Below are positions 1-64,000 of a stretch of 64,000 nt of DNA, in pieces (positions within the stretch are counted from its first letter, which is position 1; every line of letters begins with the position of its first letter). A program made the position numbers and the translations under genes. The notes beneath the pieces are model-generated. The model saw only the letters and a program-made list of their open reading frames with translations, was not told where the DNA came from and did no database searches. The DNA lies in IMG/VR virus record IMGVR_UViG_3300030060_008074, positions 1 through 64,000 of that record; one strand, written 5' to 3'. The DNA comes from a virus.

Positions 1-91
1 CAGTTGCCAAAAATATAACCAATGCTAGTGTACCTCCAAATATACAGAAAATACCTAGACTTGTCTTAAAAAATTTGCTTTCATGTATCAT
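1..91 (-). CDS. Partial (5' end) small membrane protein running off the window
   Basis: Manually translated MIHESKFFKTSLGIFCIFGGTLALVIFLAT..., preceded by an AAGGAG Shine-Dalgarno-like sequence. Confidence 0.5.
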   Translation of the reverse strand, partial: MIHESKFFKTSLGIFCIFGGTLALVIFLAT

Positions 92-104
92 AACTTTTCT
101 CCTT

Positions 105-404
105 TTAGTTTTCCCATACTACTTCGTGTTTTTCTTGTTGATGTAATATCTTGCCGTCTCTCTTTGCAAAATATAAATCGCCTAATTTAACTAGGCAGGT
201 ATCTCCATTTAATAAGTACCTCTTATCTTTTCCATCATAAGTCCATTTTGAAAATCCAGAACAATAATATCCTCTATTAGTCCACCAATCATACTTCTTA
301 CCTGGATTGTTGTGTTCAAAAATGAACTTCTGAATGTCTACGAATCTAGCTCCATCTTTTCCGTGGAGAGCTACAAAATCCACGATAAGGTCTTTTTTAG
401 TCAT
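105..404 (-). CDS. Hypothetical phage protein
   Basis: 99-aa ORF in a co-oriented gene run; no recognised motif. Confidence 0.6.
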   Translation of the reverse strand: MTKKDLIVDFVALHGKDGARFVDIQKFIFEHNNPGKKYDWWTNRGYYCSGFSKWTYDGKDKRYLLNGDTCLVKLGDLYFAKRDGKILHQQEKHEVVWEN

Positions 405-528
405 AATTTTTTCTATTTTTTATTTTGTATAATATATATCCAACTACCGGGGTACCCATAAGTAATGTCCATAAATTTGGATGGGGTTCTCCACATAGTC
501 CTAGTGCATGTCTTAAAAATTCTATCAT
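397..528 (-). CDS. Small membrane protein not in the ORF track (43 aa, H-x2-G-x-CGEPHP)
   Basis: Manual translation MIEFLRHALGLCGEPHPNLWTLLMGTPVVGYILYKIKNRKNYD*; fills the gap and overlaps both neighbours' start/stop codons. Confidence 0.6.
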   Translation of the reverse strand: MIEFLRHALGLCGEPHPNLWTLLMGTPVVGYILYKIKNRKNYD

Positions 529-1070
529 CTGTATACCTTTGAGTTTTTCCAGTTTCTAAATGCAAATTCTATCTCTTCGTCAATAACCTCTTCTTTTACT
601 GAATATTCTACAACTGGGTCAGGCATAAAGGTATTCACTATCTCTAACAACTGGCGACGATGAGAACCACTTATCATTCTAGACTCTAATGCTCCATCAA
701 GGTATTTAATTGCAGAATCTTTACCTTTTGAGTCCATAATAGACATTGCCATTTTACCAGCCCTTTCAAAGTCTTCTTGGGTTGGTATTCGCATTTCTCT
801 TCCAGAATTACCAACTATTTTAGTGGTTGACTTTGGAGTAGAACCACCACGCAGTCCACGCATTATACCGTATCCTGCTCTTTGAGCTAATTTATTGATA
901 CGCTTTGCTGTATCTTTATCTGTTATTTGTATGGTATTACCTGTCTTGTGATAACATATATCTACACAACCGACCTGTTCTGTGGTAGAACATTCTGTAC
1001 ACGTTTTTGTATTCGGAAGTGCTTGTAATCTTTGTTGTGGTATTTCTGTTTTACAATGTATGCAATTCAT
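525..1070 (-). CDS. DksA/TraR C4-type zinc-finger protein
   Basis: N-terminal CIHCKTEIPQQRLQALPNTKTCTEC matches the CxxC-x3-IP-x2-RL-x-A-x-P-x4-CxxC signature. Confidence 0.75.
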   Translation of the reverse strand: MNCIHCKTEIPQQRLQALPNTKTCTECSTTEQVGCVDICYHKTGNTIQITDKDTAKRINKLAQRAGYGIMRGLRGGSTPKSTTKIVGNSGREMRIPTQEDFERAGKMAMSIMDSKGKDSAIKYLDGALESRMISGSHRRQLLEIVNTFMPDPVVEYSVKEEVIDEEIEFAFRNWKNSKVYR

Positions 1071-1088
1071 AATCTTTATTTATAGTTA

Positions 1089-1144
1089 AATATAATAAAA
1101 ATATTTGACCCGGTAAAATCCTGGCCAAAAAGTTATTAACAATT
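1089..1144 (-). promoter_or_regulatory. Class A 31-bp phage promoter motif plus upstream TTGTTAATAACTTTT box
   Basis: Minus strand reads AATTGTTAATAACTTTTT...ATTTTACCGGGTCAAATATTTTTATTATATT; same motif at 9 intergenic sites. Confidence 0.65.
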
Positions 1145-1480
1145 TTCAGCAATAACTTGCTTAATGTGTCTACATTTACCGTCCTTAGCTCTTCTAAAAC
1201 CTAGACAGTCACATGAATAAGAACCTGAGCTATTAAATTTTACAGTGTATAGATTACCAGTACTGCCTTCTATCGGCCACTCGTTCTCTTTTACAACTGG
1301 CTTGTACTTCATAGTATTTACTATCAACCCATCAGATAGAGCCTTGTCAAGGTCAAAATCTGCAGTTACCTCTAGCCAAATCGGTACTACAAAGTGTTTA
1401 CTACCAACTTTCATCATAGCTGGTCTCTGTATATTTGATTCAAATTCTGTCTTTGGTAATGTTTCGTTTGTATATGCCAT
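1136..1480 (-). CDS. SWIM-type zinc-finger protein
   Basis: GSTGNLYTV...YSCDCLGF...KCRHI (CxC-xn-CxH). Confidence 0.75.
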   Translation of the reverse strand: MAYTNETLPKTEFESNIQRPAMMKVGSKHFVVPIWLEVTADFDLDKALSDGLIVNTMKYKPVVKENEWPIEGSTGNLYTVKFNSSGSYSCDCLGFRRAKDGKCRHIKQVIAENC

Positions 1481-1481
1481 A

Positions 1482-1985
1482 TTATGAGTATTTTAATGTT
1501 GGTGTCCAATCTATTTCTATTTCGTCTTCAAACGGAGCAAAATCTGATAGTAGTTCTGTGTGTGTTTTGACAGCATAATCACATTTTTCCCAATCGAATC
1601 CAACCATCATAAAGGTTGTTCTTGGTACTAGACCTTTGAAACAAAGATAAGAATAATTTTCATGTAACTGCCAGTTGGCCATGGTTTCTAATTCGTTTCT
1701 AAACTCTTTGTCTACCATTTCTAAAGTATAACCATCACCAAATCCAGTAGAACAAATACCTTCTTGAAGTTTAACAATATCAAAAGATTTCCAAGAGAGT
1801 TCAGTCCACTCAGTTTCCATAGTTGTGTGACCATGCATCTTAATATTCAATAGAGCTTCCCATTTTTCAATAATGTTTGCTCTCATTTGATTAGCAACTT
1901 GATCGTTGTGGTCATACATTGCTTGTGAGAAAGGTTTTGTGATTTTTAATCCGTACTTAGTGGTGGTTTTCTTGCTTTTTGACAT
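1482..1985 (-). CDS. Hypothetical phage protein
   Basis: 167-aa ORF downstream of a class A promoter. Confidence 0.65.
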   Translation of the reverse strand: MSKSKKTTTKYGLKITKPFSQAMYDHNDQVANQMRANIIEKWEALLNIKMHGHTTMETEWTELSWKSFDIVKLQEGICSTGFGDGYTLEMVDKEFRNELETMANWQLHENYSYLCFKGLVPRTTFMMVGFDWEKCDYAVKTHTELLSDFAPFEDEIEIDWTPTLKYS

Positions 1986-2011
1986 AGTTTAATTATTTTT
2001 ATTTATAGTAT

Positions 2012-2078
2012 AAATATAATAAAAATATTTCAAACCGGAAAATCTGGCGTGATTATTTTCAAAAAGTTATTAACAATT
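2012..2078 (-). promoter_or_regulatory. Class A promoter motif plus TTGTTAATAACTTTT box
   Basis: Minus strand AATTGTTAATAACTTTTTG...ATTTTCCGGTTTGAAATATTTTTATTATATTTATA. Confidence 0.65.
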
Positions 2079-2154
2079 ATAGAGTACCTAGATAGAATAC
2101 TACTATCATCATGAGTATATATACTGCTGGAGTTATGTCGATTTTATCTTTCAT
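2077..2154 (-). CDS. Putative 25-aa single-TM peptide
   Basis: Manual translation MKDKIDITPAVYILMMIVVFYLGTL*. Confidence 0.35.
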   Translation of the reverse strand: MKDKIDITPAVYILMMIVVFYLGTL

Positions 2155-2203
2155 ACAGTAATAAATACATTGGTGGTGTCCGTTATTTATTACGGCAGTA
2201 TTA

Positions 2204-2848
2204 TCATTGTGTTAACTGAATGTTAAAAAATCTATCCATATATTCTAATGGATCTGCTGTTCTACCGTCTCTTCTTATCTCATAGTGAAGATGTGGTCCA
2301 GTAACATTACCACTGTTACCTGCTCTACCAATTGCCTGTCCTGTAATTACTGAATCTCCTTCTTCTACAAACATCCTATATAAATGGGCGTAATAAGACT
2401 CATATCCTCCTGCATGGGTTATTACTATACACCTCCCATATCCGCCAAGCCAATAAGCCTTCTTAACTACACCATGTCCAGACGCGTGTACAGTATCGCT
2501 CCAAGCCGCATATATGTCTATTCCTCCATGAAAGCCATACCCTAATCCTAGCGGCCTTCTCCTCCAGCCATAATTTGAAGATATTCTCATAGTATCTAGT
2601 ATTGGAGAACCCAAAGGTAACGAATCCATCATTGCCAGGAGCCTTTCGTTATCACATAAGAGGTACTGATTTTCTTGTGTAATAAACTCAATATGTTCTT
2701 GTTGGTGTTTTAATTGCAGTTTTTGCAATTTTATCTGAGAGTTTCTTTTTTCTAAAATAAGACCAAATACTATTGCCGAGACTATAACTAGTACTAGTAT
2801 TCTTCTTCTTTTGTTTATTATTTTTAATAATTTATTAGTAAATATCAT
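2204..2848 (-). CDS. M23-family metallopeptidase with N-terminal membrane anchor and coiled coil
   Basis: HGGID (HxxxD), GYG...YAHL, TGPHLHYE (HxH); hydrophobic ILVLVIVSAIVFGLIL segment. Confidence 0.9.
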   Translation of the reverse strand: MIFTNKLLKIINKRRRILVLVIVSAIVFGLILEKRNSQIKLQKLQLKHQQEHIEFITQENQYLLCDNERLLAMMDSLPLGSPILDTMRISSNYGWRRRPLGLGYGFHGGIDIYAAWSDTVHASGHGVVKKAYWLGGYGRCIVITHAGGYESYYAHLYRMFVEEGDSVITGQAIGRAGNSGNVTGPHLHYEIRRDGRTADPLEYMDRFFNIQLTQ

Positions 2849-2869
2849 ATTGAAATAAATTAAAGTTAA

Positions 2870-3226
2870 TTATTTTTCAAAATATTTTGGTTTTTCATCT
2901 ATTATACCAGCCTTCCTACATGGAAGCCAAACTGTGTTTTCAAAGTCGTCATTTAACCTTGAAGATATTTCAGTTATTACTTGGTATTTCTTATCCTCAT
3001 ATCCCGCAATATCCATTTGTAGTATTTCAAATAATTTTTTTATGTTTTCATAATCGTCTTCAGTGTATAACTGGTGTACTGTAGAATTTATTTCGCTAAC
3101 CATCCTAGACGCTACTGCGTAATTTGGATTGTTAACGGCTTGTTTATCTCTTGAAATATTACGAAACTTCTTAAGTACTCTTCTTACTCTCCTCGATACC
3201 ATATGTTTTGTCTCCATCCTTTCCAA
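2870..3226 (-). CDS. Hypothetical protein
   Basis: 118-aa ORF; true start may be an internal Met. Confidence 0.55.
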   Translation of the reverse strand: MERMETKHMVSRRVRRVLKKFRNISRDKQAVNNPNYAVASRMVSEINSTVHQLYTEDDYENIKKLFEILQMDIAGYEDKKYQVITEISSRLNDDFENTVWLPCRKAGIIDEKPKYFEK

Positions 3227-3693
3227 TTAAGAGAACCTATAGTTTGAAAGTGGCAATTATAGCACAACAAATATAAATTCTCAAGATTTCTATTGTCTAA
3301 ATTTTCATCCTTATATTCTAATATTAAAGGCACTTTATTGTCAGTTACTCTTTTTTCGCTATACCCACAGTTATGACAACACTCTTCTATGTATCCCATC
3401 CTAATCAGCCTATCCTTTAATCTCCAATCTTTATATTGTGGATACTTTCCTGCAAGAATATCATCTAATGGATATTTCTTATCGTAATCTACAATATGTT
3501 TTATGCCTTTACCGGTTGGATTTTTACATCCATCAAATAAAGTATTTCCATCTTTATCCTTGTATAGCTGTGCATATTTCTTAAATGTATTATATGATAC
3601 ACCAAGAAACCTAGAAGCAGCCTTTGCACTCTTAGTTTTTGATATCGCTAGCTCTACCTCAGCTTGAAGTAACGGCCTTCTCTTCCTTCTCAT
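3184..3693 (-). CDS. HTH plus HNH-like zinc-binding endonuclease/regulator
   Basis: AASRFLGVSYNTFKKY helix-turn-helix; CHNCG...N..NL..LCYNCH HNH-type Cys pattern. Confidence 0.7.
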   Translation of the reverse strand: MRRKRRPLLQAEVELAISKTKSAKAASRFLGVSYNTFKKYAQLYKDKDGNTLFDGCKNPTGKGIKHIVDYDKKYPLDDILAGKYPQYKDWRLKDRLIRMGYIEECCHNCGYSEKRVTDNKVPLILEYKDENLDNRNLENLYLLCYNCHFQTIGSLNWKGWRQNIWYRGE

Positions 3694-3925
3694 TATATCC
3701 TTTCTTTAATTTTTCACTAACGATAAGTCTTTCTATCTCTTCATCCTGTTCATCTTTTGTCAGTTGGTCTGTGTATAGAACATCTGATATATCCATTGAT
3801 AGTTTTCCTTGTGTAATTATGGCATCTACTCCTTTAATATACCATTCTACTACTCCTGCAATCCCTCTTGAACTGTGTATGTCCATAATCTGTTCATCAT
3901 CAATATATCTTTTATGAAAGCCCAT
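3659..3925 (-). CDS. Hypothetical protein
   Basis: 88-aa ORF, translationally coupled to neighbours. Confidence 0.6.
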   Translation of the reverse strand: MGFHKRYIDDEQIMDIHSSRGIAGVVEWYIKGVDAIITQGKLSMDISDVLYTDQLTKDEQDEEIERLIVSEKLKKGYNEKEEKAVTSS

Positions 3926-4347
3926 TATTTTCTCCTCTTAATCGTAACCCTATTTTTATTTGGTTTTGTATATTTAACGTTTGAATATGAACCATTAATG
4001 ATTTTATTCAATTTAGGCCTATGAACCGGTTTATTTACAGGCCTCTTAACTATTACATGAGTAGTTTTATGGTAATGGGAAGGTGGACATGTCTTATAGT
4101 AATAATACCATGGATAGTAGTGCGGTTTACCATAGTAATAATAATATCCACTGTGCCATCCCCAATAAATTTGATTGTTATGAAAAGTATTTACAGCGTG
4201 TTCTTCCCTTAGGTCAGAGTATTCTGCGTCTGTAATATAATAGGTACCATGACACCCAGTAATAAGTAAGAATATTAAGCATAGTATTATTCCTATCCAT
4301 CCTATAAATGCTCCTGTAGCTGCGTTTTTGTATCTTCTTTTATTCAT
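3925..4347 (-). CDS. Putative Tyr/Trp-rich lipoprotein
   Basis: Hydrophobic N-terminus ending LITGC (lipobox-like), YYYYY-rich core, basic tail. Confidence 0.55.
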   Translation of the reverse strand: MNKRRYKNAATGAFIGWIGIILCLIFLLITGCHGTYYITDAEYSDLREEHAVNTFHNNQIYWGWHSGYYYYYGKPHYYPWYYYYKTCPPSHYHKTTHVIVKRPVNKPVHRPKLNKIINGSYSNVKYTKPNKNRVTIKRRK

Positions 4348-4864
4348 ATCTAATATACTTCTTATTGTTTTTAATATACAGTTTACCTAATGGTATATCT
4401 CTTAATTCTCTACCAGTTAGGTCATATACTTTATTATCGTTAAATTTTTCAATTACAAGTTCTTCTATATTTGTTGGTAACATGTTAAGTAATACCCATG
4501 AAAAACTATTTTGATTAAATACTAACCACTCTTCTACACTACATACTTCTACTGAACCGTTCTCGTAAATATAAACATCATAACCAACTTTTACTGTATC
4601 AGCTGTTGTGATTTGTGGAAAATAATCATACATACCTGAACCTGTATAACAGATACCACCTCCTGAAAATCCAGTACATATTCCCCAATATACTGTCATA
4701 GAATCTGGATTGTGTACTATGTTTGTAGTATCTAATGATATATTGAATCCTTGGCTTTGGTCTATATTATATGTTATTGAATCACAACAAAAATATGGTG
4801 CTGCCTGTTGTGCTTGTGTTTGTAGTCCTATTAAGACTAATACTGCTAATAAAATTCTTTTCAT
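4340..4864 (-). CDS. Secreted protein with short T9SS-like C-terminal domain
   Basis: Signal peptide MKRILLAVLVLIGLQTQA; C-terminus TNIEE...VYDLTGRE...LYIKNNKKYI resembles Bacteroidota sorting-type tails. Confidence 0.6.
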   Translation of the reverse strand: MKRILLAVLVLIGLQTQAQQAAPYFCCDSITYNIDQSQGFNISLDTTNIVHNPDSMTVYWGICTGFSGGGICYTGSGMYDYFPQITTADTVKVGYDVYIYENGSVEVCSVEEWLVFNQNSFSWVLLNMLPTNIEELVIEKFNDNKVYDLTGRELRDIPLGKLYIKNNKKYIRYE

Positions 4865-4928
4865 TTTTTATCTTCTCTAATTATGTAAATAAAAGGTTTA
4901 TCTCCAAAGGTTGTTGTAGTTGTCCACA

Positions 4929-5117
4929 TTATTTATTCTCCAATGACTTTCTTTTTCTAGCACACCTAGAACGCAATTTTTTAGTTAAGTCTGTACATGT
5001 TTTATTATTTGAGAATAGCCTCTCAAAATTCCATATATAGTTAAACGCAGAATAGATTTGTTGAGTATTATTACAACTCTCTATTACTTCTATTGCTTTC
5101 TTGTATGCTTTATTCAT
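4929..5117 (-). CDS. Hypothetical protein (start revised to MNKAYKK)
   Basis: Class A promoter at 5123-5154 lies just upstream of the ATG at 5117. Confidence 0.55.
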   Translation of the reverse strand: MNKAYKKAIEVIESCNNTQQIYSAFNYIWNFERLFSNNKTCTDLTKKLRSRCARKRKSLENK

Positions 5118-5122
5118 ACTAT

Positions 5123-5154
5123 AATATAATAAATTTTTTTGAATCGGAAAAATT
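5123..5154 (-). promoter_or_regulatory. Class A promoter motif
   Basis: Minus strand ATTTTTCCGATTCAAAAAAATTTATTATATT. Confidence 0.6.
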
Positions 5155-5371
5155 AAAAGGCACTTATTTTCCATTTCGGCTTCTTTGAAGTAGCTATAAA
5201 GTCATCAACATATTCAGCATTTGAAACCTTGTACTCTCTAGATAGTTTTGAGGAAGACTCAACTATTTCTTCCTTGGTATCTTTTATTTCTGCAAGTAAT
5301 GGCCTGCCCGTATGGTCTAATAAATAGGTTATATAACCTCCTGCTTTTAGTGGGTGAGCCAAAATTTTCAT
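5153..5371 (-). CDS. Hypothetical protein
   Basis: 72-aa ORF in operon. Confidence 0.55.
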   Translation of the reverse strand: MKILAHPLKAGGYITYLLDHTGRPLLAEIKDTKEEIVESSSKLSREYKVSNAEYVDDFIATSKKPKWKISAF

Positions 5372-5372
5372 A

Positions 5373-5615
5373 TTACCATTTTCCTTGAGGGCATCTTTGT
5401 TTTTTCATTCCTGTTTTAAGTTTAAGAATACATCCACAAGTTAGCTGTTTGCCGTTATCATCCCATGTAGGCATAAGTATTGTACCGCAAGTAAGACCAG
5501 TAACAGAATTTTCCTTTGAATAGCTGCACTGTCTACACAGAAACATTCTAGATTCTGGATCAGTTATTACTATATCTCCAGCGTGTTTTTTACTTTTACC
5601 ACAATTACATCCCAT
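5373..5615 (-). CDS. Small Cys-rich metal-binding protein
   Basis: MGCNCG, CRQC, CG, CGC, CPQGKW; AGGAG SD upstream. Confidence 0.7.
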   Translation of the reverse strand: MGCNCGKSKKHAGDIVITDPESRMFLCRQCSYSKENSVTGLTCGTILMPTWDDNGKQLTCGCILKLKTGMKKQRCPQGKW

Positions 5616-5687
5616 AACGTATTCTCCTTTTATATAAAATAAATATAAAAGTTGGATGAATTTTTTCCAATTGGTTGACTAATAAAG

Positions 5688-5903
5688 TTATTTTTTTGAA
5701 AATTTTTCGATGCCTGCGATACCGAAGCAACCTAGAACAACCCATGTAAATGAGTCGTATATTGTCTCGTTAATTACTAGGTCTTTACCTAAATAGCCTG
5801 TCATCAAGTCTAATAAGGCAAATAATACCATTACCAAAAATGCTATAAATCCTACAACATTCTTCTCATTCCATTCGTTATTGTCTTTGAATATATTCCA
5901 CAT
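5688..5903 (-). CDS. Two-TM small membrane protein (holin-like)
   Basis: Two hydrophobic helices and a charged tail (EKFSKK). Confidence 0.5.
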   Translation of the reverse strand: MWNIFKDNNEWNEKNVVGFIAFLVMVLFALLDLMTGYLGKDLVINETIYDSFTWVVLGCFGIAGIEKFSKK

Positions 5904-5905
5904 AA

Positions 5906-6202
5906 TTAACTCACATCCATAAAATCGTGGTGACTTGCTTTCACACCCGATATTTTAAGTTCTCTTACTATTTTATCTAAAGTATTCCTACCTGAACCGT
6001 ATCTTCTAGGCACTTCCATGTCTATACCCATACTCTTGAGGTATTTATTAGTATCGTCTAATCCTAATTTAGCAGTTCTTTGTTTTTGAGATTTGTTTTT
6101 GTGTACGTCTGTACCGTAGAATAGACCGCCCTGTTCTGTATAAACAAACTCAACCTTTTGATAAGGGCTCTTAATCTCATATAGTAAACTTTTTAATTTC
6201 AT
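5906..6202 (-). CDS. Hypothetical protein with KLK-x-LL-x-E leader
   Basis: Begins MKLKSLLYE. Confidence 0.65.
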   Translation of the reverse strand: MKLKSLLYEIKSPYQKVEFVYTEQGGLFYGTDVHKNKSQKQRTAKLGLDDTNKYLKSMGIDMEVPRRYGSGRNTLDKIVRELKISGVKASHHDFMDVS

Positions 6203-6450
6203 TATTTTAGACCAAACATTTTACCCATTAGATCAGGGTAACCTTTAACAGTTCGTAGCGTCTGTATCATCTTACTTATAGTAGACTTGTCTGCACCTTT
6301 AGCCGTTTTAGCTTCATGTTCAAGGTGTCGAAGTAATATAGTACAATTCCTCTCGAATTCTTTTTTGAATTCTTTGTCCATTGGAGCCTCTGTTAATGTT
6401 CCAGCTGATAATTTTCTAAGCCATGCATGTTGATTAAATTTTTCTGCCAT
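6202..6450 (-). CDS. Hypothetical protein
   Basis: 82 aa; N-terminal segment ends LTE. Confidence 0.6.
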   Translation of the reverse strand: MAEKFNQHAWLRKLSAGTLTEAPMDKEFKKEFERNCTILLRHLEHEAKTAKGADKSTISKMIQTLRTVKGYPDLMGKMFGLK

Positions 6451-7550
6451 TAGTATTGCTCCATCTTATCTAATTTAGCCATAAGTTTTTTGAACTCAGA
6501 TTTTTTCTTTTTATATTCTTTTTCTTTCTTTTCAATATCTCTACCATATCTAGTAGCTTTAGGTCCACCTTCTGGCTCTGCCTCTTGTTCCATATCTTTA
6601 TGAAGTTGACTTAAATCTTTATTTATCATCTTCATATCCATTTCAAGGTCCATTATTTCATCTTGCAATTTCATTTTTGCATCAAAATGTTTCCAAAGAC
6701 TAGTGGCTTCATTTACTTTATCCACATCAATAGTTTCCTTTATTTCTTTAGCCATCATTACAGAAAGACCTAAAGCATCAATTAACTTTTTAGCAGTATT
6801 AAAGTATTTTTTATCTAACTTCAATGCTGTTAAAGTTGTAGATAATCTATTCATTGAATAACCCTTAATTTTAGCTTTATCTAATGCTTTTTGTAAGTCT
6901 GCAGGCTTGAAGTTTCCAGTAGTTTTGATACCAATCATACTTTCATTTAATTTGCCTTCAGTAACTCTTCCGTTCGATACAAAAAATGAATGTGGTTTTT
7001 GATTCCAAGTTTTAGGGTCTCCTTGAAAGTCCATATCTTCTTTCTTACCAGTTGATTTCATACCGCTTGACGTTACTACTGGCTCGTTTTCATAATAGAA
7101 CCATTTACCATTTTTTTCTTGAGCCACAGCAGTTGCCCAACGTGGAGGTGTTGCAGTAAATTTTGATTTGAAAGCTTTATATTTCGCTGAAGCTTCATTT
7201 AATTTATCATATCCTGATCCGTACGGCGCTGCCTTTCCATCGTGGTCTGGAGCAACTGACTCTTCTTTTTCATATCTATGAGATTGATCCGCGCATATGG
7301 CTTCTGATATAAATACCTTTTTTCCCTTTCTTTTCTCTGAGCTAGGTTTCAATCCAGATACCATTACCGGGTCAAAGCTTGTGGCTCCCGTACTCGGAAA
7401 CTTTACATAGGCAACATTACCCTTAACCTTATTAACTACTCCATACTCACCGAATGATTTATCGTGTATGAAGTCGCCTTTTTTAGGCTTTTGCTCTGTT
7501 AATAGGCTTAATTCTTCTTTTATGATATTTATGATTTCTGACTTTTTCAT
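6450..7550 (-). CDS. Multi-module putative virion internal protein
   Basis: MKKSEIINIIKEELSLLTE leader; modules separated by ISE/LNE/VTE/VNE motifs; C-terminal coiled coil. Confidence 0.55.
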   Translation of the reverse strand: MKKSEIINIIKEELSLLTEQKPKKGDFIHDKSFGEYGVVNKVKGNVAYVKFPSTGATSFDPVMVSGLKPSSEKRKGKKVFISEAICADQSHRYEKEESVAPDHDGKAAPYGSGYDKLNEASAKYKAFKSKFTATPPRWATAVAQEKNGKWFYYENEPVVTSSGMKSTGKKEDMDFQGDPKTWNQKPHSFFVSNGRVTEGKLNESMIGIKTTGNFKPADLQKALDKAKIKGYSMNRLSTTLTALKLDKKYFNTAKKLIDALGLSVMMAKEIKETIDVDKVNEATSLWKHFDAKMKLQDEIMDLEMDMKMINKDLSQLHKDMEQEAEPEGGPKATRYGRDIEKKEKEYKKKKSEFKKLMAKLDKMEQY

Positions 7551-7551
7551 G

Positions 7552-7917
7552 TTAAGATGGTATAGTAGCGCCTTTTCTATTAAGAGTATTTGTCAATTCA
7601 GCTACCCCTTTGTATGCTTTATTAAAAGCTCCCTTCAAGTGACTGTATCTAGAACTATCAGCTGCTTTCATTTGATTTTCCATTCTTTCAATTTGAGTTC
7701 TTAATTCTCTCATCTTTTCTACATAAGGGTCCTTTCTCATTTTTGGAGCCTCTTCTAATCCCATATCTTGAGGCGGTAAATCATCAGTACTACCTTTATG
7801 GTCTTGATCTGCTACATCCTCCTCTTCAGTTAATGGATTCCATTTCATTTTCATGAGCTTTGAAGAAGGAAGTTCTCCTAAATAAGCACTTTCTTGAATT
7901 ATCTTTTTAAGTTTCAT
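7552..7917 (-). CDS. Hypothetical protein with KLK-x-II-x-E leader
   Basis: Begins MKLKKIIQE; class B motif and AGGAG upstream. Confidence 0.65.
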   Translation of the reverse strand: MKLKKIIQESAYLGELPSSKLMKMKWNPLTEEEDVADQDHKGSTDDLPPQDMGLEEAPKMRKDPYVEKMRELRTQIERMENQMKAADSSRYSHLKGAFNKAYKGVAELTNTLNRKGATIPS

Positions 7918-7935
7918 TATTTCTCTCCTATATTA

Positions 7936-7945
7936 TATAAATATC
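7936..7945 (-). promoter_or_regulatory. Class B (late-like) promoter motif GATATTTATA
   Basis: Minus strand TTGATATTTATATAATATAGGAGAGAAATAATG; the same core precedes several other genes. Confidence 0.55.
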
Positions 7946-7954
7946 AAGGTATAC

Positions 7955-8311
7955 CTAAAAGGCATCCATTATTATCTCATCTATTTTACCCTGTACATCT
8001 TCAACAGTTGCTTCCATTGTCATCATAATATTTGCCTGAAACCTTGCAACTTCTTCTCCATCATTGTATATTACAATTGTTGGTACAACTACTATTTTAT
8101 ATTTAGCAGCAGCTTTTGTATCTTTTTGAATATCTATAAATTTTTTGCTACACTCTTTTAGTTCTCCTAACCATGGTACTTTATTAGCCTCATTAAACCC
8201 AGCATTAAATTGTACTACACATATTCCATCGCCTTTACATGGACTCTGAGCTTTTGTAGAAAAGCTACTAATAAAAAGTAATAATGCCAATATGTATCCC
8301 ATGTACTTCAT
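7955..8311 (-). CDS. Exported thioredoxin-fold protein lacking CxxC
   Basis: Signal peptide; VVQFNA-x-(W/F)N in place of WCxxC; KYKIVVVPTIVIYNDGEEV..RF cis-Pro segment. Confidence 0.7.
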   Translation of the reverse strand: MKYMGYILALLLFISSFSTKAQSPCKGDGICVVQFNAGFNEANKVPWLGELKECSKKFIDIQKDTKAAAKYKIVVVPTIVIYNDGEEVARFQANIMMTMEATVEDVQGKIDEIIMDAF

Positions 8312-8320
8312 AACTCTCTC

Positions 8321-8605
8321 CTATCTTAGTTTGTCTATCTTTTCCTCTAATCTTTTTATAGATTCTTTTAATTCTTTGACATCTTCTTGAGTTGTCATAA
8401 TTGTTTGACGTACTAATTGGTCTTTCATATCAAATTCCATACGCGTTATTTCTGCTGGAGGAGGTTCTGGCAATAATTTTGCCTCTTCAATATCAGCCTG
8501 TAGAGCAAACCACATACCAACTATAGTAAAAATTAGAACCGCAATACCTGCTAAAGTCTTTATACTTAACTTTAACGTTGTGTCTTCATTTAACTCTTTT
8601 GCCAT
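8321..8605 (-). CDS. Single-TM coiled-coil protein
   Basis: TM LAGIAVLIFTIVGMWFAL followed by a heptad-rich tail. Confidence 0.65.
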   Translation of the reverse strand: MAKELNEDTTLKLSIKTLAGIAVLIFTIVGMWFALQADIEEAKLLPEPPPAEITRMEFDMKDQLVRQTIMTTQEDVKELKESIKRLEEKIDKLR

Positions 8606-8616
8606 CTTTCTCTTCC

Positions 8617-9693
8617 TTAAAATACTCTATAGTTTATACCTGCACTAAATCCGTGCCAAGTTCTGTTCCAATATTTGTTGTAATTTCCTTCTACAAACAC
8701 TCCTAAATTTTTACTAAACCAGTGTCCTAATATTATACCACCAGAGTAGTCATTCCATTGGCCTTCATTAAAATTGTAATAACTAAATTCATTTTCATCA
8801 TCACTAAAATGTAATGGCATTAGGCTACCCCATGCATGTAACCAACTTGTTTTAGTGTATTTGTAATAATCAAATCCTACTACCCATGAGTGTGTCCATT
8901 GTACTGGTAGCTCGTTTCTCTTTTTCTCAGTGTAGTTCGCAAGTGCTTGTGGTATAACAACAGCTTCCCATACCTCTGTACTAGTTGCTACTGAATTTCC
9001 TGATGGATCAAAATATTCTGCTCCGCCTTGTCCATCAAATTCTACTGTATATCCTTCTTGTAGAGCTAATTGAGTATAATGTAAATTGCCATTTGATAGT
9101 AGCCACTCTTCTAGTGGATCAAATCCATAAGGCTCTGACATTCTCTGTGCTACACCAATATTAACAGATATACCCTTCCATTCCTTTCTGTACCTTAATG
9201 AAGATTCAAAGAATTTTACATCAGCAAAACCGTCACGTAAATATTCTGCTTTAACTAGCCAGTCGGTAGCTATATATCTGACCATATGATGATAGTCAAA
9301 ATATTCTTGGCCTTCTTGTCTTTTATATTCATGTTGAAATAAAAATTCTACTTGATTTGACCATCTACCTATTGTTGCTGCATCACTAAAACTATTTTCT
9401 GTTCCATTTTTGAATGCCTCTTTAGGTTCATATCCAAATCTCTTTATTTTTCTAGCGCCAAATAATACTGAATAATCATAAGGTGTTTTAATTGTTTGTG
9501 TCTCTAGTCCATTCGTAACACTATAAACATCTACGTCTGATACAGAAGTATTACCATTCACAGCTCCATAAACTGTTGAGTACTTAAAAAAGTCTTTAGT
9601 AAAAGTTTTAACATCTACTTGGCCACAGCATTTTTTAGGTGCTGCACAACCAGCTAAAACAACTAATAATATAATGAGTATCTTTTTCATCAT
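8617..9693 (-). CDS. Putative outer-membrane beta-barrel / lipoprotein
   Basis: LAGC lipobox-like signal; aromatic amphipathic strands; C-terminal FSAGINYRVF beta-signal. Confidence 0.6.
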   Translation of the reverse strand: MMKKILIILLVVLAGCAAPKKCCGQVDVKTFTKDFFKYSTVYGAVNGNTSVSDVDVYSVTNGLETQTIKTPYDYSVLFGARKIKRFGYEPKEAFKNGTENSFSDAATIGRWSNQVEFLFQHEYKRQEGQEYFDYHHMVRYIATDWLVKAEYLRDGFADVKFFESSLRYRKEWKGISVNIGVAQRMSEPYGFDPLEEWLLSNGNLHYTQLALQEGYTVEFDGQGGAEYFDPSGNSVATSTEVWEAVVIPQALANYTEKKRNELPVQWTHSWVVGFDYYKYTKTSWLHAWGSLMPLHFSDDENEFSYYNFNEGQWNDYSGGIILGHWFSKNLGVFVEGNYNKYWNRTWHGFSAGINYRVF

Positions 9694-9704
9694 CTTCTCC
9701 TAGT

Positions 9705-10130
9705 TTACATCGCCTTGTCTAGTATCTTAACGCGATTAAGTCCTTTTAAGAATTTTTTTGTTGGTACCAGTGCATTTCCTATGTCAGTACGCTTGGCGCT
9801 TGTCTTTCCTTGATAGTCATCATATTTTTCTATTGATACTTTAGTGACATCAACAGTGCTGTCGTTTAAGTAGTGTTGTGTTTGATATATAAAATAAACT
9901 TCAGGTGGATAGCCACTTCCTTGTACGACATGATATTGCATGTGCTTAAACATTTTACCACCTTCATATGTTTTAAGTCGTTTATTTGCAGCTGCAACGT
10001 CGCCTCTTCCAACTCCAAAGCCTAAGCCTTGTAATACGTCGATAACTTTGTTAGCATTTTTATCTTTCACATACTTCATTTCAAAATTATAGTCTGTGAA
10101 TTCTTTTAGTATTTTCTGTAGTTTTATCAT
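9705..10130 (-). CDS. Hypothetical protein with IKL-x-x-IL-x-E leader
   Basis: Begins MIKLQKILKE. Confidence 0.65.
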   Translation of the reverse strand: MIKLQKILKEFTDYNFEMKYVKDKNANKVIDVLQGLGFGVGRGDVAAANKRLKTYEGGKMFKHMQYHVVQGSGYPPEVYFIYQTQHYLNDSTVDVTKVSIEKYDDYQGKTSAKRTDIGNALVPTKKFLKGLNRVKILDKAM

Positions 10131-13100
10131 TGTTTTACCACTCTCGTATTAAATTTTCTATCATTATATATAAGTATCAAGTTGTACACCCCGTTTGGAT
10201 AGTCTGATAAATCAATTCTCTTAGAAGTTTCTCTCGTCATCAATTTACCCATAATATCGTATATCTCTACCTCAACTTCTAATCTTGTATCTATATTTAT
10301 CATATCTCCTGTAGGATTAGGATAAATCATTATTCCCATAGAGCTTATATCTTCTACTGATGTTGGCCAACCTAATTGACAGTAATCATACATTGATTGA
10401 CAACTAGCATCCCAATCGTCAGTACAGCAATATGAATCTACATCTATTACCCAAGCATAGCACCCATCGTTTAACCAATAAGGAACTCCTGGTCCTCCAT
10501 AACAACCTGCATCATATAAACAAGCTGAAGAATCTGAAACATTTGCTGCTGGATTGTAGTTATATGCACCTACATCTGTACATCCAAGAACTGCTGTTAT
10601 ACATGAACCGTCGTCATAACATGCGTTTGAATTATAGTTAACCGCTAATGGATCTGTACAACCTCCAATATAACAACAAGAATTATCTAGTGTATTAGCT
10701 AAAGGATCGAAGTTAAGTGCAGTATTATCTGTACAACCATAGATAAATGGTATACATGTTCCATTGTCCGTGTTGGCAGTTGGGTCATAATTGTACTGTG
10801 TAGAATCTGTACAACCATAGATAAATGGTATACAACTTCCGTTATCTGTGTTAGCTCCAGCATCATAATTAAACATTGTTGGGTCTGTACAACCATAGAT
10901 AAATGGTACACAGCTTCCGTCATCTGTATTTGCCGATGGATCGTAATTAAACTGGCTAGGATCAGTGCATCCATAAATATATGGTACGCAACTTCCGTCA
11001 TCTGTATTTGCTGTTGGCATATAATTGTAAGCACTTGAATCTGTACAACCATAAATATATGGTATACAGCTTCCGTCATCAGTGTTAGCAAGAGAATTGT
11101 AATTCAATGCTGTAGAGTCTGTACATCCTAATAACTCTGCTATACAAGTACCATCATCAGTATTTGCTAAAGCGTTGTAATTTATTGCTGTTGAATCTGT
11201 ACATCCGTAAAGATATGGTATACAGCTTCCATCATTTGTATTTGATAAAGCATCATAATTAAGAGCTGTTGAGTCTGTACAGCCATAAATGAATGGAATA
11301 CAAGAACCATTGTCTGTGTTAGCTGATGGGTCGTAGTTCCACATTGTCATATCCATACATCCATAGATAAACGGTATACATGAATAGTCTTCTGTATTTG
11401 CTAGTGGGTCATAATTAAATGCCGTTGGGTCTAGACAACCAAATACCTTTGCTATGCATGGGTCAGTTTGGTCTACTACCGAAGTCCATTGTACTGTAGC
11501 ATATTGGTCATAATTGTATTGAGTAGAATCCATACAGCCAAATATTGCATAATTAAGACAATAGCTTCCGTCATCGTAGTCTGCTACAAATCCTTGCGTA
11601 TGATATTCTAAATAGGCTGCATCTGTGCAACCAGGATTGTAATAACAAGAGTTATCTGTTGTATTTGCAAATTGATTATAGTTAACTGCTAAAGAATCTA
11701 TACATCCATATATTTTAGGAATACAGTTATTTCCACAAAATGCTAAATCATCATAAATCATTCCGTATTGATTATATGATAATAGTGGGTCAGTAAATGA
11801 ATTTGTACCTCCTTCAGAAATAACTAAACCAATTGGATTTGTTATCTGGAACATACATTGATTTGATGTTGGTACAGACTGTCCAAATGAGTAAAAATAA
11901 GTTTTTATTTCTTGTTGAGTATTAAGATATATTGCTGTATCTAATATTAGGTCGTTAGGTCCTAAAGTAAACGGACCCCAAAAATTATTTCCTTGAGTTA
12001 CAACTAAGAATGAGCCTGCCCAGCCATTATCAGCCCAGTCAGTTAATGTTAAAGTATTCATGCAACCAGGATTTTGTAATTGTGCTGTAGCATTAGGGTC
12101 ATAATTAAATGCGTTTGTATCAACACAGCCAAATACATTTAGTGTAGCACATGAACTATCATCTACAGTTGCCATTGGATTAAATTCTTGATATGCAGGG
12201 TCTGTGCAACCTAATATAGGTGTCTGTACACATTCATTGACGAATCCTACATCTGAATAAGTATTACCAAAATCTCCTATACCTTGAGATATAGTATCAC
12301 ATTCAGTATAAACTATCCATGTTCCATCAATACCACCAAATTGAGCACCACCTAAACCATCACCAAAATCGTCATCAATTGTAAATTGTATTTCTGTGCC
12401 ATAATCAATACAAAGATATTTTGTTACTATTGCTCCCATTGGCTGACCTGAATAAGAACCAATAGGCTGCTCGTGTATTAAAGTTCCACCTATTGTATAA
12501 ATATCCCATCCAATTTCTTCTGCATATTGGTCTAACATTATCTCTACTGTTACTAACTCTTTGCCAGGCGAACAAGATATAGGACCGCCTCCACCACAAC
12601 TATTATCGTCTAATGTTGCAGCTGGATTATAGTTTGCTGAAGTAGAATCCATACAACCAGGAATATTGATACATGAACCATCATCTACACCTGCTAAAGG
12701 ATTATAGTTTAGAGCGTTTGGTTGAGTACATCCATAAATGAATATACATGGATCAACCAACCAGTCTTCACCAACAACCGCATTTACGTTTAATCCTGGT
12801 ACAAAAGTTCCTGTATTTCCATCAGCTTGAGCTTCAGTTGGCACAACATAAATTAAAACTGCTGGCGCATTACAGTTTGTAGGAAAGTTAACCCCATCTA
12901 CGAACCACTGTTGACCTGATATGTAGATTCTAGTACCAGCCGACCATAGTGAAGGGTCATTCCAATAATCTACTGAATCTATTCCAAAATAGTTTTGATT
13001 CCATGAAGTTAAATTACAACTACCTCCTGGTACAATTACACCGTTTGGTAATTCACCTGCCGTAGAATCATAGTTTGTTGCATTAGGGTTCATACAGCCC

Positions 13101-13588
13101 TGTATATACTGACATGACCCATCGTCGTAAGAAGCCAATGAGTCATAGTTTATTGCAATAGGGTCCGTACATCCATATACTGGAGGAGCACAAGGCAAAA
13201 TATTAACTAGCGTATCTAGTGTTGAAAAGCCTATAAGTGCTGCTGAATCAAGATAAAATATCATACCTTGACAATCATTCTGCATCTTGAATTCAGAATA
13301 AGGTCCCATAAGTTGACCTGATTGATATGATGCCCACCCATCTCCATAAGAATCATTTAACGTTACTAAATAATCGCCTGAATTACAATTTATTACTGTG
13401 TCTAGATATTCCCATGGCTGTGTAGGCTCATGGAATAGTAAAGTATCTCCGTTTGAATTAGATACAAATGTAAAACCTGACTCTTGATTTGCCCAATAAT
13501 CATACTGAACTGCAAATCTAACCCAACTATCTGTTTGGGCAAATAGAAAAGTTGGTATTAACAGCAGTAAAAATAAAAATTTTTTCAT
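10127..13588 (-). CDS. Large secreted Cys-rich GCTD-repeat protein with T9SS type-A sorting domain
   Basis: Signal peptide MKKFLFLLLLIPTFLFA; about 21 GC(T/M)D...NY...A..DDGSC repeats; DSYGDGW-type Ca-binding motifs; C-terminal IYPNPT...IYDIMGK...IDLS.YPNGVY. Confidence 0.85.
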   Translation of the reverse strand: MKKFLFLLLLIPTFLFAQTDSWVRFAVQYDYWANQESGFTFVSNSNGDTLLFHEPTQPWEYLDTVINCNSGDYLVTLNDSYGDGWASYQSGQLMGPYSEFKMQNDCQGMIFYLDSAALIGFSTLDTLVNILPCAPPVYGCTDPIAINYDSLASYDDGSCQYIQGCMNPNATNYDSTAGELPNGVIVPGGSCNLTSWNQNYFGIDSVDYWNDPSLWSAGTRIYISGQQWFVDGVNFPTNCNAPAVLIYVVPTEAQADGNTGTFVPGLNVNAVVGEDWLVDPCIFIYGCTQPNALNYNPLAGVDDGSCINIPGCMDSTSANYNPAATLDDNSCGGGGPISCSPGKELVTVEIMLDQYAEEIGWDIYTIGGTLIHEQPIGSYSGQPMGAIVTKYLCIDYGTEIQFTIDDDFGDGLGGAQFGGIDGTWIVYTECDTISQGIGDFGNTYSDVGFVNECVQTPILGCTDPAYQEFNPMATVDDSSCATLNVFGCVDTNAFNYDPNATAQLQNPGCMNTLTLTDWADNGWAGSFLVVTQGNNFWGPFTLGPNDLILDTAIYLNTQQEIKTYFYSFGQSVPTSNQCMFQITNPIGLVISEGGTNSFTDPLLSYNQYGMIYDDLAFCGNNCIPKIYGCIDSLAVNYNQFANTTDNSCYYNPGCTDAAYLEYHTQGFVADYDDGSYCLNYAIFGCMDSTQYNYDQYATVQWTSVVDQTDPCIAKVFGCLDPTAFNYDPLANTEDYSCIPFIYGCMDMTMWNYDPSANTDNGSCIPFIYGCTDSTALNYDALSNTNDGSCIPYLYGCTDSTAINYNALANTDDGTCIAELLGCTDSTALNYNSLANTDDGSCIPYIYGCTDSSAYNYMPTANTDDGSCVPYIYGCTDPSQFNYDPSANTDDGSCVPFIYGCTDPTMFNYDAGANTDNGSCIPFIYGCTDSTQYNYDPTANTDNGTCIPFIYGCTDNTALNFDPLANTLDNSCCYIGGCTDPLAVNYNSNACYDDGSCITAVLGCTDVGAYNYNPAANVSDSSACLYDAGCYGGPGVPYWLNDGCYAWVIDVDSYCCTDDWDASCQSMYDYCQLGWPTSVEDISSMGIMIYPNPTGDMINIDTRLEVEVEIYDIMGKLMTRETSKRIDLSDYPNGVYNLILIYNDRKFNTRVVKQ
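10520..11440 (-). repeat. Coding tandem repeat, about 12 copies of a 78-bp (26-aa) unit GCTDxxAxNYDPxANTDDGSCIPFIY
   Basis: tgtacaacc recurs at 78-bp spacing (10730, 10808, 10886); the protein shows a 26-aa period. Confidence 0.9.
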
Positions 13589-13731
13589 AGTTCAAATCCC
13601 AAATTACATATCATAAATCGAAACTTACCTTTTTCGACCTTTATTTCCAATACTGTAAAAGTACCTAGTCGACATGTTAGACTGTACTTTTCTTTTTTAT
13701 TTCCTGCGTCAAATCCGTTTATCCAATTCAT
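13585..13731 (-). CDS. Small protein not in the ORF track (48 aa)
   Basis: Manual translation MNWINGFDAGNKKEKYSLTCRLGTFTVLEIKVEKGKFRFMICNLGFEL*; AAGGAG SD; ATGA overlap with the next gene. Confidence 0.65.
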   Translation of the reverse strand: MNWINGFDAGNKKEKYSLTCRLGTFTVLEIKVEKGKFRFMICNLGFEL

Positions 13732-13747
13732 AACAATTTCTCCTTTA

Positions 13748-14323
13748 TTACTTTTTAATAATATCTGTCAATTTACTAGATACTGACTCTTTCATACTCT
13801 TATATATAGCCTTAAATTCTTTTTTAGTTTTACCATCTAAATACCTATCCAAACCAAATGCATTTGCCGGCCTAATTAGAGATGCTATTTTGCCCTTATT
13901 TATGAATTTACCATATTTTTTACCGTATGGAGACATTCTAATCCAAGTCTGTATACCATCTGCTAGGTCTTTAGACATCTTAATACCTTCTATTGAAGAA
14001 GTTTTTCCTTTTACTATGTCTTCTAAGCCTTGCTTTGCAGTTAGTCCTCTTCCTCCTGATGAACCTTTATCTGCCTTTCTCTGGAAAAAAGATGCATCTC
14101 GCTTTTGTGGCTTTTCTTTTTTACCTTTATCCTTTAAAAATTTATCAGATACTTTCTTTTCTTTATTGTATGCTATCTTAGCTGGATGGTCGTCTGGTAA
14201 TTTTTTAGCAGATCCTGCAGGCATTAAATCATTTTCTCCAGTTTTAGGGTCTTTATATCTTATCATGGTTTTATCTTTCAAACCAGTATATTCAAATTCA
14301 TTTAGCATGCTTTTTAGTTTCAT
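13748..14323 (-). CDS. Basic hypothetical protein with KLK-x-ML-x-E leader (start revised)
   Basis: ATG at 14323 gives MKLKSMLNE and removes the overlap with the nuclease gene. Confidence 0.65.
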   Translation of the reverse strand: MKLKSMLNEFEYTGLKDKTMIRYKDPKTGENDLMPAGSAKKLPDDHPAKIAYNKEKKVSDKFLKDKGKKEKPQKRDASFFQRKADKGSSGGRGLTAKQGLEDIVKGKTSSIEGIKMSKDLADGIQTWIRMSPYGKKYGKFINKGKIASLIRPANAFGLDRYLDGKTKKEFKAIYKSMKESVSSKLTDIIKK

Positions 14324-14327
14324 ATTA

Positions 14328-14717
14328 CTATCCCTTAAATACTTTCTTTTTACCTCCATCATAAACATATGCATGACCTTCAGTAATCAATTGGTTATTT
14401 ACACAAATGGTATTTTCATTTTCGTCTTGTATAAAAATTTCACCAAGAACTCTACCGTACTTACCAACTCCATACGATTTAAGTCTAAAATATCCTGGTT
14501 TAGAACTAACCTCCTCTAAAAGCTTTTTATTTCTTTCTTTGGCTGCTAATCCTTTTTTCTTTTCATCAAGGTCTCTTGTCCTGCTTTCCCAGCAGTCTAT
14601 ACCTTTGTATCTAATTCTTTTTTTAACCCAAATGTCAAATCCTACATCGATAAGAGCATCGATAGTGTCTCCATCAACTACTCTTTCTAACTTACCTCGA
14701 TATATGTACTTTTCCAT
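14328..14717 (-). CDS. Thermonuclease (SNase-like) family protein
   Basis: RVVDGDTID...RIRYKGIDCWE...GKYGRVLG...VN.QLI.EGHA. Confidence 0.85.
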   Translation of the reverse strand: MEKYIYRGKLERVVDGDTIDALIDVGFDIWVKKRIRYKGIDCWESRTRDLDEKKKGLAAKERNKKLLEEVSSKPGYFRLKSYGVGKYGRVLGEIFIQDENENTICVNNQLITEGHAYVYDGGKKKVFKG

Positions 14718-15038
14718 CTAGCAACTTTCTTTACAGCAAGTTTTACTATTAACTTTACAAGCTTTACATTTACATACTTGCCAGTATGCCCATCCACCTG
14801 CTGCTAATAAAAGCACTGTACCAAATAATAGGTTAGCGCCAAATGTACATCCAGCTCCAACTGCAAGGAGATAACCTCCGTAACATTTAGTATAGCATAC
14901 GATTTTATCGTAAACTGACTGATTTTCTTTATATTCAGCTACTAGCTTTTCATCTATAGTAGTTGAGTCTAATACTTTTTTTACAACCTTCTTGGCTGTT
15001 TTTTTAACTGCTTTTTTAGCTGTTGTTTTCTTTGCCAT
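14718..15038 (-). CDS. Membrane protein with histone-like KKTAKKAVKK N-terminus and Cys-rich tail
   Basis: Sequence composition; AGGAG SD and class B motif upstream. Confidence 0.6.
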   Translation of the reverse strand: MAKKTTAKKAVKKTAKKVVKKVLDSTTIDEKLVAEYKENQSVYDKIVCYTKCYGGYLLAVGAGCTFGANLLFGTVLLLAAGGWAYWQVCKCKACKVNSKTCCKESC

Positions 15039-15068
15039 GTTTTATTCTCCTTTGTTAATTCTTCTAAG

Positions 15069-15078
15069 TATAAATATC
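15069..15078 (-). promoter_or_regulatory. Class B promoter motif
   Basis: Minus strand TTGATATTTATACTTAG, about 30 nt before the ATG at 15038. Confidence 0.55.
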
Positions 15079-15101
15079 AAAATTTCTGGTTTAATACATC
15101 T

Positions 15102-15626
15102 CTACTTAACCAATTTTGTGATTATAGTGGTATCAGGATACTTTTTCCTAAGTTTATTTACTGCCTTTATATTTTTAGGGCTGTCATCCATAAAGTATAT
15201 CGGATCGTAACCTTTTAGTATTTCTGTCTCTATGTATTCTGCCTTTTTCTGTGGATTTGCATCACCTAAAGGTACTACGTATGGCTGTATACCTATGGTT
15301 TTGAAGAAATGATTTATTGGTGCACCAAGTCTTCTGGCAGTTAATATCGTCACTTTTCTGCCACCCTTCTTTAATTGCTTGCGTAACAAATCAACATTCT
15401 TTTTGATAATTTTTGGATTTCTTAACTTTTTATCAAAATCTCTAAAATCATATTCTTGTCCTTTTTCTAGTCTGTGTACTGCAAATTCAGCAGGGTCAAG
15501 CTTTTCTACCTCTACTCCATTAGCAGTTACGTACACCCATGAATCTGACTTAGCTAGGGTATCATCAAAGTCAAATATACTTAAAAGCTTCTTCTCTAGT
15601 AGTATGTCTTTTAATTTTATCGCCAT
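15102..15626 (-). CDS. HAD-superfamily phosphatase with IKLKDIL-x-E leader
   Basis: FDFDDTL (motif I), ILTAR (II), K, FMDDS (IV); starts MAIKLKDILLE. Confidence 0.8.
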   Translation of the reverse strand: MAIKLKDILLEKKLLSIFDFDDTLAKSDSWVYVTANGVEVEKLDPAEFAVHRLEKGQEYDFRDFDKKLRNPKIIKKNVDLLRKQLKKGGRKVTILTARRLGAPINHFFKTIGIQPYVVPLGDANPQKKAEYIETEILKGYDPIYFMDDSPKNIKAVNKLRKKYPDTTIITKLVK

Positions 15627-15853
15627 GGTAGCATTGTCATTCCTATTAAATTAAGTAAAACTTCTATTATGATAACTGCTATCAAACCTGGACCTAATTG
15701 CCAAGCCCACCATTTCCATCCTTCTAATCCTAACGCCCATTCACGTATTGAAGACTTTCTTGCCTTATCATATAAACCAGACCTTTCACCAATCTTACTA
15801 GACCAATAATTTGGGTCTATTATATCTTTTAATTTTTTTAATAATTTAAGCAT
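15617..15853 (-). CDS. Small Trp-rich membrane protein
   Basis: WKWWAWQL followed by a TM helix. Confidence 0.55.
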   Translation of the reverse strand: MLKLLKKLKDIIDPNYWSSKIGERSGLYDKARKSSIREWALGLEGWKWWAWQLGPGLIAVIIIEVLLNLIGMTMLPWR

Positions 15854-16193
15854 CCTTAGTTTTCTTCTTTAATTTTTCTAAGTGTGCAGACCAAATTTTG
15901 TATGCGGCGTTTAGATTTTTCTTTTTTTCTGGGTCTTTAGTTCTTTCTTTTGCAACCTTTGCTCTTTGTTTCATAACCAATGTAGCTTGTACTTTATGAG
16001 CGTGTTTACGACTAGCTTTATTTATTATTCCTACACCCTTTCTGGCGGTTGCAGCATCTTTGAATCCTAGTCCATGTATTGTTCCTTTTGGGTCTTCATC
16101 AGTATATAGGTCTGAATGTTTTGAAGAACCTTTTTTCTGTCCCTTTTTTCTAGCAGTTCTTGAAGCCTCGTATATGTCTTTTAACTTTATCAT
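15846..16193 (-). CDS. Basic hypothetical protein with IKLKDI-x-E leader
   Basis: MIKLKDIYE...SDLYTDEDPKGTIHGLGFKD. Confidence 0.65.
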   Translation of the reverse strand: MIKLKDIYEASRTARKKGQKKGSSKHSDLYTDEDPKGTIHGLGFKDAATARKGVGIINKASRKHAHKVQATLVMKQRAKVAKERTKDPEKKKNLNAAYKIWSAHLEKLKKKTKDA

Positions 16194-16594
16194 ACGTATT
16201 TTTTCCAGTTTTTCTCTGCTCTCCTAGCTTCCTTTTCTGTAGGATTATTTTTGTATCCTTTTTCTCTTCCTGACTTTATCTTTTTTGGGTCTTGTTTTGC
16301 ATGAGTGTATTCATGTAATATAGACCTAATAACGTCCTCTTCTGAATTTAATGCTGAACTATAAAGGTATATCGTATTATCTTCATGTACAAATTCAGCC
16401 TTTTCTCTTTCTCCTCCTGGGTGATCCTCGATTCCACTATATCTTGCATAGATATTACTGCCAATTTTAATTTTTGGTATACCCTTTCTAGCCTTTCCAA
16501 GGTCCTTTACTATTTTAGGATATACTCTAGATACAATTTTGTTTATATCATTTTTAGACATTCCTTCTGAGAGTATGTCTTTTAATCGTATCAC
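16190..16594 (-). CDS. Zincin-like metallopeptidase (HExxH) with IRLKDIL-x-E leader
   Basis: SILHEYTH plus downstream NPTEKEA; starts MIRLKDILSE. Confidence 0.7.
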   Translation of the reverse strand: MIRLKDILSEGMSKNDINKIVSRVYPKIVKDLGKARKGIPKIKIGSNIYARYSGIEDHPGGEREKAEFVHEDNTIYLYSSALNSEEDVIRSILHEYTHAKQDPKKIKSGREKGYKNNPTEKEARRAEKNWKKYV

Positions 16595-17241
16595 TTTTTC
16601 TTCTTTTTAGCTTTTCTTGCTTTTGCCGCTAAATCTTTATCTGCTCCACCCCAAGTTCCCTTTCCTTTTGTTGCAAAGCTATTTACTCTAGCATGGGCCC
16701 ATTGTTGTTGTCCTGCACCAGGACGATGTCCAGTTTTCCAAGCAGCCATTCCTCTATCATATACTTTCTTAAGTATTCCCTTTGGTATACCTGTTTTTTT
16801 AGCTTTTTTTGCTAAAGACTTATCTGCTGGAGATTCCTTTAGGGTTTTTGATTCCTTCCAAACCTCTCTTAGTGCTTTCCAACCGTTTTCCCCAAACATC
16901 TGCTTGAATTTTTTTGTGTGTTTTGATGGTTTTGTTTTTTCACCCTTGTCTGTATCAAAATCTTTATACGCATCTGGGTCGTCGTCATCCATCTTACTTC
17001 TTCTAGCTATAACCCTTTCCCTCTCTTTTTTCTCTTCTGGAGATAATCCTTTGAAATAAGCAGGATTACTTTTAGCTGTCGCTGAAGCCTCATCTAAACC
17101 GAATCTCATGGCTCTAAGCTGGAACTCAATAATTCCTTCACCTCTTCTTCTGTTTTGATTTCCAATGAGCTTCGCGAATACAAGCTTATCAAATATTACC
17201 TTTGCTGCCTTTTTAGGGCTAAGTCCTTCATTTAGTTTCAT
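16591..17241 (-). CDS. Basic viral protein, C-terminal DUF5824-like module
   Basis: GIPKGILKKVYDRGMAAWKTGHRPGA..QQWAHARVNSF..GTW..ADKDL; starts MKLNE. Confidence 0.6.
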   Translation of the reverse strand: MKLNEGLSPKKAAKVIFDKLVFAKLIGNQNRRRGEGIIEFQLRAMRFGLDEASATAKSNPAYFKGLSPEEKKERERVIARRSKMDDDDPDAYKDFDTDKGEKTKPSKHTKKFKQMFGENGWKALREVWKESKTLKESPADKSLAKKAKKTGIPKGILKKVYDRGMAAWKTGHRPGAGQQQWAHARVNSFATKGKGTWGGADKDLAAKARKAKKKKK

Positions 17242-17251
17242 AATATATCTC

Positions 17252-17719
17252 CTATCTTGGCGGTGCCTCTATAGCTGCTATTTGTCCTTTTGCTCTTTTC
17301 TTTGAAGTATGACAGGCACTTCTCTTTTTACCTTTTTTATCTGTATAATATAGTACAGTATTTCCTCTATCTCCATCAGATTGTTTACAGCTCTGACTTC
17401 TTATATTATATTTTTCTTCTAATTCTTCATCATCTGGGTTTAGAAGATAATCTCTACACTTATTTAGAGAGTTAGATGCAATTGCAATTTTACTCATCCA
17501 CCAACTAGGTAAATCTCCTTCTGAGTCCATCGTTTCTAATTTTTCTAGCATTTGCCTTGCATCTTCTATTGCAAGCTTCATTTTTCTCTTTGCAGAAGCC
17601 ACGTCAGTATGTCCATCTTCGTTTAACTCATCATCCTTTTTAGGCGCGCCCTTTATTGTTCCATCAGGTTCGACTAGAGCTGGGTTTTGCTCACTTAATA
17701 TATTTTTTAATTTAATCAT
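17252..17719 (-). CDS. Multi-module hypothetical protein with IKLKNIL-x-E leader
   Basis: MIKLKNILSE; internal LNE and LEE; LPSWWMSKI helical module. Confidence 0.65.
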   Translation of the reverse strand: MIKLKNILSEQNPALVEPDGTIKGAPKKDDELNEDGHTDVASAKRKMKLAIEDARQMLEKLETMDSEGDLPSWWMSKIAIASNSLNKCRDYLLNPDDEELEEKYNIRSQSCKQSDGDRGNTVLYYTDKKGKKRSACHTSKKRAKGQIAAIEAPPR

Positions 17720-18552
17720 CTTATTCTCCTATTAAAAAAGTCAAACAATGCATCACCAACCTCTAATCCAAATATAGAGTCTGATGGATAATGCACCTTT
17801 GCGACAAGTCTTGCGTTAGATATTTCATCAGCCAATTTCATTATTTCGTTAGAATGCTCAGGATATTTTGTTGCTAAAAATTTTCCAATCAATCTTCCTT
17901 GGCTCGAGTGGCCACTAGGATACGAAGGAGTTTTTGCAGTATCTAGAGGCTCTTGATGGAATTCTAATCCCATAGCTGAAGCCAGTTGGGCTGGTCTTGG
18001 CCTATTGTAGTGATATTTTAGTTTATATAATATACCCTTTGTATCTTTTATCAGTGTTTCTACCTCCTCCTTTGGATAATCTAATCCAGCACTCTTGAAA
18101 TATTCTTCAAAATATTTTGTAATATCATCTGCCTTTTTTACATCAATAGTGCTTACTATAGTCTCTAGCTCTCTCATTTCAGCTAAAGTTTTTTGGCTAC
18201 TGTTAGAAAAGGGTGGATTTGACATGAATGGAGATATATCAAAGTCTTGAAATATACTATCATTTCTGTCCATATGTTTTTGATGAGATTTTTTAACTGT
18301 GTCTCCATATTTTAGAGAATCTACATCTGATACAATTTCTTTTAACTTAATAGATTCTTTTTTGGGCATAAGTTTTTTTATTCTAAAAGACAGCATCTTT
18401 TTACCATTTATAGTTGGTTGTCCATGCTCATCTGTTCCAAACTCTTTTACAACAACAGGCTTGTTCTTAAATTTTCCACGTAAAATAGTATCACCTACTT
18501 CTAGGTCAATTTCAAACTTTTCAGATAATATGTCTTTTAACTTTATTCCCAT
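17716..18552 (-). CDS. PAP2/vanadium-haloperoxidase-family phosphatase with IKLKDIL-x-E leader
   Basis: K-x6-RP (KYHYNRPRP), PSYPSGH, ARLVAKVHYPSD; starts MGIKLKDILSE. Confidence 0.85.
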   Translation of the reverse strand: MGIKLKDILSEKFEIDLEVGDTILRGKFKNKPVVVKEFGTDEHGQPTINGKKMLSFRIKKLMPKKESIKLKEIVSDVDSLKYGDTVKKSHQKHMDRNDSIFQDFDISPFMSNPPFSNSSQKTLAEMRELETIVSTIDVKKADDITKYFEEYFKSAGLDYPKEEVETLIKDTKGILYKLKYHYNRPRPAQLASAMGLEFHQEPLDTAKTPSYPSGHSSQGRLIGKFLATKYPEHSNEIMKLADEISNARLVAKVHYPSDSIFGLEVGDALFDFFNRRIR

Positions 18553-18731
18553 TTTCTTTGATATTTTTCTCTTTGGTCTATGAGTACGTACTCTACAGCA
18601 TCATATTCACCACAATGTGGACATCTAAGTTTTTCTAAATTACTTGCTTCATTTATTTTCCATTCACCACCACATTTCTTATTACTACATTTGTAAATAT
18701 ACGTATGTCTAATGAATACCTTGTGTCCCAC
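18543..18731 (-). CDS. Zinc-ribbon protein
   Basis: YKCSNKKC...W...CPHCG. Confidence 0.6.
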   Translation of the reverse strand: MGHKVFIRHTYIYKCSNKKCGGEWKINEASNLEKLRCPHCGEYDAVEYVLIDQREKYQRKWE

Positions 18732-18743
18732 TAAAATTCTCCG

Positions 18744-19226
18744 CTACCAGTTTTTACAGCTCCAGTATCTTGCTTTATGTCTTGGACCAGGACTATCGCA
18801 ATTATGTCTTGCTCTAAAACTTGCTCTTGCTCCTGGATCAGATCTTTTAATTCTATTCTTTTTACCTTTGGCTCCAAAGTTTACTTTAACAACATTCCCC
18901 TTTGGATTCTTAACATAAACCTTAAACTTACCAGTATCACCTCTTGTAGGCTTTCCAAGTTTTACCTTTCTTCCTTGATACTCTGCTTCAGTTATATTCT
19001 GCATTTGGTTTGTTAAGTATTCCATAAAACAATCATAGTCTTCTGTTTTAACTTCATATTCAGGAATTACTGATTCTGAGGCAGATCTGAAATTTTTATC
19101 AGATGGTGCCCCTTTTTCTCCCTTCTTTCTCATCCTTTTTCCAGATTTTCTTCTCTTATGTATATTGGCCCATAATCCAGGACCCTTTTCATTTAGATTT
19201 TCTAAAATTTTTCTTAGATTTATCAT
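18744..19226 (-). CDS. Basic multi-module viral protein with INLRKILE leader
   Basis: MINLRKILENLNE; GLWANIH module; EAEYQGRKVKL...VNFG...FRARHNC...ARYWSC module. Confidence 0.65.
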   Translation of the reverse strand: MINLRKILENLNEKGPGLWANIHKRRKSGKRMRKKGEKGAPSDKNFRSASESVIPEYEVKTEDYDCFMEYLTNQMQNITEAEYQGRKVKLGKPTRGDTGKFKVYVKNPKGNVVKVNFGAKGKKNRIKRSDPGARASFRARHNCDSPGPRHKARYWSCKNW

Positions 19227-19227
19227 G

Positions 19228-19845
19228 TTATCCCTCTAAATCTTCTGATTCTAATAATGTATATGAAAATGAATTACCATGAATTTCTCTAGCTGCTTGA
19301 CAAATATCTAAAAATTCATGCCAATCATCGTTATCTGCAATTACTTGGCAACCTGCTGACCATTTATCTACTCTTGTAGATTTTCCTCCTGACCTACCAG
19401 TAGCTCTATGGATGTTGATTCCTATAAGCTCTTCTCTTACTGACTCTTCTATTAAATCATATTTGCCGTCTAGGTTTGCATCTCTGTATATTTTCATAGG
19501 CTTCTTTTGGCCTAAAGCTAAATATTTTCCTTGATGAAGTCTTAATTTATGAGAGCCTCTGTACTGACCAGGTTTTAATATTGCAACACCTCTATCATTC
19601 AGTATATTTTCAACCCAGTGAGTTCCTGGATCGGTTGTACATGCATATTCATGATACATCCAATTGCCATCTTCATTTTTATATGAGATAGTTATTAGAT
19701 CGTCAAATGCATTTGTAACCCTGCCCTTTGTTTTTGAATTTCTAATTCCTATGATATTTACATCATAAGATTTATTGCTGTTGTCGTGAAAGTATTTGTA
19801 ACCTTTTTCTTCGACAGTTGATTGAATCTGTTCTCTTGTGTACAT
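19228..19845 (-). CDS. Putative peptidoglycan-active enzyme (L,D-transpeptidase/YkuD-like catalytic motif), lysin candidate
   Basis: GINIH-x16-SAGCQV resembles the H-x14-17-S-x-GC motif; TTDPG, PGQY. Confidence 0.55.
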   Translation of the reverse strand: MYTREQIQSTVEEKGYKYFHDNSNKSYDVNIIGIRNSKTKGRVTNAFDDLITISYKNEDGNWMYHEYACTTDPGTHWVENILNDRGVAILKPGQYRGSHKLRLHQGKYLALGQKKPMKIYRDANLDGKYDLIEESVREELIGINIHRATGRSGGKSTRVDKWSAGCQVIADNDDWHEFLDICQAAREIHGNSFSYTLLESEDLEG

Positions 19846-19886
19846 TTAATAGCTCTCCCTTTATCTTTCAAAGTGTATTATTCTTA

Positions 19887-19895
19887 TATAAATAT
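19887..19895 (-). promoter_or_regulatory. Class B promoter motif
   Basis: Minus strand TTTATATTTATATAAG upstream of GGGAGAG SD and ATG 19845. Confidence 0.5.
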
Positions 19896-19918
19896 AAAGT
19901 TTGAACTATAAAATATCA

Positions 19919-20098
19919 TCAAATGAGTGTTATATCTGCTTCGGAGAACCAATATATTCTTCCTCCTAAATCTGTGACCTTTATACCTTTAGAAGTAATC
20001 TCTTTAACTATTAACTTGTCGCCCTTATATATGGCTCCATTATGACCGTAATAATCTTTTTTTAGAATTGCGTACCTAAGATTTGTTGTGTTTTTCAT
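19919..20098 (-). CDS. Small SH3-like beta protein not in the ORF track (59 aa)
   Basis: Manual translation MKNTTNLRYAILKKDYYGHNGAIYKGDKLIVKEITSKGIKVTDLGGRIYWFSEADITLI*. Confidence 0.55.
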   Translation of the reverse strand: MKNTTNLRYAILKKDYYGHNGAIYKGDKLIVKEITSKGIKVTDLGGRIYWFSEADITLI

Positions 20099-20312
20099 AT
20101 TTTATACCCTCTATAGACATACTAATAGCTATTTCAGCAGCCTTTTCTCTGCTCTTAATACCATCCTTTATTACATTTTTAGCGTGCACTATTCTGTACT
20201 CAGAAGACTGTACTTTTCCCTTTCTATCTTTATTAAATTTTTGATATAGGTCAAAGTATTTAATCTTTGTTACATAATTTCCAAGGGTTTCTTTTTTTGT
20301 TTTTCTGGCCAT
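20076..20312 (-). CDS. Hypothetical basic protein
   Basis: 78-aa ORF; TATTTATA immediately upstream. Confidence 0.6.
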   Translation of the reverse strand: MARKTKKETLGNYVTKIKYFDLYQKFNKDRKGKVQSSEYRIVHAKNVIKDGIKSREKAAEIAISMSIEGIKYEKHNKS

Positions 20313-20445
20313 ATATATAAATATATCCTACTTTTGCCTACTACTATTTTTTTGCTGAGGATTTTCTTGCTTTTCCTTTCTTTTTCTTATTTTTTTCTTT
20401 TTTGGGTAGTCATCCATGTATTTGTCTAACCTTCTAATGTCTATC

Positions 20446-20682
20446 TTAGCCATTTTGCACCCTTACCTTTAACTTATCTATATTTTCTAAAAATTGTGAA
20501 ATATCTAATGATTGATTCTGATCAGTTTTTATTTGCATTTCTGTTAATTTATGAGGTTCTTTGTCTACAACGTTCATTAGCGCAGACAGTCCTTGGTCTG
20601 CCCAAAATACTCCAAAACCGTTGTCTGTTCCTATGAGTAATCTAGCCTCTGGTTGTGATTTATCTATTAAGTAGTAATCCAT
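20446..20682 (-). CDS. Hypothetical protein
   Basis: 78-aa ORF coupled to the epimerase. Confidence 0.6.
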   Translation of the reverse strand: MDYYLIDKSQPEARLLIGTDNGFGVFWADQGLSALMNVVDKEPHKLTEMQIKTDQNQSLDISQFLENIDKLKVRVQNG

Positions 20683-21566
20683 TTATGTATCCAATCTTTG
20701 AGTTCATTATTAGGCCTAAAATCTAAATCTAAATCAATCTTTGCAGTGCAAGCCAAAGTTTCTTTTGGTTCTATTACTCCTTCATTATATACTTTATCGC
20801 CACCAAACATACCTGCTATCTCGTTAACAGAATAATTTTTACCTGAACCTACGTTATAGCACTCACCATTTAATTTTGGCGTGTATTTAGCAGCAGCAAT
20901 ATTTGCTCTTACAACATCTTTCACGTGTATAAAATCTCTTCGCTGTTCTCCATCGTTATTTATTGTCAGTGGTAAACCTTTATTTTTCAAATCCTTAAAT
21001 ATTGGAAATAATAATCTGTATCCTCCTTCATTATTCATTCTATCACCATACACATTAAAGTACCTCAGGCAAACAGTATCTAAATCATACACTTCACTAA
21101 AAAGTTTACAATATTGTTCGCCAATAAGTTTGGTTAAAGCATATGGAGATACTGGCTTTTTTTCAGTTGATTCTGAAGTTGGAAGTTCAGTGGTTTCTCC
21201 ATAAACAGAACTTGAAGAACTAAAAACAAATCTTTTAACTCCAACACTAGAGCTAGCCCTAATAATATTTAGTAACCCTAAACAGTTTATTATTTCATAA
21301 ATTTCTGGGTTAACCAAAGATTCTTGAACTGCTGTTTTTGCTGCTAAATGAAAAACATATTCTGATCCTTCAATTATTGATTCTAGTCTTTGTGAAGCGG
21401 CTGATGATATGTCTAAATTGAAGTGGGTAGCTTTTGGATTTATATTTTCTACTTTGCCAGTAGACAAGTCGTCTATTATATAAACTTTATAGTCATAATC
21501 TACTAGTTTGTCTACTAAATTAGAACCTATAAACCCAGCACCACCAACAACCACAGCTTTTTTCAT
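20667..21566 (-). CDS. NAD-dependent sugar epimerase/dehydratase (UDP-Glc/GlcNAc 4-epimerase-like)
   Basis: GGAGFIG, SSSSVYG, YALTK (YxxxK), LRYFNVYG, RDFIHV. Confidence 0.9.
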   Translation of the reverse strand: MKKAVVVGGAGFIGSNLVDKLVDYDYKVYIIDDLSTGKVENINPKATHFNLDISSAASQRLESIIEGSEYVFHLAAKTAVQESLVNPEIYEIINCLGLLNIIRASSSVGVKRFVFSSSSSVYGETTELPTSESTEKKPVSPYALTKLIGEQYCKLFSEVYDLDTVCLRYFNVYGDRMNNEGGYRLLFPIFKDLKNKGLPLTINNDGEQRRDFIHVKDVVRANIAAAKYTPKLNGECYNVGSGKNYSVNEIAGMFGGDKVYNEGVIEPKETLACTAKIDLDLDFRPNNELKDWIHKWITT

Positions 21567-21748
21567 TACTTATTATCCGTTGTTTCCCAGTTATTTTCAA
21601 TATCAAAAATTATTTTGAAAATGTGCTCTAACTGAGGTTGAATAGCGTTTAGTACACCTTTGCTTTCTGCAGTTTCAGCTAGTGATTCTAATGCAGTTTT
21701 TACCTGTGTACTAATGATGTGCTTTCCATCTTTATCTATTTTTGCCAT
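21566..21748 (-). CDS. Hypothetical protein
   Basis: 60 aa with AAGGAG SD. Confidence 0.55.
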   Translation of the reverse strand: MAKIDKDGKHIISTQVKTALESLAETAESKGVLNAIQPQLEHIFKIIFDIENNWETTDNK

Positions 21749-21761
21749 CTTTTTTCTCCTT

Positions 21762-22958
21762 TTAATTAGTTATTAAATTATTTTCATATGTTTCCATATT
21801 TTTTATACTTACCTCTAAGGTACCTAAATTAAATGTACCTATATCTCCACTATCTGATATTATTTCAGATAACTTTTGAATGTAACCGAATTCGCTGTTT
21901 GCAAACCTACTTCCATCAACTCTTATCTCTACATTATTATTTACCTGGCTATGTATTCCATAGACTCTTTCTTTCATATCGAATTTTGTATTTTTTTGTT
22001 CACTTTCTATATAATAATCATAATCCATATCAACAAATATTTGGTCACACCACGGTTCTAGCGCATGTAATATTTGTGAAGTACAATTTTTAACTACAAT
22101 TCCAACTCCATATTTCTTAGGAACTATTGGTTTCAAAAACTTATCGTGTTTTACAAAGTGGCCCCATTTACGAATAAAGTTTCTAGAAGCCTTTTCATTT
22201 TGCGCCAACCATTCATCTGTTTCTCTGTTTTTCATAAATACTTTACCATCTGGATTTCTAACAGCTCCACCCGCAAATCTACTGCCTCTACACGTCATGT
22301 GGTATACACAACCTCCCCATGTTTGAACAAACTTAATACCATTCAAATGAAACCTATTAAATATATCTGAATCTTCTTTTGATTGAGGAGCATATAATTC
22401 ATCATGGCCTCCTATCTCCTGAAAATCCTTTTTATAGAATGCCCATGGAGCAAATATACCTTCAGTTATTTTAGTTAATTGATTTAATCGTATATCCTTA
22501 AACCAATCTAATAATTGTTGTTCTTTGAACTCTTCAGGCTCAATACCAAAATCCATTAACATCTTTTCTGGACCTGGTGGATGCAAAGGTGGTTCAATTC
22601 TTGTTAAAGAAACAATAGTTTTATCTTTCATTTTATGTTCTATCTGATCTATTGCTCCTGGCATTAAATACATATCAGCATGATATATCATACAAACATC
22701 GTGTTTTGCAACTTCATTTACTAGTTTATCATAAAGAATAGTATGGCCTAATCTTTGTTCACTAAAATTACATATTGCGTCAAAGTTTTCATCCTTTTCC
22801 ATCATCTCAAGACACCATTCCCATGTACCATCAGTAGAAGCATCTGAAGCAACGCATATCTGTACTTCATGGTCTCCTTGATTTTTTCTAATTGAATCAT
22901 AAGACCATTTTAGATACTTAAGATTATTTCTACTAGGTTGTATTAAACTAATTTTCAT
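21762..22958 (-). CDS. Glycosyltransferase family 2
   Basis: ISLIQPSRN, DASTDGT, HADM, IGGHD...EDSD. Confidence 0.85.
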   Translation of the reverse strand: MKISLIQPSRNNLKYLKWSYDSIRKNQGDHEVQICVASDASTDGTWEWCLEMMEKDENFDAICNFSEQRLGHTILYDKLVNEVAKHDVCMIYHADMYLMPGAIDQIEHKMKDKTIVSLTRIEPPLHPPGPEKMLMDFGIEPEEFKEQQLLDWFKDIRLNQLTKITEGIFAPWAFYKKDFQEIGGHDELYAPQSKEDSDIFNRFHLNGIKFVQTWGGCVYHMTCRGSRFAGGAVRNPDGKVFMKNRETDEWLAQNEKASRNFIRKWGHFVKHDKFLKPIVPKKYGVGIVVKNCTSQILHALEPWCDQIFVDMDYDYYIESEQKNTKFDMKERVYGIHSQVNNNVEIRVDGSRFANSEFGYIQKLSEIISDSGDIGTFNLGTLEVSIKNMETYENNLITN

Positions 22959-23824
22959 TGTAAATCCTCCTTTACTGATTCTATAACTTCCGCATAACTT
23001 TTTGCGTGAACCATCTGTGCACAGGAAAATAAAGGGAAGTAAGTTTCATAAACAGACCATTTTACCTCCATTCCTTTTACTGCATAAACTATGTTTTTTC
23101 CTCCAAAATAACTACAAAGAACTGAATTACCTCCCTGTACAGATATAAAATTAGAGCAATTTGCATAAAGATACATCTGTAGTTCATTGAATGATAATTG
23201 TGGAGCCATGCTCTGTAAGTCTTGTATCAAGGTCACTCTTCCCTTATATTTGTTTCCGATTAAATCAAAATCTCCAAAGTCCATTAGTGTGCTATGGTCT
23301 TCGACAATGTTTGAAGGTTTAGGCCTATTATATATTACCTTAAAGTTTGGAGACAACATCTCAAATATTTTATCTAAGGTTTCTAAATCAATAAAATTTA
23401 CCGGTCCACCATCCCATTCTGATTGATACTTATTAGATATTATATATAACGGCTTTTCAAATCTAAAAAAATTATTTTTGTAGTAGGCAGAATATGGAGG
23501 TGGAGTCCACTGATCATGCCAAAATAATTTATCTGGTAAATGGTCTAAGTCTTCGTGTAGATTTTTATCATGCGATAGAGTTTTCCAATGTAGGCCTACT
23601 GAGTGATTGTGCCTTTTAACTCTATATTTACCATCAACCTTCATTTCATAGCACATGTCTCTCTTCATATCTAATTCTTTATGTTTTTCTGAAAAGAAAT
23701 AAAATGGCTTAGTATCTTTAACGTTTATTGTTTCAAATTCTACTCCATTTATATACTGATGATAGGCAAACGGTGCTCCTAAAGTTAAATCGTATCCAAA
23801 TTCTCCTAACATTTCTATTTTCAT
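22955..23824 (-). CDS. Putative glycosyltransferase (uncharacterised)
   Basis: Context in the glycan island; GEFGYDL N-terminus and FISVQGGNS GT-B-like C-terminal motif. Confidence 0.45.
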   Translation of the reverse strand: MKIEMLGEFGYDLTLGAPFAYHQYINGVEFETINVKDTKPFYFFSEKHKELDMKRDMCYEMKVDGKYRVKRHNHSVGLHWKTLSHDKNLHEDLDHLPDKLFWHDQWTPPPYSAYYKNNFFRFEKPLYIISNKYQSEWDGGPVNFIDLETLDKIFEMLSPNFKVIYNRPKPSNIVEDHSTLMDFGDFDLIGNKYKGRVTLIQDLQSMAPQLSFNELQMYLYANCSNFISVQGGNSVLCSYFGGKNIVYAVKGMEVKWSVYETYFPLFSCAQMVHAKSYAEVIESVKEDLQ

Positions 23825-23826
23825 AA

Positions 23827-24927
23827 CTATTTTTTCTCTAACTTATTATACTTTGACCAAGCTGAACCTATTATCTGATGCATATCATAATATTTATATT
23901 CTGCTAGTCTTCCGCCAAAAATAACCTTTTCTTGTTGTTTTGATAACGTTTTATATTTACTATAAATATCATTATTGATTGTATTATTTACAGGATAGTA
24001 TGGAATTTTTTCCTTTGTAAACTCAACTGGATATTCATATGTTATTACAGTCTTTTCCTGTTTACCAAACTGAAAATGTTTGTGCTCGCATATTCTAGTA
24101 TATGGAACATCTTCAGAAGTATAATTTACAACAGCATTGCCTTGAAAATCTTTCTTATCTAATAACTTGCTATAAAATCTTAAAGTTTTATATTCTAGCT
24201 CTCCAAACCTGTAATCATAAAATTCATCTATCTTACCTGTAAACACAACCTTTTCTGCTAAATTGTCAAAGTAATCCTTATCACTGAAATAGTCTGTATT
24301 TAATTTTACCTCTATATCTCCTAACATTTTTTTCATCATTTTGGTATATCCTCCTATAGGAATTCCTTGATACTTATCATTAAAATAGTTATCATCAAAC
24401 GTTAATCTTATAGGAAGCCTTTTTATTATGGCTGAAGGTAAATCTTTTGGGTCCATCATCCACTGTTTTTTAGTGTATCCTTTAATGAAAGTCTCGTATA
24501 TTTCTTTACCAACTTGTGAAAGGGCCCATTCCTCCAAGTTTTTAGGATTATCTATTTTTTCTCTAGAAGACTCTATCTTTGCAATTGCGTCTTCAGGAGT
24601 CGTTACTCCCCATAACTGATATAAAGTCATCAAATTTATAGGAAAAGAGTAAATTTTTCCGTTGTAATTTACTTTTGGCCTGTTTACATAGTGATTGAAT
24701 TCAGCATATTCATTCACATAATCCCAAATCCTTTTATCACTGGTATGGAATATGTGAGGTCCATAAACATGTACGTCTATACCTTCTATGTCTTCAGTAT
24801 AACAGTTTCCTCCTATATGGTGTCTCTTATCTATTATTAGACATTTCTTACCATCAGCAATTGCCTTTTTTGCAAAAGTTATACCGAATAAACCGCAACC
24901 AACTATTAAATAATCATAATTTTTCAA
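23827..24927 (-). CDS. glf: UDP-galactopyranose mutase
   Basis: GCGLFG, HIGGNCY, YGPHIFHT, GYTKKQW, GRLAEYKYYDMH. Confidence 0.95.
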   Translation of the reverse strand: MKNYDYLIVGCGLFGITFAKKAIADGKKCLIIDKRHHIGGNCYTEDIEGIDVHVYGPHIFHTSDKRIWDYVNEYAEFNHYVNRPKVNYNGKIYSFPINLMTLYQLWGVTTPEDAIAKIESSREKIDNPKNLEEWALSQVGKEIYETFIKGYTKKQWMMDPKDLPSAIIKRLPIRLTFDDNYFNDKYQGIPIGGYTKMMKKMLGDIEVKLNTDYFSDKDYFDNLAEKVVFTGKIDEFYDYRFGELEYKTLRFYSKLLDKKDFQGNAVVNYTSEDVPYTRICEHKHFQFGKQEKTVITYEYPVEFTKEKIPYYPVNNTINNDIYSKYKTLSKQQEKVIFGGRLAEYKYYDMHQIIGSAWSKYNKLEKK

Positions 24928-25858
24928 CTATTTTTCTCCATTTTTGTAAAAAGGCTTTTTCTGTATAAGATTCTTGGTAAATCATCTTTGATACTTCTAC
25001 ATTCATATCATAAAAATCTTTATCTGTTTGTAATCTAGAAGCCAATTGCCTAGCAGAAAATACATCTCCTCTTTCAACACTTAAATCAGGAAACAAATCT
25101 CTCTGAGTATTTATATCGTTATATCCTATACAAGGAATTCCTAAGTATGCGCAATTCAATGGAAACTGGCCAGCTGAAGATTGATATGTCTGTATTCCAT
25201 ACTTACATTTAGATAGTTCAAGCATAAACTCGTACCAATCCATCCATGGCAAGTAATTTATTCCGTTTATTTCTTCTCCATCTTTATATTTTCCAGACTT
25301 AAATCCATACTTTGGTAAATCAAATTCATTTGATATTACCCAAGCGTCAAATCCTCTATAAGTAAGGTGCCAATTTCCTGCTACAAATACTCTATCTTCT
25401 TTTTTAGCAGTTTTTATATTGTCTTCTATCATTAAAGTAGGTAATACCATAGAAGTCTTATCAGTTATTCCTCTAAAATATTTTACGTCTGCATCGTTAT
25501 GGCATAATAATAAATCAGCCTCTAACAATTGATTATAGAACCACACCATTACTTCTACAGAATCCTCTTGCCAATCCCAGTGGCAGCTTTCCTGCATTAT
25601 TAGTACTTTATTACAATGTTTTCTAACGTTTGATATTAAAGGATAGTCAGCTTTAGCTAAATCTTGCCTATTTTTTTCTTTAGGAATAATTACTACTCCT
25701 ATATCATATGATGCATTTAACTTATCTAGAGTAAACACGCAATGGTGTGTTGCTCCTAATGCACACATCCACGCCTGATCTGTTCTCATTGGAACATCTC
25801 TAGGTATATTGCCTTCATAACCTCCTTCAGTAAAAAATGCTATACTATTCTTCGTCAT
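24914..25858 (-). CDS. Putative glycosyltransferase (GT-B fold)
   Basis: SAGQFPLNCAYLGIPCIG resembles the GT4 EA..G.P..; context. Confidence 0.55.
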   Translation of the reverse strand: MTKNSIAFFTEGGYEGNIPRDVPMRTDQAWMCALGATHHCVFTLDKLNASYDIGVVIIPKEKNRQDLAKADYPLISNVRKHCNKVLIMQESCHWDWQEDSVEVMVWFYNQLLEADLLLCHNDADVKYFRGITDKTSMVLPTLMIEDNIKTAKKEDRVFVAGNWHLTYRGFDAWVISNEFDLPKYGFKSGKYKDGEEINGINYLPWMDWYEFMLELSKCKYGIQTYQSSAGQFPLNCAYLGIPCIGYNDINTQRDLFPDLSVERGDVFSARQLASRLQTDKDFYDMNVEVSKMIYQESYTEKAFLQKWRKIVEKL

Positions 25859-26576
25859 ATTCTATTTCTCCTAACATTTCTTTTGATTTTGGTCCGTAAT
25901 TAAATAATAAATCTATGAAAGACATATGAGATTCGAATCCTTCATATCTTTGATTATATTTCGGGTGAGAAAATTTTTGAAAAACATAATTTATATTTTC
26001 ATTATCAAATTTATCTTTTTCAATGTATGTCTTTCCATCTTGTCCAAAAACAAATGTTCTAGCTCCAGCAGACTTACACATTTTAATAATTAAATCTGAT
26101 TTTTTACCTGAAATATCTTTTCCATTCTCTATAAGTTTTGAGGTTCTATAAATAGGAATGTTAATATCGAACTTTTTGAAAGCATATCTTATTATTTCTT
26201 CTGAAAAATCTATCAGATATTCATAATCTTTTGAGTATATTTCTTCTAGTTCTGAAAATATATCTTCAAAATACTCTGCCCTAGAATAGCACATTCTTAT
26301 AGAGTTTAATTGCTTTCTTTTCCAATTCTTAGAATTATCTATCCTAGCCTCAGGCCACATTAAAAGTTTACTCTTAGATTGTAATACTGGAGTACTAATC
26401 CATAACCATCCATCCTTTTTTCTTATTTTGTTTCTGCTATGCCAGTGCTCTTTCATGAATTGAACAGTATCTAATATATAATAAACGTCTCCCATTCTAG
26501 CTTTAGATATAAAACCTAGCCATGGAAAAAACTCTGGCTGATGTGCTACTAATATTGGCGATTTTATATTATCCAT
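25845..26576 (-). CDS. WbqC-family protein
   Basis: AHQPEFFPWLGF..K...D.VQF...W.SRN.I; Y.Q...F..HMS.IDLLFNYG. Confidence 0.9.
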   Translation of the reverse strand: MDNIKSPILVAHQPEFFPWLGFISKARMGDVYYILDTVQFMKEHWHSRNKIRKKDGWLWISTPVLQSKSKLLMWPEARIDNSKNWKRKQLNSIRMCYSRAEYFEDIFSELEEIYSKDYEYLIDFSEEIIRYAFKKFDINIPIYRTSKLIENGKDISGKKSDLIIKMCKSAGARTFVFGQDGKTYIEKDKFDNENINYVFQKFSHPKYNQRYEGFESHMSFIDLLFNYGPKSKEMLGEIEYDEE

Positions 26577-27366
26577 TTGGAAAAACTGATACCCATTCTA
26601 AATTATTTTTAATTGAATCTACCGTTGGACAATCAAAATTAACATCTTCTCCTAACCATATTGTTCCATTATATTTGTCATGTAAAGGAGTATATGGTAC
26701 CCTTTTTTGGTTCTGAGTAAAATACATTGCTCTAAGCCAAGAATTTGGTTGATTATCTCCAATAAATCTTAATCCTGTATTTCTTATTTCATCAACCCTT
26801 TCTTTTCTACTATTATATATTTTGTCTATATCTTGAAACATTACGTTTGTTTTGTGTATTGCAGTAGGATTATCGTGCCACTCTACATCATTACCATCAT
26901 AAGCAATTACTGCTCCGCCTTTTTCCTTGTCTACTCCAGAAGGTAACCACTTTGTTGGGCCTAATGAAGCTATAACTATGTCAGAATATTTACCTAATCC
27001 TTCTAAGCCTAAACACTGAGAACAGTCTTCAATAATCATGTATCCTTTTTCTTTTAAGTACTTTATTTGATTTTGGGCCTGTATACCAAACATGTGTGGA
27101 ACTATTACTGTGTCTACGTCCTTAAAATTTTCAACTAACTTTTCATCTATCTGTAAATCATGCGCGCAGTCAACTATTCTAGGTTTACAATTGGTGTTTA
27201 GTGTTGCCTCATATACTCTATGACATGTATAAGTTGGCATTGCCACACAATAAGAACCAAGTTGTTTAAGAGCCTTTTCAATAGCAGTTTTACCGTTTAC
27301 TAAATATGCAGCATTAGTTTTACCAAAGTAATTTGACCAATTGTTCTTAAAAAGTTTAGTCGCCAT
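26569..27366 (-). CDS. DegT/DnrJ-type PLP aminotransferase-like protein (short)
   Basis: NGKTAI, PTYTC, PHMFG, IIEDCSQ, SLGPTKWL..GG. Confidence 0.75.
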   Translation of the reverse strand: MATKLFKNNWSNYFGKTNAAYLVNGKTAIEKALKQLGSYCVAMPTYTCHRVYEATLNTNCKPRIVDCAHDLQIDEKLVENFKDVDTVIVPHMFGIQAQNQIKYLKEKGYMIIEDCSQCLGLEGLGKYSDIVIASLGPTKWLPSGVDKEKGGAVIAYDGNDVEWHDNPTAIHKTNVMFQDIDKIYNSRKERVDEIRNTGLRFIGDNQPNSWLRAMYFTQNQKRVPYTPLHDKYNGTIWLGEDVNFDCPTVDSIKNNLEWVSVFPNG

Positions 27367-27994
27367 TAGTTGTCCATTTCTTTATTTTGTATATATCATA
27401 ATATTCAGATTTATACTTTGCACAGTTTTCCATAACATATGCCATTCCAATATTCCAATGTTCACTGAGATAGTATCCTACCTTTGAATAAGATTGGTCC
27501 TTTTTTATATCATAACATTCTATAGCTTCAGTTTTTATTTTATACTGTTCTTTTGATAACTCTATAAAGTAGTTTGGTTCAAAATTAAGAGAGCTAGGAG
27601 AATAATAAGTAATAAATCTATCGCTTAGTTTGTACAAACCCATCATTATCTCGTTACATACCTGATGGTCTGTGTGTAAATCATTACTGTCATGAGAAAG
27701 TACTTCAAAGTTTCTACCAAAGTCTATCATATTGTATACAGAATCTTTTAGATCGTCCATTTCTGACCTCAATCTTGTAGAATTAAAATTATGATTTTTG
27801 TATATTAAAGGTCTGCATATTTCATCTTCTAACCGTCTTAAATTGTGCCTTGTTATAGGATTCTTGTAATCATTTTTTGTTGCAACATGCACGTATATAT
27901 TTTCATACTTTGAATGGTGTTTGAAAACATAACCGTAACAAGATATTTCAAAATCATCTAAATGCGCGCATAGTATATGTAAGTCTTTATCCAT
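27356..27994 (-). CDS. PIG-L/LmbE-family deacetylase (start revised)
   Basis: CAHLDDFE and DLHTDH zinc motifs. Confidence 0.75.
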   Translation of the reverse strand: MDKDLHILCAHLDDFEISCYGYVFKHHSKYENIYVHVATKNDYKNPITRHNLRRLEDEICRPLIYKNHNFNSTRLRSEMDDLKDSVYNMIDFGRNFEVLSHDSNDLHTDHQVCNEIMMGLYKLSDRFITYYSPSSLNFEPNYFIELSKEQYKIKTEAIECYDIKKDQSYSKVGYYLSEHWNIGMAYVMENCAKYKSEYYDIYKIKKWTTNGD

Positions 27995-28751
27995 ACAATT
28001 CCCTATAAGTTTGTTCCATCCATTGTTTAGTATCTCCCATATTTGCTGGTATAGCATTGAAGTGATACACCCATCCAGCCTTTATATACAACGGTAATTT
28101 TGACCAGTTTTTGTATCCCAGGGTAAATAAATTTTTTCTAGGCATATCTTGTAAATTATAGCAGCCCGGTAATAACTTGACTTCTACTCCAAACTTTTTT
28201 ACAAAATAATTTAGGGGAGTTTGGTCGTTTCCAACATAGAAACTTTTTGCATGTATAAATTTATCTACATTTTCTTCATAATAATTTATCACCTTATCAA
28301 AAAATTCTCTGTGAGACTTGTTTACAACTATAAATCCACTATTAAAATATTCCCACGTTTTTATTTTAGGTATTTCTGGAAATATATAATCTCCATAATT
28401 TTCTATACTTCTAGTTACCCACTCATAACATCCATCGTTCATTACAGCGCAAAACTTATTTTCTGTATCTTCGAAAAAATTAGGACAGTCTGGGTGTACT
28501 ATTGTATCGGCATCGACTATCAAAACCTGATTGTATTTTATATTGTTATCGTCAAGTAGCTGTAGAGCTAAAGATTTATGCCAATTAGCATTCATATATT
28601 CTTCAGGATACACTCTTTCTGTTAATACAAATACTTCACAATTATTTTTAATTGCCCACTTCTTCCAACTAGATACACCTAGCCTATAAGGCTCGTTTCT
28701 ACCCTTTTTGTTTTCTTCTTCTATGTTTACTATAAAAATTGTATTTTTCAT
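27987..28751 (-). CDS. Glycosyltransferase, GT8/GT34-like (GT-A)
   Basis: VDADT (DxD), YFNSGF, DQTPLN, YN, YHF. Confidence 0.8.
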   Translation of the reverse strand: MKNTIFIVNIEEENKKGRNEPYRLGVSSWKKWAIKNNCEVFVLTERVYPEEYMNANWHKSLALQLLDDNNIKYNQVLIVDADTIVHPDCPNFFEDTENKFCAVMNDGCYEWVTRSIENYGDYIFPEIPKIKTWEYFNSGFIVVNKSHREFFDKVINYYEENVDKFIHAKSFYVGNDQTPLNYFVKKFGVEVKLLPGCYNLQDMPRKNLFTLGYKNWSKLPLYIKAGWVYHFNAIPANMGDTKQWMEQTYRELYG

Positions 28752-28759
28752 ATTAGTAT

Positions 28760-28790
28760 AATATAATAAAATTTATTCAATCTGTAAAAT
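28760..28790 (-). promoter_or_regulatory. Class A promoter motif
   Basis: Minus strand ATTTTACAGATTGAATAAATTTTATTATATT. Confidence 0.6.
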
Positions 28791-28800
28791 TTTCTCAATG

Positions 28801-29568
28801 TTATTTTACAGTTGCTACTCCTGGTTTTTGAACCACTATTGTAGTGCACTCTTGAGCAAACCCTATCGCCTTTTCTATATCGTTACTTTTTATGTATTCA
28901 TAAACCAATCCTGCTAAAAAAGTATCTCCTGCTCCTGACACATCTTTAACAGGTACTTCCTTAGTTGGAAATATTTTTTCGTTATATATACAACCATTTT
29001 TACCTTTAGTTATTATCAACTTTTCCTTTAACTTTGGATATTTAGGTATTCTTTCAAAATTCTTTTCGTGCTCTGAATTATTGATTTTAATAAAATCTAT
29101 ATCATTACACCATTCACCTAAAAACTTTTTAGTATCTAGAAATACTGGACAACTAGCCATTTCTGCTATTTGTTCTATATCGTATGTTTGAAGAAACCCT
29201 TTACAATAATCTGATACAATTATTGCGTCGTATTTATCAGCAGTTTTCATTATGTGATGAGGCATTGCTTTTCCTGTACTTGCTAGTGATTGTATTGGTT
29301 TACACCTATCATTTTCATCAACACGCAATACCATTTGATTATATCTTTCATCAACATATCTAATCTTTTTAATAGGGTCTTCGTTTGTAATTAAATCAAC
29401 TTCAGCTCCCAAGGCTCTTAAATTTGACGCTACATTTCCTGCCATTCCTGGATTACCTACTTCTTTATTAGGCTTTATTACTGGAACAGGGGCCTCTGGA
29501 GCTATTCTACTTATATCGCCATAGATAAAAATATCCTCACAACTATCTCCAATAACTAATATTTTCAT
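28801..29568 (-). CDS. Heptose-7-phosphate kinase (RfaE/HldE domain I, PfkB family)
   Basis: LVIGD..D..IYG...RIAPEAPVPV, SDYCKG, DVSGAGDTF. Confidence 0.85.
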   Translation of the reverse strand: MKILVIGDSCEDIFIYGDISRIAPEAPVPVIKPNKEVGNPGMAGNVASNLRALGAEVDLITNEDPIKKIRYVDERYNQMVLRVDENDRCKPIQSLASTGKAMPHHIMKTADKYDAIIVSDYCKGFLQTYDIEQIAEMASCPVFLDTKKFLGEWCNDIDFIKINNSEHEKNFERIPKYPKLKEKLIITKGKNGCIYNEKIFPTKEVPVKDVSGAGDTFLAGLVYEYIKSNDIEKAIGFAQECTTIVVQKPGVATVK

Positions 29569-30098
29569 AAAACCTCTTCTTCAAATTTTAATATTCCATC
29601 AGCTAAATTTTTTTCCCAATCGCTTGGAGAATCATCATCTGCATTATCACTTATGTATTTATATGATACAAATGGTACATTAAATACGTAACAAACCTTT
29701 GCTAATGCGTATGCCTCCATGTCAAAAACGTCTATAATATCAAGTTCTTTATTAACATCCTGTACGAAATTGTCTCCTGTTCCGCAAGTTAGTCCTTCCC
29801 CGTAGTCTATTATCATAGGAACATCTGTTTCATAAGCAGTTTCTCCTAGCTTAAAACCTAAGGCTGTTTTATCCATATCTCTTTGTACAAATTTTGTACA
29901 CTTTACCAATTCTCCTACTGGAATATTTCTACTCCCTGCAGTTCCATAATTTATTACTTCTTTAACATCTTTTGTAGTTAAGAAATTAGTTAAAGCCATT
30001 GTTGCGTTTACTTTTCCTACTCCTGTGTGTAATAAATCGTAATTACCTGAACCATTAGAAGTTTCCATCTTTAATGCTGATACTACTAATCTATCCAT
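29565..30098 (-). CDS. mtnN: MTA/SAH nucleosidase
   Basis: TGVGKVNA, INYGTAG, GTGDNFV, DMEAYA, KYISDNAD. Confidence 0.85.
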   Translation of the reverse strand: MDRLVVSALKMETSNGSGNYDLLHTGVGKVNATMALTNFLTTKDVKEVINYGTAGSRNIPVGELVKCTKFVQRDMDKTALGFKLGETAYETDVPMIIDYGEGLTCGTGDNFVQDVNKELDIIDVFDMEAYALAKVCYVFNVPFVSYKYISDNADDDSPSDWEKNLADGILKFEEEVL

Positions 30099-30480
30099 CT
30101 AAAGTATCTCCCTTCCATATTCTATATGAATCTTCATCAAAGTGTTGAGTAGAAACTTCAAACACCGTTGCATCTGTTATTGCTTCTAATTGGTGAGGTT
30201 GACCTGGAGGTACTCTCACAGCATCGCCTGGATATAAAGTTTGACTGTTAGTTTCAGCTTTTTCTGTATCAATCCATGTGTATAGGAATTTACCCTCCTG
30301 TACATACCATGTTTCATCTTTAATCATATGATAGTGCATTGAAAATTTACGTCCTTTCTTAAATACTAATAATTTACCGCAATACAGTTCGTTGTTTTCA
30401 AATATAATTTCATGTCCCCAACCTTTTTCTACTCTAGATTCTGAACATTCTTTTGCATTAAATATTATCGGTTTTTCCAT
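30091..30480 (-). CDS. Cupin (mannose-6-phosphate isomerase / D-lyxose isomerase-like)
   Basis: VEKGWGHE, SMHYHMIKDETWYV, PGQPH, EVST. Confidence 0.8.
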   Translation of the reverse strand: MEKPIIFNAKECSESRVEKGWGHEIIFENNELYCGKLLVFKKGRKFSMHYHMIKDETWYVQEGKFLYTWIDTEKAETNSQTLYPGDAVRVPPGQPHQLEAITDATVFEVSTQHFDEDSYRIWKGDTLDG

Positions 30481-30866
30481 TCTAATATCTCAGTTGTAGA
30501 ATATCTATCTATCCTATTAAAAAATTTAAGTTCTTTGGTGTATTCTTCTCCAATAACTGTTTTACCTTTCCAATCTGAACCTATTACCATTATATCTGGA
30601 GAAATCTTTTTTATTAGTTGCTCTAGCTCATGGGTTGAATCAAAAACATGGGTACTGTCTACATATGATATTGAGTTAACCATGAATCTTCTATCATCTT
30701 CACTAAAAACAGGTCTAGTTGGTCCTTTATCTTTATTTACTTTGTGATCTGAATCTATGCCTACATGAAGTTTACCACCTAAAGATTTAGCATACCTAAA
30801 TAATTCAACGTGTCCTCTATGAAGTACATCAAAACATCCATTTGTCCAAATTATTTTTTGTTCCAT
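30465..30866 (-). CDS. Sugar-phosphate adenylyl/cytidylyltransferase (RfaE/HldE domain II-like)
   Basis: TNGCFDVLHRGH (HxGH), KGPTRP, IGSDW, YSTT. Confidence 0.85.
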   Translation of the reverse strand: MEQKIIWTNGCFDVLHRGHVELFRYAKSLGGKLHVGIDSDHKVNKDKGPTRPVFSEDDRRFMVNSISYVDSTHVFDSTHELEQLIKKISPDIMVIGSDWKGKTVIGEEYTKELKFFNRIDRYSTTEILEWKNR

Positions 30867-31243
30867 GATATTTCCCAATCCTTAAAATCAGCTGCTAAAC
30901 AATCTATTTTGTAATCTTTTCTACCGCCTACCTTTTCTTGAATCATGTTTTTAGCAGTGTTTCTTATTCCATTTAATCCGTGAGTAAGTTCTAAATTATT
31001 TCCGTCCTTAATACCTTTTCTATAATTAGATTCATTGTGCCAAATATGTAAGTTCATCTGTGACAAAACAACTACTGCTCTAATTAGTTCAGCATCTACT
31101 CCTTCTAAATTTATATCGTGTAATATGTCCTGTATTTCTTTTGCATATTCTTCTTTATGCTCAGGAATAAATACCTCTTTTAGTTGGGCAATAGATAATC
31201 TATCTATAAGCTCAGATAGTGTTGGTAAATATTTTCTTTCCAT
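30851..31243 (-). CDS. Helical hypothetical protein (DUF4254-like; start revised)
   Basis: TLSELIDRLSIAQLK and NLHIWHNE..R; TAATG overlap with the upstream stop. Confidence 0.5.
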   Translation of the reverse strand: MERKYLPTLSELIDRLSIAQLKEVFIPEHKEEYAKEIQDILHDINLEGVDAELIRAVVVLSQMNLHIWHNESNYRKGIKDGNNLELTHGLNGIRNTAKNMIQEKVGGRKDYKIDCLAADFKDWEISWNKK

Positions 31244-32316
31244 TATCTTCTCAAAAATTTTCTTCCGGAGCCTATTCTGTTTCTCCAATAAGTTAATAAA
31301 TCGTCCATAGTTTTTTCAAATCTTATTTCAGGCTTCCATCCAGTATGTCTTGTAAATTTATCAGTGTTTGGTACCTGTAAATCTGCATCTATAGGCCTAA
31401 GTCTGGATTTATCTGTAACTACCTCTATATTTTCAACTGTTGACTTGCTCAACAGGTAATCTAACATTTCCTTTATAGAGCAAGAATAAGAACCACCTAT
31501 ATTATAGTACTCTCCTCCTTTAGGGTTAACAGTAACTAACATGTGGTATGCTCTAACTGCATCTCTAACGTCAGACCAGGTTCTTAAAGAATCCAAGTTT
31601 CCAACATGTAATTTTGGTTCAATTAACCCAGCTTCTATCATGGCAATTTGTTTAGCAAAAGTAGATTCAGCAAATACATCTCCTCTTCTTGGCCCTGTAT
31701 GTGTAAACATTCTAGTTGTCATTATAGTCATATCATAAGCTTCTGCATAATATCTACCAACTAGGTCTGTTCCAACTTTAGATATTGCATAAGGAGATGC
31801 AGGATGAAATTTACATTCTTCATCTATTGGTATAAACTCTTTTGGTACTCTACCAAATACTTCTGATGATGCACAAACATGTATAACTGGATTATATTTA
31901 GATTTATGAATAGTATCTAATAATTTAGCAGTACCTATAATGTTTGTATCTAGGGTTTCAAATGGAGCATCAAAACTTGTTTGTGGATATGATTGAGCTG
32001 CTAAATGGAATACAAAATCAGGTCTTGATTTACCTATTGCAGTATGTAGAGATGCTATGTCATTCAAATCTCCATATATCAATTGTATCCTGTCTTGATT
32101 ATTTATTTCATCTGACAGGTGCTCTATATTTTCTAAAGAATCATTCCATCTACAAAAACCATATATGTCCCAATCAGTATTTTTTAGCAAGAAATCTGCC
32201 ATATGTGAGCCAACCATTCCAGTTATTCCTGTTATTAAAACTCTTTCTCTTCTCACATGCATTTCACCTACGTCTATAACCTCCATACCAGATTCTTCTG
32301 GACTAATTATTTTCAT
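31243..32316 (-). CDS. gmd: GDP-mannose 4,6-dehydratase-like SDR
   Basis: ITGITGMVGSH, HLAAQS, SSEVFG, SPYAISK, F.HTGPRRG, GNLDS.R...DVRD. Confidence 0.8.
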   Translation of the reverse strand: MKIISPEESGMEVIDVGEMHVRRERVLITGITGMVGSHMADFLLKNTDWDIYGFCRWNDSLENIEHLSDEINNQDRIQLIYGDLNDIASLHTAIGKSRPDFVFHLAAQSYPQTSFDAPFETLDTNIIGTAKLLDTIHKSKYNPVIHVCASSEVFGRVPKEFIPIDEECKFHPASPYAISKVGTDLVGRYYAEAYDMTIMTTRMFTHTGPRRGDVFAESTFAKQIAMIEAGLIEPKLHVGNLDSLRTWSDVRDAVRAYHMLVTVNPKGGEYYNIGGSYSCSIKEMLDYLLSKSTVENIEVVTDKSRLRPIDADLQVPNTDKFTRHTGWKPEIRFEKTMDDLLTYWRNRIGSGRKFLRR

Positions 32317-33281
32317 GATATAAAATCCTTAATCTTACTATGAATATCATCTACAGAAAGTCCATTATTATCTAGATGGTAATCTCTACTTCCGTTTTCA
32401 AAAATGTATCTCTCAGGCAAACCTATTCTTAAAATTGGTTTTTGAACATTTTCATCAGCTAAAGCTTCACAAACTGCTGAACCAAATCCTCCTGAAAGGG
32501 TTTGTTCTTCTAGTGTCACAACATAATCGTATCCAGAAAGATTTCTTGCTATCAATTCTGAGTCTAGCGGCTTTATTTTCCATAAATCATATAGAGTTAT
32601 TTCAACGCCTCCATCCTCTATAAACTTATCCCAAACCTTTCCACCTCTACCTAGCATGTAACCATAAGAAAGTAATGCAACTTTTGGCATAGTAGATTGA
32701 GGATTATCACTTAATCCAGGTTTTACAGGGTACATTCCTGCCTCTACAAAATTTGTTGAAGCGTTTGATAAATTGTAGCATCCTTCAAATTCTTCAGCAT
32801 ACTTCCTTTCTAGTCTTATGTATCTTACCTTTGGGTCATTGTATGTTAAATGTACTAAAGACTTTGCCATCTCATTATTTGTTGGAGAGTAAATCTCTAT
32901 TCCTAAAAGAGAACGCATATATGCTATATCGTCATTTGTTTCATGAGCTGGTCCTGCTGGTGCATAACCTAATGCTACTCCATTACCTAAAACAGTTATT
33001 GGATTATTTGCCATACAACAGGAATATCTTATTTGTTCAAAGCATCTAGCTGCCCATGAAGCCATGAAATAAACATAAGGCTTTTTTCCTTCTGCTGCTA
33101 ATCCTGCAGCAAAATTTATTGCGTGTTGTTCAGAAATACCTGCAGACATGAACTGATCTGGTAAATCACTTCTCCATCTGTCTAGGGCTGGTGCTCCCAT
33201 ATCAACTGAAATTAAATATACGTCTTTGTCGTTTTTAGCTATTTCAAATAGCTCTGCTATAAATGTGTCTCTTTGTGTCAT
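32313..33281 (-). CDS. Transketolase-like, C-terminal subunit
   Basis: GISEQHAINFAAGLA, R.FEQIR, GPAH, EEQ...GGFGS. Confidence 0.85.
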   Translation of the reverse strand: MTQRDTFIAELFEIAKNDKDVYLISVDMGAPALDRWRSDLPDQFMSAGISEQHAINFAAGLAAEGKKPYVYFMASWAARCFEQIRYSCCMANNPITVLGNGVALGYAPAGPAHETNDDIAYMRSLLGIEIYSPTNNEMAKSLVHLTYNDPKVRYIRLERKYAEEFEGCYNLSNASTNFVEAGMYPVKPGLSDNPQSTMPKVALLSYGYMLGRGGKVWDKFIEDGGVEITLYDLWKIKPLDSELIARNLSGYDYVVTLEEQTLSGGFGSAVCEALADENVQKPILRIGLPERYIFENGSRDYHLDNNGLSVDDIHSKIKDFIS

Positions 33282-34048
33282 GATAAATCCTCCAATCCTT
33301 GTTTAATGTCTTCGTCACTACTAGGTACAATTGTATGGTATTTCCATTTTCCTTCCATATAACTAACACCCTTTCCTTTTATTGTATTTGCTAATACTAC
33401 CTGTACTCCACTGTCTTCAGAGAAAACCTCTCTTAATTCATCGAAACTATGACCATCTACAACCTTTACGTTAGGTACAAAACCTTCAAATTTTTCTTTT
33501 AATGGCTCTAATTTTAGTAACTTTTCAGTTTCACCAATAGTTCCCATTCCATTTCTATCAACTATTATTTTTAGGTTAGTTAAATTATGGTGGGTTATTG
33601 AAATCAAACTTTCCCATACTGAACCTTCATATAACTCTGCATCACCTAGTATTACATAAACATCTTTGTCTCTATTTGCAAATGCTACTCCAGACGCATA
33701 ACCAATACCATTTCCTAAAGAACCTCCTACAAAATGGCAGCCTGGTATTGAACCATCTGAATGTAGTCTCAATATTCCTCCAACCCTACAATATTTATCA
33801 AGCTCATCCTTTGGAAAGAAGTCGAAATCTGCTAGTATTGGATATATTGATGGAGAGCCATGGGCTTTTCCAAAAATAACAATATCTTTTTCATGATTAA
33901 ACGTTGTATCCTCATCATAGAATAACGATACTAAAATATCTACTGGAGATAAAGAGCTATGTAAATGTCCTATCCCATCTCTTGTTTTAATTTCAAAAAC
34001 AGTTTTTCTAACTGATTTTGCTATTTTTTCTAATTCTTTATTTTTCAT
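33278..34048 (-). CDS. Transketolase-like, N-terminal TPP-binding subunit
   Basis: GH..SSLS, KAH, GSLGNG, GDAEL.EGSVWE, DRN, DGH, TIKGKG. Confidence 0.9.
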   Translation of the reverse strand: MKNKELEKIAKSVRKTVFEIKTRDGIGHLHSSLSPVDILVSLFYDEDTTFNHEKDIVIFGKAHGSPSIYPILADFDFFPKDELDKYCRVGGILRLHSDGSIPGCHFVGGSLGNGIGYASGVAFANRDKDVYVILGDAELYEGSVWESLISITHHNLTNLKIIVDRNGMGTIGETEKLLKLEPLKEKFEGFVPNVKVVDGHSFDELREVFSEDSGVQVVLANTIKGKGVSYMEGKWKYHTIVPSSDEDIKQGLEDLS

Positions 34049-35595
34049 AACTTATCTCCTAATATTTTTCTCTTTAATTTAAGTTTACTTTGTTCAATTA
34101 TATTATCTACTGCTACCTGTCCATATCTTTTTTTAACCCTTTCTAGGAACGGAGGATATGCATGATATTTATCGAAAGCCTCATCTCTAAATTTTAACAC
34201 TTCGGCTGGAGTGCAGTATTTTGTTGGCATTGGTTTAGTCGTGTACGCGTGGAAAGAATAACCAGCATAATCCTCTGGTAAGTCGTATCCAGCCTCAACT
34301 GCATCTTTATATAATTTACTTCCAGGTAGTGGCATCACGGCGTACGCATTCCATGCAACTGTACATAATTCTTCGCTTAAATCATATGTTTTTTGCATGG
34401 TTTCTATATTATCTGTAGGTAATCCAAATAGATAATTCGCCATTATTTCTATGTCTGCATCATGTACCTGTTGTACAACGTTTCTAATATCTACATCTTC
34501 AAATCTTCCTTTAGAAACCTCAAGCCTAACGTCTTTATCACCGCTTTCTATTCCTAAACAAAGCCATTTAATTCCTGCCTTTCTAACTAAATCTAGTATT
34601 TCAGGTCTTCTTACAGTGTCTATTCTAGAATAAGCCCACATTCTTAATTTGTCGTCTTTATTTCTTTCAGCCAACATTTCACAAAGTGGCTTATAGTACT
34701 TTGGAGCCAATAAAAACATTTCATCACTTATTCTTATCGTTTCTACCCCCATATCTATTACCTTGTCAAATTCTTTTATGATAAATTCAGGGGACCAATA
34801 TCTCATCGTATTATAGTTTGATGCAACTCCTATTTCGTCTTTATCATCTCTATTAAGAATGTTAATCATACAAAATTCACACTTAAATCTACATCCTAGT
34901 GAAGTGTATATTGCAGCGTAAGGACTTCTTTTTTCATGGTCATATTCTCCATGCCATAATGGAGACCTATATAAATCAAAAGGTTTTTTATCGTATGGCA
35001 ACAAATCCCAAGCATAACCTGGTAAATCTTCATCCATCCTACTTTGTGGAACTATTTTTTCAGGGTCTGTCAATATCGATTTTCCATCCTTTCTAAACCC
35101 TATACCCTTTATATGTTCTAATTTTGTTATGTCACTTAAATCTTCTTTTAATATATTCCATAGCGCATAAACTGCCTCATTGGTAAAAATAAAATCTAGA
35201 AAAGGTTCATTTTCCAAAACCTCGTATGGTAAAGCTTGAACATGAGAACCTGCAACAGAAATAGGAATAGTTACCCCTGCCTTCTTTATATTTTCAGCTA
35301 ATAAAACTGTACCAGACATTTGAGTAGTTCCTGAATTACAATTTTCACCGTAAACTACAAAACATATTAGTTTTGGATTGAGTTCCTTTATTCTATTTAT
35401 TGCCTGTTCGTGATTCATCCTTTCAGCTAATACATCTAGTATGGCAACATTGTATCCCTGTTTTCTACATGATTGTGCAAGTAGTAGAGCCCATGTTGGT
35501 GTACCTATACCAGAATATTTATCTGCAAGGCATTGATAAACATGTTTAGCACTACCAGGACTAATAAATAATACGTCTAATTTATTTTCTTCCAT
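34045..35595 (-). CDS. Cobalamin-dependent radical SAM enzyme (class B methyltransferase-like)
   Basis: N-terminal B12-binding region (GSHVQALP), SLGCRFKCEFC (CxxxCxxC), GIESG, PLPGS. Confidence 0.9.
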   Translation of the reverse strand: MEENKLDVLFISPGSAKHVYQCLADKYSGIGTPTWALLLAQSCRKQGYNVAILDVLAERMNHEQAINRIKELNPKLICFVVYGENCNSGTTQMSGTVLLAENIKKAGVTIPISVAGSHVQALPYEVLENEPFLDFIFTNEAVYALWNILKEDLSDITKLEHIKGIGFRKDGKSILTDPEKIVPQSRMDEDLPGYAWDLLPYDKKPFDLYRSPLWHGEYDHEKRSPYAAIYTSLGCRFKCEFCMINILNRDDKDEIGVASNYNTMRYWSPEFIIKEFDKVIDMGVETIRISDEMFLLAPKYYKPLCEMLAERNKDDKLRMWAYSRIDTVRRPEILDLVRKAGIKWLCLGIESGDKDVRLEVSKGRFEDVDIRNVVQQVHDADIEIMANYLFGLPTDNIETMQKTYDLSEELCTVAWNAYAVMPLPGSKLYKDAVEAGYDLPEDYAGYSFHAYTTKPMPTKYCTPAEVLKFRDEAFDKYHAYPPFLERVKKRYGQVAVDNIIEQSKLKLKRKILGDKL

Positions 35596-35610
35596 AATTT
35601 TCCTCTTTGT

Positions 35611-36123
35611 TTATGAATACATTCCTTTTGTATCTCTAACAGACAATATAGGATTTTTTATTGGCCACCAAAAGTTCCAATTTGGATCGTCCCATTTTAT
35701 TGTGAATTGCCTACCATCTACGAAGTGTGTATCTTGTTTGTAATAGTATATAGTATTATCCTCTAAAGCTAGCATAGAATTACCTATTCCTGCTGGAACA
35801 TATAGTTGATTCATATTAGAAGAACTTAAAGTAAAAGCCTGCCATTGTTTATAGGTTGGAGAATCCTTCCTATTATCTGCAAGTATAGAATAAACTGAAC
35901 CATTCAATACTGAAACTAATTTTGTTGTTTTATCATCTCCGTGTAAACCTCTCAAAACATTTTTCTTAGACACGGATATATCATCTTGAATAAACTTAGT
36001 ATTGCTACAAGCTTGTTTATGATTTTCGCTATCATATAATTCTAGATAAGTACCCCTATGGTCTTCAAAATTATCTAATACTATTCTTTTTACGCCATGT
36101 AATTTTGTATCATAACATTTCAA
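35611..36123 (-). CDS. rmlC: dTDP-4-dehydrorhamnose 3,5-epimerase family
   Basis: FEDHRG, QDDISVSKKNVLRGLH, D.RKDSPTY.QW, WDDP...WP..NPILS.RD. Confidence 0.85.
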   Translation of the reverse strand: MKCYDTKLHGVKRIVLDNFEDHRGTYLELYDSENHKQACSNTKFIQDDISVSKKNVLRGLHGDDKTTKLVSVLNGSVYSILADNRKDSPTYKQWQAFTLSSSNMNQLYVPAGIGNSMLALEDNTIYYYKQDTHFVDGRQFTIKWDDPNWNFWWPIKNPILSVRDTKGMYS

Positions 36124-37067
36124 TTTTTTTCTCCTTCGTAATAACTTATTGTCTTTGGTCCTCTATAAATATCTTGGCCAAATATCTTTTTTTGAACTGA
36201 CTCATTATATTCATGTTTATGTTGGCAATTTCTAGAAAAGGCCTTTCTTATTTTATCTTCTCCATTATGGGCTCCCCATGGCCAATTCCATTTTTTTGCG
36301 AATCTTTTTTTACCTTCTTCAAAACCTATTCCAGACATACTACTATATCCAGTAAATTTTCTCTTTCCACCTATGTCATGGATATATGTCAAATTTGGAA
36401 AACAAACATTATATATTCCATTCAACATGAATTGGTGGCTAATATCATCGTCAGCATGATTAAGGTGGTAGCCTTTATCTATTTTTATATGCTCTTTCAT
36501 TAGTTTTATATTGTATCCTTTTGCCCAATCTAGTGGAGACTCTACTACAAAATAATCTTTTGACTTGTACTCTTCATATTTTGGAAGGTTAACGTACCAG
36601 CCACCGTGCTTTGATATAATATTTTTCTCTAAGCATCCTCTTCCAAATCTACCGTTTTTATCAGAGTCTGCAAAGCCAAAGCTTCCAACCTTTTCCAATA
36701 AAGTGTCTTCATGCTTAGATAATATATCATCTAGTTTATTCCAAAAGTCTTTAGTCTTAGGAAATGCATCATCGTGTACTCTAATAATCCAGTCAAAGTC
36801 GTGGTTATTTTTTTCTAGCCAATCTATTGCTTCAAACATCAGCTCATGGTGTGTTAGTCCTGAAACACTTTCTTCGTTCATCCAATGAATTCCATATTTA
36901 GCACAAACCTCTTTAGCCTTGTCTAACTGTTTTTTGTCAGAACCTACGTCATGGTTAATCATTAAAACATCCTTAAAAGAAACAGAAGAATTCTTAAATA
37001 CCATGTTTTCAAATAACTGATAATGATTTTTTGTTTGAAAATATATACAATACTTTCTATTATTCAT
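36120..37067 (-). CDS. Putative GT2-like glycosyltransferase
   Basis: D.GS, HDDA (DxD-like), ADDDI; context. Confidence 0.55.
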   Translation of the reverse strand: MNNRKYCIYFQTKNHYQLFENMVFKNSSVSFKDVLMINHDVGSDKKQLDKAKEVCAKYGIHWMNEESVSGLTHHELMFEAIDWLEKNNHDFDWIIRVHDDAFPKTKDFWNKLDDILSKHEDTLLEKVGSFGFADSDKNGRFGRGCLEKNIISKHGGWYVNLPKYEEYKSKDYFVVESPLDWAKGYNIKLMKEHIKIDKGYHLNHADDDISHQFMLNGIYNVCFPNLTYIHDIGGKRKFTGYSSMSGIGFEEGKKRFAKKWNWPWGAHNGEDKIRKAFSRNCQHKHEYNESVQKKIFGQDIYRGPKTISYYEGEKN

Positions 37068-37360
37068 TATATTTCCTCTATCCTCTTAGTTTTATCGCAA
37101 ATGAGTAAATCATAATCTGGCTTTTCACCTACGCTCAATTCATGGTATTGACATCCCCATTCATCTAATTGATTTGCAGTTGTCTCTAACCAATCCAATC
37201 CTGTTACTGCACCTCTTGCTGTCCAATACTTAATATAATGTCCTTTATCATATAGTTTATTTATCTTAGCTATATTTTCCATGTTAGGAATGGCATCTGG
37301 ATAATGCCTTTCTCCTTCATAAAAACAAATTGTTTCGTCTATGTCTACGTATATCTTCAT
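37067..37360 (-). CDS. Minimal HAD phosphatase (capsule-biosynthesis phosphatase type)
   Basis: VDIDETI, WTARG, KP, ICDK. Confidence 0.8.
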   Translation of the reverse strand: MKIYVDIDETICFYEGERHYPDAIPNMENIAKINKLYDKGHYIKYWTARGAVTGLDWLETTANQLDEWGCQYHELSVGEKPDYDLLICDKTKRIEEI

Positions 37361-37367
37361 ATTATTT

Positions 37368-37398
37368 AATATAACAAATTTATTTCAATCTGTAAAAC
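37368..37398 (-). promoter_or_regulatory. Class A promoter motif
   Basis: Minus strand GTTTTACAGATTGAAATAAATTTGTTATATT. Confidence 0.55.
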
Positions 37399-38032
37399 TT
37401 TTTATGTAATTTTTTAATCTTTTTAAGTCTTCTTTATCATCTATATCAACAGAATCCTCTGAAGCCATTTCAACAAAACCAACTTTTCCAGAATAAAGAG
37501 AATTAGTTTTGATAAATGATTCTGTTTTTGTTATATAGAAAGCTCCATTTTCCTTATACCATGGTAACATATCTTGAGTCCTAGGCCGAGAACCCGGTAT
37601 AAAATTAACAGGTTCTCCGTAACTATCCCAATAAAATCCTTTTTCATTTGTGACAGATATTACAGAATCAAACCTATTCATCATTTCTATACCTTCACTA
37701 ATGTGTTTATTCGTTACCAAAGGAGTAGTTGCCTGCATTACAACTATTATTTCAGTTTTTTCTTCATCTAAAAAATGTTTTACGGCCTCTTCTGTTTTTG
37801 ATGTATCTGTGCTTATGTTTTCGGGTCTTTCAACAACCATTGCACCATATTCCTTTGCTACAGCTGATATTTTTTTACTATCTGTACTGACATACACCTC
37901 ATCAGTTAATTTTTTAGCAGTTTCTATTGAATAGGCCAATAAAGGTTTTCCATTCACATCGATAATATTTTTGTTTGGTATTCTTTTTGAACCACCCCTT
38001 GCAGGTATCAATATCTTAAAATTGCATTTCAT
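37385..38032 (-). CDS. neuA: Acylneuraminate (CMP-sialic acid) cytidylyltransferase (start revised)
   Basis: IPARGGSKRIPNKN, VSTD, QATTP, RPRTQD, ENGAFY, SVDID; GGAGG SD before ATG 38032. Confidence 0.9.
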   Translation of the reverse strand: MKCNFKILIPARGGSKRIPNKNIIDVNGKPLLAYSIETAKKLTDEVYVSTDSKKISAVAKEYGAMVVERPENISTDTSKTEEAVKHFLDEEKTEIIVVMQATTPLVTNKHISEGIEMMNRFDSVISVTNEKGFYWDSYGEPVNFIPGSRPRTQDMLPWYKENGAFYITKTESFIKTNSLYSGKVGFVEMASEDSVDIDDKEDLKRLKNYIKSFTD

Positions 38033-38948
38033 ATTTACCTCCAAATATTTCTGTAGTATCATATCTTTTTATTTGATATGGTTTTTCAAAAATGTCTCTA
38101 ATATTATTTAATCCTCTTTCCATAGTAAATCCTGAAGATAGATTTAGCTCTCTGCATGATTCAAATAATTCTTCACTTATAGCAGTTTGTTCTCCAAACG
38201 GATAACTTATAGAAGAAATTTGTTTTCCAGTTATATTATTTATGTAGTTAATTGAATCAGATATATTTTCCTTTATTTGTTTTTTATCAAGTGTACCAAA
38301 AGAAACATGATTTTTCCCATGAGTTCCTAGGCAGCCAGCTCTAGATAATTCTATTATATTTTCTTTGGACATAAATAATTCTTCACATACATCTGATTCA
38401 CTCTTTTCAGAATATTTATTAAAAGCTTCATCAATGTCTTGATAATTAGCAACAAAATTTAATAAGTATTTTATTTTTGAAGTTTCCAAATTATCAAAAG
38501 GATATTGCGACTTTACATGTTCTAAGTCTAGTGATTCTATTTCTTTTTGATATTTTTCTCTAAAGTATTCAAATATTAAATTATCACCTATATTACTTCT
38601 AAGATAGTGTATCTTATGTGTGTGAGGAATTTTTTTGTATTCTATAGTATCTGATATAGCATAAAATACGGCTGGAATACCTTTTTCTTTCAGTATACTA
38701 TACCCTGTTTCAAAAGACTCTAATAATCCATCATCAAATGTTATTAAGCAAGACTTGCTTGGCATTGAATCATTATCTAAGGTTGAAATTGCTGTGTCTA
38801 GTTCATCTATGGATATAAAATCATAACCGTTAGCGTTTATCAAATCTAACTGTTCTGTGAAGTGCTCTGGTGTGATAGGATATATCCCTTTACTAGGCAT
38901 TATTTTTCTTATGTAGTGATAATTTACAACTAATAAAACTTTATCCAT
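38016..38948 (-). CDS. Polysaccharide deacetylase (NodB/CE4)
   Basis: NYHY, ITFDDG, GTHGKNH, SYPFG. Confidence 0.85.
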   Translation of the reverse strand: MDKVLLVVNYHYIRKIMPSKGIYPITPEHFTEQLDLINANGYDFISIDELDTAISTLDNDSMPSKSCLITFDDGLLESFETGYSILKEKGIPAVFYAISDTIEYKKIPHTHKIHYLRSNIGDNLIFEYFREKYQKEIESLDLEHVKSQYPFDNLETSKIKYLLNFVANYQDIDEAFNKYSEKSESDVCEELFMSKENIIELSRAGCLGTHGKNHVSFGTLDKKQIKENISDSINYINNITGKQISSISYPFGEQTAISEELFESCRELNLSSGFTMERGLNNIRDIFEKPYQIKRYDTTEIFGGKYEMQF

Positions 38949-39654
38949 AGTACTTTTCCAAAACTTTTCTCAAAGATTCTTCATTAAAATCTTTTTTCTT
39001 ATAGTAAAACTTTTGTTTAATTTTATCCTGTTTTTTTGGTTGTATACTATTTTTACTATATGCTTCTAATACTCCCGGGATATTTTTTACAGATTTCATA
39101 AATAGTTTATTTGTTGTATCGTAGTAATTATCTCCATCTTCCATATCTATTTTAACAGTTTCTAATATATCTCCTCCATCAACAATCGTGTTTGCTAAAT
39201 GTATCGTTGTTCCTAAATTTTTAAGGTCATCGTTAAAAAATGTCCAAAAAAGAGTTGCTGCTCCTCTGTATCTAGGGCTCAAACCTAAATGTAAATTTAT
39301 TATCCTGTCTTTGAACGCATTACACCATTCGTCTTTTAATAATCCTGCTCCATACAATAATATATAATCAGGATTTAATTTTTTTGCCCAATCTATATTT
39401 TCTATGTCATTTACTCTGCCTGCAGGAATGCACCTTACATCACAATTAGGATAGCCGTTATATTTATTTAGATATTTTTCTTCGTACATTTTCATCTTAG
39501 AAAAATGTTCATTTACAAAACTATTTTTTCTTTGAGAATTAAAGTAGTCTGAATGGGGTTCTGTAATTATTCCTGCTACATCTAAGGTTTCGCTTAGATA
39601 ATTACAGTAATACCTATGTCTTATTTGACTTCCTGTTAAAATAACTACTTTCAT
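38941..39654 (-). CDS. Formyltransferase-family protein
   Basis: INLHLGLSPRYRG...GTTIH...VDGGDI. Confidence 0.85.
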   Translation of the reverse strand: MKVVILTGSQIRHRYYCNYLSETLDVAGIITEPHSDYFNSQRKNSFVNEHFSKMKMYEEKYLNKYNGYPNCDVRCIPAGRVNDIENIDWAKKLNPDYILLYGAGLLKDEWCNAFKDRIINLHLGLSPRYRGAATLFWTFFNDDLKNLGTTIHLANTIVDGGDILETVKIDMEDGDNYYDTTNKLFMKSVKNIPGVLEAYSKNSIQPKKQDKIKQKFYYKKKDFNEESLRKVLEKYYG

Positions 39655-40385
39655 GTTCTTATACTCAAATAGCCTTCAGACTCTAAATTTTTTGTAGCTT
39701 CTAGTTCTCCCTTAAAGCTATGAATCAATCCTCCGCATGAAAGTGGAGCCATTGTATAGTATTTAGAAGATGGAAACTCTGCATCCTGTCTTCCACCATA
39801 AAAACTATATCCATATATATTAACCTTTTTGAATAGCATTACAGCTAAAATTATGGCTATAAAACCAGTAGTTGATTCTTTACCGTTTGTTAAGGCATTA
39901 GAATATGTTTCTAGTTCTCTATCTATATAGCTTATTTTATTATTTCCATTCATATGTAAATCTAATATTCCAAATACCCTATCTAAATTTGAAGGGTAAG
40001 GTCTAACGATAAAATGTTCATTCTTTAATCTTGGAAACCATGTTGCTGAAGGAAGTCCTAATGTTCCACCTGTTTCAAAACTTATGCTAGAAAAAGTTTT
40101 TCCAGATATTAACCGTAAATCTGTTCTACTTCCAACCCAATCTTCAAAACCTTCTATTCTAGCAGCGTTTGACCTTATTATGAAATCATGGCTGTCTATT
40201 TCTTTACCTAGTTTTTTATCTAGTATGTTTGGAGCACTACCAATAACTGCACATGATTTGTCAGAAAAATCAGAATCGAAACTGTTTATACCTGTAAAGT
40301 ATGATATTACTTCATCTTTTGAGTATTTGCCATTATATTTTTTTAAGGCTTCTGCTAATTCTGTATTTTTTACAAACGTATTCAT
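39651..40385 (-). CDS. GT29-family (animal-type) sialyltransferase
   Basis: Sialylmotif L (SCAVIGSAP.IL...LGKEIDSHDFIIRSNAA...GFEDWVGSRT), S (STTGFIAIILA....KVNIYGY), motif III-like YY, VS (HSFKGE). Confidence 0.85.
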   Translation of the reverse strand: MNTFVKNTELAEALKKYNGKYSKDEVISYFTGINSFDSDFSDKSCAVIGSAPNILDKKLGKEIDSHDFIIRSNAARIEGFEDWVGSRTDLRLISGKTFSSISFETGGTLGLPSATWFPRLKNEHFIVRPYPSNLDRVFGILDLHMNGNNKISYIDRELETYSNALTNGKESTTGFIAIILAVMLFKKVNIYGYSFYGGRQDAEFPSSKYYTMAPLSCGGLIHSFKGELEATKNLESEGYLSIRT

Positions 40386-40386
40386 A

Positions 40387-40980
40387 TTATTTATATGCAT
40401 TTACACACAATTGACCGTCTTGTTTGTGTGGGTCCATACTCTCTATTCCTGTTCTCTCAACTTTAGAAAAACCAACATGCTTTAATAAATTTTCTAACAT
40501 ATCATATGTCCAACCTGCCACGTGGCTTATAGAACCGTAAACATTTCCATTTTTATCTGTTAAGTAAGTTTCTGGTCTAGCAGCATTTGCTTCACTACCA
40601 CAAACCCCAGCCATTAACATTCCTCCTACACCCATTATTGGATATATTCCTCTATTTGCCATAGAACCCCAATGATTTTTACTCCTGCTCCACTGAGATG
40701 GGTCGTTATTGTTGTATGCCTCTATCATTTTTCCTAGGTCTGGACAAACAGTTCTAAATTTTCCACCTATTTCTAGCTTTCTATATATCTTATTTATCAC
40801 TAATTCTATATTGCAATACGGTATATGCTCTATTACGTGAGACCAATAAACATCCGTTAAGTATCCATCTGAGCAAGATATTTCATCAAAGACTATGTTT
40901 GCTCCTCCATTATTGTATCCAAATTCTGTCCATCCTGGAAGGTTTCTATTTCCGCCTATCTCTAGTTTCTTATTCAACAC
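40387..40980 (-). CDS. Class I SAM-dependent methyltransferase
   Basis: LEIGG, VYWSHVIEH, L..GG.FR..CPD; GTG start. Confidence 0.75.
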   Translation of the reverse strand: MLNKKLEIGGNRNLPGWTEFGYNNGGANIVFDEISCSDGYLTDVYWSHVIEHIPYCNIELVINKIYRKLEIGGKFRTVCPDLGKMIEAYNNNDPSQWSRSKNHWGSMANRGIYPIMGVGGMLMAGVCGSEANAARPETYLTDKNGNVYGSISHVAGWTYDMLENLLKHVGFSKVERTGIESMDPHKQDGQLCVNAYK

Positions 40981-41828
40981 TAATCTCCTTTATATTTTTT
41001 TCTAGCTCCCTCTTCACATGGTAAAACATATTTTTGTGTTATCCCAAGAGCTTCTTCTAGATTTCTAACAGACTCACAAACTCTTTTCATTCCACCAGGT
41101 TCTAAAGATGCTGCCTGATCAGAGCCTTTCATAGTTCTATCAGTTGTAAAGTGTCTTTCTAACCACGTTGCTCCTAAAGCCACTGCTCCAGCTTCAACTC
41201 CTCCATTTGCTGACCTAAAGTGTCCAGAGAATCCAATTTTTGCCCAAGGAAATTCTTCTTTATATGTTTTAAGTACATTTAGATTAACATCCTTTTCATC
41301 ACATGGGTATGTAGAAGTACATTGCATAACCACAACATCATTTGTGTGAGATTTTAATATATTCATAGTTTCTTCGACTTCTTCCATAATACACATACCA
41401 GTTGAAACAAGTATTGGCTTATTAAAAGTCATAACATGTTTTATTAAGTCGTGCTTAGACGTTTCAGCTGAGCCAAACTTATATATTTCTTGCCCTAATT
41501 CTTCCATTTCATTTGCACTATTTATATCAAAAACAGTATTAAATGCTTTCAACCCTAAACTATTAGCATAGTCAAATAATTCTTTCCATTGTTCTTTACT
41601 AAATTCTAGAGCCTCTTTGTGTTCTCCATATGTTTTTCCAAAACTGTTTGGATTATCGTATGGACGATTATATTGTTCTTCAGTCAAACATTCTGAAGGC
41701 GTTCTTTTTTGGCCTTTAATATAATCTACGCCACATTTTGCCGCTGCCTTAATAATTTTTTTGGCCAACTTCATATCACCACAGTGATTGATTCCCATTT
41801 CTGCAATTATTTTAGTATTAAATTTCAT
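40980..41828 (-). CDS. neuB: N-acetylneuraminate(-9-phosphate) synthase family, lacking the C-terminal SAF domain
   Basis: IIAEMGINHCGD, K.QKR, GKTYGEHK..LEFS, STGM, QCTSTYP, GFSGH, ERHFT.D....GSDQAASLEP. Confidence 0.9.
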   Translation of the reverse strand: MKFNTKIIAEMGINHCGDMKLAKKIIKAAAKCGVDYIKGQKRTPSECLTEEQYNRPYDNPNSFGKTYGEHKEALEFSKEQWKELFDYANSLGLKAFNTVFDINSANEMEELGQEIYKFGSAETSKHDLIKHVMTFNKPILVSTGMCIMEEVEETMNILKSHTNDVVVMQCTSTYPCDEKDVNLNVLKTYKEEFPWAKIGFSGHFRSANGGVEAGAVALGATWLERHFTTDRTMKGSDQAASLEPGGMKRVCESVRNLEEALGITQKYVLPCEEGARKKYKGD

Positions 41829-42495
41829 CAAAATTCTCCTTAAACCTTTTCGTTATTAGATGCGGTCTAGTTATGGCTGTTCCTATAACTATATTACTGG
41901 CACCGTTTTGTTTTGCAAAATATACATGTTCCTTTGTTGAATACCTACCTTCAGCTATTATTGGTAATATAGATTTTTCTGACAAAAGTTTTAGAAAATC
42001 AAAGTCAGGTTCTTCAGTAGGTTCGCAATATTCAGTATATCCACTAAGTGTTGTAGAAAGCATTTTACATCCACATTTTTCAGCCATATGTATGTGTTTA
42101 TTCATAAGGCCAGGATAAGCCATATCTCCTATTACAGGCACACTAGTCAGTTCACAAATATCTCTTAAATTTTTCCAACCATCTTTTACGGTTAATGCAT
42201 CCTTTCTACCAGTTGCATCAGCTGCTATGTAATCTGCACCTGCGGCTTCTATTAGTTTAGCCTCCAAGATAGAAGGAGTTATCCACACTTTACCTGTAGT
42301 GTATTTCTTTTTTATTAGTCCTATTACAGGTATATCTACCTCTTTCTTAACTGCTGATATATTATCTACACCTTCTATTCTTACTGCAACTGCTCCTCCT
42401 CTCTCAGCCTCTTTTGCTAGAGCAACAATAGACTGAATGTTATTAAGATAACTACCTTCTTCTGCTTGACAGGATACTATTATTCCTTTATCCAT
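41818..42495 (-). CDS. nanE: N-acetylmannosamine-6-phosphate 2-epimerase
   Basis: IVSCQA, PVIGLIKK, ITP, DAT.R, TTLSGYT, IIAEGR, GTAITRP. Confidence 0.9.
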   Translation of the reverse strand: MDKGIIVSCQAEEGSYLNNIQSIVALAKEAERGGAVAVRIEGVDNISAVKKEVDIPVIGLIKKKYTTGKVWITPSILEAKLIEAAGADYIAADATGRKDALTVKDGWKNLRDICELTSVPVIGDMAYPGLMNKHIHMAEKCGCKMLSTTLSGYTEYCEPTEEPDFDFLKLLSEKSILPIIAEGRYSTKEHVYFAKQNGASNIVIGTAITRPHLITKRFKENFDEI

Positions 42496-43507
42496 TTCTT
42501 TCCTTTCTCTGTCTTTTTACTGCCTCTGAAAAAGCATAATCCTTATATTCAGGCTTTCTAGCATCTTCCCATGTAAAAGATTTCCAACTAGGATTAAAAA
42601 GATTATAGCAGTTCGCCTCTGACATTTGATGAGCGGTTAGATACCAATCACTAGCCTCTCTTCTACCTTGCATGGATATATCCATATCTTCTCCTTGTAC
42701 ATACATTCTCTTTTTAGGGTGTTTTCTATTATGAACAAGTAGTATATTTTTTATTACGTATTGAGGTATATTTCCTAAAACTCTATTGGTCATGTGTTGA
42801 AAAGCAGTATCTTCATGTACAAAGAATACAGATTTTGGAATGTTTACGCCCGCCTTTATTACTTCTGAAGATATAACCAATCCGCATCCGTTAAATTTAT
42901 GTGGAGAAACTATCCTAACGTCTAAATCTTCTACACCTTCATTTATATTATCCATCTCTTGCTTATTCATAGTATATTTCAAGCTCCACCATTTATCACT
43001 GTCATCTGTGTGGTCTACAAAAGGTTTATCAGTAAAGTCTGGGTGCTCTAATACTTTCCAACTATCATCCCACATTTTGCATGTACCAAAAAATGATAGG
43101 TATTTTGGATTTTTATCCTTTATACCTTGGTGTAATATATCTAATACTTGAAAGGTTTGTCTAGGTATTAAAGAGTCAGATTCTCCCCACATTAAAACGT
43201 CTACCTTATTACAGTATCTAGTGTTAAATCTTCTCCTATAATCTGCTATCGTTACTAACTTACAACTGATTTTAATTTTAATATCCTCACCTAAAATAGC
43301 TATAGCACTCTTTATTTTACGTTCACAGTATTTCATTTTCTCTGCAGATACAGGTTTTTCTAGCTCTTCATTTGTAGTTACGTGAAAATCAACAATGACT
43401 TCTCCATCATAAGATTTTATAGCATCCAATAGAGATATAACATATTCTTCTATTATTTCTGCTTCATACCACTGTACTAAACATCCTATTGCAAATTTTG
43501 TTTTCAT
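42488..43507 (-). CDS. Putative GT-A glycosyltransferase
   Basis: WGESD (DxD-like), HEDT, LLVH; context. Confidence 0.5.
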   Translation of the reverse strand: MKTKFAIGCLVQWYEAEIIEEYVISLLDAIKSYDGEVIVDFHVTTNEELEKPVSAEKMKYCERKIKSAIAILGEDIKIKISCKLVTIADYRRRFNTRYCNKVDVLMWGESDSLIPRQTFQVLDILHQGIKDKNPKYLSFFGTCKMWDDSWKVLEHPDFTDKPFVDHTDDSDKWWSLKYTMNKQEMDNINEGVEDLDVRIVSPHKFNGCGLVISSEVIKAGVNIPKSVFFVHEDTAFQHMTNRVLGNIPQYVIKNILLVHNRKHPKKRMYVQGEDMDISMQGRREASDWYLTAHQMSEANCYNLFNPSWKSFTWEDARKPEYKDYAFSEAVKRQRKERNG

Positions 43508-44283
43508 AATTCTATCCTAGGTATACCAGTATAACCTGGATTTATTTTAGACGTCATTTCTAATTCTATTCCTTTATCCTTCAACCAATAAAATAGGTTT
43601 TTGGTAGAATCTGCTACTAGTAATATTTCTTCTTTTGTCATTTCAAACTTTCCAAACTGAACCCTAGAAGGGTCATAACTATGTTCTTGCCATACACATC
43701 TAGTTTTATCAAACTCTTCCATGTTTGGGTCTCCTATATCCCAGCCAACCAATACAAACTTTTTAACTCCCATCAAGATACCGGTAGGTATACACATCTC
43801 ATACATAGTTCCAGGACCCCAAGGCCTTTCAAATTGAGAGTCAAACAATAACGAATCAAAGTCTCCTTTAGCACAAACTGAAGAATCAAATTTTGGAAAG
43901 CTATCATTTCTAAAATTAGGAATCATAAAATCACACCTAATATTATTTTGCATGATTATATGTGGGTGTTGCTGGTCCCATATAATAAATGGAACGATTG
44001 TATGAAGGTTGTCTCCATAATCATAATTTGTGAAATTAACAAAGTTATTAAAATGAAAATCTACTGTATCCTTCAGTACATCAAAAGACTGTTTTATTGA
44101 AAAAACTAATTTATCAGAAAGTACATCGTTCAAATATTCAGGAGTATAATCTTTGAGAGATGGACCAGCCGCTACTATGTACGCAGTTTCTCCTTCAAAG
44201 GCTCCTCTTAAAACTTCAAGTCTTTCTTGACTAGTTTCAAGCATCAACATTTTTTTTCTTAATTCTAATGTTTTGCTTTTCAT
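43504..44283 (-). CDS. DUF115/MptE-like (Maf-type) putative nonulosonate transferase
   Basis: AYIVAAGPSL...GT......MGVKKFVLVGWD; fold family related to GT29/Maf. Confidence 0.65.
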   Translation of the reverse strand: MKSKTLELRKKMLMLETSQERLEVLRGAFEGETAYIVAAGPSLKDYTPEYLNDVLSDKLVFSIKQSFDVLKDTVDFHFNNFVNFTNYDYGDNLHTIVPFIIWDQQHPHIIMQNNIRCDFMIPNFRNDSFPKFDSSVCAKGDFDSLLFDSQFERPWGPGTMYEMCIPTGILMGVKKFVLVGWDIGDPNMEEFDKTRCVWQEHSYDPSRVQFGKFEMTKEEILLVADSTKNLFYWLKDKGIELEMTSKINPGYTGIPRIEL

Positions 44284-44285
44284 AA

Positions 44286-45323
44286 TTATCTCGTCTGTAA
44301 ATAAGGGTCTATTCCATGTTTTAAGCAGTATTCATCACTTGTTAAATTGCTGTCTACTAAACGTTCAACAAGTCTCAGCGCATTATCCCAGTTTCTAAAT
44401 TCAACCGCTTTATCATCAATATATGCCACCGCTCTAGGCTTTTCAGAAGTTACCTTTGATACAAATTTTGCCATATCGTATTTCTTTAACCATTCCCAAA
44501 CAAGTTCAGTACCTGTTTTTCCATTAACTAATCCTCTATCTGGTTTTGCCTTTGCAGTAAATATTATTACAGTATATTTTTTAGATAATTCTTCCAATGC
44601 CTCATACGAGCCTTCTATAGGTTCGTCATATATAGTACCATCATAAAATCCTTTACTATTTTTATGTATAACTCCATCAAAGTCTACTCCTATATTTGTT
44701 AACTCGTCTGGGTAAGAATTTGCTCTAATCTTATCTCCTTTCCAGTTTAATCTAGCTAATTCTTCAGGAGTATTTTTGCCTATAGGAGGGCATTCATTAC
44801 CTGAGCCGTGAGTAAGCTGGTATTGTAATAGTAAACTTAAGCATTCAGCTGTATGATAATAATCTACACCTAATATTACTTGTGTTAAACCTTTTATAGA
44901 TTCAGCTATAGGCTTAGCTGTTATTAAACAAGTTTCCATTCCATTATCAGATGCCCACTGTAAAGCTTTGTTTACGTCTTTTGATTTACCTGATGAAGAT
45001 ATTCCATATACCAAAGACTTTTTCATTTGTGATTTAGTACGGGTTGAGGTTCTTTGTTGTAGCCATGCAACCATCCATTGGTCAAAGTTTGTATCATTTA
45101 TTAGTGAAGTTGCAACAACACAACTACCTGGACACATTGCGTTCTTTGTACCATTTGAAAGTCTTGTCATATCAACAGCAGTATGGTCAGCTACTCCCAT
45201 ATTACCACCATGACCAAGTACATAAATGTCATTGCACTTATTATATTTTTTTTGTAATTCTTGCCATTCTGGTCCAGAAACTATTTCTGTAAATCTATGG
45301 CCAATGTTTTCAATATTCATCAT
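44286..45323 (-). CDS. Fusion of SIS (GmhA-like phosphosugar isomerase) and HAD phosphatase
   Basis: N-terminal G.GG...ADH, ND, GISSSG.S.DV; C-terminal VDFDGVIH, FTA, KP, YIDDKA. Confidence 0.8.
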   Translation of the reverse strand: MMNIENIGHRFTEIVSGPEWQELQKKYNKCNDIYVLGHGGNMGVADHTAVDMTRLSNGTKNAMCPGSCVVATSLINDTNFDQWMVAWLQQRTSTRTKSQMKKSLVYGISSSGKSKDVNKALQWASDNGMETCLITAKPIAESIKGLTQVILGVDYYHTAECLSLLLQYQLTHGSGNECPPIGKNTPEELARLNWKGDKIRANSYPDELTNIGVDFDGVIHKNSKGFYDGTIYDEPIEGSYEALEELSKKYTVIIFTAKAKPDRGLVNGKTGTELVWEWLKKYDMAKFVSKVTSEKPRAVAYIDDKAVEFRNWDNALRLVERLVDSNLTSDEYCLKHGIDPYLQTR

Positions 45324-45348
45324 AATTTTATTCTCCTATTTATTATAT

Positions 45349-45379
45349 AATATAATAAAATTTTTTGACATGGTAAATT
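45349..45379 (-). promoter_or_regulatory. Class A promoter motif
   Basis: Minus strand AATTTACCATGTCAAAAAATTTTATTATATT then AGGAG SD. Confidence 0.6.
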
Positions 45380-46055
45380 ATTTGTCTAATTTTTTTATTG
45401 CATCTATTAACATTGTTGTGTCCATTCCTAGAGCATAGAATCCATATCCATCTAAGTCATGAGATTTTATATCTTCTGTTTTTACTAAATGTACTCCTCT
45501 AAGCTCTTTTGGTATCATGTTAATTTTTTCTAAATACTCTTTGTATTCTTTATTATCCCATTCTCCAACACAACCTAAGCTAGCAGATAAATCGTATGGT
45601 CCAACTAAGTAATAATCAAATGGCATATTATACAATTCCTCTAAGTTATCAACAGCCTCTTTTGTTTCTATCTGTGCTATAACTATTGGCATAATATTTT
45701 GCAGTTTGTCTTTACCCCAAAAATTTTCTCTAACTAATCCTTGGCCTCTTTTACCTCCGTGTTTAGGGTATTTACAGTAATCAATGATTTCCTGTGCCTG
45801 ATTTTCATTTTCAACTGTAGAAAATATTATTCCTGTTGCACCTGCGTCTAAACACATTCTAACCAGGGCCTTATCTAAATGGGAAACTCTAACAAAGCAA
45901 TTTTTTCTTCTAAGAGTTATTATCTGTATTGAAGTATAAAGGTTTTCATTATTAAAGGCTCCATGTTCTGTATCTAACACGATGCCGTCATAGTCTGAAT
46001 CTGCATATATTTCAGATATTATTGTAGATGATATTTGTTGCCAAAGTAGTTTCAT
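45378..46055 (-). CDS. HpcH/HpaI-family pyruvate aldolase
   Basis: LDTEHG, VRV, LDAGA.G, YP..G.RG, QIET..AV.N, GPYDLSASLG. Confidence 0.9.
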   Translation of the reverse strand: MKLLWQQISSTIISEIYADSDYDGIVLDTEHGAFNNENLYTSIQIITLRRKNCFVRVSHLDKALVRMCLDAGATGIIFSTVENENQAQEIIDYCKYPKHGGKRGQGLVRENFWGKDKLQNIMPIVIAQIETKEAVDNLEELYNMPFDYYLVGPYDLSASLGCVGEWDNKEYKEYLEKINMIPKELRGVHLVKTEDIKSHDLDGYGFYALGMDTTMLIDAIKKLDK

Positions 46056-46780
46056 TATTTTTTCTCAACTAAACTTAGTCTATCTTCTTCTGTGTCTACA
46101 CTTTTACTATCGTGATCGGTATATTTCATAGAAACTTCTATATCATTTTCTAATAGCCTTAATAATCCTATGCCTTCCATATTTTCTAAATATGTTGGTT
46201 CTAGTTTTACGTATCGTTGAAGGCTATCATAGTCAAAAGAATAAACACCTAATTGTTTATACACTTTTTCTTTCAAATTTTTTCTACGAGTTTTTTCATC
46301 TCTAAACGGTATAGAATATCTAGAAAAATAAATTGCTTTTCCTGAATTACTGATTACTACCTTTACACAATTTGGGTCAAATATTTCTTCTATATCTTTT
46401 ACTTCTGTATAAAAATTTGTTATTTCGTTTGATAAATCAACGTTCAACGTATCAACATTAAAAAATGGCTCATCTCCTTGAATAATAATATACCTATCTG
46501 CATTTTCAGCCCTGTGCTTTAATATTTTAGCTGTTTCAGCGGCTCTATCGATACAATCAGGATGATTTGGATCTGTGTAAACATAATCTATATTATACTT
46601 CTCGCATACATCTGCTATTCTCTTATCGTCTAAGGCAACATATACCTTTTTCCAATTATTCCACTTTTTAACTGAATTATACACGTGCCATATCATGGGT
46701 TTACCATTTATATCACATAAAGGTTTTCCAGGCAATCTAGATGAGCCGTATCTGGCAGGTATTATTCCTATATATTCCAT
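46055..46780 (-). CDS. kdsB: CMP-Kdo synthetase-like cytidylyltransferase
   Basis: IIPARYGSSRLPGKPL, QGDEP, VKVV, YFSR..IP, LE..E...LLR.LEN, VDT.ED. Confidence 0.9.
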   Translation of the reverse strand: MEYIGIIPARYGSSRLPGKPLCDINGKPMIWHVYNSVKKWNNWKKVYVALDDKRIADVCEKYNIDYVYTDPNHPDCIDRAAETAKILKHRAENADRYIIIQGDEPFFNVDTLNVDLSNEITNFYTEVKDIEEIFDPNCVKVVISNSGKAIYFSRYSIPFRDEKTRRKNLKEKVYKQLGVYSFDYDSLQRYVKLEPTYLENMEGIGLLRLLENDIEVSMKYTDHDSKSVDTEEDRLSLVEKK

Positions 46781-46782
46781 AA

Positions 46783-47409
46783 TTATATTGTGTCGTAAAA
46801 TGCGTTTTGTTTCTCTTGTCTTCCTATGTCCTTTGGGTGATACAATGCATACTTTTCCTCAGCTGGAAGATTTGCAAATTTAGTATAACCTTTCAATTGT
46901 TCATGGACTGGTTTTATCCAGTAGATTTCTTCTTTGTTTCTATATATTCTCATCTGCCAGTCTGGAAAGTTTACCCATCCCATATCATCAACTCTCCAAC
47001 CCCATTTGGCAATATGCGCATCTGTTATTCCTGCGACTGTGTTTACTCTAGGAACCCAATATGCTTGAACATCGTCATTCGCTTCTAATATAAACGGTAA
47101 AGCTTCTATCAGATATTCGTTTGGTATTTCATCTGCGTCTATTTGAAATATCCAGTTACCATTGCAACTTTTGTTTAATTTATTTTTGTATTCTGCAAAA
47201 TTCTTATTTAATGCATATTGATTAAGAGAATATTCTGACGCGGGTTTAGTTTCAAATCTTTCACATACGCCTATTACCTCTTGAGTTGAATTCATATCCA
47301 TTTGAACCACTACCTCATCTTGTTTTCTTTTGTGCTCGAATAAAAATGTTAATAACTTTTCTATTTCTTTATGTTCATTACATACTGTAATTGCATAACT
47401 AATTTTCAT
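46783..47409 (-). CDS. Glycosyltransferase family 2
   Basis: ISYAITVCNE, WIFQIDADE, PDWQ.R, VHE. Confidence 0.85.
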   Translation of the reverse strand: MKISYAITVCNEHKEIEKLLTFLFEHKRKQDEVVVQMDMNSTQEVIGVCERFETKPASEYSLNQYALNKNFAEYKNKLNKSCNGNWIFQIDADEIPNEYLIEALPFILEANDDVQAYWVPRVNTVAGITDAHIAKWGWRVDDMGWVNFPDWQMRIYRNKEEIYWIKPVHEQLKGYTKFANLPAEEKYALYHPKDIGRQEKQNAFYDTI

Positions 47410-47415
47410 AACCTA

Positions 47416-47907
47416 TTACTCCTGTTTTGTTTTACCGTCTCTATCTTCCAATAAAAATTTATTTTCTATTGTATCACTAAATTTATAGTCAACTAAAAAC
47501 ATCTTGTTAAAATGTTGTATATCAAATGTCCTATAACTTGCTCCCCATTTTGTTTGCATATCTTTTTTTAGAAAAGAGGCATAAAATCTCTGTGAAGATG
47601 TTCTCATTTCTAGTTTTGGAATGTTTAATTTTCTCTTCTTTTGAAACTGTGGTATATAAACTAATCCAACATCTTCTGCAAGTTGATTTAATCTAACATT
47701 AGAAAAATTATCTAAAGTTAGCGCATGAACCTTTTTCTTAAAAAATGGATTCAAAACCAATATCATATATTCTCTTGCAGAATCTCTAGTTTTTCCTGAA
47801 AGTATAGGTGAATATCTAATTCTTAGAATCATTCCTTTTTCTATTCTACTTTTACTAACCTGTACTTGAGAATTTATTCTTACCCTATGTTCATTCAGTT
47901 TACCCAT
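47416..47907 (-). CDS. Hypothetical basic phage protein
   Basis: 163-aa ORF; LVLNP...HAL...YRTF pattern, no confident family. Confidence 0.55.
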   Translation of the reverse strand: MGKLNEHRVRINSQVQVSKSRIEKGMILRIRYSPILSGKTRDSAREYMILVLNPFFKKKVHALTLDNFSNVRLNQLAEDVGLVYIPQFQKKRKLNIPKLEMRTSSQRFYASFLKKDMQTKWGASYRTFDIQHFNKMFLVDYKFSDTIENKFLLEDRDGKTKQE

Positions 47908-47908
47908 A

Positions 47909-48373
47909 TTAAACGTTCTTTGCCATTCCTACTCTTTTGCATACATCTTGGAAAGCTGTTGGTACGTAGTATTCTGCAACATCTGTAGCTAACCTAGTAG
48001 TATAGTATTCTCCAGGCTTTCCTGGTATAGGATACTTTTCTTTTTCTTCTTCAGGTACCTCTACAATTGGAGCATATACCCAATTCCATTGTTCAGTTGT
48101 TCCTTCTGGATAAATCATTCCAGTTGAAAACATGGCTGTTGTAGGATACCAATATTGTCCTAAAGAATCATCTGTATATCTCAATTCCCTTATCAGTTGA
48201 GTTGTTGACTTCTCTACCTCTTCTATTTTATCACTACCAATTTTATATTCAGAATTTGTAGTAAACCCCGTATCCATACATATTCTAGTTTCTATCCCAG
48301 CAGCTGTTTTTTCAACAATTACTGATTTTTTGCCTGTAAAAGGGCTAATATCTGTTAAATCTGACTCTATCAT
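47909..48373 (-). CDS. Hypothetical phage protein
   Basis: 154-aa ORF in operon. Confidence 0.6.
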   Translation of the reverse strand: MIESDLTDISPFTGKKSVIVEKTAAGIETRICMDTGFTTNSEYKIGSDKIEEVEKSTTQLIRELRYTDDSLGQYWYPTTAMFSTGMIYPEGTTEQWNWVYAPIVEVPEEEKEKYPIPGKPGEYYTTRLATDVAEYYVPTAFQDVCKRVGMAKNV

Positions 48374-49680
48374 GTTGTTATCTTCTTTAATTTAGGTAAT
48401 TTTACCTTTGGTGGTTTGTTTAACTGTTGTAATTTAGGTAATTTTATATCAACCTTTTCTACCATATAAGAATCTAATATCCTCTTAAATTCTTCTGTCA
48501 TTGCAGAAAGACTAAATTTTTCTCTAGATAATCTTGCCTGCTTTCTAGAACCGTCTAAGAATACTTTGTAATTCTTAAATACCTCTTTTAGAACCTTGCT
48601 AGCATATCCATAATTTACATAAAACCACTTAGAACCTTTAATTATTACATCTTTCCACTGGGCTGACTGATGCACCTCTTTTATTTCCCCAGGTAATAAA
48701 GTTGAATGAGGAGTTAAAAAGTCTATATGGCCAGACCAATTAGAAGCTATCACTGGTTTACCAGTTACGCTAAATTCTAATAAAGGTCTTCCAAATCCTT
48801 CTCCATGAGTAAAGCTAACCATAGCCTTTATTTTAGGGTGATTATATAAACTATTCATTTCATCGTCTGTTAAATCGCCGTGTAAAAGATATATATTTGG
48901 ACAATTTTTTCCGTATTGTTGTCTCAGTCGTTTAATATTTTGCAATATCATCTCTCTATCAGTTACACTAAAAGTTGCTGAACTTGTTTTCATTACTAAA
49001 GCTGGACGAGTTGAGCTTGGATTATTTTTGAAAGTTTCTATAAATGTTTTAACTGTCATCCCTGTATCTTTTCTGTCATGTCCAAGAGCTCCATTAAGCC
49101 AGTGGCCGCAATATAAAAAGCAAAACTTTTCTTTTACTACACTCATTTGTTCTTGTACGGAGTTTTCAATGTCTGTAGTTTTATTAAATACTTCAAGATT
49201 CAGGCCTTCAAATAAAACCTCTACTGGAGTTGTACACTTAACCTCAGCAACTTTTTGCTGTGTTCTTTCATCTACCTTATCAAAAATAGTTGACTCAAAA
49301 ACCTTCTTTGCATGATTAGAAGGTACAAGAATAAGCTGCATTCTATTTAGACCTTCTATCCAACCAGCAGAACAAACATCTGTTTCTATACCTGCAGTTA
49401 TACCTATATTGTATTTTCCAATAGGATTAAACTCATTAGGAACACTAACCTGTATAAATACGTCTGGTTGTTGTGTTATTGATTGAGGATTAACTATTAA
49501 AGATTTAATATTATTATCCTTTTCTAATATTCCATTTCTTGGACAATCTCCCCATCTTAAATCAACTATTTTAATTATATACTTGTCCATGTTTATTAAA
49601 GATTTTAATAAATCTCTAGAATGGTCTCCATAGCCTGATCTAGAGCTTACTGGACCTTGAAATACTAATACTTTTTTCAT
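48370..49680 (-). CDS. Glycosyltransferase family 4
   Basis: SRSGYG, RKD, HGEGFGRPLLEF...GKPVIASNWSGH. Confidence 0.9.
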   Translation of the reverse strand: MKKVLVFQGPVSSRSGYGDHSRDLLKSLINMDKYIIKIVDLRWGDCPRNGILEKDNNIKSLIVNPQSITQQPDVFIQVSVPNEFNPIGKYNIGITAGIETDVCSAGWIEGLNRMQLILVPSNHAKKVFESTIFDKVDERTQQKVAEVKCTTPVEVLFEGLNLEVFNKTTDIENSVQEQMSVVKEKFCFLYCGHWLNGALGHDRKDTGMTVKTFIETFKNNPSSTRPALVMKTSSATFSVTDREMILQNIKRLRQQYGKNCPNIYLLHGDLTDDEMNSLYNHPKIKAMVSFTHGEGFGRPLLEFSVTGKPVIASNWSGHIDFLTPHSTLLPGEIKEVHQSAQWKDVIIKGSKWFYVNYGYASKVLKEVFKNYKVFLDGSRKQARLSREKFSLSAMTEEFKRILDSYMVEKVDIKLPKLQQLNKPPKVKLPKLKKITT

Positions 49681-49698
49681 ATTTTATTCTCCTATAAC

Positions 49699-51891
49699 CT
49701 ACTTTAACATTATTCCGTCTGGATAAATTACATCTTCCATATCTGTGTTAATAACTGTGAACCTCTCTCTAGGCTTCCATGATTCTAACATATTGTTTAC
49801 TTGTTCAATAAATGAAGTACCCATATTTTTTGCAGTCATTTTTATTTTTGGATCTGTCACATATTCTCTACCTGAGTTTCCTCTTCTTTCCAATTCTTTT
49901 GTTCCAAGTTTGTATGTTTCTAACATTCTATCCTTTATATCATTTATGTTTATTATAGAATCATAAATGTAAGGTGTTTGAGGAGAACCTTGTAGTGTTA
50001 CCGTTGGCCACATAGGAAAAGCCCATTCTCCATGTTTTGTATATCTCTTATCAGCATTGGATGGCCAGTCAGTTGTATAGTCTTTTTCAGTTAAATATGT
50101 TCCATCTTCTTTCATGAATCCCATCTGGTCTTGTAGTCCTCCTATGCAACTAGCAATAATAGGTGTCCCAGTCATTAGTGATTCACAAACACTCAAACCA
50201 AAACCTTCAGCAGTACTAGGCTGACAAGTTACGTCTGCCATATTGTATAAATAATTTAATTCATTTGTAGGAAATTTTGCATCTGTAAATTTAACGTTAT
50301 AGTCTGAAGCAAGGGCCCTGTGTACTGCTGGTAAGTCTGTTCCATTTGGGTCTACTCTTTCACAATGTAATAATAAGCAAGTATTCTTAGCTTCTTCTTT
50401 TCCTATTGTGTCACAAAATAACCTATATCCTAATATAAGATTTGATACACCCTTTCTACGTATATTTCTACTATTAAAGAAGAATGTAAAATCTGGGTCT
50501 AAATTCATTTTATTAGTCATCTTTTCTCTAAAAGTATAATATCTAGAAAATTCAGGATGATTGGGCCCTATTTTGAAAAATTTATTTTCACATATTCCAT
50601 GTGGCAAATATGTTAAGTCTAAACCTTCTACCCTAGGCTTTCTTTGGCAAACATTTTTGTTGATATTATATGTTTGTTTTGAAATTGCCATTAATAGGTC
50701 ACAAGATTCATATGCATTTTCATTCCAGTGAGGATAAGGAAGGTCATCCCATATATTAAGATATATCAATGGCATAGTTTGTCTTATTTCATGCTCCATA
50801 TTGTATAGCCAACCCCAGAACCTTGGATCTGTAAAGTGCATAATAATATCTATTTTTTCGTGAGAAATCAATTGTCTTAAAAGATCCGGATTACCGTATC
50901 CATCAGTTGGGTACACTATTACACTAGCGTCCTGTACCCCTGTTTCTTTTTGAATATCTGAAGATATATCTATTCTTTTTCCTTGATCAGGGTGCTTAAT
51001 GGCTCCTCCTATTTGTACCCAGTCATATTCTTTACAAGAATTTAGAACTATTTCTCTACTCATTGTTCCAACGCCAGAATGCAATCTCATATCGTCAGAC
51101 AGCAGTAGAATTTTTTTCTTTTTTGGTTTATTCAAGTCTATTTTTTTCAATTTTGGTAATGATATATTAGAATTCATATCTTTTTTCTCTCCCTTTATTA
51201 TCCATTGATTAGAAAATACTTCATGTAATAAATTATGCCTATTACAAAACTCTAAGACTGCTTGTTTTACACCTTCTCCAGTTTCATAATCATCTCCGCA
51301 TAAAACTGTGTCTGGAAATAAATTATAGCTTTTTTCAATGTCACTTAAACAATCCTCAAACGTATGAGATGCATCTATATAAATTACATCTGGTACTACG
51401 TCGTGAGATTTTACTATATCTAAACCATCAACTGTATATTGTTGTATTGGTATAACTCTATCTTTATATTCAAAAAGCCTATTTGAAAATATAGAATAAG
51501 GACCGTAATTAGGGTCTTCTATAATGTTTTTAAGCTCTGGCCAAGTACTTATATGTTTTTTTGGCCAATAGTCTACAGAAATAACTGTAGCAGTTTCAAA
51601 ATTCTCTAAAATTTCTTTTGCACTACTACCTAGTTCTGCACCTAATTCAAGATATATTGGATTTTCTTTATTTTTAAGAAGTTCTTTTACTTTATTAAAG
51701 CCAAATCTAGGCCTTCTTTTTGTATTCCATTTTTCTTTATTTTTCTTAAAGTATGAATCAAACTCTTCTTCTATAATGCCTATTTTTCCATGGGAGCGTG
51801 TTCCCTCTTTTCCCCAAGAAAGTAATTTTTCATCTAACTCTTTATATTGCTCTGTTAAATGATAAGATTTTTTTAATTTATCTAAGCCCAT
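49699..51891 (-). CDS. Fusion of class I methyltransferase (Methyltransf_24-like) and GT4 glycosyltransferase
   Basis: LELGAELGSS, IYIDASHTFE, LCGDDY; then LLSDD....SGV, RNIRRK, AEGFGLS..ESL..GTP. Confidence 0.85.
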   Translation of the reverse strand: MGLDKLKKSYHLTEQYKELDEKLLSWGKEGTRSHGKIGIIEEEFDSYFKKNKEKWNTKRRPRFGFNKVKELLKNKENPIYLELGAELGSSAKEILENFETATVISVDYWPKKHISTWPELKNIIEDPNYGPYSIFSNRLFEYKDRVIPIQQYTVDGLDIVKSHDVVPDVIYIDASHTFEDCLSDIEKSYNLFPDTVLCGDDYETGEGVKQAVLEFCNRHNLLHEVFSNQWIIKGEKKDMNSNISLPKLKKIDLNKPKKKKILLLSDDMRLHSGVGTMSREIVLNSCKEYDWVQIGGAIKHPDQGKRIDISSDIQKETGVQDASVIVYPTDGYGNPDLLRQLISHEKIDIIMHFTDPRFWGWLYNMEHEIRQTMPLIYLNIWDDLPYPHWNENAYESCDLLMAISKQTYNINKNVCQRKPRVEGLDLTYLPHGICENKFFKIGPNHPEFSRYYTFREKMTNKMNLDPDFTFFFNSRNIRRKGVSNLILGYRLFCDTIGKEEAKNTCLLLHCERVDPNGTDLPAVHRALASDYNVKFTDAKFPTNELNYLYNMADVTCQPSTAEGFGLSVCESLMTGTPIIASCIGGLQDQMGFMKEDGTYLTEKDYTTDWPSNADKRYTKHGEWAFPMWPTVTLQGSPQTPYIYDSIININDIKDRMLETYKLGTKELERRGNSGREYVTDPKIKMTAKNMGTSFIEQVNNMLESWKPRERFTVINTDMEDVIYPDGIMLK

Positions 51892-51909
51892 AACCTTTAT
51901 TCCTCTTTA

Positions 51910-52095
51910 TTATACTTTTGTACCTAACTGCTTTGTTTTGTCTATACTATCTCTAAATGTTTTATCATTATTGTAAAGGTATAGAGACCTATTTACTAGC
52001 TTCTGAAAATTCATTCCATTTTCTAGGCATATTTTTTTGAAGGTGTTTTGTTCAACTTTGCAAACCTTAACCGAAGTTAATTTTAATTTCTCCAT
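51910..52095 (-). CDS. Small ribbon-helix-helix-like DNA-binding protein
   Basis: LTSVKV beta-strand then two helices (FKKICL..., FQKLVNRSLYLY). Confidence 0.5.
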   Translation of the reverse strand: MEKLKLTSVKVCKVEQNTFKKICLENGMNFQKLVNRSLYLYNNDKTFRDSIDKTKQLGTKV

Positions 52096-52115
52096 AACTA
52101 TTCTCCTATTGTATA

Positions 52116-52124
52116 TATAAATAT
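52116..52124 (-). promoter_or_regulatory. Class B promoter motif heading the glycan island
   Basis: Minus strand ATATATTTATATATACAATAGGAG. Confidence 0.5.
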
Positions 52125-52143
52125 ATGTATATACATAAAAAAA

Positions 52144-52557
52144 TCAAGTTATCACAACAACTTTTTTATTATATTCAACTGCATAGTTTACAGTGTTTGC
52201 TGTTCCCTTTGCTGAATCTCCTTCAGGTACAAAAGCGATTAGTCTATCTATACTCTTAGCTAAAATTTTATTTCTAACATAAAAATTCTTAGGACTATAT
52301 TGTTTACCATACCACTCTTCTTTCATATACGAATACAAATTTTTAGGAGTATGAGAAGGATTGACTTCTATATATTTACAGTCCAATTCTAAAGCATATT
52401 TTTTAGCATACCTGTCTGCTCCATTTGGACTTCCACCACTAAAAATAACTAATTCTTTTCCAAACTTTTGTTTAAGACTAAAAATCGTCTCCTTAATCTT
52501 TCTTTTATTTTCATATTTTCTACTTCCAACTATCCCTATTTTCATATCTTTTCCCAT
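52144..52557 (-). CDS. SLOG-family (DprA/Smf/YspA-like) nucleotide-binding protein
   Basis: IGIVGSR, SGG..GAD, RN, GT..T. Confidence 0.75.
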   Translation of the reverse strand: MGKDMKIGIVGSRKYENKRKIKETIFSLKQKFGKELVIFSGGSPNGADRYAKKYALELDCKYIEVNPSHTPKNLYSYMKEEWYGKQYSPKNFYVRNKILAKSIDRLIAFVPEGDSAKGTANTVNYAVEYNKKVVVIT

Positions 52558-53030
52558 TTACCATTATTCAATAACTTAAATGTTCCAATATATGATTTGC
52601 TCCATTCATTAGGACTAATTAAACTTAAAAATAGATTTTTATACTCATCCTCATACAAATAATAAGGTTCTCCTAATATTGGCTGAAAATTGTACCTTGA
52701 TTCATATACTAGGCTTGTCCAATTGTATTCTTCAACTAATTTTTTATACTCATCTCTTAACTCACTCAATTTAGATTCAAAATATTTATTTGCTTTAAGA
52801 GAATCACTTTTATCGACCTTTATGGGTTCAAACTTTTGTGAACCTACCGTGGTAGGATACTGTTTTAAGTTAGCGTCAAATTTATCTAACTCTTCATTAT
52901 GAACTATATTATCTGGATATTTCTTTTTCATCTTATCTTTATATTCATACCATGATGGGTTAGGTAACTCTGAATAATGGTCCCATAATTCTTTTTTTAC
53001 TATTTCAGGTTCCTTTTTACTCACAAGCAA
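52542..53030 (-). CDS. DUF2452-like protein
   Basis: VY.S.YNFQPI.GEPYYLY...FLSLISP.EW...G.F.L...W. Confidence 0.6.
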   Translation of the reverse strand: MLVSKKEPEIVKKELWDHYSELPNPSWYEYKDKMKKKYPDNIVHNEELDKFDANLKQYPTTVGSQKFEPIKVDKSDSLKANKYFESKLSELRDEYKKLVEEYNWTSLVYESRYNFQPILGEPYYLYEDEYKNLFLSLISPNEWSKSYIGTFKLLNNGKWEKI

Positions 53031-53914
53031 CTAAAATATCTTTCGCCCCTATCACAAAGTATCGTAATAGCATTTTGTTTATTATTTTGGTTTAACCAAT
53101 TTTCTGCTGCTAAAGTATTTGCTCCTGCACTTATTCCAACAAATAATCCATACTCTTTTGCCAACTGTCTTGCTTTGATTCTTGCTTGTTCAGTTTTAAC
53201 AGTGACAACTTCATCAACAAAATCAAGGTCAACTAAAAATTTACTACCATCACCTATTCCCTGTATTCCATGAAGACCTGCTTCTCCACCGCTCATTACC
53301 GGAGATTCCGCTGGTTCTAATGCTACTATCTTAATATTTGGCCACATCTCTTTTAAGAATTTTCCAGTTCCCATTATAGTACCACCTGTTCCTGTACCCA
53401 TAATAAGTACATCTGGTTGTTTATCTTCACCATTTATATTTTTATACTCATTCCAAATCTCTGGACCAGTAGTTTTGTAGTGAGCCTCTATATTTAGTGG
53501 ATTATGGAATTGATTGCAATTAAAATAACCGTGTCGTTCACACAGTGTATCTCTCCGTTCAATTGCTCCATCAAAATCACCTGCCTCTACCGTATGTAAG
53601 TATGCACCATAGAATTGAAACATCTTTTTTCTTTCTATGCTCATATTCATAGGCATAACTATTACCATCTTATATCCTCGTTCGGCTGCTAACATTGCAA
53701 AAGATATTCCAGTATTACCTGAAGTTGCTTCACAAAGATAGTCTCCAGGTTTTATTAAACCTTTTTCTTCTGCGTCATTAAGAATAAAGGTTGCCATCCT
53801 ATCTTTTACAGAGCCGCCTGGATTCATGAGTTCTGCTTTCCCCCAAACAGTTCTATCTTCTGATTTTATTGGAATTAGTGGGGTTTTTCCTACATAGTTT
53901 GATAATTTTAGCAT
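53021..53914 (-). CDS. cysK: Cysteine synthase (PLP-dependent)
   Basis: VGKTPL, NPGGSVKDR, EATSGNTG, NQF.NP.N..AH..TTGPEI, GTGGT, IQGIG, D.GERY.S. Confidence 0.9.
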   Translation of the reverse strand: MLKLSNYVGKTPLIPIKSEDRTVWGKAELMNPGGSVKDRMATFILNDAEEKGLIKPGDYLCEATSGNTGISFAMLAAERGYKMVIVMPMNMSIERKKMFQFYGAYLHTVEAGDFDGAIERRDTLCERHGYFNCNQFHNPLNIEAHYKTTGPEIWNEYKNINGEDKQPDVLIMGTGTGGTIMGTGKFLKEMWPNIKIVALEPAESPVMSGGEAGLHGIQGIGDGSKFLVDLDFVDEVVTVKTEQARIKARQLAKEYGLFVGISAGANTLAAENWLNQNNKQNAITILCDRGERYFSCL

Positions 53915-54831
53915 GGCTTTAATATTCTACTTTTTGGTGGACATAAGTCGTGTTCTTTTTTGAATGGGCAATAAGTACAGTCATTTTTATACGCTGGATA
54001 ATCACCTTCTTTATTATATGTACCGTCAGCATTAAATACATTTTCCACAAAGGCTTTTAATAATTTATCTACTTTGTTTATTGACGGCTTTCCTGCAGCT
54101 GGCCTATATTGTTGTATTCTTTTCTGTGGAAAATCACAGTTTTCATATAACTTTCTTTTAACTATAAAATATTCTACTTCTATATTTTTTATATCTGTTC
54201 CATATTGCTCAGCAAAATACTTTTTATACAATCTTAATTGATTACCTTCTTTCTTCTTCTTTTTATCTTTCCATCCCATAAATGAAGTTTTAATATCTAT
54301 AATCTTTATTGTATCATGTTCCTTCATTACCAAGTCCATGAAACCCATAAACATTATATTTTTATTGTATTCAACTTCACTAAATATTGGCATTTCAATA
54401 CCAACTAATTCTGTATATTTTTTTGAAAAGTATGCGCCTCTTTTCTTTTTGAACCACTCTAATATTGCTACACCATCTGAATAAAAGTCTGACATTTCTT
54501 CTTGACAACTAAAATGTTTGCCTTCTGTTTCGTCTAGCCTTTTTTTATATTCACTAGCCATATTGTCTTTTAGTAATTTTTTTAAGTCTATCCTATCAGC
54601 AGCTACCGCTGTTTCTTTATACATTGTATCTAAATAAAACTGTAAGGTTTCATGAAAAGCTGTACCAAATACTAGAAACATGTTTGGTTCGAATCTTGAT
54701 TGTTTATCTATTTTTTCAAGTTTCCATTGGTGTGGACAATTTGTATATGTGCTTATTTGTGAGTAAGATATGGTTTTCTTACCCATCTTTCTTGCTTTGA
54801 CAGCAAAGTCGTATGGTGTTTTTAATTGCAT
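53908..54831 (-). CDS. PD-(D/E)xK (RecB/Cas4-like) exonuclease
   Basis: SYSQ...Y..CP, FGTAFHE, E...GFMD...IIDIKT, QL.LY, C..CPF...C. Confidence 0.85.
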   Translation of the reverse strand: MQLKTPYDFAVKARKMGKKTISYSQISTYTNCPHQWKLEKIDKQSRFEPNMFLVFGTAFHETLQFYLDTMYKETAVAADRIDLKKLLKDNMASEYKKRLDETEGKHFSCQEEMSDFYSDGVAILEWFKKKRGAYFSKKYTELVGIEMPIFSEVEYNKNIMFMGFMDLVMKEHDTIKIIDIKTSFMGWKDKKKKKEGNQLRLYKKYFAEQYGTDIKNIEVEYFIVKRKLYENCDFPQKRIQQYRPAAGKPSINKVDKLLKAFVENVFNADGTYNKEGDYPAYKNDCTYCPFKKEHDLCPPKSRILKPC

Positions 54832-54837
54832 ATATTA

Positions 54838-54873
54838 AATATAATAAAAATACACGATATAAAAAAATTCTGG
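54838..54873 (-). promoter_or_regulatory. Class A promoter motif (variant)
   Basis: Minus strand CCAGAATTTTTTTATATCGTGTATTTTTATTATATTT. Confidence 0.5.
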
Positions 54874-54878
54874 TGAAT

Positions 54879-55073
54879 TTATTTTTCACCAGAATCTTTA
54901 TTGTTAATAACTTTTTCTATGTATACTATGGCATCCATTAGTTCTTCTTGGAGGTGGGTCATCCACTCTATGAAGTTTAAGTCTTCTCTTTCCATGGTGA
55001 CGCCATATTTATCTTTACCAACCTTAGCCCTATCCTGTATTTTCTTACAGACTGAATCTTCTATCTTACTCAT
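54879..55073 (-). CDS. Small MazG-like nucleotide pyrophosphohydrolase-type protein
   Basis: R...G..KYG.T..R.DL...W..HLQEELMDA.VY (EExxD). Confidence 0.6.
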   Translation of the reverse strand: MSKIEDSVCKKIQDRAKVGKDKYGVTMEREDLNFIEWMTHLQEELMDAIVYIEKVINNKDSGEK

Positions 55074-55311
55074 CTTCTGTTCTTGGCATTAGTTCTTCGT
55101 TAATATGTCCACAAGAAGCACATTGAAAAATTGGAACAGGTAGAAAACCGCCTTTACCATTAGGAGAAAGTACTGCTGATATTTTTCTTAATAGGTGTAC
55201 CTGTATAAATGTAGGATTTCCACACTGTTCACACTCAACTCCATCTAAATCTTTTATTTTAAGGCCCTTTAGTTTTCTATTAAATTCGCTTTTTAACTCT
55301 TGATTGTCCAT
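55066..55311 (-). CDS. Zinc-ribbon protein
   Basis: CEQCG...F.CASCGH. Confidence 0.65.
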   Translation of the reverse strand: MDNQELKSEFNRKLKGLKIKDLDGVECEQCGNPTFIQVHLLRKISAVLSPNGKGGFLPVPIFQCASCGHINEELMPRTEDE

Positions 55312-55322
55312 ATATTATCTCC

Positions 55323-56945
55323 TTATCCAAGTCCAAATCCTCCACCCATCATCGGTGGCTCTGCATCAGAATCTTCTGGTTTTTTTGTTATTACACACTC
55401 AGTTGTAAGCATTGTACCAGCAACAGAAGCAGCTTTTTCCAGTGCAACTCTAGTTACCTTTGCAGGGTCAATAATACCAGCGTCGTACATATCTACAACC
55501 ATTTCTCTTCTAGCATCAAACCCTTGAGTGCTTGTCAAATCTTTTATATCTTTCCATACTACCTCAGGATTAAGTCCTGCATTTTCCATTATATATCCAA
55601 ACGGTGCACCACAAGCCTTAATAACTATTTCTCTTCCTGCTAGCTGATCGTCATTTTCAAAATCTTTTACATCTGGCTCCAAACATCTCATCAGGGCAAT
55701 ACCACCACCTGGAATAATACCTTCATCTAAAGCTGCTCTTGTTGCATTTAGGGCATCTTCTACTCTATCTTTCTTTTCTTTCATTTCTATTTCAGATTCT
55801 GCGCCTATTCTTAAAATAGCAACTCCTCCTGCAAGTTTTGCTAATCTTTCTTGAGTTTGTTCTTTGTCATAGTTTGAAGAAGCATTTTCTATGTCATGTT
55901 TTATTTGAGAAACTCTATTTTCTATTTCCTCAGCTGTTCCTGCTCCATCAACTATTGTTGTATATTTGTTATTTATTGTAACGAGTCTTGCCGTACCAAA
56001 AGATTTTGTAGTAATCTTATCTAATCTCATTCCTCTATGATATGAAACAACCTCTCCTCCTGTTAGAGCTGCAATATCCTCTAAATATTGATTTCTTTTA
56101 TCACCAAACCCTGGAGCTTTAACTGCAGCAACCTTACACGTGCCTCTCATTTTATTTACAATAAGTCCAGCAAGAGCTTCTCCATCTACGTCTTCTGCAA
56201 TAATAAGTAAAGGTTTGTCTTGTTGAATAGCTGCTTCTAAAATTTTTACTATTTCCTTTATAGAAGTAATTTTTTTGTCATAAAGTAATATCCATGGGTT
56301 TTCAAGCTCTACCTGCATTTCTGTATTATTTGTTATGAAGTACGGGGATAGATATTTACTCTCAAACTGCATACCTTCTACTATTTCTAATCTAGTATCT
56401 CCTGTTTGAGATTCTTCTACAGTCACAACTCCTTCTCTACCAACTTTAGATATTGCCTCTGATATTAAATTTCCAACCTCTCCATCGTTATTTGCAGATA
56501 TTTTTGCTATATTTCTAATATCTTCGTCAGTACTTACATCTTTACTACAGTCTCTTAGGCTTTTTACTATTGATTTTACAGACTTATCAATACCCCTTTT
56601 TAATTCTATAGGGTGTCTACCTGATTCTATGTTTCTTATTCCTAATTTTATTATTTCAGAAGCCAATACTGTAGCTGTTGTTGTTCCATCACCAGCTTCA
56701 TCATTAGTTTGTTGTGCAACTTCTTTTACTATTTGAGCACCTGCGTTTTCTAACGTGTCCTCAAGTTCAATTTCTTTTGCTACCGTTACTCCATCCTTTG
56801 TGGAGTGATATTCTCCATATTCTTTTTCAATGATAACAGTTCTACCTCTCGGTCCTAATGTAGACTTTACGGCATCAGCTAGTTTATTAACTCCACTGTT
56901 TATACCGTTTCTAGCATCTCTATTAAATGATAAATCTTTTGCCAT
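55323..56945 (-). CDS. groL: Chaperonin GroEL
   Basis: TLGPRGR, TKDGVTVAKEI, AGDGTTTATVLA, KAPGFGD, GII.GGG, GIIDP.KVTR, GG tail. Confidence 0.97.
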   Translation of the reverse strand: MAKDLSFNRDARNGINSGVNKLADAVKSTLGPRGRTVIIEKEYGEYHSTKDGVTVAKEIELEDTLENAGAQIVKEVAQQTNDEAGDGTTTATVLASEIIKLGIRNIESGRHPIELKRGIDKSVKSIVKSLRDCSKDVSTDEDIRNIAKISANNDGEVGNLISEAISKVGREGVVTVEESQTGDTRLEIVEGMQFESKYLSPYFITNNTEMQVELENPWILLYDKKITSIKEIVKILEAAIQQDKPLLIIAEDVDGEALAGLIVNKMRGTCKVAAVKAPGFGDKRNQYLEDIAALTGGEVVSYHRGMRLDKITTKSFGTARLVTINNKYTTIVDGAGTAEEIENRVSQIKHDIENASSNYDKEQTQERLAKLAGGVAILRIGAESEIEMKEKKDRVEDALNATRAALDEGIIPGGGIALMRCLEPDVKDFENDDQLAGREIVIKACGAPFGYIMENAGLNPEVVWKDIKDLTSTQGFDARREMVVDMYDAGIIDPAKVTRVALEKAASVAGTMLTTECVITKKPEDSDAEPPMMGGGFGLG

Positions 56946-56950
56946 AACCT

Positions 56951-57241
56951 TTATTCTCCTCTCTTAATTATACAATGAATGTCTAGTTCGTTTATTACAA
57001 AAACTTCTTCTTCATCAACCTCTATAGAGTATGCTCCTCTCTTAGGGTATGCAACTAAGTCTCCAATATTGCAAAGTGGTTCAACTGTATTTCCATAATT
57101 AACTGCTCCTGGGCCTACTGCTAATATTCTACCTCTACTAACACCTTCCTGAGAAATGTCAGGCATAATAACTCCTCCTGAAGTCATCTCTTCTGGGTCT
57201 ACTGGTTTAATTGCTACTTTTCCTCTCATTGGTTCTATCAT
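56951..57241 (-). CDS. groS: Co-chaperonin GroES
   Basis: PM...V.I.....EE.T.GG.I.PD, G.ILAVGPG, GD.V, E.DI. Confidence 0.9.
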   Translation of the reverse strand: MIEPMRGKVAIKPVDPEEMTSGGVIMPDISQEGVSRGRILAVGPGAVNYGNTVEPLCNIGDLVAYPKRGAYSIEVDEEEVFVINELDIHCIIKRGE

Positions 57242-57277
57242 AATATAACTCCTTTATTGCGTAAATTCATAACTATA

Positions 57278-57287
57278 TATAAATATC
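57278..57287 (-). promoter_or_regulatory. Class B promoter motif upstream of groES
   Basis: Minus strand AAGATATTTATATATAG. Confidence 0.55.
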
Positions 57288-57290
57288 TTT

Positions 57291-59729
57291 TTAATTTGTT
57301 TCTTTATACTCTTCAAGTATATTTTTAACGCTGTCTATCTTATTAAATTCTTTTAGTTGGTCTAAAACTTGTTTCTTAAAAAATGTTTCATAGTCTAATT
57401 CAAATACATCTTTTCTTTCGTCTACTAAATGTAAATCTTCTTCATTAAGACATATTGCTGTCTGTCTATCTCTGGATTTCATATCTTCTTCGCAGTTGCT
57501 TTTTATGTAAAACAGATATGGATTATCAGTATTTTTAATTGCAGTATTTAACTTTTCATTGGCCCAAACAGAAGCTTTTACATGTTGAGGCATAGTTTTA
57601 ATATATTCATTGAATTTTTTAGTAAATGATTTTGATATACCTATTTCTTTGTAATTTACCGATTCTAGTTTTTTTCTAAGGGCAATTAAATGGTCTACTG
57701 ATAACTTTTCTCTAACAGCAAATTCAGCTATTTTATTAAGTGCACCTTTCATAAATTCTGGAGTATCTTTACGAATGATATTCATACCTCTAATATACTT
57801 TTTACCTGTATCTCTTACTATACCGTAATATCTTTTCTTTGAATCTCCAAAATATATCTTTTCCATATCGTATTCAAACTTTAGGTCCATCATCATGTAT
57901 TCGTCTTGCAATCCAGTGTTATATTTCTTTACAAGGTCTTCTTTTAGAGACTCGTTATATAATTCTAGTTGTTCTTCCATTTGTTCAGCGTTTTTACCCA
58001 TAGATTTAACAAATATAGAATCAGTATCACCGTATAAGGTTTTATGCCCATATTCATTAAATTTTAGTACTGCAAATTTAAGAGCCTGTCTAGCAAAATA
58101 AGTTATGGCATCAGCAACTTCTGGCTTATATAGTCTAAATTGACTGAAGCCCATTGCTCCATAAGCTGAATTAAGTATAATTTTGTATGCCCATTGCCTT
58201 TTTTCCATAGCCACTATTTCATCACCTTTGTATTCTCCAGCTTTAAGTGCTCTGTTTATTTCAACACGTTTTAAGAATAGCTTTTTAAGTACATAAGGCA
58301 ATAATCCTAGTTTATAGTCTTGAGCATAAAAAAGGTATCTATCTCCAAACAAGCTTTCATCATGGCCTGTATCTATATAGTTTATGTTGTCAGTCTTTAA
58401 TTGTTTAACAATTTCTTCTATGTCTATTCCTATTTGCTTACAACCTTTTTCTGAAGCAATAAATGTTTCAGGACTAAGATTAAATGACATTATTGAAGTA
58501 GGGTACAGAGAAGTATAATCCATTACTGTAACGTCATCATGAGCTCCTGGTTCAGTTGGATTAAATACAATTGCTCCTGCATATTGTTGTTTTTGGCCAT
58601 GTCTTCTTTTTGGAAATATTAGTTTTTTATGAAACTCTTTTAGTATATAGTTATCTACAATCATAGATTTGTAGAACACTAGACCTAAAGAATCTAGATT
58701 TGCAATACTTTGAATTGTTGTATATAATCCAAAAACGTTTATTTTATCATTTATTTCTTTTAGTATTTCAACGTCACGAATACCATATTCTATAAAGCCT
58801 TTGAAATTATCTTGCCAATCTTTCCAAGTTACGTCAGTTAATTTATCTAGGCCATCTTCTCCGACAATTTCTTTTACAGCAGTTGCCAATTTATAGTTTG
58901 GTAAATTATATCCCATATCTTGAACACTTTCCATCATATCAATATGGTCTAGACCTTTGATATTTACTTTCCAATATTCACCACGCTTTCTGATATATAC
59001 ATCCTTTATAGGAGACAAATTTTCATATGGTAATCCTAGAACCCTACACCTATTTACAATATATGGAAGGTCATAACCAGCAGAATACCATCCACTTATT
59101 ATATCTACCTTCATCATGTTTACCATGTTTATGAAGCCTAGTATCATGCTCTCTTCGTCTTTTGATAACATGAAAACATATTCATCTTTTTCTATTATTT
59201 TAGGGTCATCAAAGTCTTTTGTATGTTCAGGGTGCCAAGCAAATACAAAATATTTATTTTTACTAGGTAAATAACACTGTAAAGAAGTTATAGGTTGTTT
59301 TGCTTTTTCAGGCATATTGTCTCTTGGGTTTTCAGGGTCGTACCAAGTTTCAATATCAAAATACATTATGTTTCTATGCTGTGACCATTCTAAACCTTTA
59401 TCTAATACAAAATTAAATTCTGGACTTTTATCACATTCAAATATTCTATCTGGATATTTTTTAGATATTTCGTTTCTTATCTTTATAGAAGTGTATTCTA
59501 CCCTGTATACCTCTTCTTCATATAGAGAATTATATATTTTTGTGTCACTACAGTCAAATTGTTTAATATCTAGTATATCGTCAATATGCTTTGCAGAGTA
59601 GTAAAAATAATCTTTGAAGTTATCTACTTTAGTTACGAAATCACCGTTTTCGTCGTAGCCAAATTGGTATATTTTGTATATACCTCTGTCAAATTTTGAC
59701 GTTATTCTTGATAGTTTGAATGTACTCAT
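57291..59729 (-). CDS. Family B DNA polymerase with 3'-5' exonuclease (T4 gp43-like)
   Basis: FDIET (ExoI), GW....YDLPY (ExoII), Y...D (ExoIII), DYTSLYP, KIILNSAYG, YGDTDS, KKRY. Confidence 0.95.
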   Translation of the reverse strand: MSTFKLSRITSKFDRGIYKIYQFGYDENGDFVTKVDNFKDYFYYSAKHIDDILDIKQFDCSDTKIYNSLYEEEVYRVEYTSIKIRNEISKKYPDRIFECDKSPEFNFVLDKGLEWSQHRNIMYFDIETWYDPENPRDNMPEKAKQPITSLQCYLPSKNKYFVFAWHPEHTKDFDDPKIIEKDEYVFMLSKDEESMILGFINMVNMMKVDIISGWYSAGYDLPYIVNRCRVLGLPYENLSPIKDVYIRKRGEYWKVNIKGLDHIDMMESVQDMGYNLPNYKLATAVKEIVGEDGLDKLTDVTWKDWQDNFKGFIEYGIRDVEILKEINDKINVFGLYTTIQSIANLDSLGLVFYKSMIVDNYILKEFHKKLIFPKRRHGQKQQYAGAIVFNPTEPGAHDDVTVMDYTSLYPTSIMSFNLSPETFIASEKGCKQIGIDIEEIVKQLKTDNINYIDTGHDESLFGDRYLFYAQDYKLGLLPYVLKKLFLKRVEINRALKAGEYKGDEIVAMEKRQWAYKIILNSAYGAMGFSQFRLYKPEVADAITYFARQALKFAVLKFNEYGHKTLYGDTDSIFVKSMGKNAEQMEEQLELYNESLKEDLVKKYNTGLQDEYMMMDLKFEYDMEKIYFGDSKKRYYGIVRDTGKKYIRGMNIIRKDTPEFMKGALNKIAEFAVREKLSVDHLIALRKKLESVNYKEIGISKSFTKKFNEYIKTMPQHVKASVWANEKLNTAIKNTDNPYLFYIKSNCEEDMKSRDRQTAICLNEEDLHLVDERKDVFELDYETFFKKQVLDQLKEFNKIDSVKNILEEYKETN

Positions 59730-59749
59730 AGTTTATGTTTTTATATAGT

Positions 59750-59806
59750 AAATATAATAAATTTATTTCAATTAAAAAAATTCTGGGTGAAAAGTTATTA
59801 ACAATT
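59750..59806 (-). promoter_or_regulatory. Class A promoter motif plus TTGTTAATAACTTTT box upstream of the polymerase
   Basis: Minus strand AATTGTTAATAACTTTTCACCCAGAATTTTTTTAATTGAAATAAATTTATTATATTT. Confidence 0.6.
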
Positions 59807-59807
59807 G

Positions 59808-59881
59808 TGGAGAATATCGGAGTCGAACCGATGACCTCTTGGATGCAAACCAAGCGCTCTAGCCAGCTGAGCTAATTCCCC
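59808..59881 (-). tRNA. tRNA-Ala(UGC), CCA not encoded
   Basis: Reverse complement GGGGAATTAGCTCAGCTGGCTAGAGCGCTTGGTTTGCATCCAAGAGGTCATCGGTTCGACTCCGATATTCTCCA: G3:U70 pair, anticodon stem CTTGG/CCAAG, TTCGA T-loop. Confidence 0.95.
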
Positions 59882-59885
59882 ATAA

Positions 59886-61349
59886 CTATTTCAAGTCATA
59901 TGAACTGCCAGATTTATCTAGCATTCCAGCCTTAACCATTTCTTGCATTATTGCCCAACTCTCTTTCCAGTTAGAATCTAACTTTAATCCGTGGCCACCT
60001 TCAGATATAACAACTCTAAGTACCTGTTGGTGAGAAATACCTTTTCCACCAAGAGACTTCATAATTCTAGTTATTAAATCTACTCCTGTTTGACTAAGAG
60101 TTATCTTTTTTGTTTTTGCTTTCTTTATCTTTTTAACAATATTAGAAGAAGGCTTTTCTTCTTTAACCATTTTTACTTTGCAAGTTTCTCCTACAAGAAC
60201 TTCTTCCATTTCAACCTTTTCAGTTAATATTGGTTTTACAGGCTTTGGCGTGCTTCTAGCTACTTTTCTGTTTTTAATTAGATGAGGATTGTTTTTTAAC
60301 CTACAATATACAGAATACTGGCAAAGACTAACTTCTGTACCATAAGATTTTAGCTCATTTTGTTCATCTTCAAATATCTTTATGCCGTTTGTAGAGGTGT
60401 AATTCCATAGCTCTTTATGAAACTCTATATCCAATATTTCCTTTTGATTTTCTCTTATCCAAACAACTCTCTCGCCTAAAGGTACTTCCTTTTTAGATAA
60501 ATTTGGAAACATAAGTTCTAAGGTTTCAACTGCGCCTGGTCCTGGAGCAACAAATTTAGAGTCATGGCTAAAATTTAATTTAGGATTAACTGAATTAGAA
60601 GTTGAACAGTGATAACCATAATAATCTCCAATCATGTTTTCACCAGTAAGATACGCAAAACCTTCACTAAGGTCTTTAGCTTCTCTCATACCTTGCATTA
60701 CTGTTTTGTTTGCATTATATCCAGAAGGTAAATGCGTCCATGAAGCAATCCATTCAGATACATTTGACCATGTTCCTTTATCATCATGCCTTGCATTTCC
60801 TAAATACCATTCATTAACAAACCTTCTACCTGCAGTTTGTATGCTTGTATGTAATTCAGTTGTACCCCATACCTTTTGTTTATTTGCTTTGGCCTGTACT
60901 GCTAATTCTCTGAGTTGTTTTGTATATTCACCAACAACTTCAGTTTTCTTAAACTGTATTTGTTCCTGTCCTAGTTTAATAAAATCTATGTGGGCTTTTT
61001 TATCATCATCTATTCCTGTCAGTATGTTGTGTACGCCTCTTGCTCCATAGAAGTGAGATATGATGGTATTACCTATAACATTTTGCCATTTTAATCCTGG
61101 TACAGTGACAATATTTTCCATTATGTACACCATCCTATCGTCCGCAGTTATTGAAGGGTGAAAGTATTCTACTTCTAAACCTAGAGCAGGATCTGTAGGA
61201 TTATACGAATCAACTATTCCTTTTTGAAACAAAGTTCTTCTATTCACCATTTTAACAAAGTGTTCGTAGTCTTTTAGAACATCCCAGTCTAGACTATTTC
61301 TTAATAATTGGTCTTTTGTACTACCAGGCTGTATCAATAAACTATTCAT
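59886..61349 (-). CDS. aGPT-Pplase1 / amino-acid:DNA transferase-like DNA-modification protein with C-terminal extension
   Basis: N-terminal R...K...TDP.L...F.....DDR; G.YYGYH (HhH-like); PGPGA; E..LCQY..Y.R, a pattern recalled for alpha-glutamyl/putrescinyl-thymine pyrophosphorylase clade 1. Confidence 0.6.
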   Translation of the reverse strand: MNSLLIQPGSTKDQLLRNSLDWDVLKDYEHFVKMVNRRTLFQKGIVDSYNPTDPALGLEVEYFHPSITADDRMVYIMENIVTVPGLKWQNVIGNTIISHFYGARGVHNILTGIDDDKKAHIDFIKLGQEQIQFKKTEVVGEYTKQLRELAVQAKANKQKVWGTTELHTSIQTAGRRFVNEWYLGNARHDDKGTWSNVSEWIASWTHLPSGYNANKTVMQGMREAKDLSEGFAYLTGENMIGDYYGYHCSTSNSVNPKLNFSHDSKFVAPGPGAVETLELMFPNLSKKEVPLGERVVWIRENQKEILDIEFHKELWNYTSTNGIKIFEDEQNELKSYGTEVSLCQYSVYCRLKNNPHLIKNRKVARSTPKPVKPILTEKVEMEEVLVGETCKVKMVKEEKPSSNIVKKIKKAKTKKITLSQTGVDLITRIMKSLGGKGISHQQVLRVVISEGGHGLKLDSNWKESWAIMQEMVKAGMLDKSGSSYDLK

Positions 61350-61737
61350 TCAAATCCTCCAGGTGTCTTACATTTTCTTTCTCTGTAAAGTCATGTGAGA
61401 TGTGTATTACCTTTCCAGTCCAATTCCTTTCAATTTCTTGTTTTTGTACTTCATCATCTTCAAAGAAAAATTGAACTTCGATTCCTTCTTCAATCTTTAA
61501 GAATCTAAGGGTATTTGCTTTATGCATCCCTGAAGTTGTTCTACTTTTCTCATCAAAAGGCAATGGATTAAAGTATACGTGATTTTTTATTCCATGCTTG
61601 TGTAAAAAAGCCTTTGTTTCTGGCTCTTCTTCATAACTTCTACCAGTTATTATTACATCATTTGGGCCAGGTCTTACACCACACACTCCATTTCCTAAAT
61701 GAATTACTCCGTCTATATCAAATCCATTAACTTTCAT
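61342..61737 (-). CDS. Small HAD phosphatase
   Basis: FDIDGVI, ITGRS, HKA, FFEDD. Confidence 0.8.
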   Translation of the reverse strand: MKVNGFDIDGVIHLGNGVCGVRPGPNDVIITGRSYEEEPETKAFLHKHGIKNHVYFNPLPFDEKSRTTSGMHKANTLRFLKIEEGIEVQFFFEDDEVQKQEIERNWTGKVIHISHDFTEKENVRHLEDLNE

Positions 61738-61739
61738 AA

Positions 61740-62927
61740 TTATTTATTCATTTGCTTTGAAGTAGATTCTGTCAATCTTCTGTTTGCTAATTCAGTACAC
61801 TCATAAACTGCATCTGAAAACATCATCTGGTCTGGTGGAGTTTTTTGAGTAAATGCAGAAGGTCCTCTTAATGCTCCAACAACTCCTAATTCTCTTGCCA
61901 CCTTTAAATATCTAATTGCGTCTATTACTACTCCTGCAGAATTTGGACTATCTTGAACACTTAACTGAGCGTCAAATATTACTGGGGAACCACCAAATCC
62001 TTCTAGTTCCAATCTAAAGTTTGCAACTTTGTTATCTCCATAGTAGTGAATATATTCAGAAGGTCCTGCATGTAGGAATGAATCTTCAGTTGATATATTT
62101 CTAATGTCATTTTGGGCTCTAATAACATTTTCTTTTGAAATCTTTTTTGAAGCTAATCTAGTTTTATCTTCCATATTTAAGAAATCAGTATTACCTCCTA
62201 CATTTCTTTGAATGTGGGCCTTTACATGGTGTCCTCTTTCAAAGGCTAATTCTTGTAGCATTTGGGATACAATACTTGCCCCGAATTGAGAACGCATATC
62301 ATCACCGATCAATGGTATACCTGCATCAATAAATCTTTGTTCCCATGCTGGGTCTGAGGCTATAAATACAGGAATACAATTTACAAAAGAAATTCCAGTT
62401 TCTAGACAAATTTCAGCCCAAAATTCTGTAGTCTTTTGCGAGCCGACAGGTAAGTAGTTGATAAGAATTTCTACATCTAAAGATTTTAACTTGTCGATAA
62501 TAGATGCTTTCCATTTTCTTTCTAATGTAGTCGTCCAAGATACTCTATTCATATCTGTAGAATTTCTTAGCTTTTCAGAAACTAAGAATCTATTTTCTTC
62601 AGGATAACTATCCATTAACCCTGCATAACCATCGATTACAGGAGATTCATATACTGGGGCTTTAGAATCAATAGTATCTACAATATTCCATGCTGAATTA
62701 GGTCTTTGCTGAAGAGCTTCTCCTAATGGTAAACCAACTTTACGCTCATCAATATCAAAACCTACTACAAATTCAACATCACCAGCTAAATAGCCTCCAA
62801 TGTCTGTTTTCATCACGCCAGTTTCTGCTTTATTATTTTCAGCATAGTATTGTACTCCTTCTACAAGTGATTTTGCACAATTACCTACACCAATAATTCC
62901 TACTTTAATTTTTTTGTTTTTTGCCAT
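61740..62927 (-). CDS. ino1: myo-Inositol-1-phosphate synthase
   Basis: IGVGNCAKSLVEG, NYLPVGS, FVNCIPVFIA, IGDD..SQ.GA, NVGGNTDFLNM, SKKISK, DSPNSAGVVIDAIR. Confidence 0.95.
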   Translation of the reverse strand: MAKNKKIKVGIIGVGNCAKSLVEGVQYYAENNKAETGVMKTDIGGYLAGDVEFVVGFDIDERKVGLPLGEALQQRPNSAWNIVDTIDSKAPVYESPVIDGYAGLMDSYPEENRFLVSEKLRNSTDMNRVSWTTTLERKWKASIIDKLKSLDVEILINYLPVGSQKTTEFWAEICLETGISFVNCIPVFIASDPAWEQRFIDAGIPLIGDDMRSQFGASIVSQMLQELAFERGHHVKAHIQRNVGGNTDFLNMEDKTRLASKKISKENVIRAQNDIRNISTEDSFLHAGPSEYIHYYGDNKVANFRLELEGFGGSPVIFDAQLSVQDSPNSAGVVIDAIRYLKVARELGVVGALRGPSAFTQKTPPDQMMFSDAVYECTELANRRLTESTSKQMNK

Positions 62928-62962
62928 GTTTTAATCCTCTTTAATTTTTATTTCTTTTATAT

Positions 62963-62993
62963 AATATAATAAATTTTTTTTAATCGGTAAAAT
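62963..62993 (-). promoter_or_regulatory. Class A promoter motif upstream of ino1
   Basis: Minus strand ATTTTACCGATTAAAAAAAATTTATTATATT. Confidence 0.6.
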
Positions 62994-63029
62994 TATTTCA
63001 CTTTTAATTTTCCCATAATAAATACTAAG

Positions 63030-64000
63030 TTAGAATGAAAAAACTACACTTTTGTGATAATTATTTTCACAATTATTTTCCATATCCCATCTATAAAATT
63101 CTCTACTCAAGTGAACACTTTGTGGTTTTTCCATAGCATCAAACGATAGTTCACCTTTATTATTTAGTATATTTTCTGGCCAGGATAGAGCTTTCCACCC
63201 ATATTGTGCACAAACACTATCAACAGTATCATTGAATATTTTTACTAATTCTGTTCTTTCTTGCCAAGAACCGTAAAAAGGAGTATCTTTGTAATATCCT
63301 GTTTTTGGCAGCTTTCTACTTTCGTTCTCAATAGGTATAGCATGAGATATTTCTATGTTTGGTATGTTTAATTGACTTAACTGATCTGCTAAATATATAA
63401 CCATGACTCTAGTGGCCTTTTCTCTATCTTCTCTTCTACATAGATGGTGCCTAATATCTATATTACCTGCATAAAATGTAAGGTGTGTTAGGTCGTCTGT
63501 ATTTATACCAGATTTTTCCATTATCTTTTCTTTGACTCCATCTCTTAATATTGAGAAAAGTGTTAATCCATCATTTCTGCTTGTCATATATCCTGGTTGG
63601 TACATAGAAAACGAATGACTATCTCCAAAGCATAACTTTGTAGTTTTTTCTACTCTATCAAATTTTTCAGTTTTATCAATTGCCTTTTGTAATTCTTCTA
63701 AATCTATTATTTTTGCAAATGCTGAAGTTGAAGAGTTTTTAAGCCTCTTTGAAACCATATCAACTAAATCTGGCATTTCATGTTGAAGGCATAATAATTT
63801 ACCAGGATAACTCTCTAACTGAATCATTTTCTTACAAAAGTCATCTCCTAATCCACCAAAAAGATTTAGTGTTCCTTCGTAACTTATACCTAAATAAAGT
63901 ATTATGGCATCGTATTCATGCAGCTTCTCACCCTTATCTAGTATTCTTATATCGGTATATCCAGCGCTAATACACTGATTTAATACTTTATGGGCCCAAG
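63030..64000 (-). CDS. Partial gene (5' end outside window) with an SGNH-like C-terminal domain
   Basis: Frame stays open past 63827 to the edge (WAHKVLNQ...GTLNLFGG...); FGDSHS, AGNIDIR and terminal SVHL resemble SGNH blocks. Confidence 0.6.
   Translation of the reverse strand, partial: WAHKVLNQCISAGYTDIRILDKGEKLHEYDAIILYLGISYEGTLNLFGGLGDDFCKKMIQLESYPGKLLCLQHEMPDLVDMVSKRLKNSSTSAFAKIIDLEELQKAIDKTEKFDRVEKTTKLCFGDSHSFSMYQPGYMTSRNDGLTLFSILRDGVKEKIMEKSGINTDDLTHLTFYAGNIDIRHHLCRREDREKATRVMVIYLADQLSQLNIPNIEISHAIPIENESRKLPKTGYYKDTPFYGSWQERTELVKIFNDTVDSVCAQYGWKALSWPENILNNKGELSFDAMEKPQSVHLSREFYRWDMENNCENNYHKSVVFSF

What the first reader, a model, noticed from the sequence alone, without database searches (positions are those of the whole stretch)
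5906..19226. About a dozen unrelated proteins share an N-terminal M-(I)-K-L-K-x-I-L-x-E leader: a putative capsid-targeting, protease-cleaved cargo system
Seen in sequence: MKLKSLLYE (6202), MKLKKIIQE (7917), MIKLQKILKE (10130), MKLKSMLNE (14323), MAIKLKDILLE (15626), MIKLKDIYE (16193), MIRLKDILSE (16594), MKLNE (17241), MIKLKNILSE (17719), MGIKLKDILSE (18552), MINLRKILE (19226), plus the variant MKKSEIINIIKEE (7550). The bodies are unrelated: a HAD phosphatase, a PAP2 phosphatase, an HExxH peptidase and basic DNA-binding-like modules. None of the glycan or replication genes has this leader. Established: T4 internal proteins carry a ~10-aa N-terminal capsid-targeting sequence ending in Glu that is removed by the gp21 prohead protease (L/I-x-E). 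Inference: this is a portable packaging tag that loads a varied enzyme cargo into the head for ejection at infection. It might be usable as an engineering tag.
Basis: partly seen in the sequence, partly recalled or inferred. Interest (0 to 1): 0.85.

Follow-up and report, generated by a model that had tools for sequence, protein, structure and literature searches.

The report
T4-style capsid-cargo leader peptides
About a dozen unrelated, mostly basic proteins of an uncultured marine T4-like phage begin with the same ten-residue peptide, which matches the tag phage T4 uses to load proteins into its head and then cut off. They are probably head-packaged cargo, including enzymes, but neither packaging nor cutting has been measured.

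Summary
Ten genes on the minus strand at 5906-19226 start with M(x)(I)KLKxILxE, against 0.02 expected by chance. There are no such hits elsewhere in the 78-kb contig. Three looser variants lie in the same stretch. Conservation is in the peptide, not the DNA: synonymous codons are randomised and the upstream DNA is unrelated.

The bodies are unrelated and basic (median pI 9.6 against 6.1). They include a PAP2 phosphatase, a HAD-like phosphatase, an HExxH protein and a DUF5824 protein.

The contig is a fragment with no head genes. Collinear relatives (G001, G015, G017) are true T4-like phages with gp23, gp20 and a gp21-type S77 protease. In them the same leaders sit on proteins encoded right beside the protease. 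The predicted cut sites of capsid, scaffold and protease read (L/I)(I/L)xE, like the end of the leader. Modules shuffled between relatives always begin just after such a site. A late-type promoter motif precedes the cluster.

The conserved leader positions (4, 7, 8, 10) are those shown in T4 to direct targeting and processing.

Best reading: a T4-type capsid-targeting, protease-removed leader (about 0.7). This is a new member of a known kind. The scan found the same leader before on other DNA.

The parts
18744..19226 (-). Leader gene, 160 aa, MINLRKILE(NLNE)|KGPGLWANIHK...; basic (pI 10.2).
   Evidence: The same body module follows MKLQDILTE| in G017 and an internal FEGKLNE| in G015.
17716..18552 (-). 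Leader gene, 278 aa, MGIKLKDILSE|. It is built as a small SH3-like module, then a second internal leader-like stretch (SIKLKEIVSD, residue 67 onward), then a PAP2 phosphatase with intact KxxxxxxRP / PSGH / R-x5-H-x3-D motifs.
   Evidence: Pfam PAP2 E 7e-12. Close orthologues keep the leader, and shorter homologues start at the internal leader.
17252..17719 (-). Leader gene, 155 aa, MIKLKNILSE|; no known family.
16591..17241 (-). Short-leader gene, 216 aa, MKLNE|; DUF5824 domain at residues 62-203; pI 10.2.
   Evidence: Pfam DUF5824 E 3.6e-23. KLNE is also the internal junction motif of the polyprotein-like relatives.
16190..16594 (-). Leader gene, 134 aa, (GTG start) MIRLKDILSE|; has an HExxH (HEYTH) motif.
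   Evidence: DUF3920 and M78 hits fall below cut-off.
15846..16193 (-). Leader gene, 115 aa, MIKLKDIYE|; very basic (pI 10.4, 28% K+R).
   Evidence: The G015 orthologue begins MIKLKHLLEE.
15617..15853 (-).
   Evidence: Conserved in relatives L158, L165 and L168.
15102..15626 (-). Leader gene, 174 aa, MAIKLKDILLE|; HAD-like phosphatase (FDFDDT).
   Evidence: In 12 orthologues L4 and E10 are invariant. In the model the leader lies outside the fold, and the best PDB matches are HAD phosphatases.
13748..14323 (-). Leader gene, 191 aa, MKLKSMLNE|; pI 9.9.
   Evidence: Its body module follows MKLKNIINE| in G017 and an internal AMNE| in G015.
9705..10130 (-). Leader gene, 141 aa, MIKLQKILKE|FTDYNF.
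   Evidence: The G015 and G017 orthologues have a different N-terminal extension ending QLKE|FT.
7552..7917 (-). Leader gene, 121 aa, MKLKKIIQE|.
   Evidence: The G015 orthologue begins MKLKKIIKE.
6450..7550 (-). Second-type leader (MKKSEIINIIKEE) on a 366-aa polyprotein-like gene. It has internal DKLNE (residue 116) and EGKLNE (residue 198) junctions and a coiled-coil tail.
   Evidence: The same leader type sits on head-module proteins beside the protease in G001 and G015.
5906..6202 (-). Leader gene, 98 aa, MKLKSLLYE|.
19887..19896 (-). Late-type promoter-like motif TATATTTATA, 51 nt before the 205-aa gene that heads the cluster.
   Evidence: The same motif precedes tail sheath, tube, baseplate and portal-side genes in G001, G015 and G017.
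15069..15078 (-). Late-type promoter-like motif GATATTTATA inside the cluster.
7936..7945 (-). Late-type promoter-like motif GATATTTATA, 28 nt before leader gene 7917.

Best explanation
The M(I)KLKxILxE peptide is this phage lineage's version of the T4 capsid targeting sequence (CTS).

Proposed mechanism (inferred):
1. The genes are transcribed late.
2. The N-terminal amphipathic peptide, with hydrophobic residues at P7, P4 and P3 and Glu at P1, docks the protein onto the scaffolding core while the prohead assembles.
3. The gp21-type (S77) prohead protease then cuts after the Glu. It also cuts at internal (L/I/M)-x-E joints such as EGKLNE.
4. This releases basic mature proteins and enzymes that stay in the head with the DNA and enter the host with it.

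Shown here: the motif itself, its peptide-level conservation, its portability across at least 23 body families, its presence on head-module proteins beside the protease in relatives, and its match to the predicted maturation sites.

Inferred only: packaging, cleavage, ejection, and what the cargo does.
For: (1) There are ten strict leaders against 0.02 expected, all at start codons and all in one 13-kb stretch.

(2) Selection acts on the peptide. Positions with the same amino acid use the same codon 56% of the time, against 51% expected from codon usage. The 40 nt upstream are 33% identical.

(3) Anchored on the Glu, the conserved positions are L4, I7, L8 and E10 of MIKLKDILSE. In T4's MKTYQEFIAE, residues 4 and 7 govern targeting and residues 8 and 10 govern processing (PMC9026906; T4 sequences read).

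(4) The window is collinear with G001 over about 70 kb. G001, G015 and G017 have Gp23, the gp20 portal and Peptidase_S77. The G001 protease is 34% identical to T4 gp21, including the GELxHP and SSRGLGS blocks.

(5) In those relatives, the genes right after the protease start MKLRNLLKE (G015), MKLKKLYE (G017), MKKTELIQLIKTTIAE|A (G001) and MNSKMIRKIIKEEL (G015).

(6) The predicted maturation sites resemble the leader end: capsid QLISE|S, QLITE|A and QLIDE|N; scaffold DLLKE|A; and the protease's own N-terminal site, which is [LIVM]xE in 62 of 67 homologues.

(7) Module boundaries coincide with the site. The same body follows an N-terminal leader in one phage and an internal ...KLNE| or ...LKE| joint in another.

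(8) 47 leader proteins fall into 23 body families. None of the window's leader proteins has a homologue in collinear G001, so this is a hypervariable set between conserved flanks, like the T-even IP loci.

(9) The mature proteins are basic: median pI 9.6 against 6.1, p = 1.5e-4.

(10) The strand-specific motif GATATTTATA precedes structural genes in three relatives and precedes the cluster here.

(11) There is a precedent in a cultured marine T4-like phage. The S-CREM2 cytidylyltransferase gp154 was found in virions by mass spectrometry (PMC10665884), and it begins MKNFSSFLTE|A.
Against: - The window's own contig has no protease, capsid or scaffold gene. CheckV rates it about 19% complete, so the link to a gp21-type protease rests on relatives whose polymerase is 56% identical or less.
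- No proteomic or N-terminal data exist for this lineage.
- (L/I)-x-E is a loose motif that occurs often by chance. The capsid cut site in the relatives is predicted, not aligned to T4's (one search does not cover that stretch).
- The late character of the promoter motif is inferred from gene context only, and the motif also precedes GroES and RNR genes.
- The T4 late promoter TATAAATA is not enriched.
- Leader length from Met to Glu varies between 9 and 11, and the residue after the cut (P1') is variable.
Confidence: 0.7

Rival explanations
1. The leader marks prohead-core or scaffold-type assembly proteins only. They are targeted to the core and cleaved, but then degraded or expelled like T4 gp22, gp67 and gp68. 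On this reading they are not a delivered enzyme cargo.
For: The same leaders sit on proteins encoded between the protease and the scaffold in G001, G015 and G017. The 366-aa protein has a coiled-coil tail and many internal L-x-E sites.
Against: Several bodies are enzymes with intact catalytic motifs (PAP2, HAD), which would be pointless in a degraded scaffold. The set is hypervariable between collinear relatives, unlike essential core proteins. The proteins are basic like T4 IPs, whereas the scaffolds are acidic.
Confidence: 0.12
2. The peptide is some other protein-level tag unrelated to the capsid. It could be a degron, a docking helix for the phage GroEL/ES or another partner, or a localisation helix.
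For: It is a short amphipathic helix in the model. The phage encodes GroEL and GroES. No direct packaging data exist.
Against: This does not explain the invariant terminal Glu with hydrophobic P3 and P4, nor the identity of that end with the predicted capsid, scaffold and protease sites. It also does not explain the internal KLNE joints at module boundaries or the head-module location in relatives.
Confidence: 0.1
3. The similarity is at nucleic-acid level. It would be a repeated gene-start cassette spread by recombination (like the T4-type promoter/stem-loop cassettes), or a translation-initiation optimum of AT-rich codons.
For: The leader codons are A/T-rich. Mobile regulatory cassettes that shuffle genes are known in T4-type genomes (PMC2839356, listed).
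Against: Synonymous codons are as variable as codon usage predicts (56% against 51%). The upstream 40 nt are unrelated (33% identity). Most leader genes overlap or abut the preceding gene, leaving no room for a cassette. The motif is also conserved when it lies internally in fused proteins.
Confidence: 0.03
4. Chance or compositional bias of N-termini in an AT-rich genome.
For: Many proteins in this genome start with MK.
Against: Expected 0.02 against 10 observed. The largest N-terminal cluster has 13 members against a null maximum of 4.
Confidence: 0.01

Closest known systems
Phage T4 internal proteins IPI, IPII and IPIII, with the capsid targeting sequence (CTS), processed by the gp21 prohead protease
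   Same: A ~10-residue N-terminal propeptide with hydrophobic residues at positions 4, 7 and 8 and Glu at 10. The bodies are unrelated, small and basic. The loci are hypervariable between relatives. A gp21-type S77 protease is present in the lineage. The scaffold N-terminus resembles the tag: T4 MLKEQLIAE|A, here MSKDLLKE|A (PMC3012670, PMC9026906).
   Different: The consensus differs (MIKLKDILSE against MKTYQEFIAE). There are about 13 tagged genes in one stretch instead of three. Several are enzymes or multi-module fusions with internal KLNE-type joints. The host is probably Bacteroidota. Nothing has been measured.
T4 Alt (ADP-ribosyltransferase), a head-packaged enzyme trimmed by gp21
   Same: An enzyme delivered with the DNA whose propeptides are removed after Glu (PMC9026906).
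   Different: The enzyme classes differ here (PAP2 and HAD phosphatases, an HExxH protein).
Inner-body and ejection proteins of giant phages phiKZ, 201phi2-1 and SPN3US, cut by gp175/gp245 (distant gp21 relatives)
   Same: Many head proteins, including large multi-domain ones, are cut after Glu at short motifs with redundant sites. The cargo is ejected into the host (PMC9026906, PMC5694885, PMC10052503).
   Different: Those phages are not T4-like in head gene order. No uniform 10-residue N-terminal tag has been described for them.
Virion-associated enzymes of the T4-like cyanophage S-CREM2 (cytidylyltransferase gp154 and neighbours)
   Same: A marine T4-like phage with an enzyme detected in virions by mass spectrometry. 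That enzyme starts with a T4-like leader, MKNFSSFLTE|A. It is homologous to HTVC008M gp130, whose C-terminal DUF5824 part matches window gene 17241.
   Different: The link to the window is indirect: different domains of a shared multi-domain protein. The paper did not discuss a targeting leader in the passages I read.

Membership tests
T4-type capsid targeting sequence / internal-protein system | An N-terminal propeptide of about 10 residues. Residues 4 and 7 (hydrophobic) direct targeting; residues 8 and 10 (Glu) direct processing. | tested here: met
   MIKLKDILSE has L4, I7, L8 and E10 conserved across ten genes. L4 and E10 are invariant in 12 HAD orthologues. The T4 rule is from PMC9026906.
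T4-type capsid targeting sequence / internal-protein system | The phage encodes a gp21-type (Peptidase_S77) prohead protease. | tested here: inconclusive
   No match in the window's own 78-kb contig, which has no head genes at all. It is present in the collinear relative G001 and in G015 and G017.
T4-type capsid targeting sequence / internal-protein system | The same (L/I)-x-E cut motif is used in the major capsid protein, the scaffold and the core proteins. | tested here: met
   Tested in relatives only, and the sites are predicted. Capsid QLI(S/T/D)E, scaffold DLLKE|A, core TTIAE|A, and the protease N-terminal [LIVM]xE in 62 of 67 homologues.
T4-type capsid targeting sequence / internal-protein system | One tag on unrelated, mostly small basic proteins that vary between related phages. 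| tested here: met
   23 body families among 47 tagged proteins. No homologues of the window's set in collinear G001. Median pI 9.6 against 6.1.
T4-type capsid targeting sequence / internal-protein system | Late expression together with head genes. | tested here: inconclusive
   The strand-specific motif GATATTTATA precedes structural genes in three relatives and precedes the cluster here. No expression data exist. T4's own TATAAATA is not enriched.
T4-type capsid targeting sequence / internal-protein system | The proteins are physically inside the head, lack the propeptide, and are ejected at infection. | not testable with these tools
   This needs virion proteomics or N-terminomics, or reporter fusions.
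PAP2 phosphatase (gene 17716-18552) | Pfam PAP2 domain above gathering score, with the three signature motifs. | tested here: met
   E 7e-12, 45.7 bits against a cut-off of 27.2. KxxxxxxRP, PSGH and R-x5-H-x3-D were read in the sequence.
HAD phosphatase (gene 15102-15626) | DxDxT motif I and the Rossmann-like HAD fold. | tested here: met
   FDFDDT is invariant. HMM hits fall below cut-offs. The model has pLDDT 80.6, and its top PDB matches are all HAD phosphatases, though only at E about 1e-3.

The most novel reading that the evidence does not exclude
The tag plus the KLNE-type joints form a lineage-wide plug-in system. Any module placed behind a leader or a joint is carried into the head, cut free and injected. 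On this reading, this abundant uncultured marine phage group (probably infecting Bacteroidota) delivers a swappable kit of pre-made enzymes that act on the host before any phage gene is expressed. The kit would include PAP2 and HAD phosphatases, a zeta-like kinase and a zincin-like protein. This would be a phage counterpart of secretion-system effector repertoires.
Probability: 0.45. Interest if true: 0.7.

Novelty: new member of a known kind. Interest (0 to 1): 0.5.

Why it matters
If the reading is right, a simple sequence rule would pick out the injected proteins of a large, uncultured group of ocean phages directly from metagenomes. Those proteins are the phage's first-minute weapons against host defences, and they include enzymes whose targets are unknown. 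The rule also marks module boundaries, which helps annotate otherwise opaque polyprotein-like genes. The principle itself (CTS plus gp21) has been known from T4 since the 1990s and is already used for engineering. The gain is therefore in scope and cargo diversity, not a new mechanism.

Tried and rejected
- Complex prediction gave no verdict. I tested the G015 protease alignment against the G015 HAD leader-protein alignment. The score was 0.00 and the controls were not run.
- The T4 late promoter TATAAATA is not enriched (23 hits against 17 expected).
- The sigma-70 and terminator scan was uninformative.
- Peptidase_S77 was not found in the window's own contig.
- tblastn of the PAP2 protein and of a common PAP2 homologue against cultured phages found no relatives with the leader.
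- megablast of the region found only a 168-bp match to two Pelagibacter phages.
- The 205-aa gene at 19228-19845 proved a poor anchor for the lineage. It is spread over many phage types with and without S77, so I dropped the co-occurrence test that was built on it.
- The G001 759-aa cytidylyltransferase-like leader protein has no BLAST link to cyanophage virion proteins. The link to S-CREM2 runs only through HTVC008M gp130.
- PDB sequence searches for the HAD and HExxH proteins found nothing.
- A DNA-level repeat or cassette was tested and rejected.
- A Sec or T9SS signal was rejected. The leader is charged and has no hydrophobic core, whereas neighbouring exported proteins carry ordinary signal peptides.

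Full report
WHAT IS THERE

The window is the first 64 kb of a 78,204-bp linear viral contig. CheckV rates it about 19% complete. Nearly all genes lie on the minus strand.

A strict pattern, M-x(0-2)-[KRN]-L-[KRQN]-x-[ILMV]-[ILYQ]-x(0-1)-E, matches ten times in all six-frame ORFs of the contig. Each match is at a predicted start codon and each lies in 5906-19226. Random N-termini built from the same residue pool give 0.022 matches on average.

A motif-free clustering of all N-termini by BLOSUM score recovers the ten leaders as the largest component: 13 members against a null maximum of 4. Two listed members are variants. MKLNE (17241) has only the tail of the motif. MKKSEIINIIKEE (7550) is a second leader type.

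PEPTIDE, NOT DNA

Where two leaders share a residue, they share the codon 56% of the time, against 51% expected from the genome's codon usage. The 40 nt upstream are 33% identical. Most of these genes abut or overlap the preceding gene. This excludes a repeated DNA cassette or a simple translation-initiation optimum.

THE BODIES

- 17716-18552 is a PAP2 phosphatase (Pfam E 7e-12) with all three signature motifs.
- 15102-15626 is HAD-like. It has an invariant FDFDDT, weak HMM hits, and a model with pLDDT 80.6 whose best PDB matches are all HAD phosphatases, including the T4 PNKP phosphatase domain. In the model the leader is a low-confidence N-terminal extension outside the fold.
- 16190-16594 has HEYTH but only sub-threshold family hits.
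- 16591-17241 has DUF5824 (E 3.6e-23).
- The rest have no family.

After removal of the leader the proteins are strongly basic: median pI 9.6 against 6.1 for the other 96 proteins, p = 1.5e-4.

WHAT KIND OF PHAGE

The contig carries a family B polymerase, UvsX-like and gp32-like proteins, a DnaB-like helicase, RNR and GroEL/ES, but no head or tail gene. Its polymerase is only about 27% identical to those of cultured T4-like cyanophages.

IMG/VR holds many relatives. The 147-kb record G001 has a polymerase 56% identical and is collinear with the window from 8.3 kb to the contig end. In G001 the next genes along are baseplate, tail and head genes. G001 has Gp23 (E 2e-76), the gp20 portal (E 5e-73) and Peptidase_S77 (E 5e-31), in T4 gene order. 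Its protease is 34% identical to T4 gp21, including the GELxHP and SSRGLGS blocks. G015 (134 kb) and G017 (171 kb) have the same head module and share several of the window's leader proteins at 40-77% identity. The window's phage therefore very probably has such a module just beyond the end of the contig. This is an inference.

LINK BETWEEN LEADER AND HEAD MATURATION

(a) In T4, truncation and suppressor experiments showed that the first ten residues of IPIII suffice for packaging. Residues 4 and 7 matter for targeting and residues 8 and 10 for processing. Asp at position 10 blocks processing but not targeting (PMC9026906). I read T4's own sequences: IPII and IPIII MKTYQEFIAE|A, gp22 MLKEQLIAE|A, gp23 ...FLTE|A. 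In MIKLKDILSE the conserved positions are L4, I7, L8 and E10.

(b) In the relatives, the genes directly after the protease carry the same leaders: G015 MKLRNLLKE and MNSKMIRKIIKEEL, G017 MKLKKLYE, G001 MKKTELIQLIKTTIAE|A.

(c) The predicted maturation sites read like the leader's end. Capsid: QLISE|S, QLITE|A, QLIDE|N, which is the only L/I-x-E between the conserved LLENQ and the start of the Gp23 domain. Scaffold: MSKDLLKE|A. The protease itself has a conserved N-terminal [LIVM]-x-E site in 62 of 67 homologues, most often followed by Ser or Ala.

(d) Module boundaries coincide with the site.
- The KG.GLWANIHK module follows MINLRKILENLNE| in the window, MKLQDILTE| in G017, and an internal FEGKLNE| in a 367-aa G015 protein.
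- The SMIGIKT module follows an internal EGKLNE| in window gene 7550 and in G017.
- The DUF5824 module follows MKISKIIENILSE| in G015 and TLKE| inside window gene 17241.
- A zeta-like kinase begins GxYDPGIFKA right after MIKMIDLLNE| (G001), MIKLKDILNE| (two IMG/VR relatives) and MIPFILKE| (Pelagibacter phage HTVC008M).
- The window's PAP2 protein has an internal SIKLKEIVSD exactly where shorter homologues start with MIKLKD....

PORTABILITY AND TURNOVER

Across the window, G001 and 80 related loci, 47 strict-leader proteins fall into 23 body families. None of the window's leader proteins has a BLAST homologue in collinear G001, although the flanking genes are conserved. Close relatives carry different sets. 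T-even internal-protein loci behave the same way (PMC3012670, PMC9026906).

TIMING

The strand-specific motif [GT]ATATTTATA occurs 11:0 (coding against non-coding strand) in this contig, 29:1 in G001, 26:4 in G015 and 28:3 in G017. It lies 11-70 nt before starts. In the relatives its GATATTTATA form precedes tail sheath, tail tube, baseplate, terminase and portal-side genes. In the window it precedes the cluster at 19896, 15078 and 7945, and also precedes GroES. A second class, with an upstream TTTCCGG-type element, precedes small early-looking genes and replication genes. The late assignment is an inference from context.

PRECEDENT IN CULTURE

In the T4-like cyanophage S-CREM2, a cytidylyltransferase (gp154) was detected in purified virions by mass spectrometry (PMC10665884). 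Its N-terminus is MKNFSSFLTE|A. It is homologous to HTVC008M gp130 (E 7e-28), whose C-terminal DUF5824 part matches window gene 17241. The link is indirect, but it shows that enzyme cargo with such a leader does reach virions in marine T4-like phages.

VERDICT

What is missing is any measurement of packaging or cleavage, and the phage's own protease gene.

The main rival accepts targeting and cleavage but doubts delivery (assembly-only core proteins, 0.12). Other protein-level tags (0.1), a DNA-level cassette (0.03) and chance (0.01) are poorly supported or were rejected.

The mechanism is a known one, and the engineering use of a CTS is long established in T4. So this is a new member of a known kind. 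It is notable for the size of the array, the enzyme and multi-module cargo, and a probable Bacteroidota host: a T9SS sorting domain sits on the neighbouring 1153-aa protein.

The scan has met the same leader on other DNA before (e1-3862018, e1-5726076, e1-5800037). I did not use those notes as evidence.

Noticed in passing
window 10127-13588 (-): A 1153-aa repeat protein with a signal peptide and a T9SS type A sorting domain (TIGR04183, E 2.8e-10, above cut-off). It sits inside the leader cluster next to a lipoprotein-like 358-aa protein and an exported thioredoxin-like protein. It points to a Bacteroidota host.
   Followed up: partly
window 14328-14717 (-): A staphylococcal-nuclease homologue (Pfam SNase, E 7e-8) lies within the cluster but has no leader.
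   Followed up: no
window 19228-19845 (-): The 205-aa protein heading the cluster has no Pfam or NCBIfam family, yet has at least 596 relatives in IMG/VR across different phage types. It carries an SAGCQ motif that may resemble a cell-wall enzyme (from memory). It occupies the place that endolysin e holds beside ipIII and ipII in T4.
   Followed up: partly
window 1077-1100, 2000-2018, ~28760, ~45349, ~62990; contig ~65740, ~75340, ~77650: A second, bipartite promoter-like class (TTT(A/C)CCGG...N...TTTATTATATT) precedes replication, glycan and small early-looking genes. It is distinct from the late-type GATATTTATA class.
   Followed up: partly
window 56951-57241 and 55323-56945 (-): Phage-encoded GroES and GroEL. 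GroES is preceded by the late-type motif here and in G015 and G017. That would fit a role in capsid protein folding, as T4 gp31 has.
   Followed up: no
protein hits (e.g. P0125, P0128-P0133): Many S77 prohead protease homologues are about 570 aa long and match in two stretches separated by about 370 residues. This suggests an insertion (intein-like or endonuclease-like) inside the protease gene.
   Followed up: no
window 17716-18552 (-), residues 9-60: The small SH3-like module in front of the PAP2 domain occurs as a stand-alone 52-aa ORF in locus L098 (18020-18178). It also matches a 642-kb uncultured huge phage (LR756502.1).
   Followed up: partly
contig 66185-66195 and 69374-69384 (outside the window): Two runs of N lie in the contig beside the 864-aa and 445-aa ORFs. 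These are masked or gap positions.
   Followed up: no
window 47416-47907 (-): A 163-aa protein in the glycan island begins MGKLNE. Its G015 counterpart begins MAKLNE and lies next to a 1154-aa protein. The KLNE N-terminus may mean it is also processed.
   Followed up: no

What the first reader, a model, noticed from the sequence alone, without database searches (positions are those of the whole stretch)
20667..51891. A ~31-kb viral glycan island with more than 30 genes but no lipid-carrier priming, flippase, polymerase or export genes
Seen in sequence: about ten glycosyltransferases and pathways for Galf, heptose, Kdo-like, sialic, deoxy and branched sugars with tailoring enzymes. All appear soluble; I see no multi-TM Wzx/Wzy/ABC transporter or WbaP/WecA-type initiator. 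Internal phage-type promoters (28760, 37368, 45349, 52116) show the island is wired into phage transcription rather than being a passively captured host locus. Inference: the acceptor is cytoplasmic, most simply virion proteins (a capsid/tail glycan coat as in giant viruses), or the enzymes hijack host LPS or protein O-glycosylation.
Basis: partly seen in the sequence, partly recalled or inferred. Interest (0 to 1): 0.8.

Follow-up and report, generated by a model that had tools for sequence, protein, structure and literature searches.

The report
Swappable sugar-building island in marine phage
An uncultured marine phage devotes about 31 kb (39 genes) to soluble enzymes that make rare sugars and join them into a chain, and related phages keep the same anchor enzymes but swap the sugar genes between them, so the phage probably coats something of its own making, though the target has not been shown.

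Summary
Window 20667-51891 is a 99% coding, single-strand block of 39 ORFs. 29 match sugar-nucleotide, tailoring or glycosyltransferase families. No ORF on the coding strand of the 78-kb contig has two or more predicted membrane helices.

Five families for priming, flipping, polymerising or exporting were searched. All five are absent from G000, G001 and G002 and from the complete genome of the cultured relative, Flavobacterium phage immuto.

It is not a chimera. Composition matches the rest of the phage. Four related virus contigs, immuto and Microcystis phage Mel-JY01 carry an island at the same place. Four marine metagenomes from four studies hold it almost letter for letter.

New here is the architecture. 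Conserved anchor transferases sit at both ends around an exchangeable centre (6-31 kb). A structural-gene-type promoter motif and a small gene head the island. Early-type promoters lie inside it.

The acceptor is unproven: virion or other phage product about 0.42, host envelope glycan about 0.33, DNA about 0.07.

This scan has flagged look-alike islands on other DNA many times. Kind: new variant of a known kind. Interest: 0.58.

The parts
52096..52143 (-). Head promoter region carrying the class-2 motif (TATATTTATAT at about 52125).
   Evidence: The same motif sits before the first island gene in G005, G004 and immuto, and a one-mismatch variant in G001. In G001, 10 of 12 GATATTTAT sites lie in the structural region.
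51910..52095 (-). Small basic 61-aa first gene. It looks ribbon-helix-helix-like by eye; function unknown.
   Evidence: Hits in 17 related loci and in immuto at 38%. No Pfam or PHROG match.
49699..51891 (-). Anchor transferase 1: GT4 domain (about residues 260-730) fused to an N-terminal class I methyltransferase domain.
   Evidence: Relatives have a 467-521 aa GT4 without the methyltransferase. 45% identical to immuto gp181.
48370..49680 (-). Anchor transferase 2 (GT1/GT4-like, 436 aa) with C-terminal KLPKLKK repeats.
   Evidence: 46% identical to immuto, 44% to Mel-JY01.
47909..48373 (-). Conserved 154-aa protein, function unknown.
47416..47907 (-). Conserved basic 163-aa protein. Lead only: T4 gp2-like.
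46783..47409 (-). Anchor transferase 3: small GT2 (208 aa).
   Evidence: 49% identical to immuto.
45378..46780 (-). KdsB-type CMP-sugar synthetase plus HpcH/HpaI aldolase. Candidate 2-keto-3-deoxy acid sugar module.
45324..45377 (-). Internal class-1 (early-type) promoter motif, exact copy.
37385..45323 (-). Sialic-type module. In order: GmhA/HAD-like, MptE(Maf)-like, unknown 339 aa, NanE, NeuB, methyltransferase-like, GT29, formyltransferase, deacetylase, CMP-synthetase.
37361..37384 (-). Weak variant of the class-1 motif.
28801..37360 (-). Deoxy, branched and heptose-type module. In order: HAD-like 97 aa, unknown 315 aa, RmlC, B12 radical SAM, split transketolase, 4,6-dehydratase, unknown 145 aa, cytidylyltransferase, cupin, PNP_UDP, PfkB kinase.
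   Evidence: The HAD motif was read from the sequence.
28752..28800 (-). Internal class-1 promoter motif, exact copy, ending 8 nt before the ATG.
25845..28751 (-). GT8-like (weak), PIG-L deacetylase, short DegT aminotransferase, WbqC.
24914..25858 (-). Conserved 314-aa tail-end protein. Candidate GT-B transferase, unproven.
   Evidence: 34-42% identical in G005, G002 and G004. 2203 metagenome relatives, all unnamed. Weak BshA match, E 0.033. hhalign against GT1 was negative.
22955..24927 (-). UDP-galactopyranose mutase plus an unknown 289-aa protein.
21762..22958 (-). Anchor transferase 4: large GT2 (398 aa).
   Evidence: 70% identical in G005 and 44% in immuto.
20667..21748 (-). NDP-sugar epimerase (299 aa) plus a 60-aa ORF.
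20076..20682 (-). Two conserved 78-aa genes that close the island in relatives. A class-2 motif lies at 20325.

Best explanation
The island is a lineage-wide glycan assembly locus, transcribed by the phage, in an abundant marine myovirus group related to Flavobacterium phage immuto.

Four anchor glycosyltransferases are fixed: GT4, GT1 and a small GT2 at the head, and a large GT2 at the tail. They sit behind a small gene and a promoter motif of the type found before structural genes. Between them lies an exchangeable set of sugar-nucleotide pathways and further transferases under early-type promoters.

Proposed order of events (inferred). Rare activated sugars are made early. Here they are a sialic-type acid, a Kdo-like acid, Galf, a heptose, and deoxy or branched sugars. 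Soluble transferases then join them in the cytoplasm.

Most likely acceptor (inferred, not shown): a product of the phage itself, most simply virion proteins. That would give particles a strain-specific sugar coat.
For: Anatomy (shown).
- Searches give the gene content and density.
- Searches show islands of about 9.6, 20, 20 and 29 kb at the same site in four contigs. Head and tail are conserved and the centres are unrelated.
- 88 of the relatives' island proteins match 51 families, mostly sugar enzymes.
- Cultured phages have reduced versions with the same anchors: immuto about 11 kb, Mel-JY01 about 6 kb with transferases and a methyltransferase only.

Phage origin.
- Codon usage correlates at r 0.95-0.98 with the rest of the phage.
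- All 13 of 13 relatives of GT1 found in 185,579 species genomes lie on metagenome-bin contigs with phage gene order.

Phage-made acceptor (indirect).
- The anchors are 44-47% identical across phages of two host phyla.
- No membrane partner was found in any record.
- The head motif matches the one before the sheath and adaptor genes in G001.
- The only other phage hits to GT1 are actinophage transferases inside the capsid-tail operon, at 23.5% identity, E 1e-6.
Against: - No glycan has been seen on any particle of this group.
- The island lies between the replication genes and the lysis and cargo genes, not among structural genes.
- The class-2 motif also precedes the ribonucleotide reductase, GroES-like and endolysin-like genes, so 'late' is not proven.
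- Similarity to actinophage transferases is weak.
- A scan for Ser/Thr-rich tags showed only ordinary fibre-like composition.
Confidence: 0.42

Rival explanations
1. Host envelope remodelling. The soluble enzymes extend host lipid-linked intermediates (undecaprenyl-linked O-antigen, capsule or general O-glycan units, or lipid A-core) at the inner face of the membrane. Host initiators, flippases and ligases do the rest. The infected cell's surface changes, for example to exclude other phages or to stop progeny sticking to debris.
For: - The gene content is that of O-antigen and capsule loci, with conserved ends and a variable centre.
- This is the reading given in print for glycosyltransferase-rich variable regions of pelagimyophages and cyanomyophages (passages of PMC7029224; PMC12801897).
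- Early-type promoters lie inside the island.
- An exported surface-protein module follows the island directly in G001 and lies about 7 kb away here.
- The basic KLPKLKK tails on two anchors could be membrane-binding.
Against: - The anchors are conserved between phages of Bacteroidota and Cyanobacteriota hosts, whose envelope glycans differ.
- No close relative of GT1 was found in any isolate genome. That scan used only two peptide patterns, so distant relatives could be missed.
- There is no initiator or flippase even in the 31-kb version, so the host flippase, polymerase and ligase would have to accept foreign units.
Confidence: 0.33
2. DNA hypermodification. The transferases put sugars on modified bases of the phage DNA, as T4 does with glucose on hydroxymethylcytosine.
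For: - The island lies beside the replication and nucleotide genes: a divergent thymidylate-synthase-like gene, dUTPase, a PD-(D/E)XK nuclease and a SLOG/DprA-like gene.
- There are weak matches to the GT4 family of conflict systems.
- A paper on viral transferases that put diverse glycans on DNA exists. It was seen only as a reference entry.
Against: - In immuto, which has the same anchors, digested DNA gave dA, dC, dT and one further nucleoside, formyl-preQ1 in place of dG. No glycosylated nucleoside was reported (passages of PMC10516641).
- The anchors stay constant while the DNA-modification genes differ between immuto and this phage.
- There is no Pfam match to the T4 transferase families.
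- 39 genes including a sialic-type pathway is far beyond any known DNA glycan.
Confidence: 0.07
3. Another soluble acceptor. The target could be host or phage non-virion proteins, a glycolipid that stays in the inner leaflet, or a small molecule.
For: Nothing excludes it. GT4 enzymes include glycolipid and small-molecule transferases; the best solved-structure hits by sequence are MshA-type and trehalose synthases.
Against: A multi-sugar heteroglycan with a strain-variable outer part is hard to explain for an internal metabolite. There is no positive evidence.
Confidence: 0.15
4. Assembly chimera, or host DNA captured passively and not used.
For: The contig is linear, has no terminal repeat, and CheckV rates it 19% complete.
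Against: - GC, GC3 and strand are uniform.
- The same locus occurs in 4 virus contigs, 2 cultured phages and 13 metagenome-bin contigs.
- Phage promoter motifs lie inside the island.
- Contigs from four studies cover all 30 bins of 36000-55900 and bridge the head border.
Confidence: 0.02

Closest known systems
Glycosyltransferase-rich variable regions of marine T4-like phages: the pelagimyophage 'host recognition cluster' (PMC7029224) and cyanomyophage S-SCSM2R with 22 cell-wall genes including 13 transferases (PMC12801897).
   Same: Large marine myoviruses carry many soluble transferases and sugar-nucleotide genes in a variable region.
   Different: - Here the genes form one contiguous 39-gene locus beside the replication genes, not in the tail-fibre region.
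- Fixed anchor transferases, a fixed head promoter motif and swappable centres are present.
- The DNA polymerase is only about 27% identical to those phages'.
- The printed reading is host O-chain change, which the cross-phylum conservation here does not favour.
Mycobacteriophage virion glycosylation (Freeman et al. 2023). The paper is not held. It is known here from citing passages and from recall.
   Same: Soluble phage transferases with no membrane machinery. A weak sequence link exists between GT1 and actinophage structural-operon transferases.
   Different: Those systems have one to a few transferases inside the capsid-tail operon and use host sugars. This one has up to 39 genes including its own sugar pathways, and it lies outside the structural module.
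Bacterial O-antigen and capsule gene clusters.
   Same: Conserved ends, an exchangeable centre, and the same enzyme families.
   Different: No initiating phosphoglycosyl transferase, Wzx, Wzy, ABC-2 permease or ligase in the locus or in the complete genome of cultured relative immuto.
Flagellin glycosylation islands of Campylobacter and Helicobacter: nonulosonic acid pathway plus Maf transferases (from recall).
   Same: A fully cytoplasmic protein glycosylation system with NeuB-type synthase, CMP-activating enzyme and a variable gene set. An MptE(Maf)-like protein lies beside the NeuB module here.
   Different: The MptE-like match is under the Pfam cut-off (31.4 against 34.6 bits). There is no flagellin. 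A GT29-type transferase is present instead.
Giant-virus glycan clusters (Mimivirus fibrils, chlorovirus capsid; from recall).
   Same: Virus-encoded sugar pathways and soluble transferases that decorate the particle independently of host membrane machinery. Both anchors weakly hit chlorovirus transferase B736L.
   Different: A bacterial virus. The sequence matches are marginal (E 0.06 and 6e-5).

Membership tests
Wzx/Wzy- or ABC-dependent O-antigen/capsule locus | Initiating phosphoglycosyl transferase (WbaP/PglC type PF02397, or WecA type PF00953). | tested here: not met
   0 matches in G000, G001, G002, G004, G005, immuto and Mel-JY01 for PF02397. 0 of 5 records for PF00953. Control genomes matched.
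Wzx/Wzy- or ABC-dependent O-antigen/capsule locus | Flippase, polymerase or ligase, or ABC-2 permease. | tested here: not met
   PF01943, PF04932 and PF01061 each gave 0 of 5 records. No multi-helix protein in the islands.
Wzx/Wzy- or ABC-dependent O-antigen/capsule locus | Sugar-nucleotide pathways plus several transferases, with conserved ends and a variable centre. | tested here: met
Actinophage-type virion glycosylation | Transferase genes inside the capsid-tail operon. | tested here: not met
   The island lies between the nuclease/SLOG genes and the endolysin-like and cargo genes. In Kitkat the transferase sits between the tail terminator and the tail chaperones.
Actinophage-type virion glycosylation | Glycan on capsid or tail subunits. 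| not testable with these tools
   Needs virion glycoproteomics.
Actinophage-type virion glycosylation | Expression together with structural genes. | tested here: inconclusive
   The head motif is of the class found before structural genes in G001, but that class also precedes some non-structural genes. No RNA-holding run was listed.
Maf-type nonulosonic acid protein glycosylation | NeuB-type synthase and a CMP-activating enzyme. | tested here: met
   NeuB 1.8e-70; CTP_transf_3 1.3e-31 and 4.8e-43.
Maf-type nonulosonic acid protein glycosylation | Maf transferase (MptE-like domain). | tested here: inconclusive
   31.4 bits against a cut-off of 34.6. No solved-structure match.
T4-type DNA glycosylation | T4 alpha- or beta-glucosyltransferase family member. 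| tested here: not met
   No such Pfam match among the 38 island ORFs of 97 aa or more that were scanned.
T4-type DNA glycosylation | Glycosylated nucleosides in virion DNA. | not testable with these tools
   For relative immuto, published HPLC-MS lists dA, dC, dT and formyl-preQ1 only (PMC10516641 passages). Supplements could not be opened.
Seroconverting Gtr system | GtrA flippase, GtrB and a membrane-bound serotype transferase. | tested here: not met
   No membrane proteins in the island.
Immuto-like marine myovirus lineage | Shared gene order: GroES-GroEL, PD-(D/E)XK nuclease, small gene, GT4, GT1, small GT2, then epimerase and large GT2. | tested here: met
   GroEL is 55% identical and the anchors 44-49%. 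The polymerase differs: family A in immuto, family B here.

The most novel reading that the evidence does not exclude
An abundant group of marine phages has 'glycan serotypes' of its own. A fixed set of late-led transferases anchors a glycan on the virus particle. Its outer part is rewritten by swapping whole sugar-pathway cassettes (here including a sialic-type acid added by an animal-type GT29 enzyme), much as bacteria swap O-antigens. If so, particle surface chemistry, not only tail-fibre sequence, would be a fast-evolving trait of ocean phages. It could affect adsorption, aggregation, grazing, and decay or recognition.
Probability: 0.35. Interest if true: 0.8.

Novelty: new variant of a known kind. 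Interest (0 to 1): 0.58.

Why it matters
Sugar genes in marine phage genomes are usually filed as 'auxiliary' genes that alter the host's lipopolysaccharide. Here the locus has fixed anchor enzymes, its own promoter logic and exchangeable centres. It recurs in phages of hosts from different phyla. Close relatives of the anchor were found only on phage-like DNA. That points to a dedicated phage glycosylation system.

At 39 genes it exceeds the 22-gene set described in print as notable for a marine phage (PMC12801897 passages). A cultured relative, Flavobacterium phage immuto on Flavobacterium sp. LMO8, carries the same anchors. The question 'what do these enzymes glycosylate' can therefore be answered at the bench with ordinary methods.

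Tried and rejected
- **Structure route.** As a substitute, a profile of the 24914 family against solved-structure sequences gave only a weak BshA match (E 0.033). hhalign of that profile against the GT1 profile was negative (probability 0.4).
- **Solved-structure searches by sequence.** The two anchors gave generic GT-B hits only. The large GT2 and the MptE-like protein gave nothing useful.
- **Unknown proteins.** NCBIfam and PHROGs added only a GmhA/HAD lead and a methyltransferase lead. The ESM Atlas gave no usable lead for 47909 and a 10%-share gp2 lead for 47416.
- **DpdA contrast.** PF01702 was meant to contrast DpdA between immuto and this phage. It failed its positive control, with no hit in immuto although DpdA is annotated there, so it is inconclusive.
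- **Ser/Thr-rich acceptor tags.** The scan of G001 and G000 proteins showed only fibre-like composition.
- **Membrane proteins in relatives.** G001 has a 218-aa, 6-helix protein with a weak DUF998 match. Immuto gp185 has 381 aa, 5 helices and no family. Neither matches a flippase or polymerase family, and both remain unexplained.
- **RNA.** No RNA holder was listed.
- **Literature.** Searches found no description of this conserved locus or of nonulosonic-acid genes in phage genomes. Subscription journals and supplements are not covered. The Freeman 2023 paper is not held.
- **Megablast.** Window 1-20000 against phages gave only a 168-nt match to two Pelagibacter phages.
- **Limits on the absence claims.** PF01943, PF00953, PF04932 and PF01061 were not searched in G004 or Mel-JY01. 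Apart from G000 and G001, the helix scan covered only the island stretches of G002, G004 and G005 and a 41-kb stretch of immuto.

Full report
**What the contig is.** The window is the first 64,000 bases of a 78,204-base linear virus record. It has no terminal repeat and two 10-N stretches outside the window. CheckV rates it 19% complete. All genes lie on the - strand, and GC is 0.29-0.37 throughout.

Around the finding lie phage genes:
- a family B DNA polymerase, GroES- and GroEL-like genes, a PD-(D/E)XK nuclease and a SLOG/DprA-like gene;
- further on, gp32-like, RecA/UvsX-like, DnaB-like helicase, 5'-3' exonuclease, class II ribonucleotide reductase, a divergent thymidylate-synthase-like gene and dUTPase;
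- on the other side, an endolysin-like gene, an M23 peptidase and an HNH endonuclease.

The polymerase is only about 27% identical to those of cultured T4-like cyanophages.

**The observation.** 20667-51891 holds 39 ORFs (38 of 97 aa or more). It is 99.4% coding, and 27 of 38 junctions overlap or abut. Pfam and NCBIfam assign 29 of the 39.

In order of transcription the genes are:
- a GT4 fused to a methyltransferase, a GT1, two small unknowns and a small GT2;
- a KdsB-type cytidylyltransferase and an HpcH aldolase;
- a GmhA/HAD-like protein, an MptE-like protein, an unknown, NanE, NeuB, a methyltransferase-like protein, GT29, a formyltransferase, a deacetylase and a second cytidylyltransferase;
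- a small HAD-like protein, an unknown, RmlC, a B12 radical SAM enzyme, a split transketolase, a 4,6-dehydratase, an unknown, a small cytidylyltransferase, a cupin, a phosphorylase-family protein and a PfkB kinase;
- a GT8-like protein, a PIG-L deacetylase, a short DegT, WbqC, a conserved unknown, Glf, an unknown, a large GT2 and an epimerase.

Five transferases pass Pfam cut-offs and two are weak, so 'about ten' is generous. A hydropathy scan found no protein with two or more membrane segments in the island or on the coding strand of the contig, apart from short nested ORFs.

**Not a chimera, and not alone.** The polymerase found 46 IMG/VR loci, 40 of them at 52-94% identity. Four longer records were examined: G001 (147 kb, 86% complete), G002, G004 and G005. 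Each has an island between the same flanking genes, of about 9.6, 20, 20 and 29 kb. G001 encodes a tail sheath, portal, terminase and head-tail adaptor, so the lineage is a myovirus.

In all four relatives the head and tail are conserved:
- head: GT4 of 467-521 aa, GT1, two small proteins, and a small GT2 (no small-GT2 homologue was found in G001);
- tail: the large GT2 and the 24914-like protein in G005, G002 and G004 (no homologue of either in G001); an epimerase-family gene in all four, only 28-53% identical and not at the tail end in G002 and G004; and a 78-aa gene in G005, G001 and G004.

Most central genes have no counterpart here at E 1e-5. Of 88 island proteins from the relatives (3 junction-spanning ORFs left out), members matched 51 Pfam families. 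The commonest were epimerase/dehydratase, DegT aminotransferase, GT2, GT1, hexapeptide acyltransferase, NeuB and transketolase. None of 139 proteins scanned had two membrane segments.

Codon usage of head, centre and tail correlates at r 0.95-0.98 with the rest of the contig, and GC3 is 0.21-0.22 everywhere. Seven marine metagenome runs from four studies hold half or more of the sampled words of 44000-53900. Contigs from four of these runs, one per study, cover all 30 bins of 36000-55900. Some cross the head border, for example 51387-52738 with one difference.

**Cultured relatives.** tblastn of GT1 against 50,697 phage records hit 11:
- Microcystis phage Mel-JY01, at 44.4%;
- six Arthrobacter phages; in five the match runs at 23.5% identity over 73% of the query (E 1e-6), and in the sixth at 29.9% over 22% (E 7e-6).

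Immuto has the same gene order: GroES, GroEL, nuclease, small gene, GT4, GT1, unknown, small GT2, then sugar genes, an epimerase and the large GT2. That is about 11 kb. Mel-JY01 has about 6 kb holding only transferases and a methyltransferase after its nuclease. In Arthrobacter phage Kitkat the matching transferase lies between the tail terminator and the tail chaperones.

A scan of one genome per 185,579 species with the GT1 alignment found 13 relatives. All are on metagenome-bin contigs that show the phage gene order, and they are binned to unrelated taxa. None is in an isolate genome. The scan used two peptide patterns, so only fairly close relatives could appear.

**Membrane machinery elsewhere.**

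| Family | Records searched | Matches |
|---|---|---|
| PF02397 | G000, G001, G002, G004, G005, immuto, Mel-JY01 | 0 |
| PF01943, PF00953, PF04932, PF01061 | G000, G001, G002, G005, immuto | 0 |

The control genomes matched in every search. G001 has one 218-aa six-helix protein with a weak DUF998 match. Immuto has a 381-aa five-helix protein with no family match. Neither matches a flippase or polymerase family.

**Promoters.** Two motifs recur in intergenic gaps.

Class 1 is TTTTATTATATT(A/T).
- It has 14 matches in the window at up to 1 mismatch, against 4.8 expected. None of 100 shuffles reaches 14. All five exact copies are on the coding strand in gaps.
- Two exact copies are inside the island (28759, 45348) and a weaker variant lies at 37368.
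- Relatives have more: five in G005, two in G004, one in G001.
- In G001 the matching class lies mostly before small genes in the 0-14 kb and 130-147 kb regions, at 10 of 17 sites.

Class 2 is (G/T)ATATTTATAT.
- It lies at 52125, directly before the 61-aa first gene of the island.
- The same holds in G005, G004 and immuto. G001 has a one-mismatch variant and G002 has none.
- In G001, 10 of 12 GATATTTAT sites lie in the 50-130 kb structural region, including before the adaptor gene; the sheath gene is preceded by the TATATTTAT form of the motif. The other two precede the reductase and a gene after the island.

The anchors look late-led and the sugar pathways early-led, but this timing is inferred from motifs only.

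**What the acceptor is.** The data do not settle it.

For a phage-made acceptor, most simply virion proteins:
- the anchors are conserved across phages of hosts from two phyla;
- close GT1 relatives were found only on phage-like DNA;
- there is no membrane partner;
- the head motif is of the structural-gene type;
- there is a weak link to actinophage transferases in structural operons.

For host envelope remodelling:
- the gene content matches;
- this is the printed reading for other marine T4-like phages (PMC7029224, PMC12801897; passages only);
- early-type promoters lie inside the island;
- a nearby exported surface-protein module is adjacent to the island in G001.

Against DNA as the acceptor:
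- digested immuto DNA gave dA, dC, dT and formyl-preQ1 only (PMC10516641, passages);
- the anchors are shared although the DNA-modification genes differ between immuto and this phage.

My estimates are: virion or other phage product 0.42, host envelope 0.33, DNA 0.07, other 0.15, artefact 0.02.

**Comparison and novelty.** Phage glycan gene clusters without membrane genes are known in print, though at a smaller scale or scattered. Virion glycosylation is known for actinophages. New here are the fixed-anchor and swappable-centre architecture, the head gene and motif, the spread across phages of hosts from two phyla, and the size.

Earlier notes of this scan report many look-alike islands on other DNA: 315 notes hold the search words, and look-alikes of GT1 occur in 101 windows of 73 genomes. 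Within the scan this is therefore a recurring find. I rate it a new variant of a known kind, interest 0.58.

**Limits.** No structure prediction was possible. Paper supplements were closed, including the pelagimyophage figures S2-S3 and the quantitative nucleoside data for immuto, both of which bear on the claims above.

Noticed in passing
window 48370-48400 and about 51130-51150 (protein tails); relatives L052, L053, L057: A (K)LPKLKK(I/V) peptide sits at the C-terminus of GT1 (two copies) and at the start of the GT4 domain. It is present on both enzymes in G005, G002 and G004, on GT1 only in immuto, and on neither in G001. It resembles the M(I)KLKxIL.E leaders of the proteins at 5906-18552. 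It may be a docking motif.
   Followed up: partly
window 51910-52095: A 61-aa basic first gene of the island is conserved in 17 related loci and in immuto. It looks ribbon-helix-helix-like by eye and has no family match. It may regulate the island.
   Followed up: partly
window 28752-28800, 37361-37384, 54832-54878: Class-1 promoter motifs end 6-8 nt before the ATG with no Shine-Dalgarno sequence, which would give leaderless messages.
   Followed up: no
L070-L082: 13 contigs in genome bins assigned to Saprospiraceae, Nisaea, Ignavibacteria, Methanobacteriota, Winogradskyella, Pelagibacter and others carry this phage lineage's gene order. They are probably phage DNA binned by mistake.
   Followed up: partly
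window 57291-59729 versus L067 7276-9609: The same position holds a family B polymerase here and an annotated family A polymerase in immuto, with no similarity between them. This is a polymerase swap within a conserved neighbourhood.
   Followed up: no
window 47416-47907: A conserved basic 163-aa protein inside the head module has an ESM Atlas lead to the T4 gp2 DNA-end-protector family (10% share only). Pfam is silent.
   Followed up: partly
L067 15928-17073 (immuto gp185); G001 5161-5817: Two membrane proteins of unknown function occur in relatives: 381 aa with 5 helices and no family, and 218 aa with 6 helices and a weak DUF998 match. Neither has a homologue in this contig.
   Followed up: partly
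window 53021-53914: A PLP-dependent enzyme of the cysteine synthase/threonine dehydratase fold (PALP, 2.2e-66) lies just upstream of the island. It is shared with G005 and G002.
   Followed up: no
window 18762-18929: A 168-nt stretch is 76% identical to hypothetical genes of Pelagibacter phages Aegir and Kolga. This was the only megablast hit of window 1-20000.
   Followed up: no
window 46624-47951 and 55256-55900: Summed contig depth is several-fold higher over the small GT2/47416 genes and over GroEL in all four metagenomes, as expected if many related strains share these conserved genes.
   Followed up: no

What the first reader, a model, noticed from the sequence alone, without database searches (positions are those of the whole stretch)
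37067..44283. Apparently complete animal-type sialylation pathway in a phage
Seen in sequence: nanE, neuB-family synthase, methyltransferase, a GT29 with sialylmotifs L, S, III-like and VS, formyltransferase, deacetylase, neuA and a HAD phosphatase form one run, and no neuC is present in the window. The synthase carries RPY...SFGKTYGEHK..LEFS..Q and the cytidylyltransferase carries QATTP/RPRTQD/ENGAFY, which from memory resemble vertebrate NANS and CMAS more than E. coli NeuB/NeuA. Established: animals go ManNAc-6-P to Neu5Ac-9-P (NANS), dephosphorylate (HAD), activate with CMP (CMAS) and transfer with GT29; bacteria typically use NeuC/NeuB and GT38/42/52/80. Inference: the normally catabolic NanE runs in reverse (GlcNAc-6-P to ManNAc-6-P) to feed a phosphorylated route, and the phage sialylates its virion or another target. 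The formyl-, methyl- and deacetyl-enzymes might make a modified nonulosonic acid.
Basis: partly seen in the sequence, partly recalled or inferred. Interest (0 to 1): 0.9.

Follow-up and report, generated by a model that had tools for sequence, protein, structure and literature searches.

The report
Phage sialic-acid-type sugar pathway with GT29
A very large uncultured marine phage carries one tight gene run that should build a sialic-acid-type sugar from a common cell metabolite, activate it and attach it with a small soluble relative of animal sialyltransferases. The parts come from a bacterial and phage gene pool, not from animals.

Summary
On the minus strand, 44283-37067 encodes a Maf/MptE-like protein, a phage-only 339-aa protein, NanE, a 283-aa NeuB without the SAF domain, a class I methyltransferase, a 249-aa soluble GT29, a formyltransferase, a CE4 deacetylase, a CMP-nonulosonate synthetase and a 97-aa HAD phosphatase. 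No NeuC lies on the 78-kb contig.

The reading "animal-type" is only partly supported.
- For a phosphorylated, NanE-fed route: NanE-linked NeuBs form one clade. The mini-HAD sits beside NeuB on about 25 viral contigs. A planctomycete has a NeuA-NanE fusion next to such a NeuB.
- Against an animal origin: GT29 occurs in 41 of 301 genomes sampled from one bacterial phylum, often 1-4 kb from NeuA-NeuB. The phage NeuB keeps the bacterial catalytic Glu. GNE, the SAF domain, the CMAS C-terminal domain and the GT29 membrane anchor are all absent.

The sugar may be N-formylated or O-methylated. The target is unknown, and all 38 island proteins look soluble.

This scan has already reported phage GT29+NeuB+NeuA modules on other genomes. 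The NanE entry step and the formyl/deacetyl pair are what is new here. I found no paper describing phage GT29.

The parts
43504..44283 (-). MptE/DUF115 (Maf-like) protein, 259 aa; a candidate second ulosonic-acid transferase
   Evidence: PF01973 E 2e-7, 31.4 bits, below the 34.6 cut-off. Homologues at 28-42% identity travel with the 339-aa protein and the o21762 GT2 on many viral contigs. No PDB sequence match.
42488..43507 (-). 339-aa protein of a phage-only family; possibly a GT-A-like glycosyltransferase
   Evidence: No Pfam or NCBIfam hit. The nearest ESM Atlas clusters are 100% viral (0.99); weak GT2-like neighbours are a lead only. Homologues at 28-62% identity on viral contigs L103-L130, L134, L140.
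41818..42495 (-). NanE, ManNAc-6-P/GlcNAc-6-P 2-epimerase; proposed entry step run in the biosynthetic direction
   Evidence: PF04131 E 3.7e-45; NF002231 202.8 bits against a 189 cut-off. Aligns with C. perfringens NanE 4utt at E 1e-34, with the GxIK, DAT.R, TTLSGYT, EGR and AITRP blocks kept. Linked to the same NeuB clade in 8 loci.
40980..41831 (-). NeuB-family nonulosonate synthase, 283 aa, TTG start, no SAF domain
   Evidence: PF03102 E 1.8e-70; NeuB_NnaB 235 bits against PseI 181, both below their equivalog cut-offs. Its loop NSFGKTYGEHKEALEFS is shared with clades A and B. It has GSAE at the N. meningitidis E134 position.
40387..40980 (-). Class I SAM-dependent methyltransferase-like protein, 197 aa
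   Evidence: No Pfam hit. ESM Atlas score 0.96 with 203 shared features to viral Methyltransf_11 clusters. Homologues at about 25% identity lie between NeuB and NeuA on L095, L096 and L099.
39651..40400 (-). Soluble mini-GT29 sialyltransferase-like protein, 249 aa
   Evidence: PF00777 88.6 bits. L-motif matches pig ST3Gal-I at E 7e-11. Y214, H227 and E232 are conserved in relatives. The AF2 model (pLDDT 83) best matches ST6GalNAc2, ST3Gal1, ST8Sia3 and ST6Gal1 (E 1e-11 to 1e-7, TM about 0.6); GT42 CstII matches more weakly. No N-terminal hydrophobic anchor.
38941..39654 (-). N-formyltransferase, 237 aa
   Evidence: PF00551 E 3.8e-14. Best solved relatives are the LgrA formylation domain and PseJ, a formyltransferase of a pseudaminic-acid pathway. 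The NLH...DGGD catalytic pattern aligns. It is paired with the deacetylase between NeuB and NeuA on L015/L097 as well.
38016..38948 (-). CE4-type (polysaccharide deacetylase family) de-N-acetylase, 310 aa
   Evidence: PF01522 E 1.1e-15. The TFDDG and H-x3-H (THGKNH) metal motifs are visible in the sequence. PgaB-type relatives in the PDB.
37385..38062 (-). CMP-nonulosonate synthetase (NeuA/CMAS catalytic domain only), up to 225 aa; the true start may lie downstream of 38062
   Evidence: PF02348 E 1.3e-31; PseF model 144 bits, below its cut-off. PDB matches: mouse CMAS 1qwj at 7e-28 and Vibrio 6ifd at 3e-26. Alignments begin at residue 13-17.
37067..37360 (-). Capless mini-HAD sugar-phosphate phosphatase, 97 aa; first gene after a promoter-like element
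   Evidence: D6, D8, T10, T47, K80 and D84 are invariant and D89 nearly invariant in 16 viral homologues. AF2 pLDDT 91.4. Foldseek best match is 9iqw, phage D-arabinose-1,5-diphosphate phosphatase AfhF (35% identity); Kdn-9-P and Kdo-8-P phosphatases match more weakly. It lies within about 3 kb of NeuB (directly upstream of it in the second viral NeuB clade) on about 25 viral contigs.

Best explanation
The run is a phage-encoded operon that makes, activates, modifies and transfers a sialic-acid-type nine-carbon acid sugar in the host cytoplasm.

Proposed steps, all inferred from family membership and conserved gene order:
1. NanE converts host GlcNAc-6-P to ManNAc-6-P.
2. The SAF-less NeuB condenses ManNAc-6-P with PEP to give the 9-phosphate.
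3. The 97-aa HAD phosphatase removes the phosphate.
4. NeuA makes the CMP-sugar.
5. The soluble mini-GT29 transfers the sugar to an acceptor. The Maf-like protein may also do so.

The CE4 deacetylase plus formyltransferase pair probably swaps N-acetyl for N-formyl, and the methyltransferase probably adds an O-methyl, so the product is likely a modified neuraminic acid.

The acceptor is unknown. None of the 38 island proteins has a membrane segment, and no lipid-carrier enzymes were seen. A soluble target such as phage structural proteins is therefore my first guess.

The logic parallels the animal NANS-NANP-CMAS-GT29 route, but the genes belong to a bacterial and phage pool.
For: -
- The genes are tightly packed on one strand with overlapping stops and starts.
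- A shared promoter-like element precedes 45323 and 37360.
- The order NanE-NeuB-(methyltransferase)-(HAD)-NeuA recurs on viral contigs L095, L096 and L098-L100. NanE-NeuB-formyltransferase-deacetylase-NeuA recurs on L015/L097.
- NanE-linked NeuBs form one clade (support 95, one change on the tree).
- A Thermoguttaceae genome encodes a 478-aa NeuA-NanE fusion next to such a NeuB.
- The mini-HAD is 36-75% identical and lies close to NeuB on about 25 viral contigs and on the 484-kb phage LR756508.1.
- Mini-GT29 lies 1-4 kb from NeuA-NeuB in at least 17 Neomarinimicrobiota, Lentisphaeria and unclassified-bacterium loci. It also lies near NeuA, NeuB or the HAD on viral contigs L134, L135, L138 and L140.
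- No NeuC-type epimerase is on the contig.
- No membrane segment in any island protein, apart from the GT29 core helix.
- Phage nature: IMG/VR record; PolB, GroEL, RNR, DnaB, UvsX, SSB and ThyX match PHROGs.
Against: - No biochemistry exists for any member of these clades.
- The phage NeuB keeps Glu at the N. meningitidis E134 position. PMC8208679 reports Asp there in eukaryotic and archaeal enzymes and suggests it relates to the phosphorylated substrate.
- The resemblance of the GKTYGEHK loop to human NANS rests on memory. I could not fetch an animal NANS sequence to test it.
- The HAD's closest solved relative acts on a pentose bisphosphate, not on a nonulosonate phosphate. Its substrate is therefore open, and it could dephosphorylate ManNAc-6-P before NeuB.
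- The HAD gene starts the next putative transcription unit rather than sitting inside the NanE-NeuA run.
- L015/L097 has the cassette without a detectable HAD homologue in the fetched flanks.
- A second CMP-synthetase (KdsB) sits 6 kb away, so the GT29 donor is not certain.
- CE4 enzymes usually act on polymers, so the deacetyl/formyl swap on a monomer is a guess.
Confidence: 0.55

Rival explanations
1. The same genes work in a bacterial-style order. NanE makes ManNAc-6-P, the mini-HAD removes the phosphate to give free ManNAc, and NeuB then condenses ManNAc with PEP as in E. coli or Neisseria. There is no 9-phosphate intermediate. NanE plus HAD simply replace NeuC.
For: The phage NeuB keeps the bacterial-type Glu at the E134 position (PMC8208679). 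Its best solved relatives are N. meningitidis NeuB and PseI. The HAD's closest solved relative is a small sugar-phosphate phosphatase, not a Kdn-9-P or Kdo-8-P phosphatase. Gene order cannot tell the two step orders apart.
Against: In the second viral NeuB clade the HAD sits directly upstream of NeuB without NanE. That fits a synthase-then-phosphatase pair acting on a host hexose-6-phosphate. From my own knowledge, the characterised synthase/HAD pairs (animal NANS/NANP, B. thetaiotaomicron Kdn-9-P synthase/phosphatase) work in that order. The SAF domain is missing here; PMC8208679 describes its Arg314 as essential for the bacterial enzyme.
Confidence: 0.22
2. The synthase does not make Neu5Ac. 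It makes Kdn from mannose-6-P, or a legionaminic or pseudaminic-type acid from a diamino-deoxy hexose supplied by other island enzymes (4,6-dehydratases, DegT aminotransferase, formyltransferase). NanE would then serve another sugar.
For: NeuB and NeuA score below the equivalog cut-offs for NeuB_NnaB, PseI and PseF. The formyltransferase resembles PseJ of a pseudaminic-acid pathway. The island holds LegB/GMD-like dehydratases and a DegT-like protein. Earlier reports of this scan on other phages favoured Kdn (not tested here).
Against: NanE is intact and is linked to this NeuB clade in 8 loci, including a NeuA-NanE fusion. The L015/L097 cassette has the formyltransferase and deacetylase but no aminotransferase. 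NeuB scores higher on the NeuB model (235 bits) than on PseI (181 bits).
Confidence: 0.13
3. The mini-GT29 is not a nonulosonate transferase. It uses the CMP-Kdo-like donor made by the neighbouring KdsB and HpcH-aldolase genes, and the Maf-like protein transfers the nine-carbon sugar.
For: KdsB (234 bits, above its cut-off) and a class II aldolase lie at 45378-46780. A Maf-like gene is in the same run. A preprint reports Maf enzymes transferring Neu5Ac and Kdo (10.1101/2020.06.03.131540, listed). An earlier scan report describes a phage Kdo-type module ending in GT29 (not tested here).
Against: GT29 sits between NeuB and NeuA here. It lies next to NeuA-NeuB in at least 17 bacterial loci and several viral ones.
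Confidence: 0.1

Closest known systems
Animal sialylation route (GNE, NANS, NANP, CMAS, Golgi GT29 sialyltransferases)
   Same: The likely logic is the same: a phosphorylated ManNAc precursor, a NeuB-family synthase, a HAD phosphatase, a CMP-synthetase whose best solved match is mouse CMAS, and a GT29-fold transferase with sialylmotifs L, S, III and VS.
   Different: Entry is by NanE rather than GNE. The synthase lacks the SAF/AFP domain and keeps Glu where eukaryotes have Asp. The phosphatase is a 97-aa capless HAD closest to a phage pentose-bisphosphate phosphatase. NeuA lacks the CMAS C-terminal domain. The GT29 is soluble, 249 aa, with no anchor or stem and no S-motif cysteine. Formyl-, deacetyl- and methyl-enzymes are added.
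Bacterial GT29-like sialyltransferases (Petit et al. 2018, Sci Rep 8:2946, PMC5811610)
   Same: A prokaryote-side branch of GT29 with recognisable sialylmotifs and no reported biochemistry.
   Different: That paper lists proteobacterial and archaeal sequences and does not mention viruses or phages. Here the enzyme is phage-borne and only 22-29% identical to the Neomarinimicrobiota and Lentisphaeria GT29s found next to NeuA-NeuB. Its close relatives (50-62% identity) are five unnamed metagenome proteins.
Bacteroides thetaiotaomicron Kdn pathway (Kdn-9-P synthase, Kdn-9-P phosphatase, CMP-Kdn synthetase). The pathway is cited from my own knowledge; the phosphatase structures 3e81 and 4hgo appear.
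   Same: A bacterial precedent for a phosphorylated synthase step followed by a capless HAD phosphatase and CMP activation.
   Different: The substrate there is mannose-6-P, with no NanE and no GT29. Its phosphatase is a 164-aa tetrameric HAD that matches the phage HAD only weakly (E about 0.03, TM about 0.49).
Phage GT29 + NeuB + NeuA modules reported earlier in this scan on other genomes (e1-5374200, e1-5363713, e1-5697301 and others)
   Same: A soluble mini-GT29 with its own NeuB, NeuA and (in some) HAD genes inside a phage sugar island; the target is unknown.
   Different: In their summaries, three of those reports favour Kdn and others leave the sugar open; none mentions NanE. This window adds NanE, which points to an N-acylated sugar, and a conserved deacetylase-formyltransferase pair.

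Membership tests
GT29 (CAZy GT29 / Pfam PF00777) | Match to the family profile above the curated cut-off | tested here: met
   88.6 bits against a cut-off of 23, in two stretches covering the L and S-VS regions.
GT29 (CAZy GT29 / Pfam PF00777) | Sialylmotifs L, S, III and VS, including the VS His and Glu | tested here: met
   CAVIGS...GKEIDSHDFIIRSN (L), ESTTGF...IYGY (S), KYY (III) and HSFKGE (VS). In 30 relatives E232 is invariant and Y214 and H227 are nearly invariant.
GT29 (CAZy GT29 / Pfam PF00777) | GT-A variant fold of solved sialyltransferases | tested here: met
   The best Foldseek hits are all GT29 (6apl, 2wnf, 5bo9, 4mps; E 1e-11 to 6e-9, TM 0.53-0.66). GT42 matches are weaker.
GT29 (CAZy GT29 / Pfam PF00777) | Animal-type architecture: N-terminal membrane anchor, stem region and the L-S disulfide | tested here: not met
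   No N-terminal hydrophobic segment. Only about 45 residues precede motif L. The L-motif Cys is present but there is no Cys in motif S.
GT29 (CAZy GT29 / Pfam PF00777) | Transfer from a CMP-nonulosonate donor | not testable with these tools
   Supported only by conserved position next to NeuA-NeuB.
Animal NANS-type (9-phosphate-forming) sialic acid synthase | NeuB catalytic domain | tested here: met
   PF03102 E 1.8e-70.
Animal NANS-type (9-phosphate-forming) sialic acid synthase | C-terminal SAF/antifreeze-like domain | tested here: not met
   The protein is 283 aa and the next gene starts at its stop codon. All clade A relatives are 278-291 aa without PF08666.
Animal NANS-type (9-phosphate-forming) sialic acid synthase | Asp in place of N. 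meningitidis Glu134 (reported for eukaryotes and archaea in PMC8208679) | tested here: not met
   GSAE aligns with the N. meningitidis GSGE. The Neomarinimicrobiota clade has ASAD.
Animal NANS-type (9-phosphate-forming) sialic acid synthase | NANS-like loop after strand 2 (RPY..S.GKTYGEHK..LEFS) | tested here: inconclusive
   The loop is present and invariant in clades A and B. Its identity with human NANS is from memory only: no animal sequence could be fetched, and a text search for the motif found nothing.
Animal NANS-type (9-phosphate-forming) sialic acid synthase | Uses ManNAc-6-P and releases Neu5Ac-9-P | not testable with these tools
   Indirect support only: NanE and HAD linkage.
HAD-superfamily phosphatase | Four catalytic motifs (DxDxT, S/T, K, D/DD) and the Rossmannoid fold | tested here: met
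   D6, D8, T10, T47, K80 and D84 invariant, D89 nearly invariant. pLDDT 91. HAD phosphatases dominate the fold hits.
NanE (ManNAc-6-P 2-epimerase) | Profile above cut-off and conserved catalytic and phosphate-binding blocks | tested here: met
   NF002231 202.8 bits against 189. Alignment to 4utt keeps the GxIK Lys, the EGR Glu and AITRP.
CMP-sialic acid synthetase (NeuA/CMAS) | CTP_transf_3 catalytic domain with sugar-binding C-terminal half | tested here: met
   PF02348 E 1.3e-31. Aligns over residues 17-210 with mouse CMAS and 13-221 with the Vibrio enzyme. Below the PseF equivalog cut-off, so sugar specificity is open.

The most novel reading that the evidence does not exclude
The phage makes a sialic acid not yet described in nature: an N-formyl, possibly O-methylated, neuraminic acid. 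It would do so through a NanE-fed, 9-phosphate route and attach the sugar to its own virion proteins in the cytoplasm with a soluble GT29. More broadly, NANS-like synthase plus GT29 would already exist as a linked package in marine bacteria and their phages. That would offer a source for the eukaryotic pathway other than the alphaproteobacterial one proposed in 2018.
Probability: 0.15. Interest if true: 0.85.

Novelty: new variant of a known kind. Interest (0 to 1): 0.6.

Why it matters
GT29 sialyltransferases and the 9-phosphate route are textbook animal traits. Here both sit in one phage operon, and I found the same pairing (GT29 next to NeuA-NeuB) widely in one marine bacterial phylum. That bears on where eukaryotic sialylation came from. 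It also offers small, soluble, anchor-free GT29 enzymes that should be easy to express and assay. If the sugar ends up on virions or on the host surface, it would be a new way for marine phages to change recognition, adsorption or grazing. The NanE entry step and the deacetylase-formyltransferase pair predict a modified sialic acid that can be looked for directly.

Tried and rejected
- Phage DNA search: a distant blastn of the 7.3-kb run found nothing in the phage collection.
- GT29 in cultured phages: tblastn of GT29 against 50,697 phage records hit only one uncultured 484-kb phage, so no cultured phage model is at hand.
- GT29 in IMG/VR: the first pattern scan found none and a broad alignment had no usable pattern. 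A narrower alignment found 17 loci.
- Taxa of the nearest GT29 clusters: the listing of cluster members returned no organism names.
The NeuB tree covers prokaryote and viral loci only, uses FastTree, and had the Marinimicrobia-type clade thinned; five rows were dropped for length.
- Text search for the NANS loop motif: nothing found.
- Pfam at E up to 10 gave nothing for the HAD, the methyltransferase or the 339-aa and 315-aa proteins.
- SIS+HAD protein at 44286-45323: I considered it as the sialate phosphatase and set that aside. With the PfkB kinase and the cytidylyltransferase-like gene it fits an ADP-heptose set better.
- A giant eukaryotic virus or a bacterial fragment: set aside because of the phage-type replication genes and the PHROG matches.

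Full report
**What the window is.** The window is the first 64 kb of a 78.2-kb IMG/VR virus record that CheckV rates at 19% complete, which implies a genome of roughly 400 kb. G+C is about 32% and nearly every gene is on the minus strand. The contig has a phage-type replication set. A family-B polymerase is 27% identical to T4-like cyanophage enzymes. There is a GroEL, a tRNA-Ala, and, on the last 14 kb, RNR, a DnaB helicase, an exonuclease, a UvsX-like recombinase, SSB and ThyX. I take it to be a very large tailed phage. The host is not established.

**Checking the observation.**
- NanE, 41818-42495, above the NCBIfam cut-off.
- A 283-aa NeuB, 40980-41831.
- GT29, 39651-40400, at 88.6 bits against a cut-off of 23.
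- A formyltransferase, 38941-39654.
- A CE4 deacetylase, 38016-38948.
- A CMP-nonulosonate synthetase, 37385-38062.

Two genes had no profile hit even at E 10.
- The 197-aa protein carries class I methyltransferase motifs and falls among viral Methyltransf_11 clusters in the ESM Atlas (0.96).
- The 97-aa protein begins MKIYVDIDET. In 16 viral homologues D6, D8, T10, T47, K80 and D84 are invariant and D89 nearly so, which are the four HAD motifs. AlphaFold gives pLDDT 91. The best fold match is a phage sugar-phosphate phosphatase, AfhF (9iqw, 35% identity, E 2.5e-7). T4 Pnkp phosphatase matches more weakly, and Kdn-9-P and Kdo-8-P phosphatases more weakly still.

No NeuC-type epimerase (PF02350) lies on the contig, but four fifths of the genome are missing.

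**The GT29.** The protein has sialylmotifs L, S, III and VS. In 30 relatives E232 is invariant and Y214 and H227 are nearly invariant. Its model (pLDDT 83) matches human ST6GalNAc2, pig ST3Gal-I, ST8Sia-III and ST6Gal-I ahead of bacterial GT42 enzymes. It is nevertheless a stripped-down form. It has 249 residues, no N-terminal anchor or stem, and no cysteine in motif S.

It is not an animal peculiarity. Petit et al. reported bacterial GT29 in 2018, with no mention of viruses (PMC5811610). A profile search found 4,697 clusters at E ≤ 0.001, and the best hits are mostly proteins of 190-260 aa. PF00777 was found in 41 of 301 genomes sampled from the phylum of a Marinimicrobia single-cell genome. 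In at least 17 Neomarinimicrobiota, Lentisphaeria and unclassified-bacterium loci the GT29 lies 1-4 kb from an adjacent NeuA-NeuB pair. Among 50,697 deposited phage records, only one uncultured 484-kb phage has it. That phage carries five paralogues around a NeuB and a homologue of the mini-HAD. IMG/VR holds further contigs with GT29 near NeuA, NeuB or the HAD.

**The synthase and its feeders.** The closest NeuB relatives are unnamed marine metagenome proteins of 277-284 aa at 50-88% identity, all without the SAF domain. Named and viral loci fall into three groups.
- Clade A holds the window, five viral contigs, the contig pair L015/L097 and a Thermoguttaceae MAG. It is SAF-less, has the loop NSFGKTYGEHK..LEF, mostly GSAE at the catalytic Glu position, and NanE next door.
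- Clade B is mainly Neomarinimicrobiota, with Flavobacteriaceae, Lentisphaeria and others. It has the SAF domain, the same loop, Asp at that position, and NeuA adjacent.
- Clade C is viral and SAF-less, with a different loop. The mini-HAD lies directly upstream, and the Maf-like, 339-aa and GT2 genes lie downstream.

On a FastTree tree the NanE-linked sequences are one clade (support 95, one change). In the Thermoguttaceae locus, NeuA and NanE are fused in one 478-aa ORF beside NeuB. NanE itself keeps the conserved blocks of the C. perfringens enzyme. These links make a biosynthetic role for NanE the simplest reading, and they point to an N-acylated nine-carbon sugar rather than Kdn.

**Which step loses the phosphate.** The repeated pairing of the mini-HAD with NeuB argues for a phosphatase step. 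Two orders are possible: synthase on ManNAc-6-P and then phosphatase, as in animals, or phosphatase first and then a classical NeuB reaction.
- For the first order: the HAD-NeuB pair in clade C occurs without NanE, the SAF domain is missing, and the loop (from memory only) matches human NANS.
- For the second order: the phage enzyme keeps Glu, where PMC8208679 reports Asp in eukaryotes and archaea and ties it to the phosphorylated substrate. The HAD's nearest solved relative also acts on a small sugar bisphosphate.

I put the animal-like order at roughly twice the odds of the other. Only an assay can settle it.

**Modifying enzymes.** The formyltransferase aligns best with the LgrA formylation domain and with PseJ, the formyltransferase of a pseudaminic-acid pathway. 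The Asn-His-Asp pattern is in place. The deacetylase shows the CE4 metal motifs TFDDG and H-x3-H. The two genes also sit together between NeuB and NeuA on L015/L097, which has no aminotransferase in the cassette. The economical reading is removal of an N-acetyl group followed by N-formylation, at an unknown stage. This is inference.

**Surroundings and target.** The run is part of a roughly 31-kb sugar island (20.6-51.9 kb). Its contents include:
- An ADP-heptose-like gene set.
- KdsB with a class II aldolase.
- UDP-galactopyranose mutase.
- 4,6-dehydratases.
- A split transketolase.
- A B12 radical SAM enzyme.
- Several GT2, GT4 and GT8 enzymes.

None of the 38 proteins has a membrane-type segment apart from the buried S-motif helix of GT29, and I saw no lipid-carrier priming enzyme. 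That favours a soluble acceptor such as phage structural proteins, but nothing here shows it. A shared promoter-like element precedes the genes starting at 45323 and 37360. The HAD therefore opens the next putative unit rather than closing this one.

**Comparison with what is known.** In working logic the module is closest to the animal NANS-NANP-CMAS-GT29 route and to the B. thetaiotaomicron Kdn route. By descent it belongs to a bacterial and phage pool. It fails the animal-specific tests I could run: there is no GNE, no SAF domain, Glu rather than Asp, no CMAS C-terminal domain and no GT29 anchor. Earlier reports of this scan describe phage GT29+NeuB+NeuA modules on other genomes and likewise found no paper on them. 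My searches found none either. What this window adds is the NanE entry step, the conserved mini-HAD family with a solved phage relative, and the deacetylase-formyltransferase pair.

**Verdict.** The module is a new variant of a known kind. Interest is 0.6: a glycobiologist would be surprised by a phage GT29 with its own donor pathway, and the enzymes are easy to test. But 'animal-type' overstates the kinship, and every functional step is still inferred.

Noticed in passing
L015:1-20837 and L097:1-20837: A contig binned in a 'Candidatus Pelagibacter sp. MED605' MAG is 99.99% identical over 20.8 kb to an IMG/VR viral contig. It carries GT2-NanE-NeuB-formyltransferase-deacetylase-SDR-NeuA. The same DNA is filed both as bacterium and as virus, so the 'Pelagibacter' label is doubtful.
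   Followed up: partly
L016:7086-8522: A Thermoguttaceae MAG encodes one 478-aa ORF that matches NeuA in its first half and NanE in its second, directly upstream of a SAF-less NeuB. This gene fusion ties NanE to CMP-sialate synthesis.
   Followed up: partly
L132:1-20200 (LR756508.1, 484-kb uncultured phage): Five GT29 paralogues surround a NeuB, a 4,6-dehydratase and a 48%-identical homologue of the 97-aa HAD.
   Followed up: partly
L024, L025, L044, L052, L055, L058, L061, L078 and others: The NeuBs of Neomarinimicrobiota, Lentisphaeria and still-unclassified bacteria have the SAF domain, the GKTYGEHK loop and Asp at the N. meningitidis E134 position. GT29 lies 1-4 kb from NeuA-NeuB in these loci. 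By the criteria of PMC8208679 these look more NANS-like than the phage enzyme.
   Followed up: partly
window 45378-46780: KdsB (CMP-Kdo synthetase, above its cut-off) is paired with an HpcH/HpaI class II aldolase, and no KdsA was seen in the window. This may be an aldolase route to a Kdo-like acid.
   Followed up: no
window 44286-45323, 28801-29568, 30465-30878: A SIS (GmhA-like) domain with a weak GmhB-like HAD hit, a PfkB kinase and a small cytidylyltransferase-like protein together resemble an ADP-heptose pathway.
   Followed up: no
window 20667-51891: None of the 38 predicted proteins of the sugar island has a membrane-type hydrophobic segment, apart from the internal S-motif helix of GT29. 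The whole island looks cytoplasmic.
   Followed up: partly
window 37361-37420 and 45324-45400 (minus strand): Both intergenic stretches share an AAAAAATTA...TTTAC(A/C)-N17-TATATT element just upstream of the start codons.
   Followed up: partly
window 42488-44283 and 21762-22958; L103-L113, L129, L130, L134, L140: The Maf-like protein, the 339-aa phage-only protein and the 398-aa GT2 recur together on many viral contigs a few kb from HAD-NeuB. They form a conserved trio of unknown role.
   Followed up: partly
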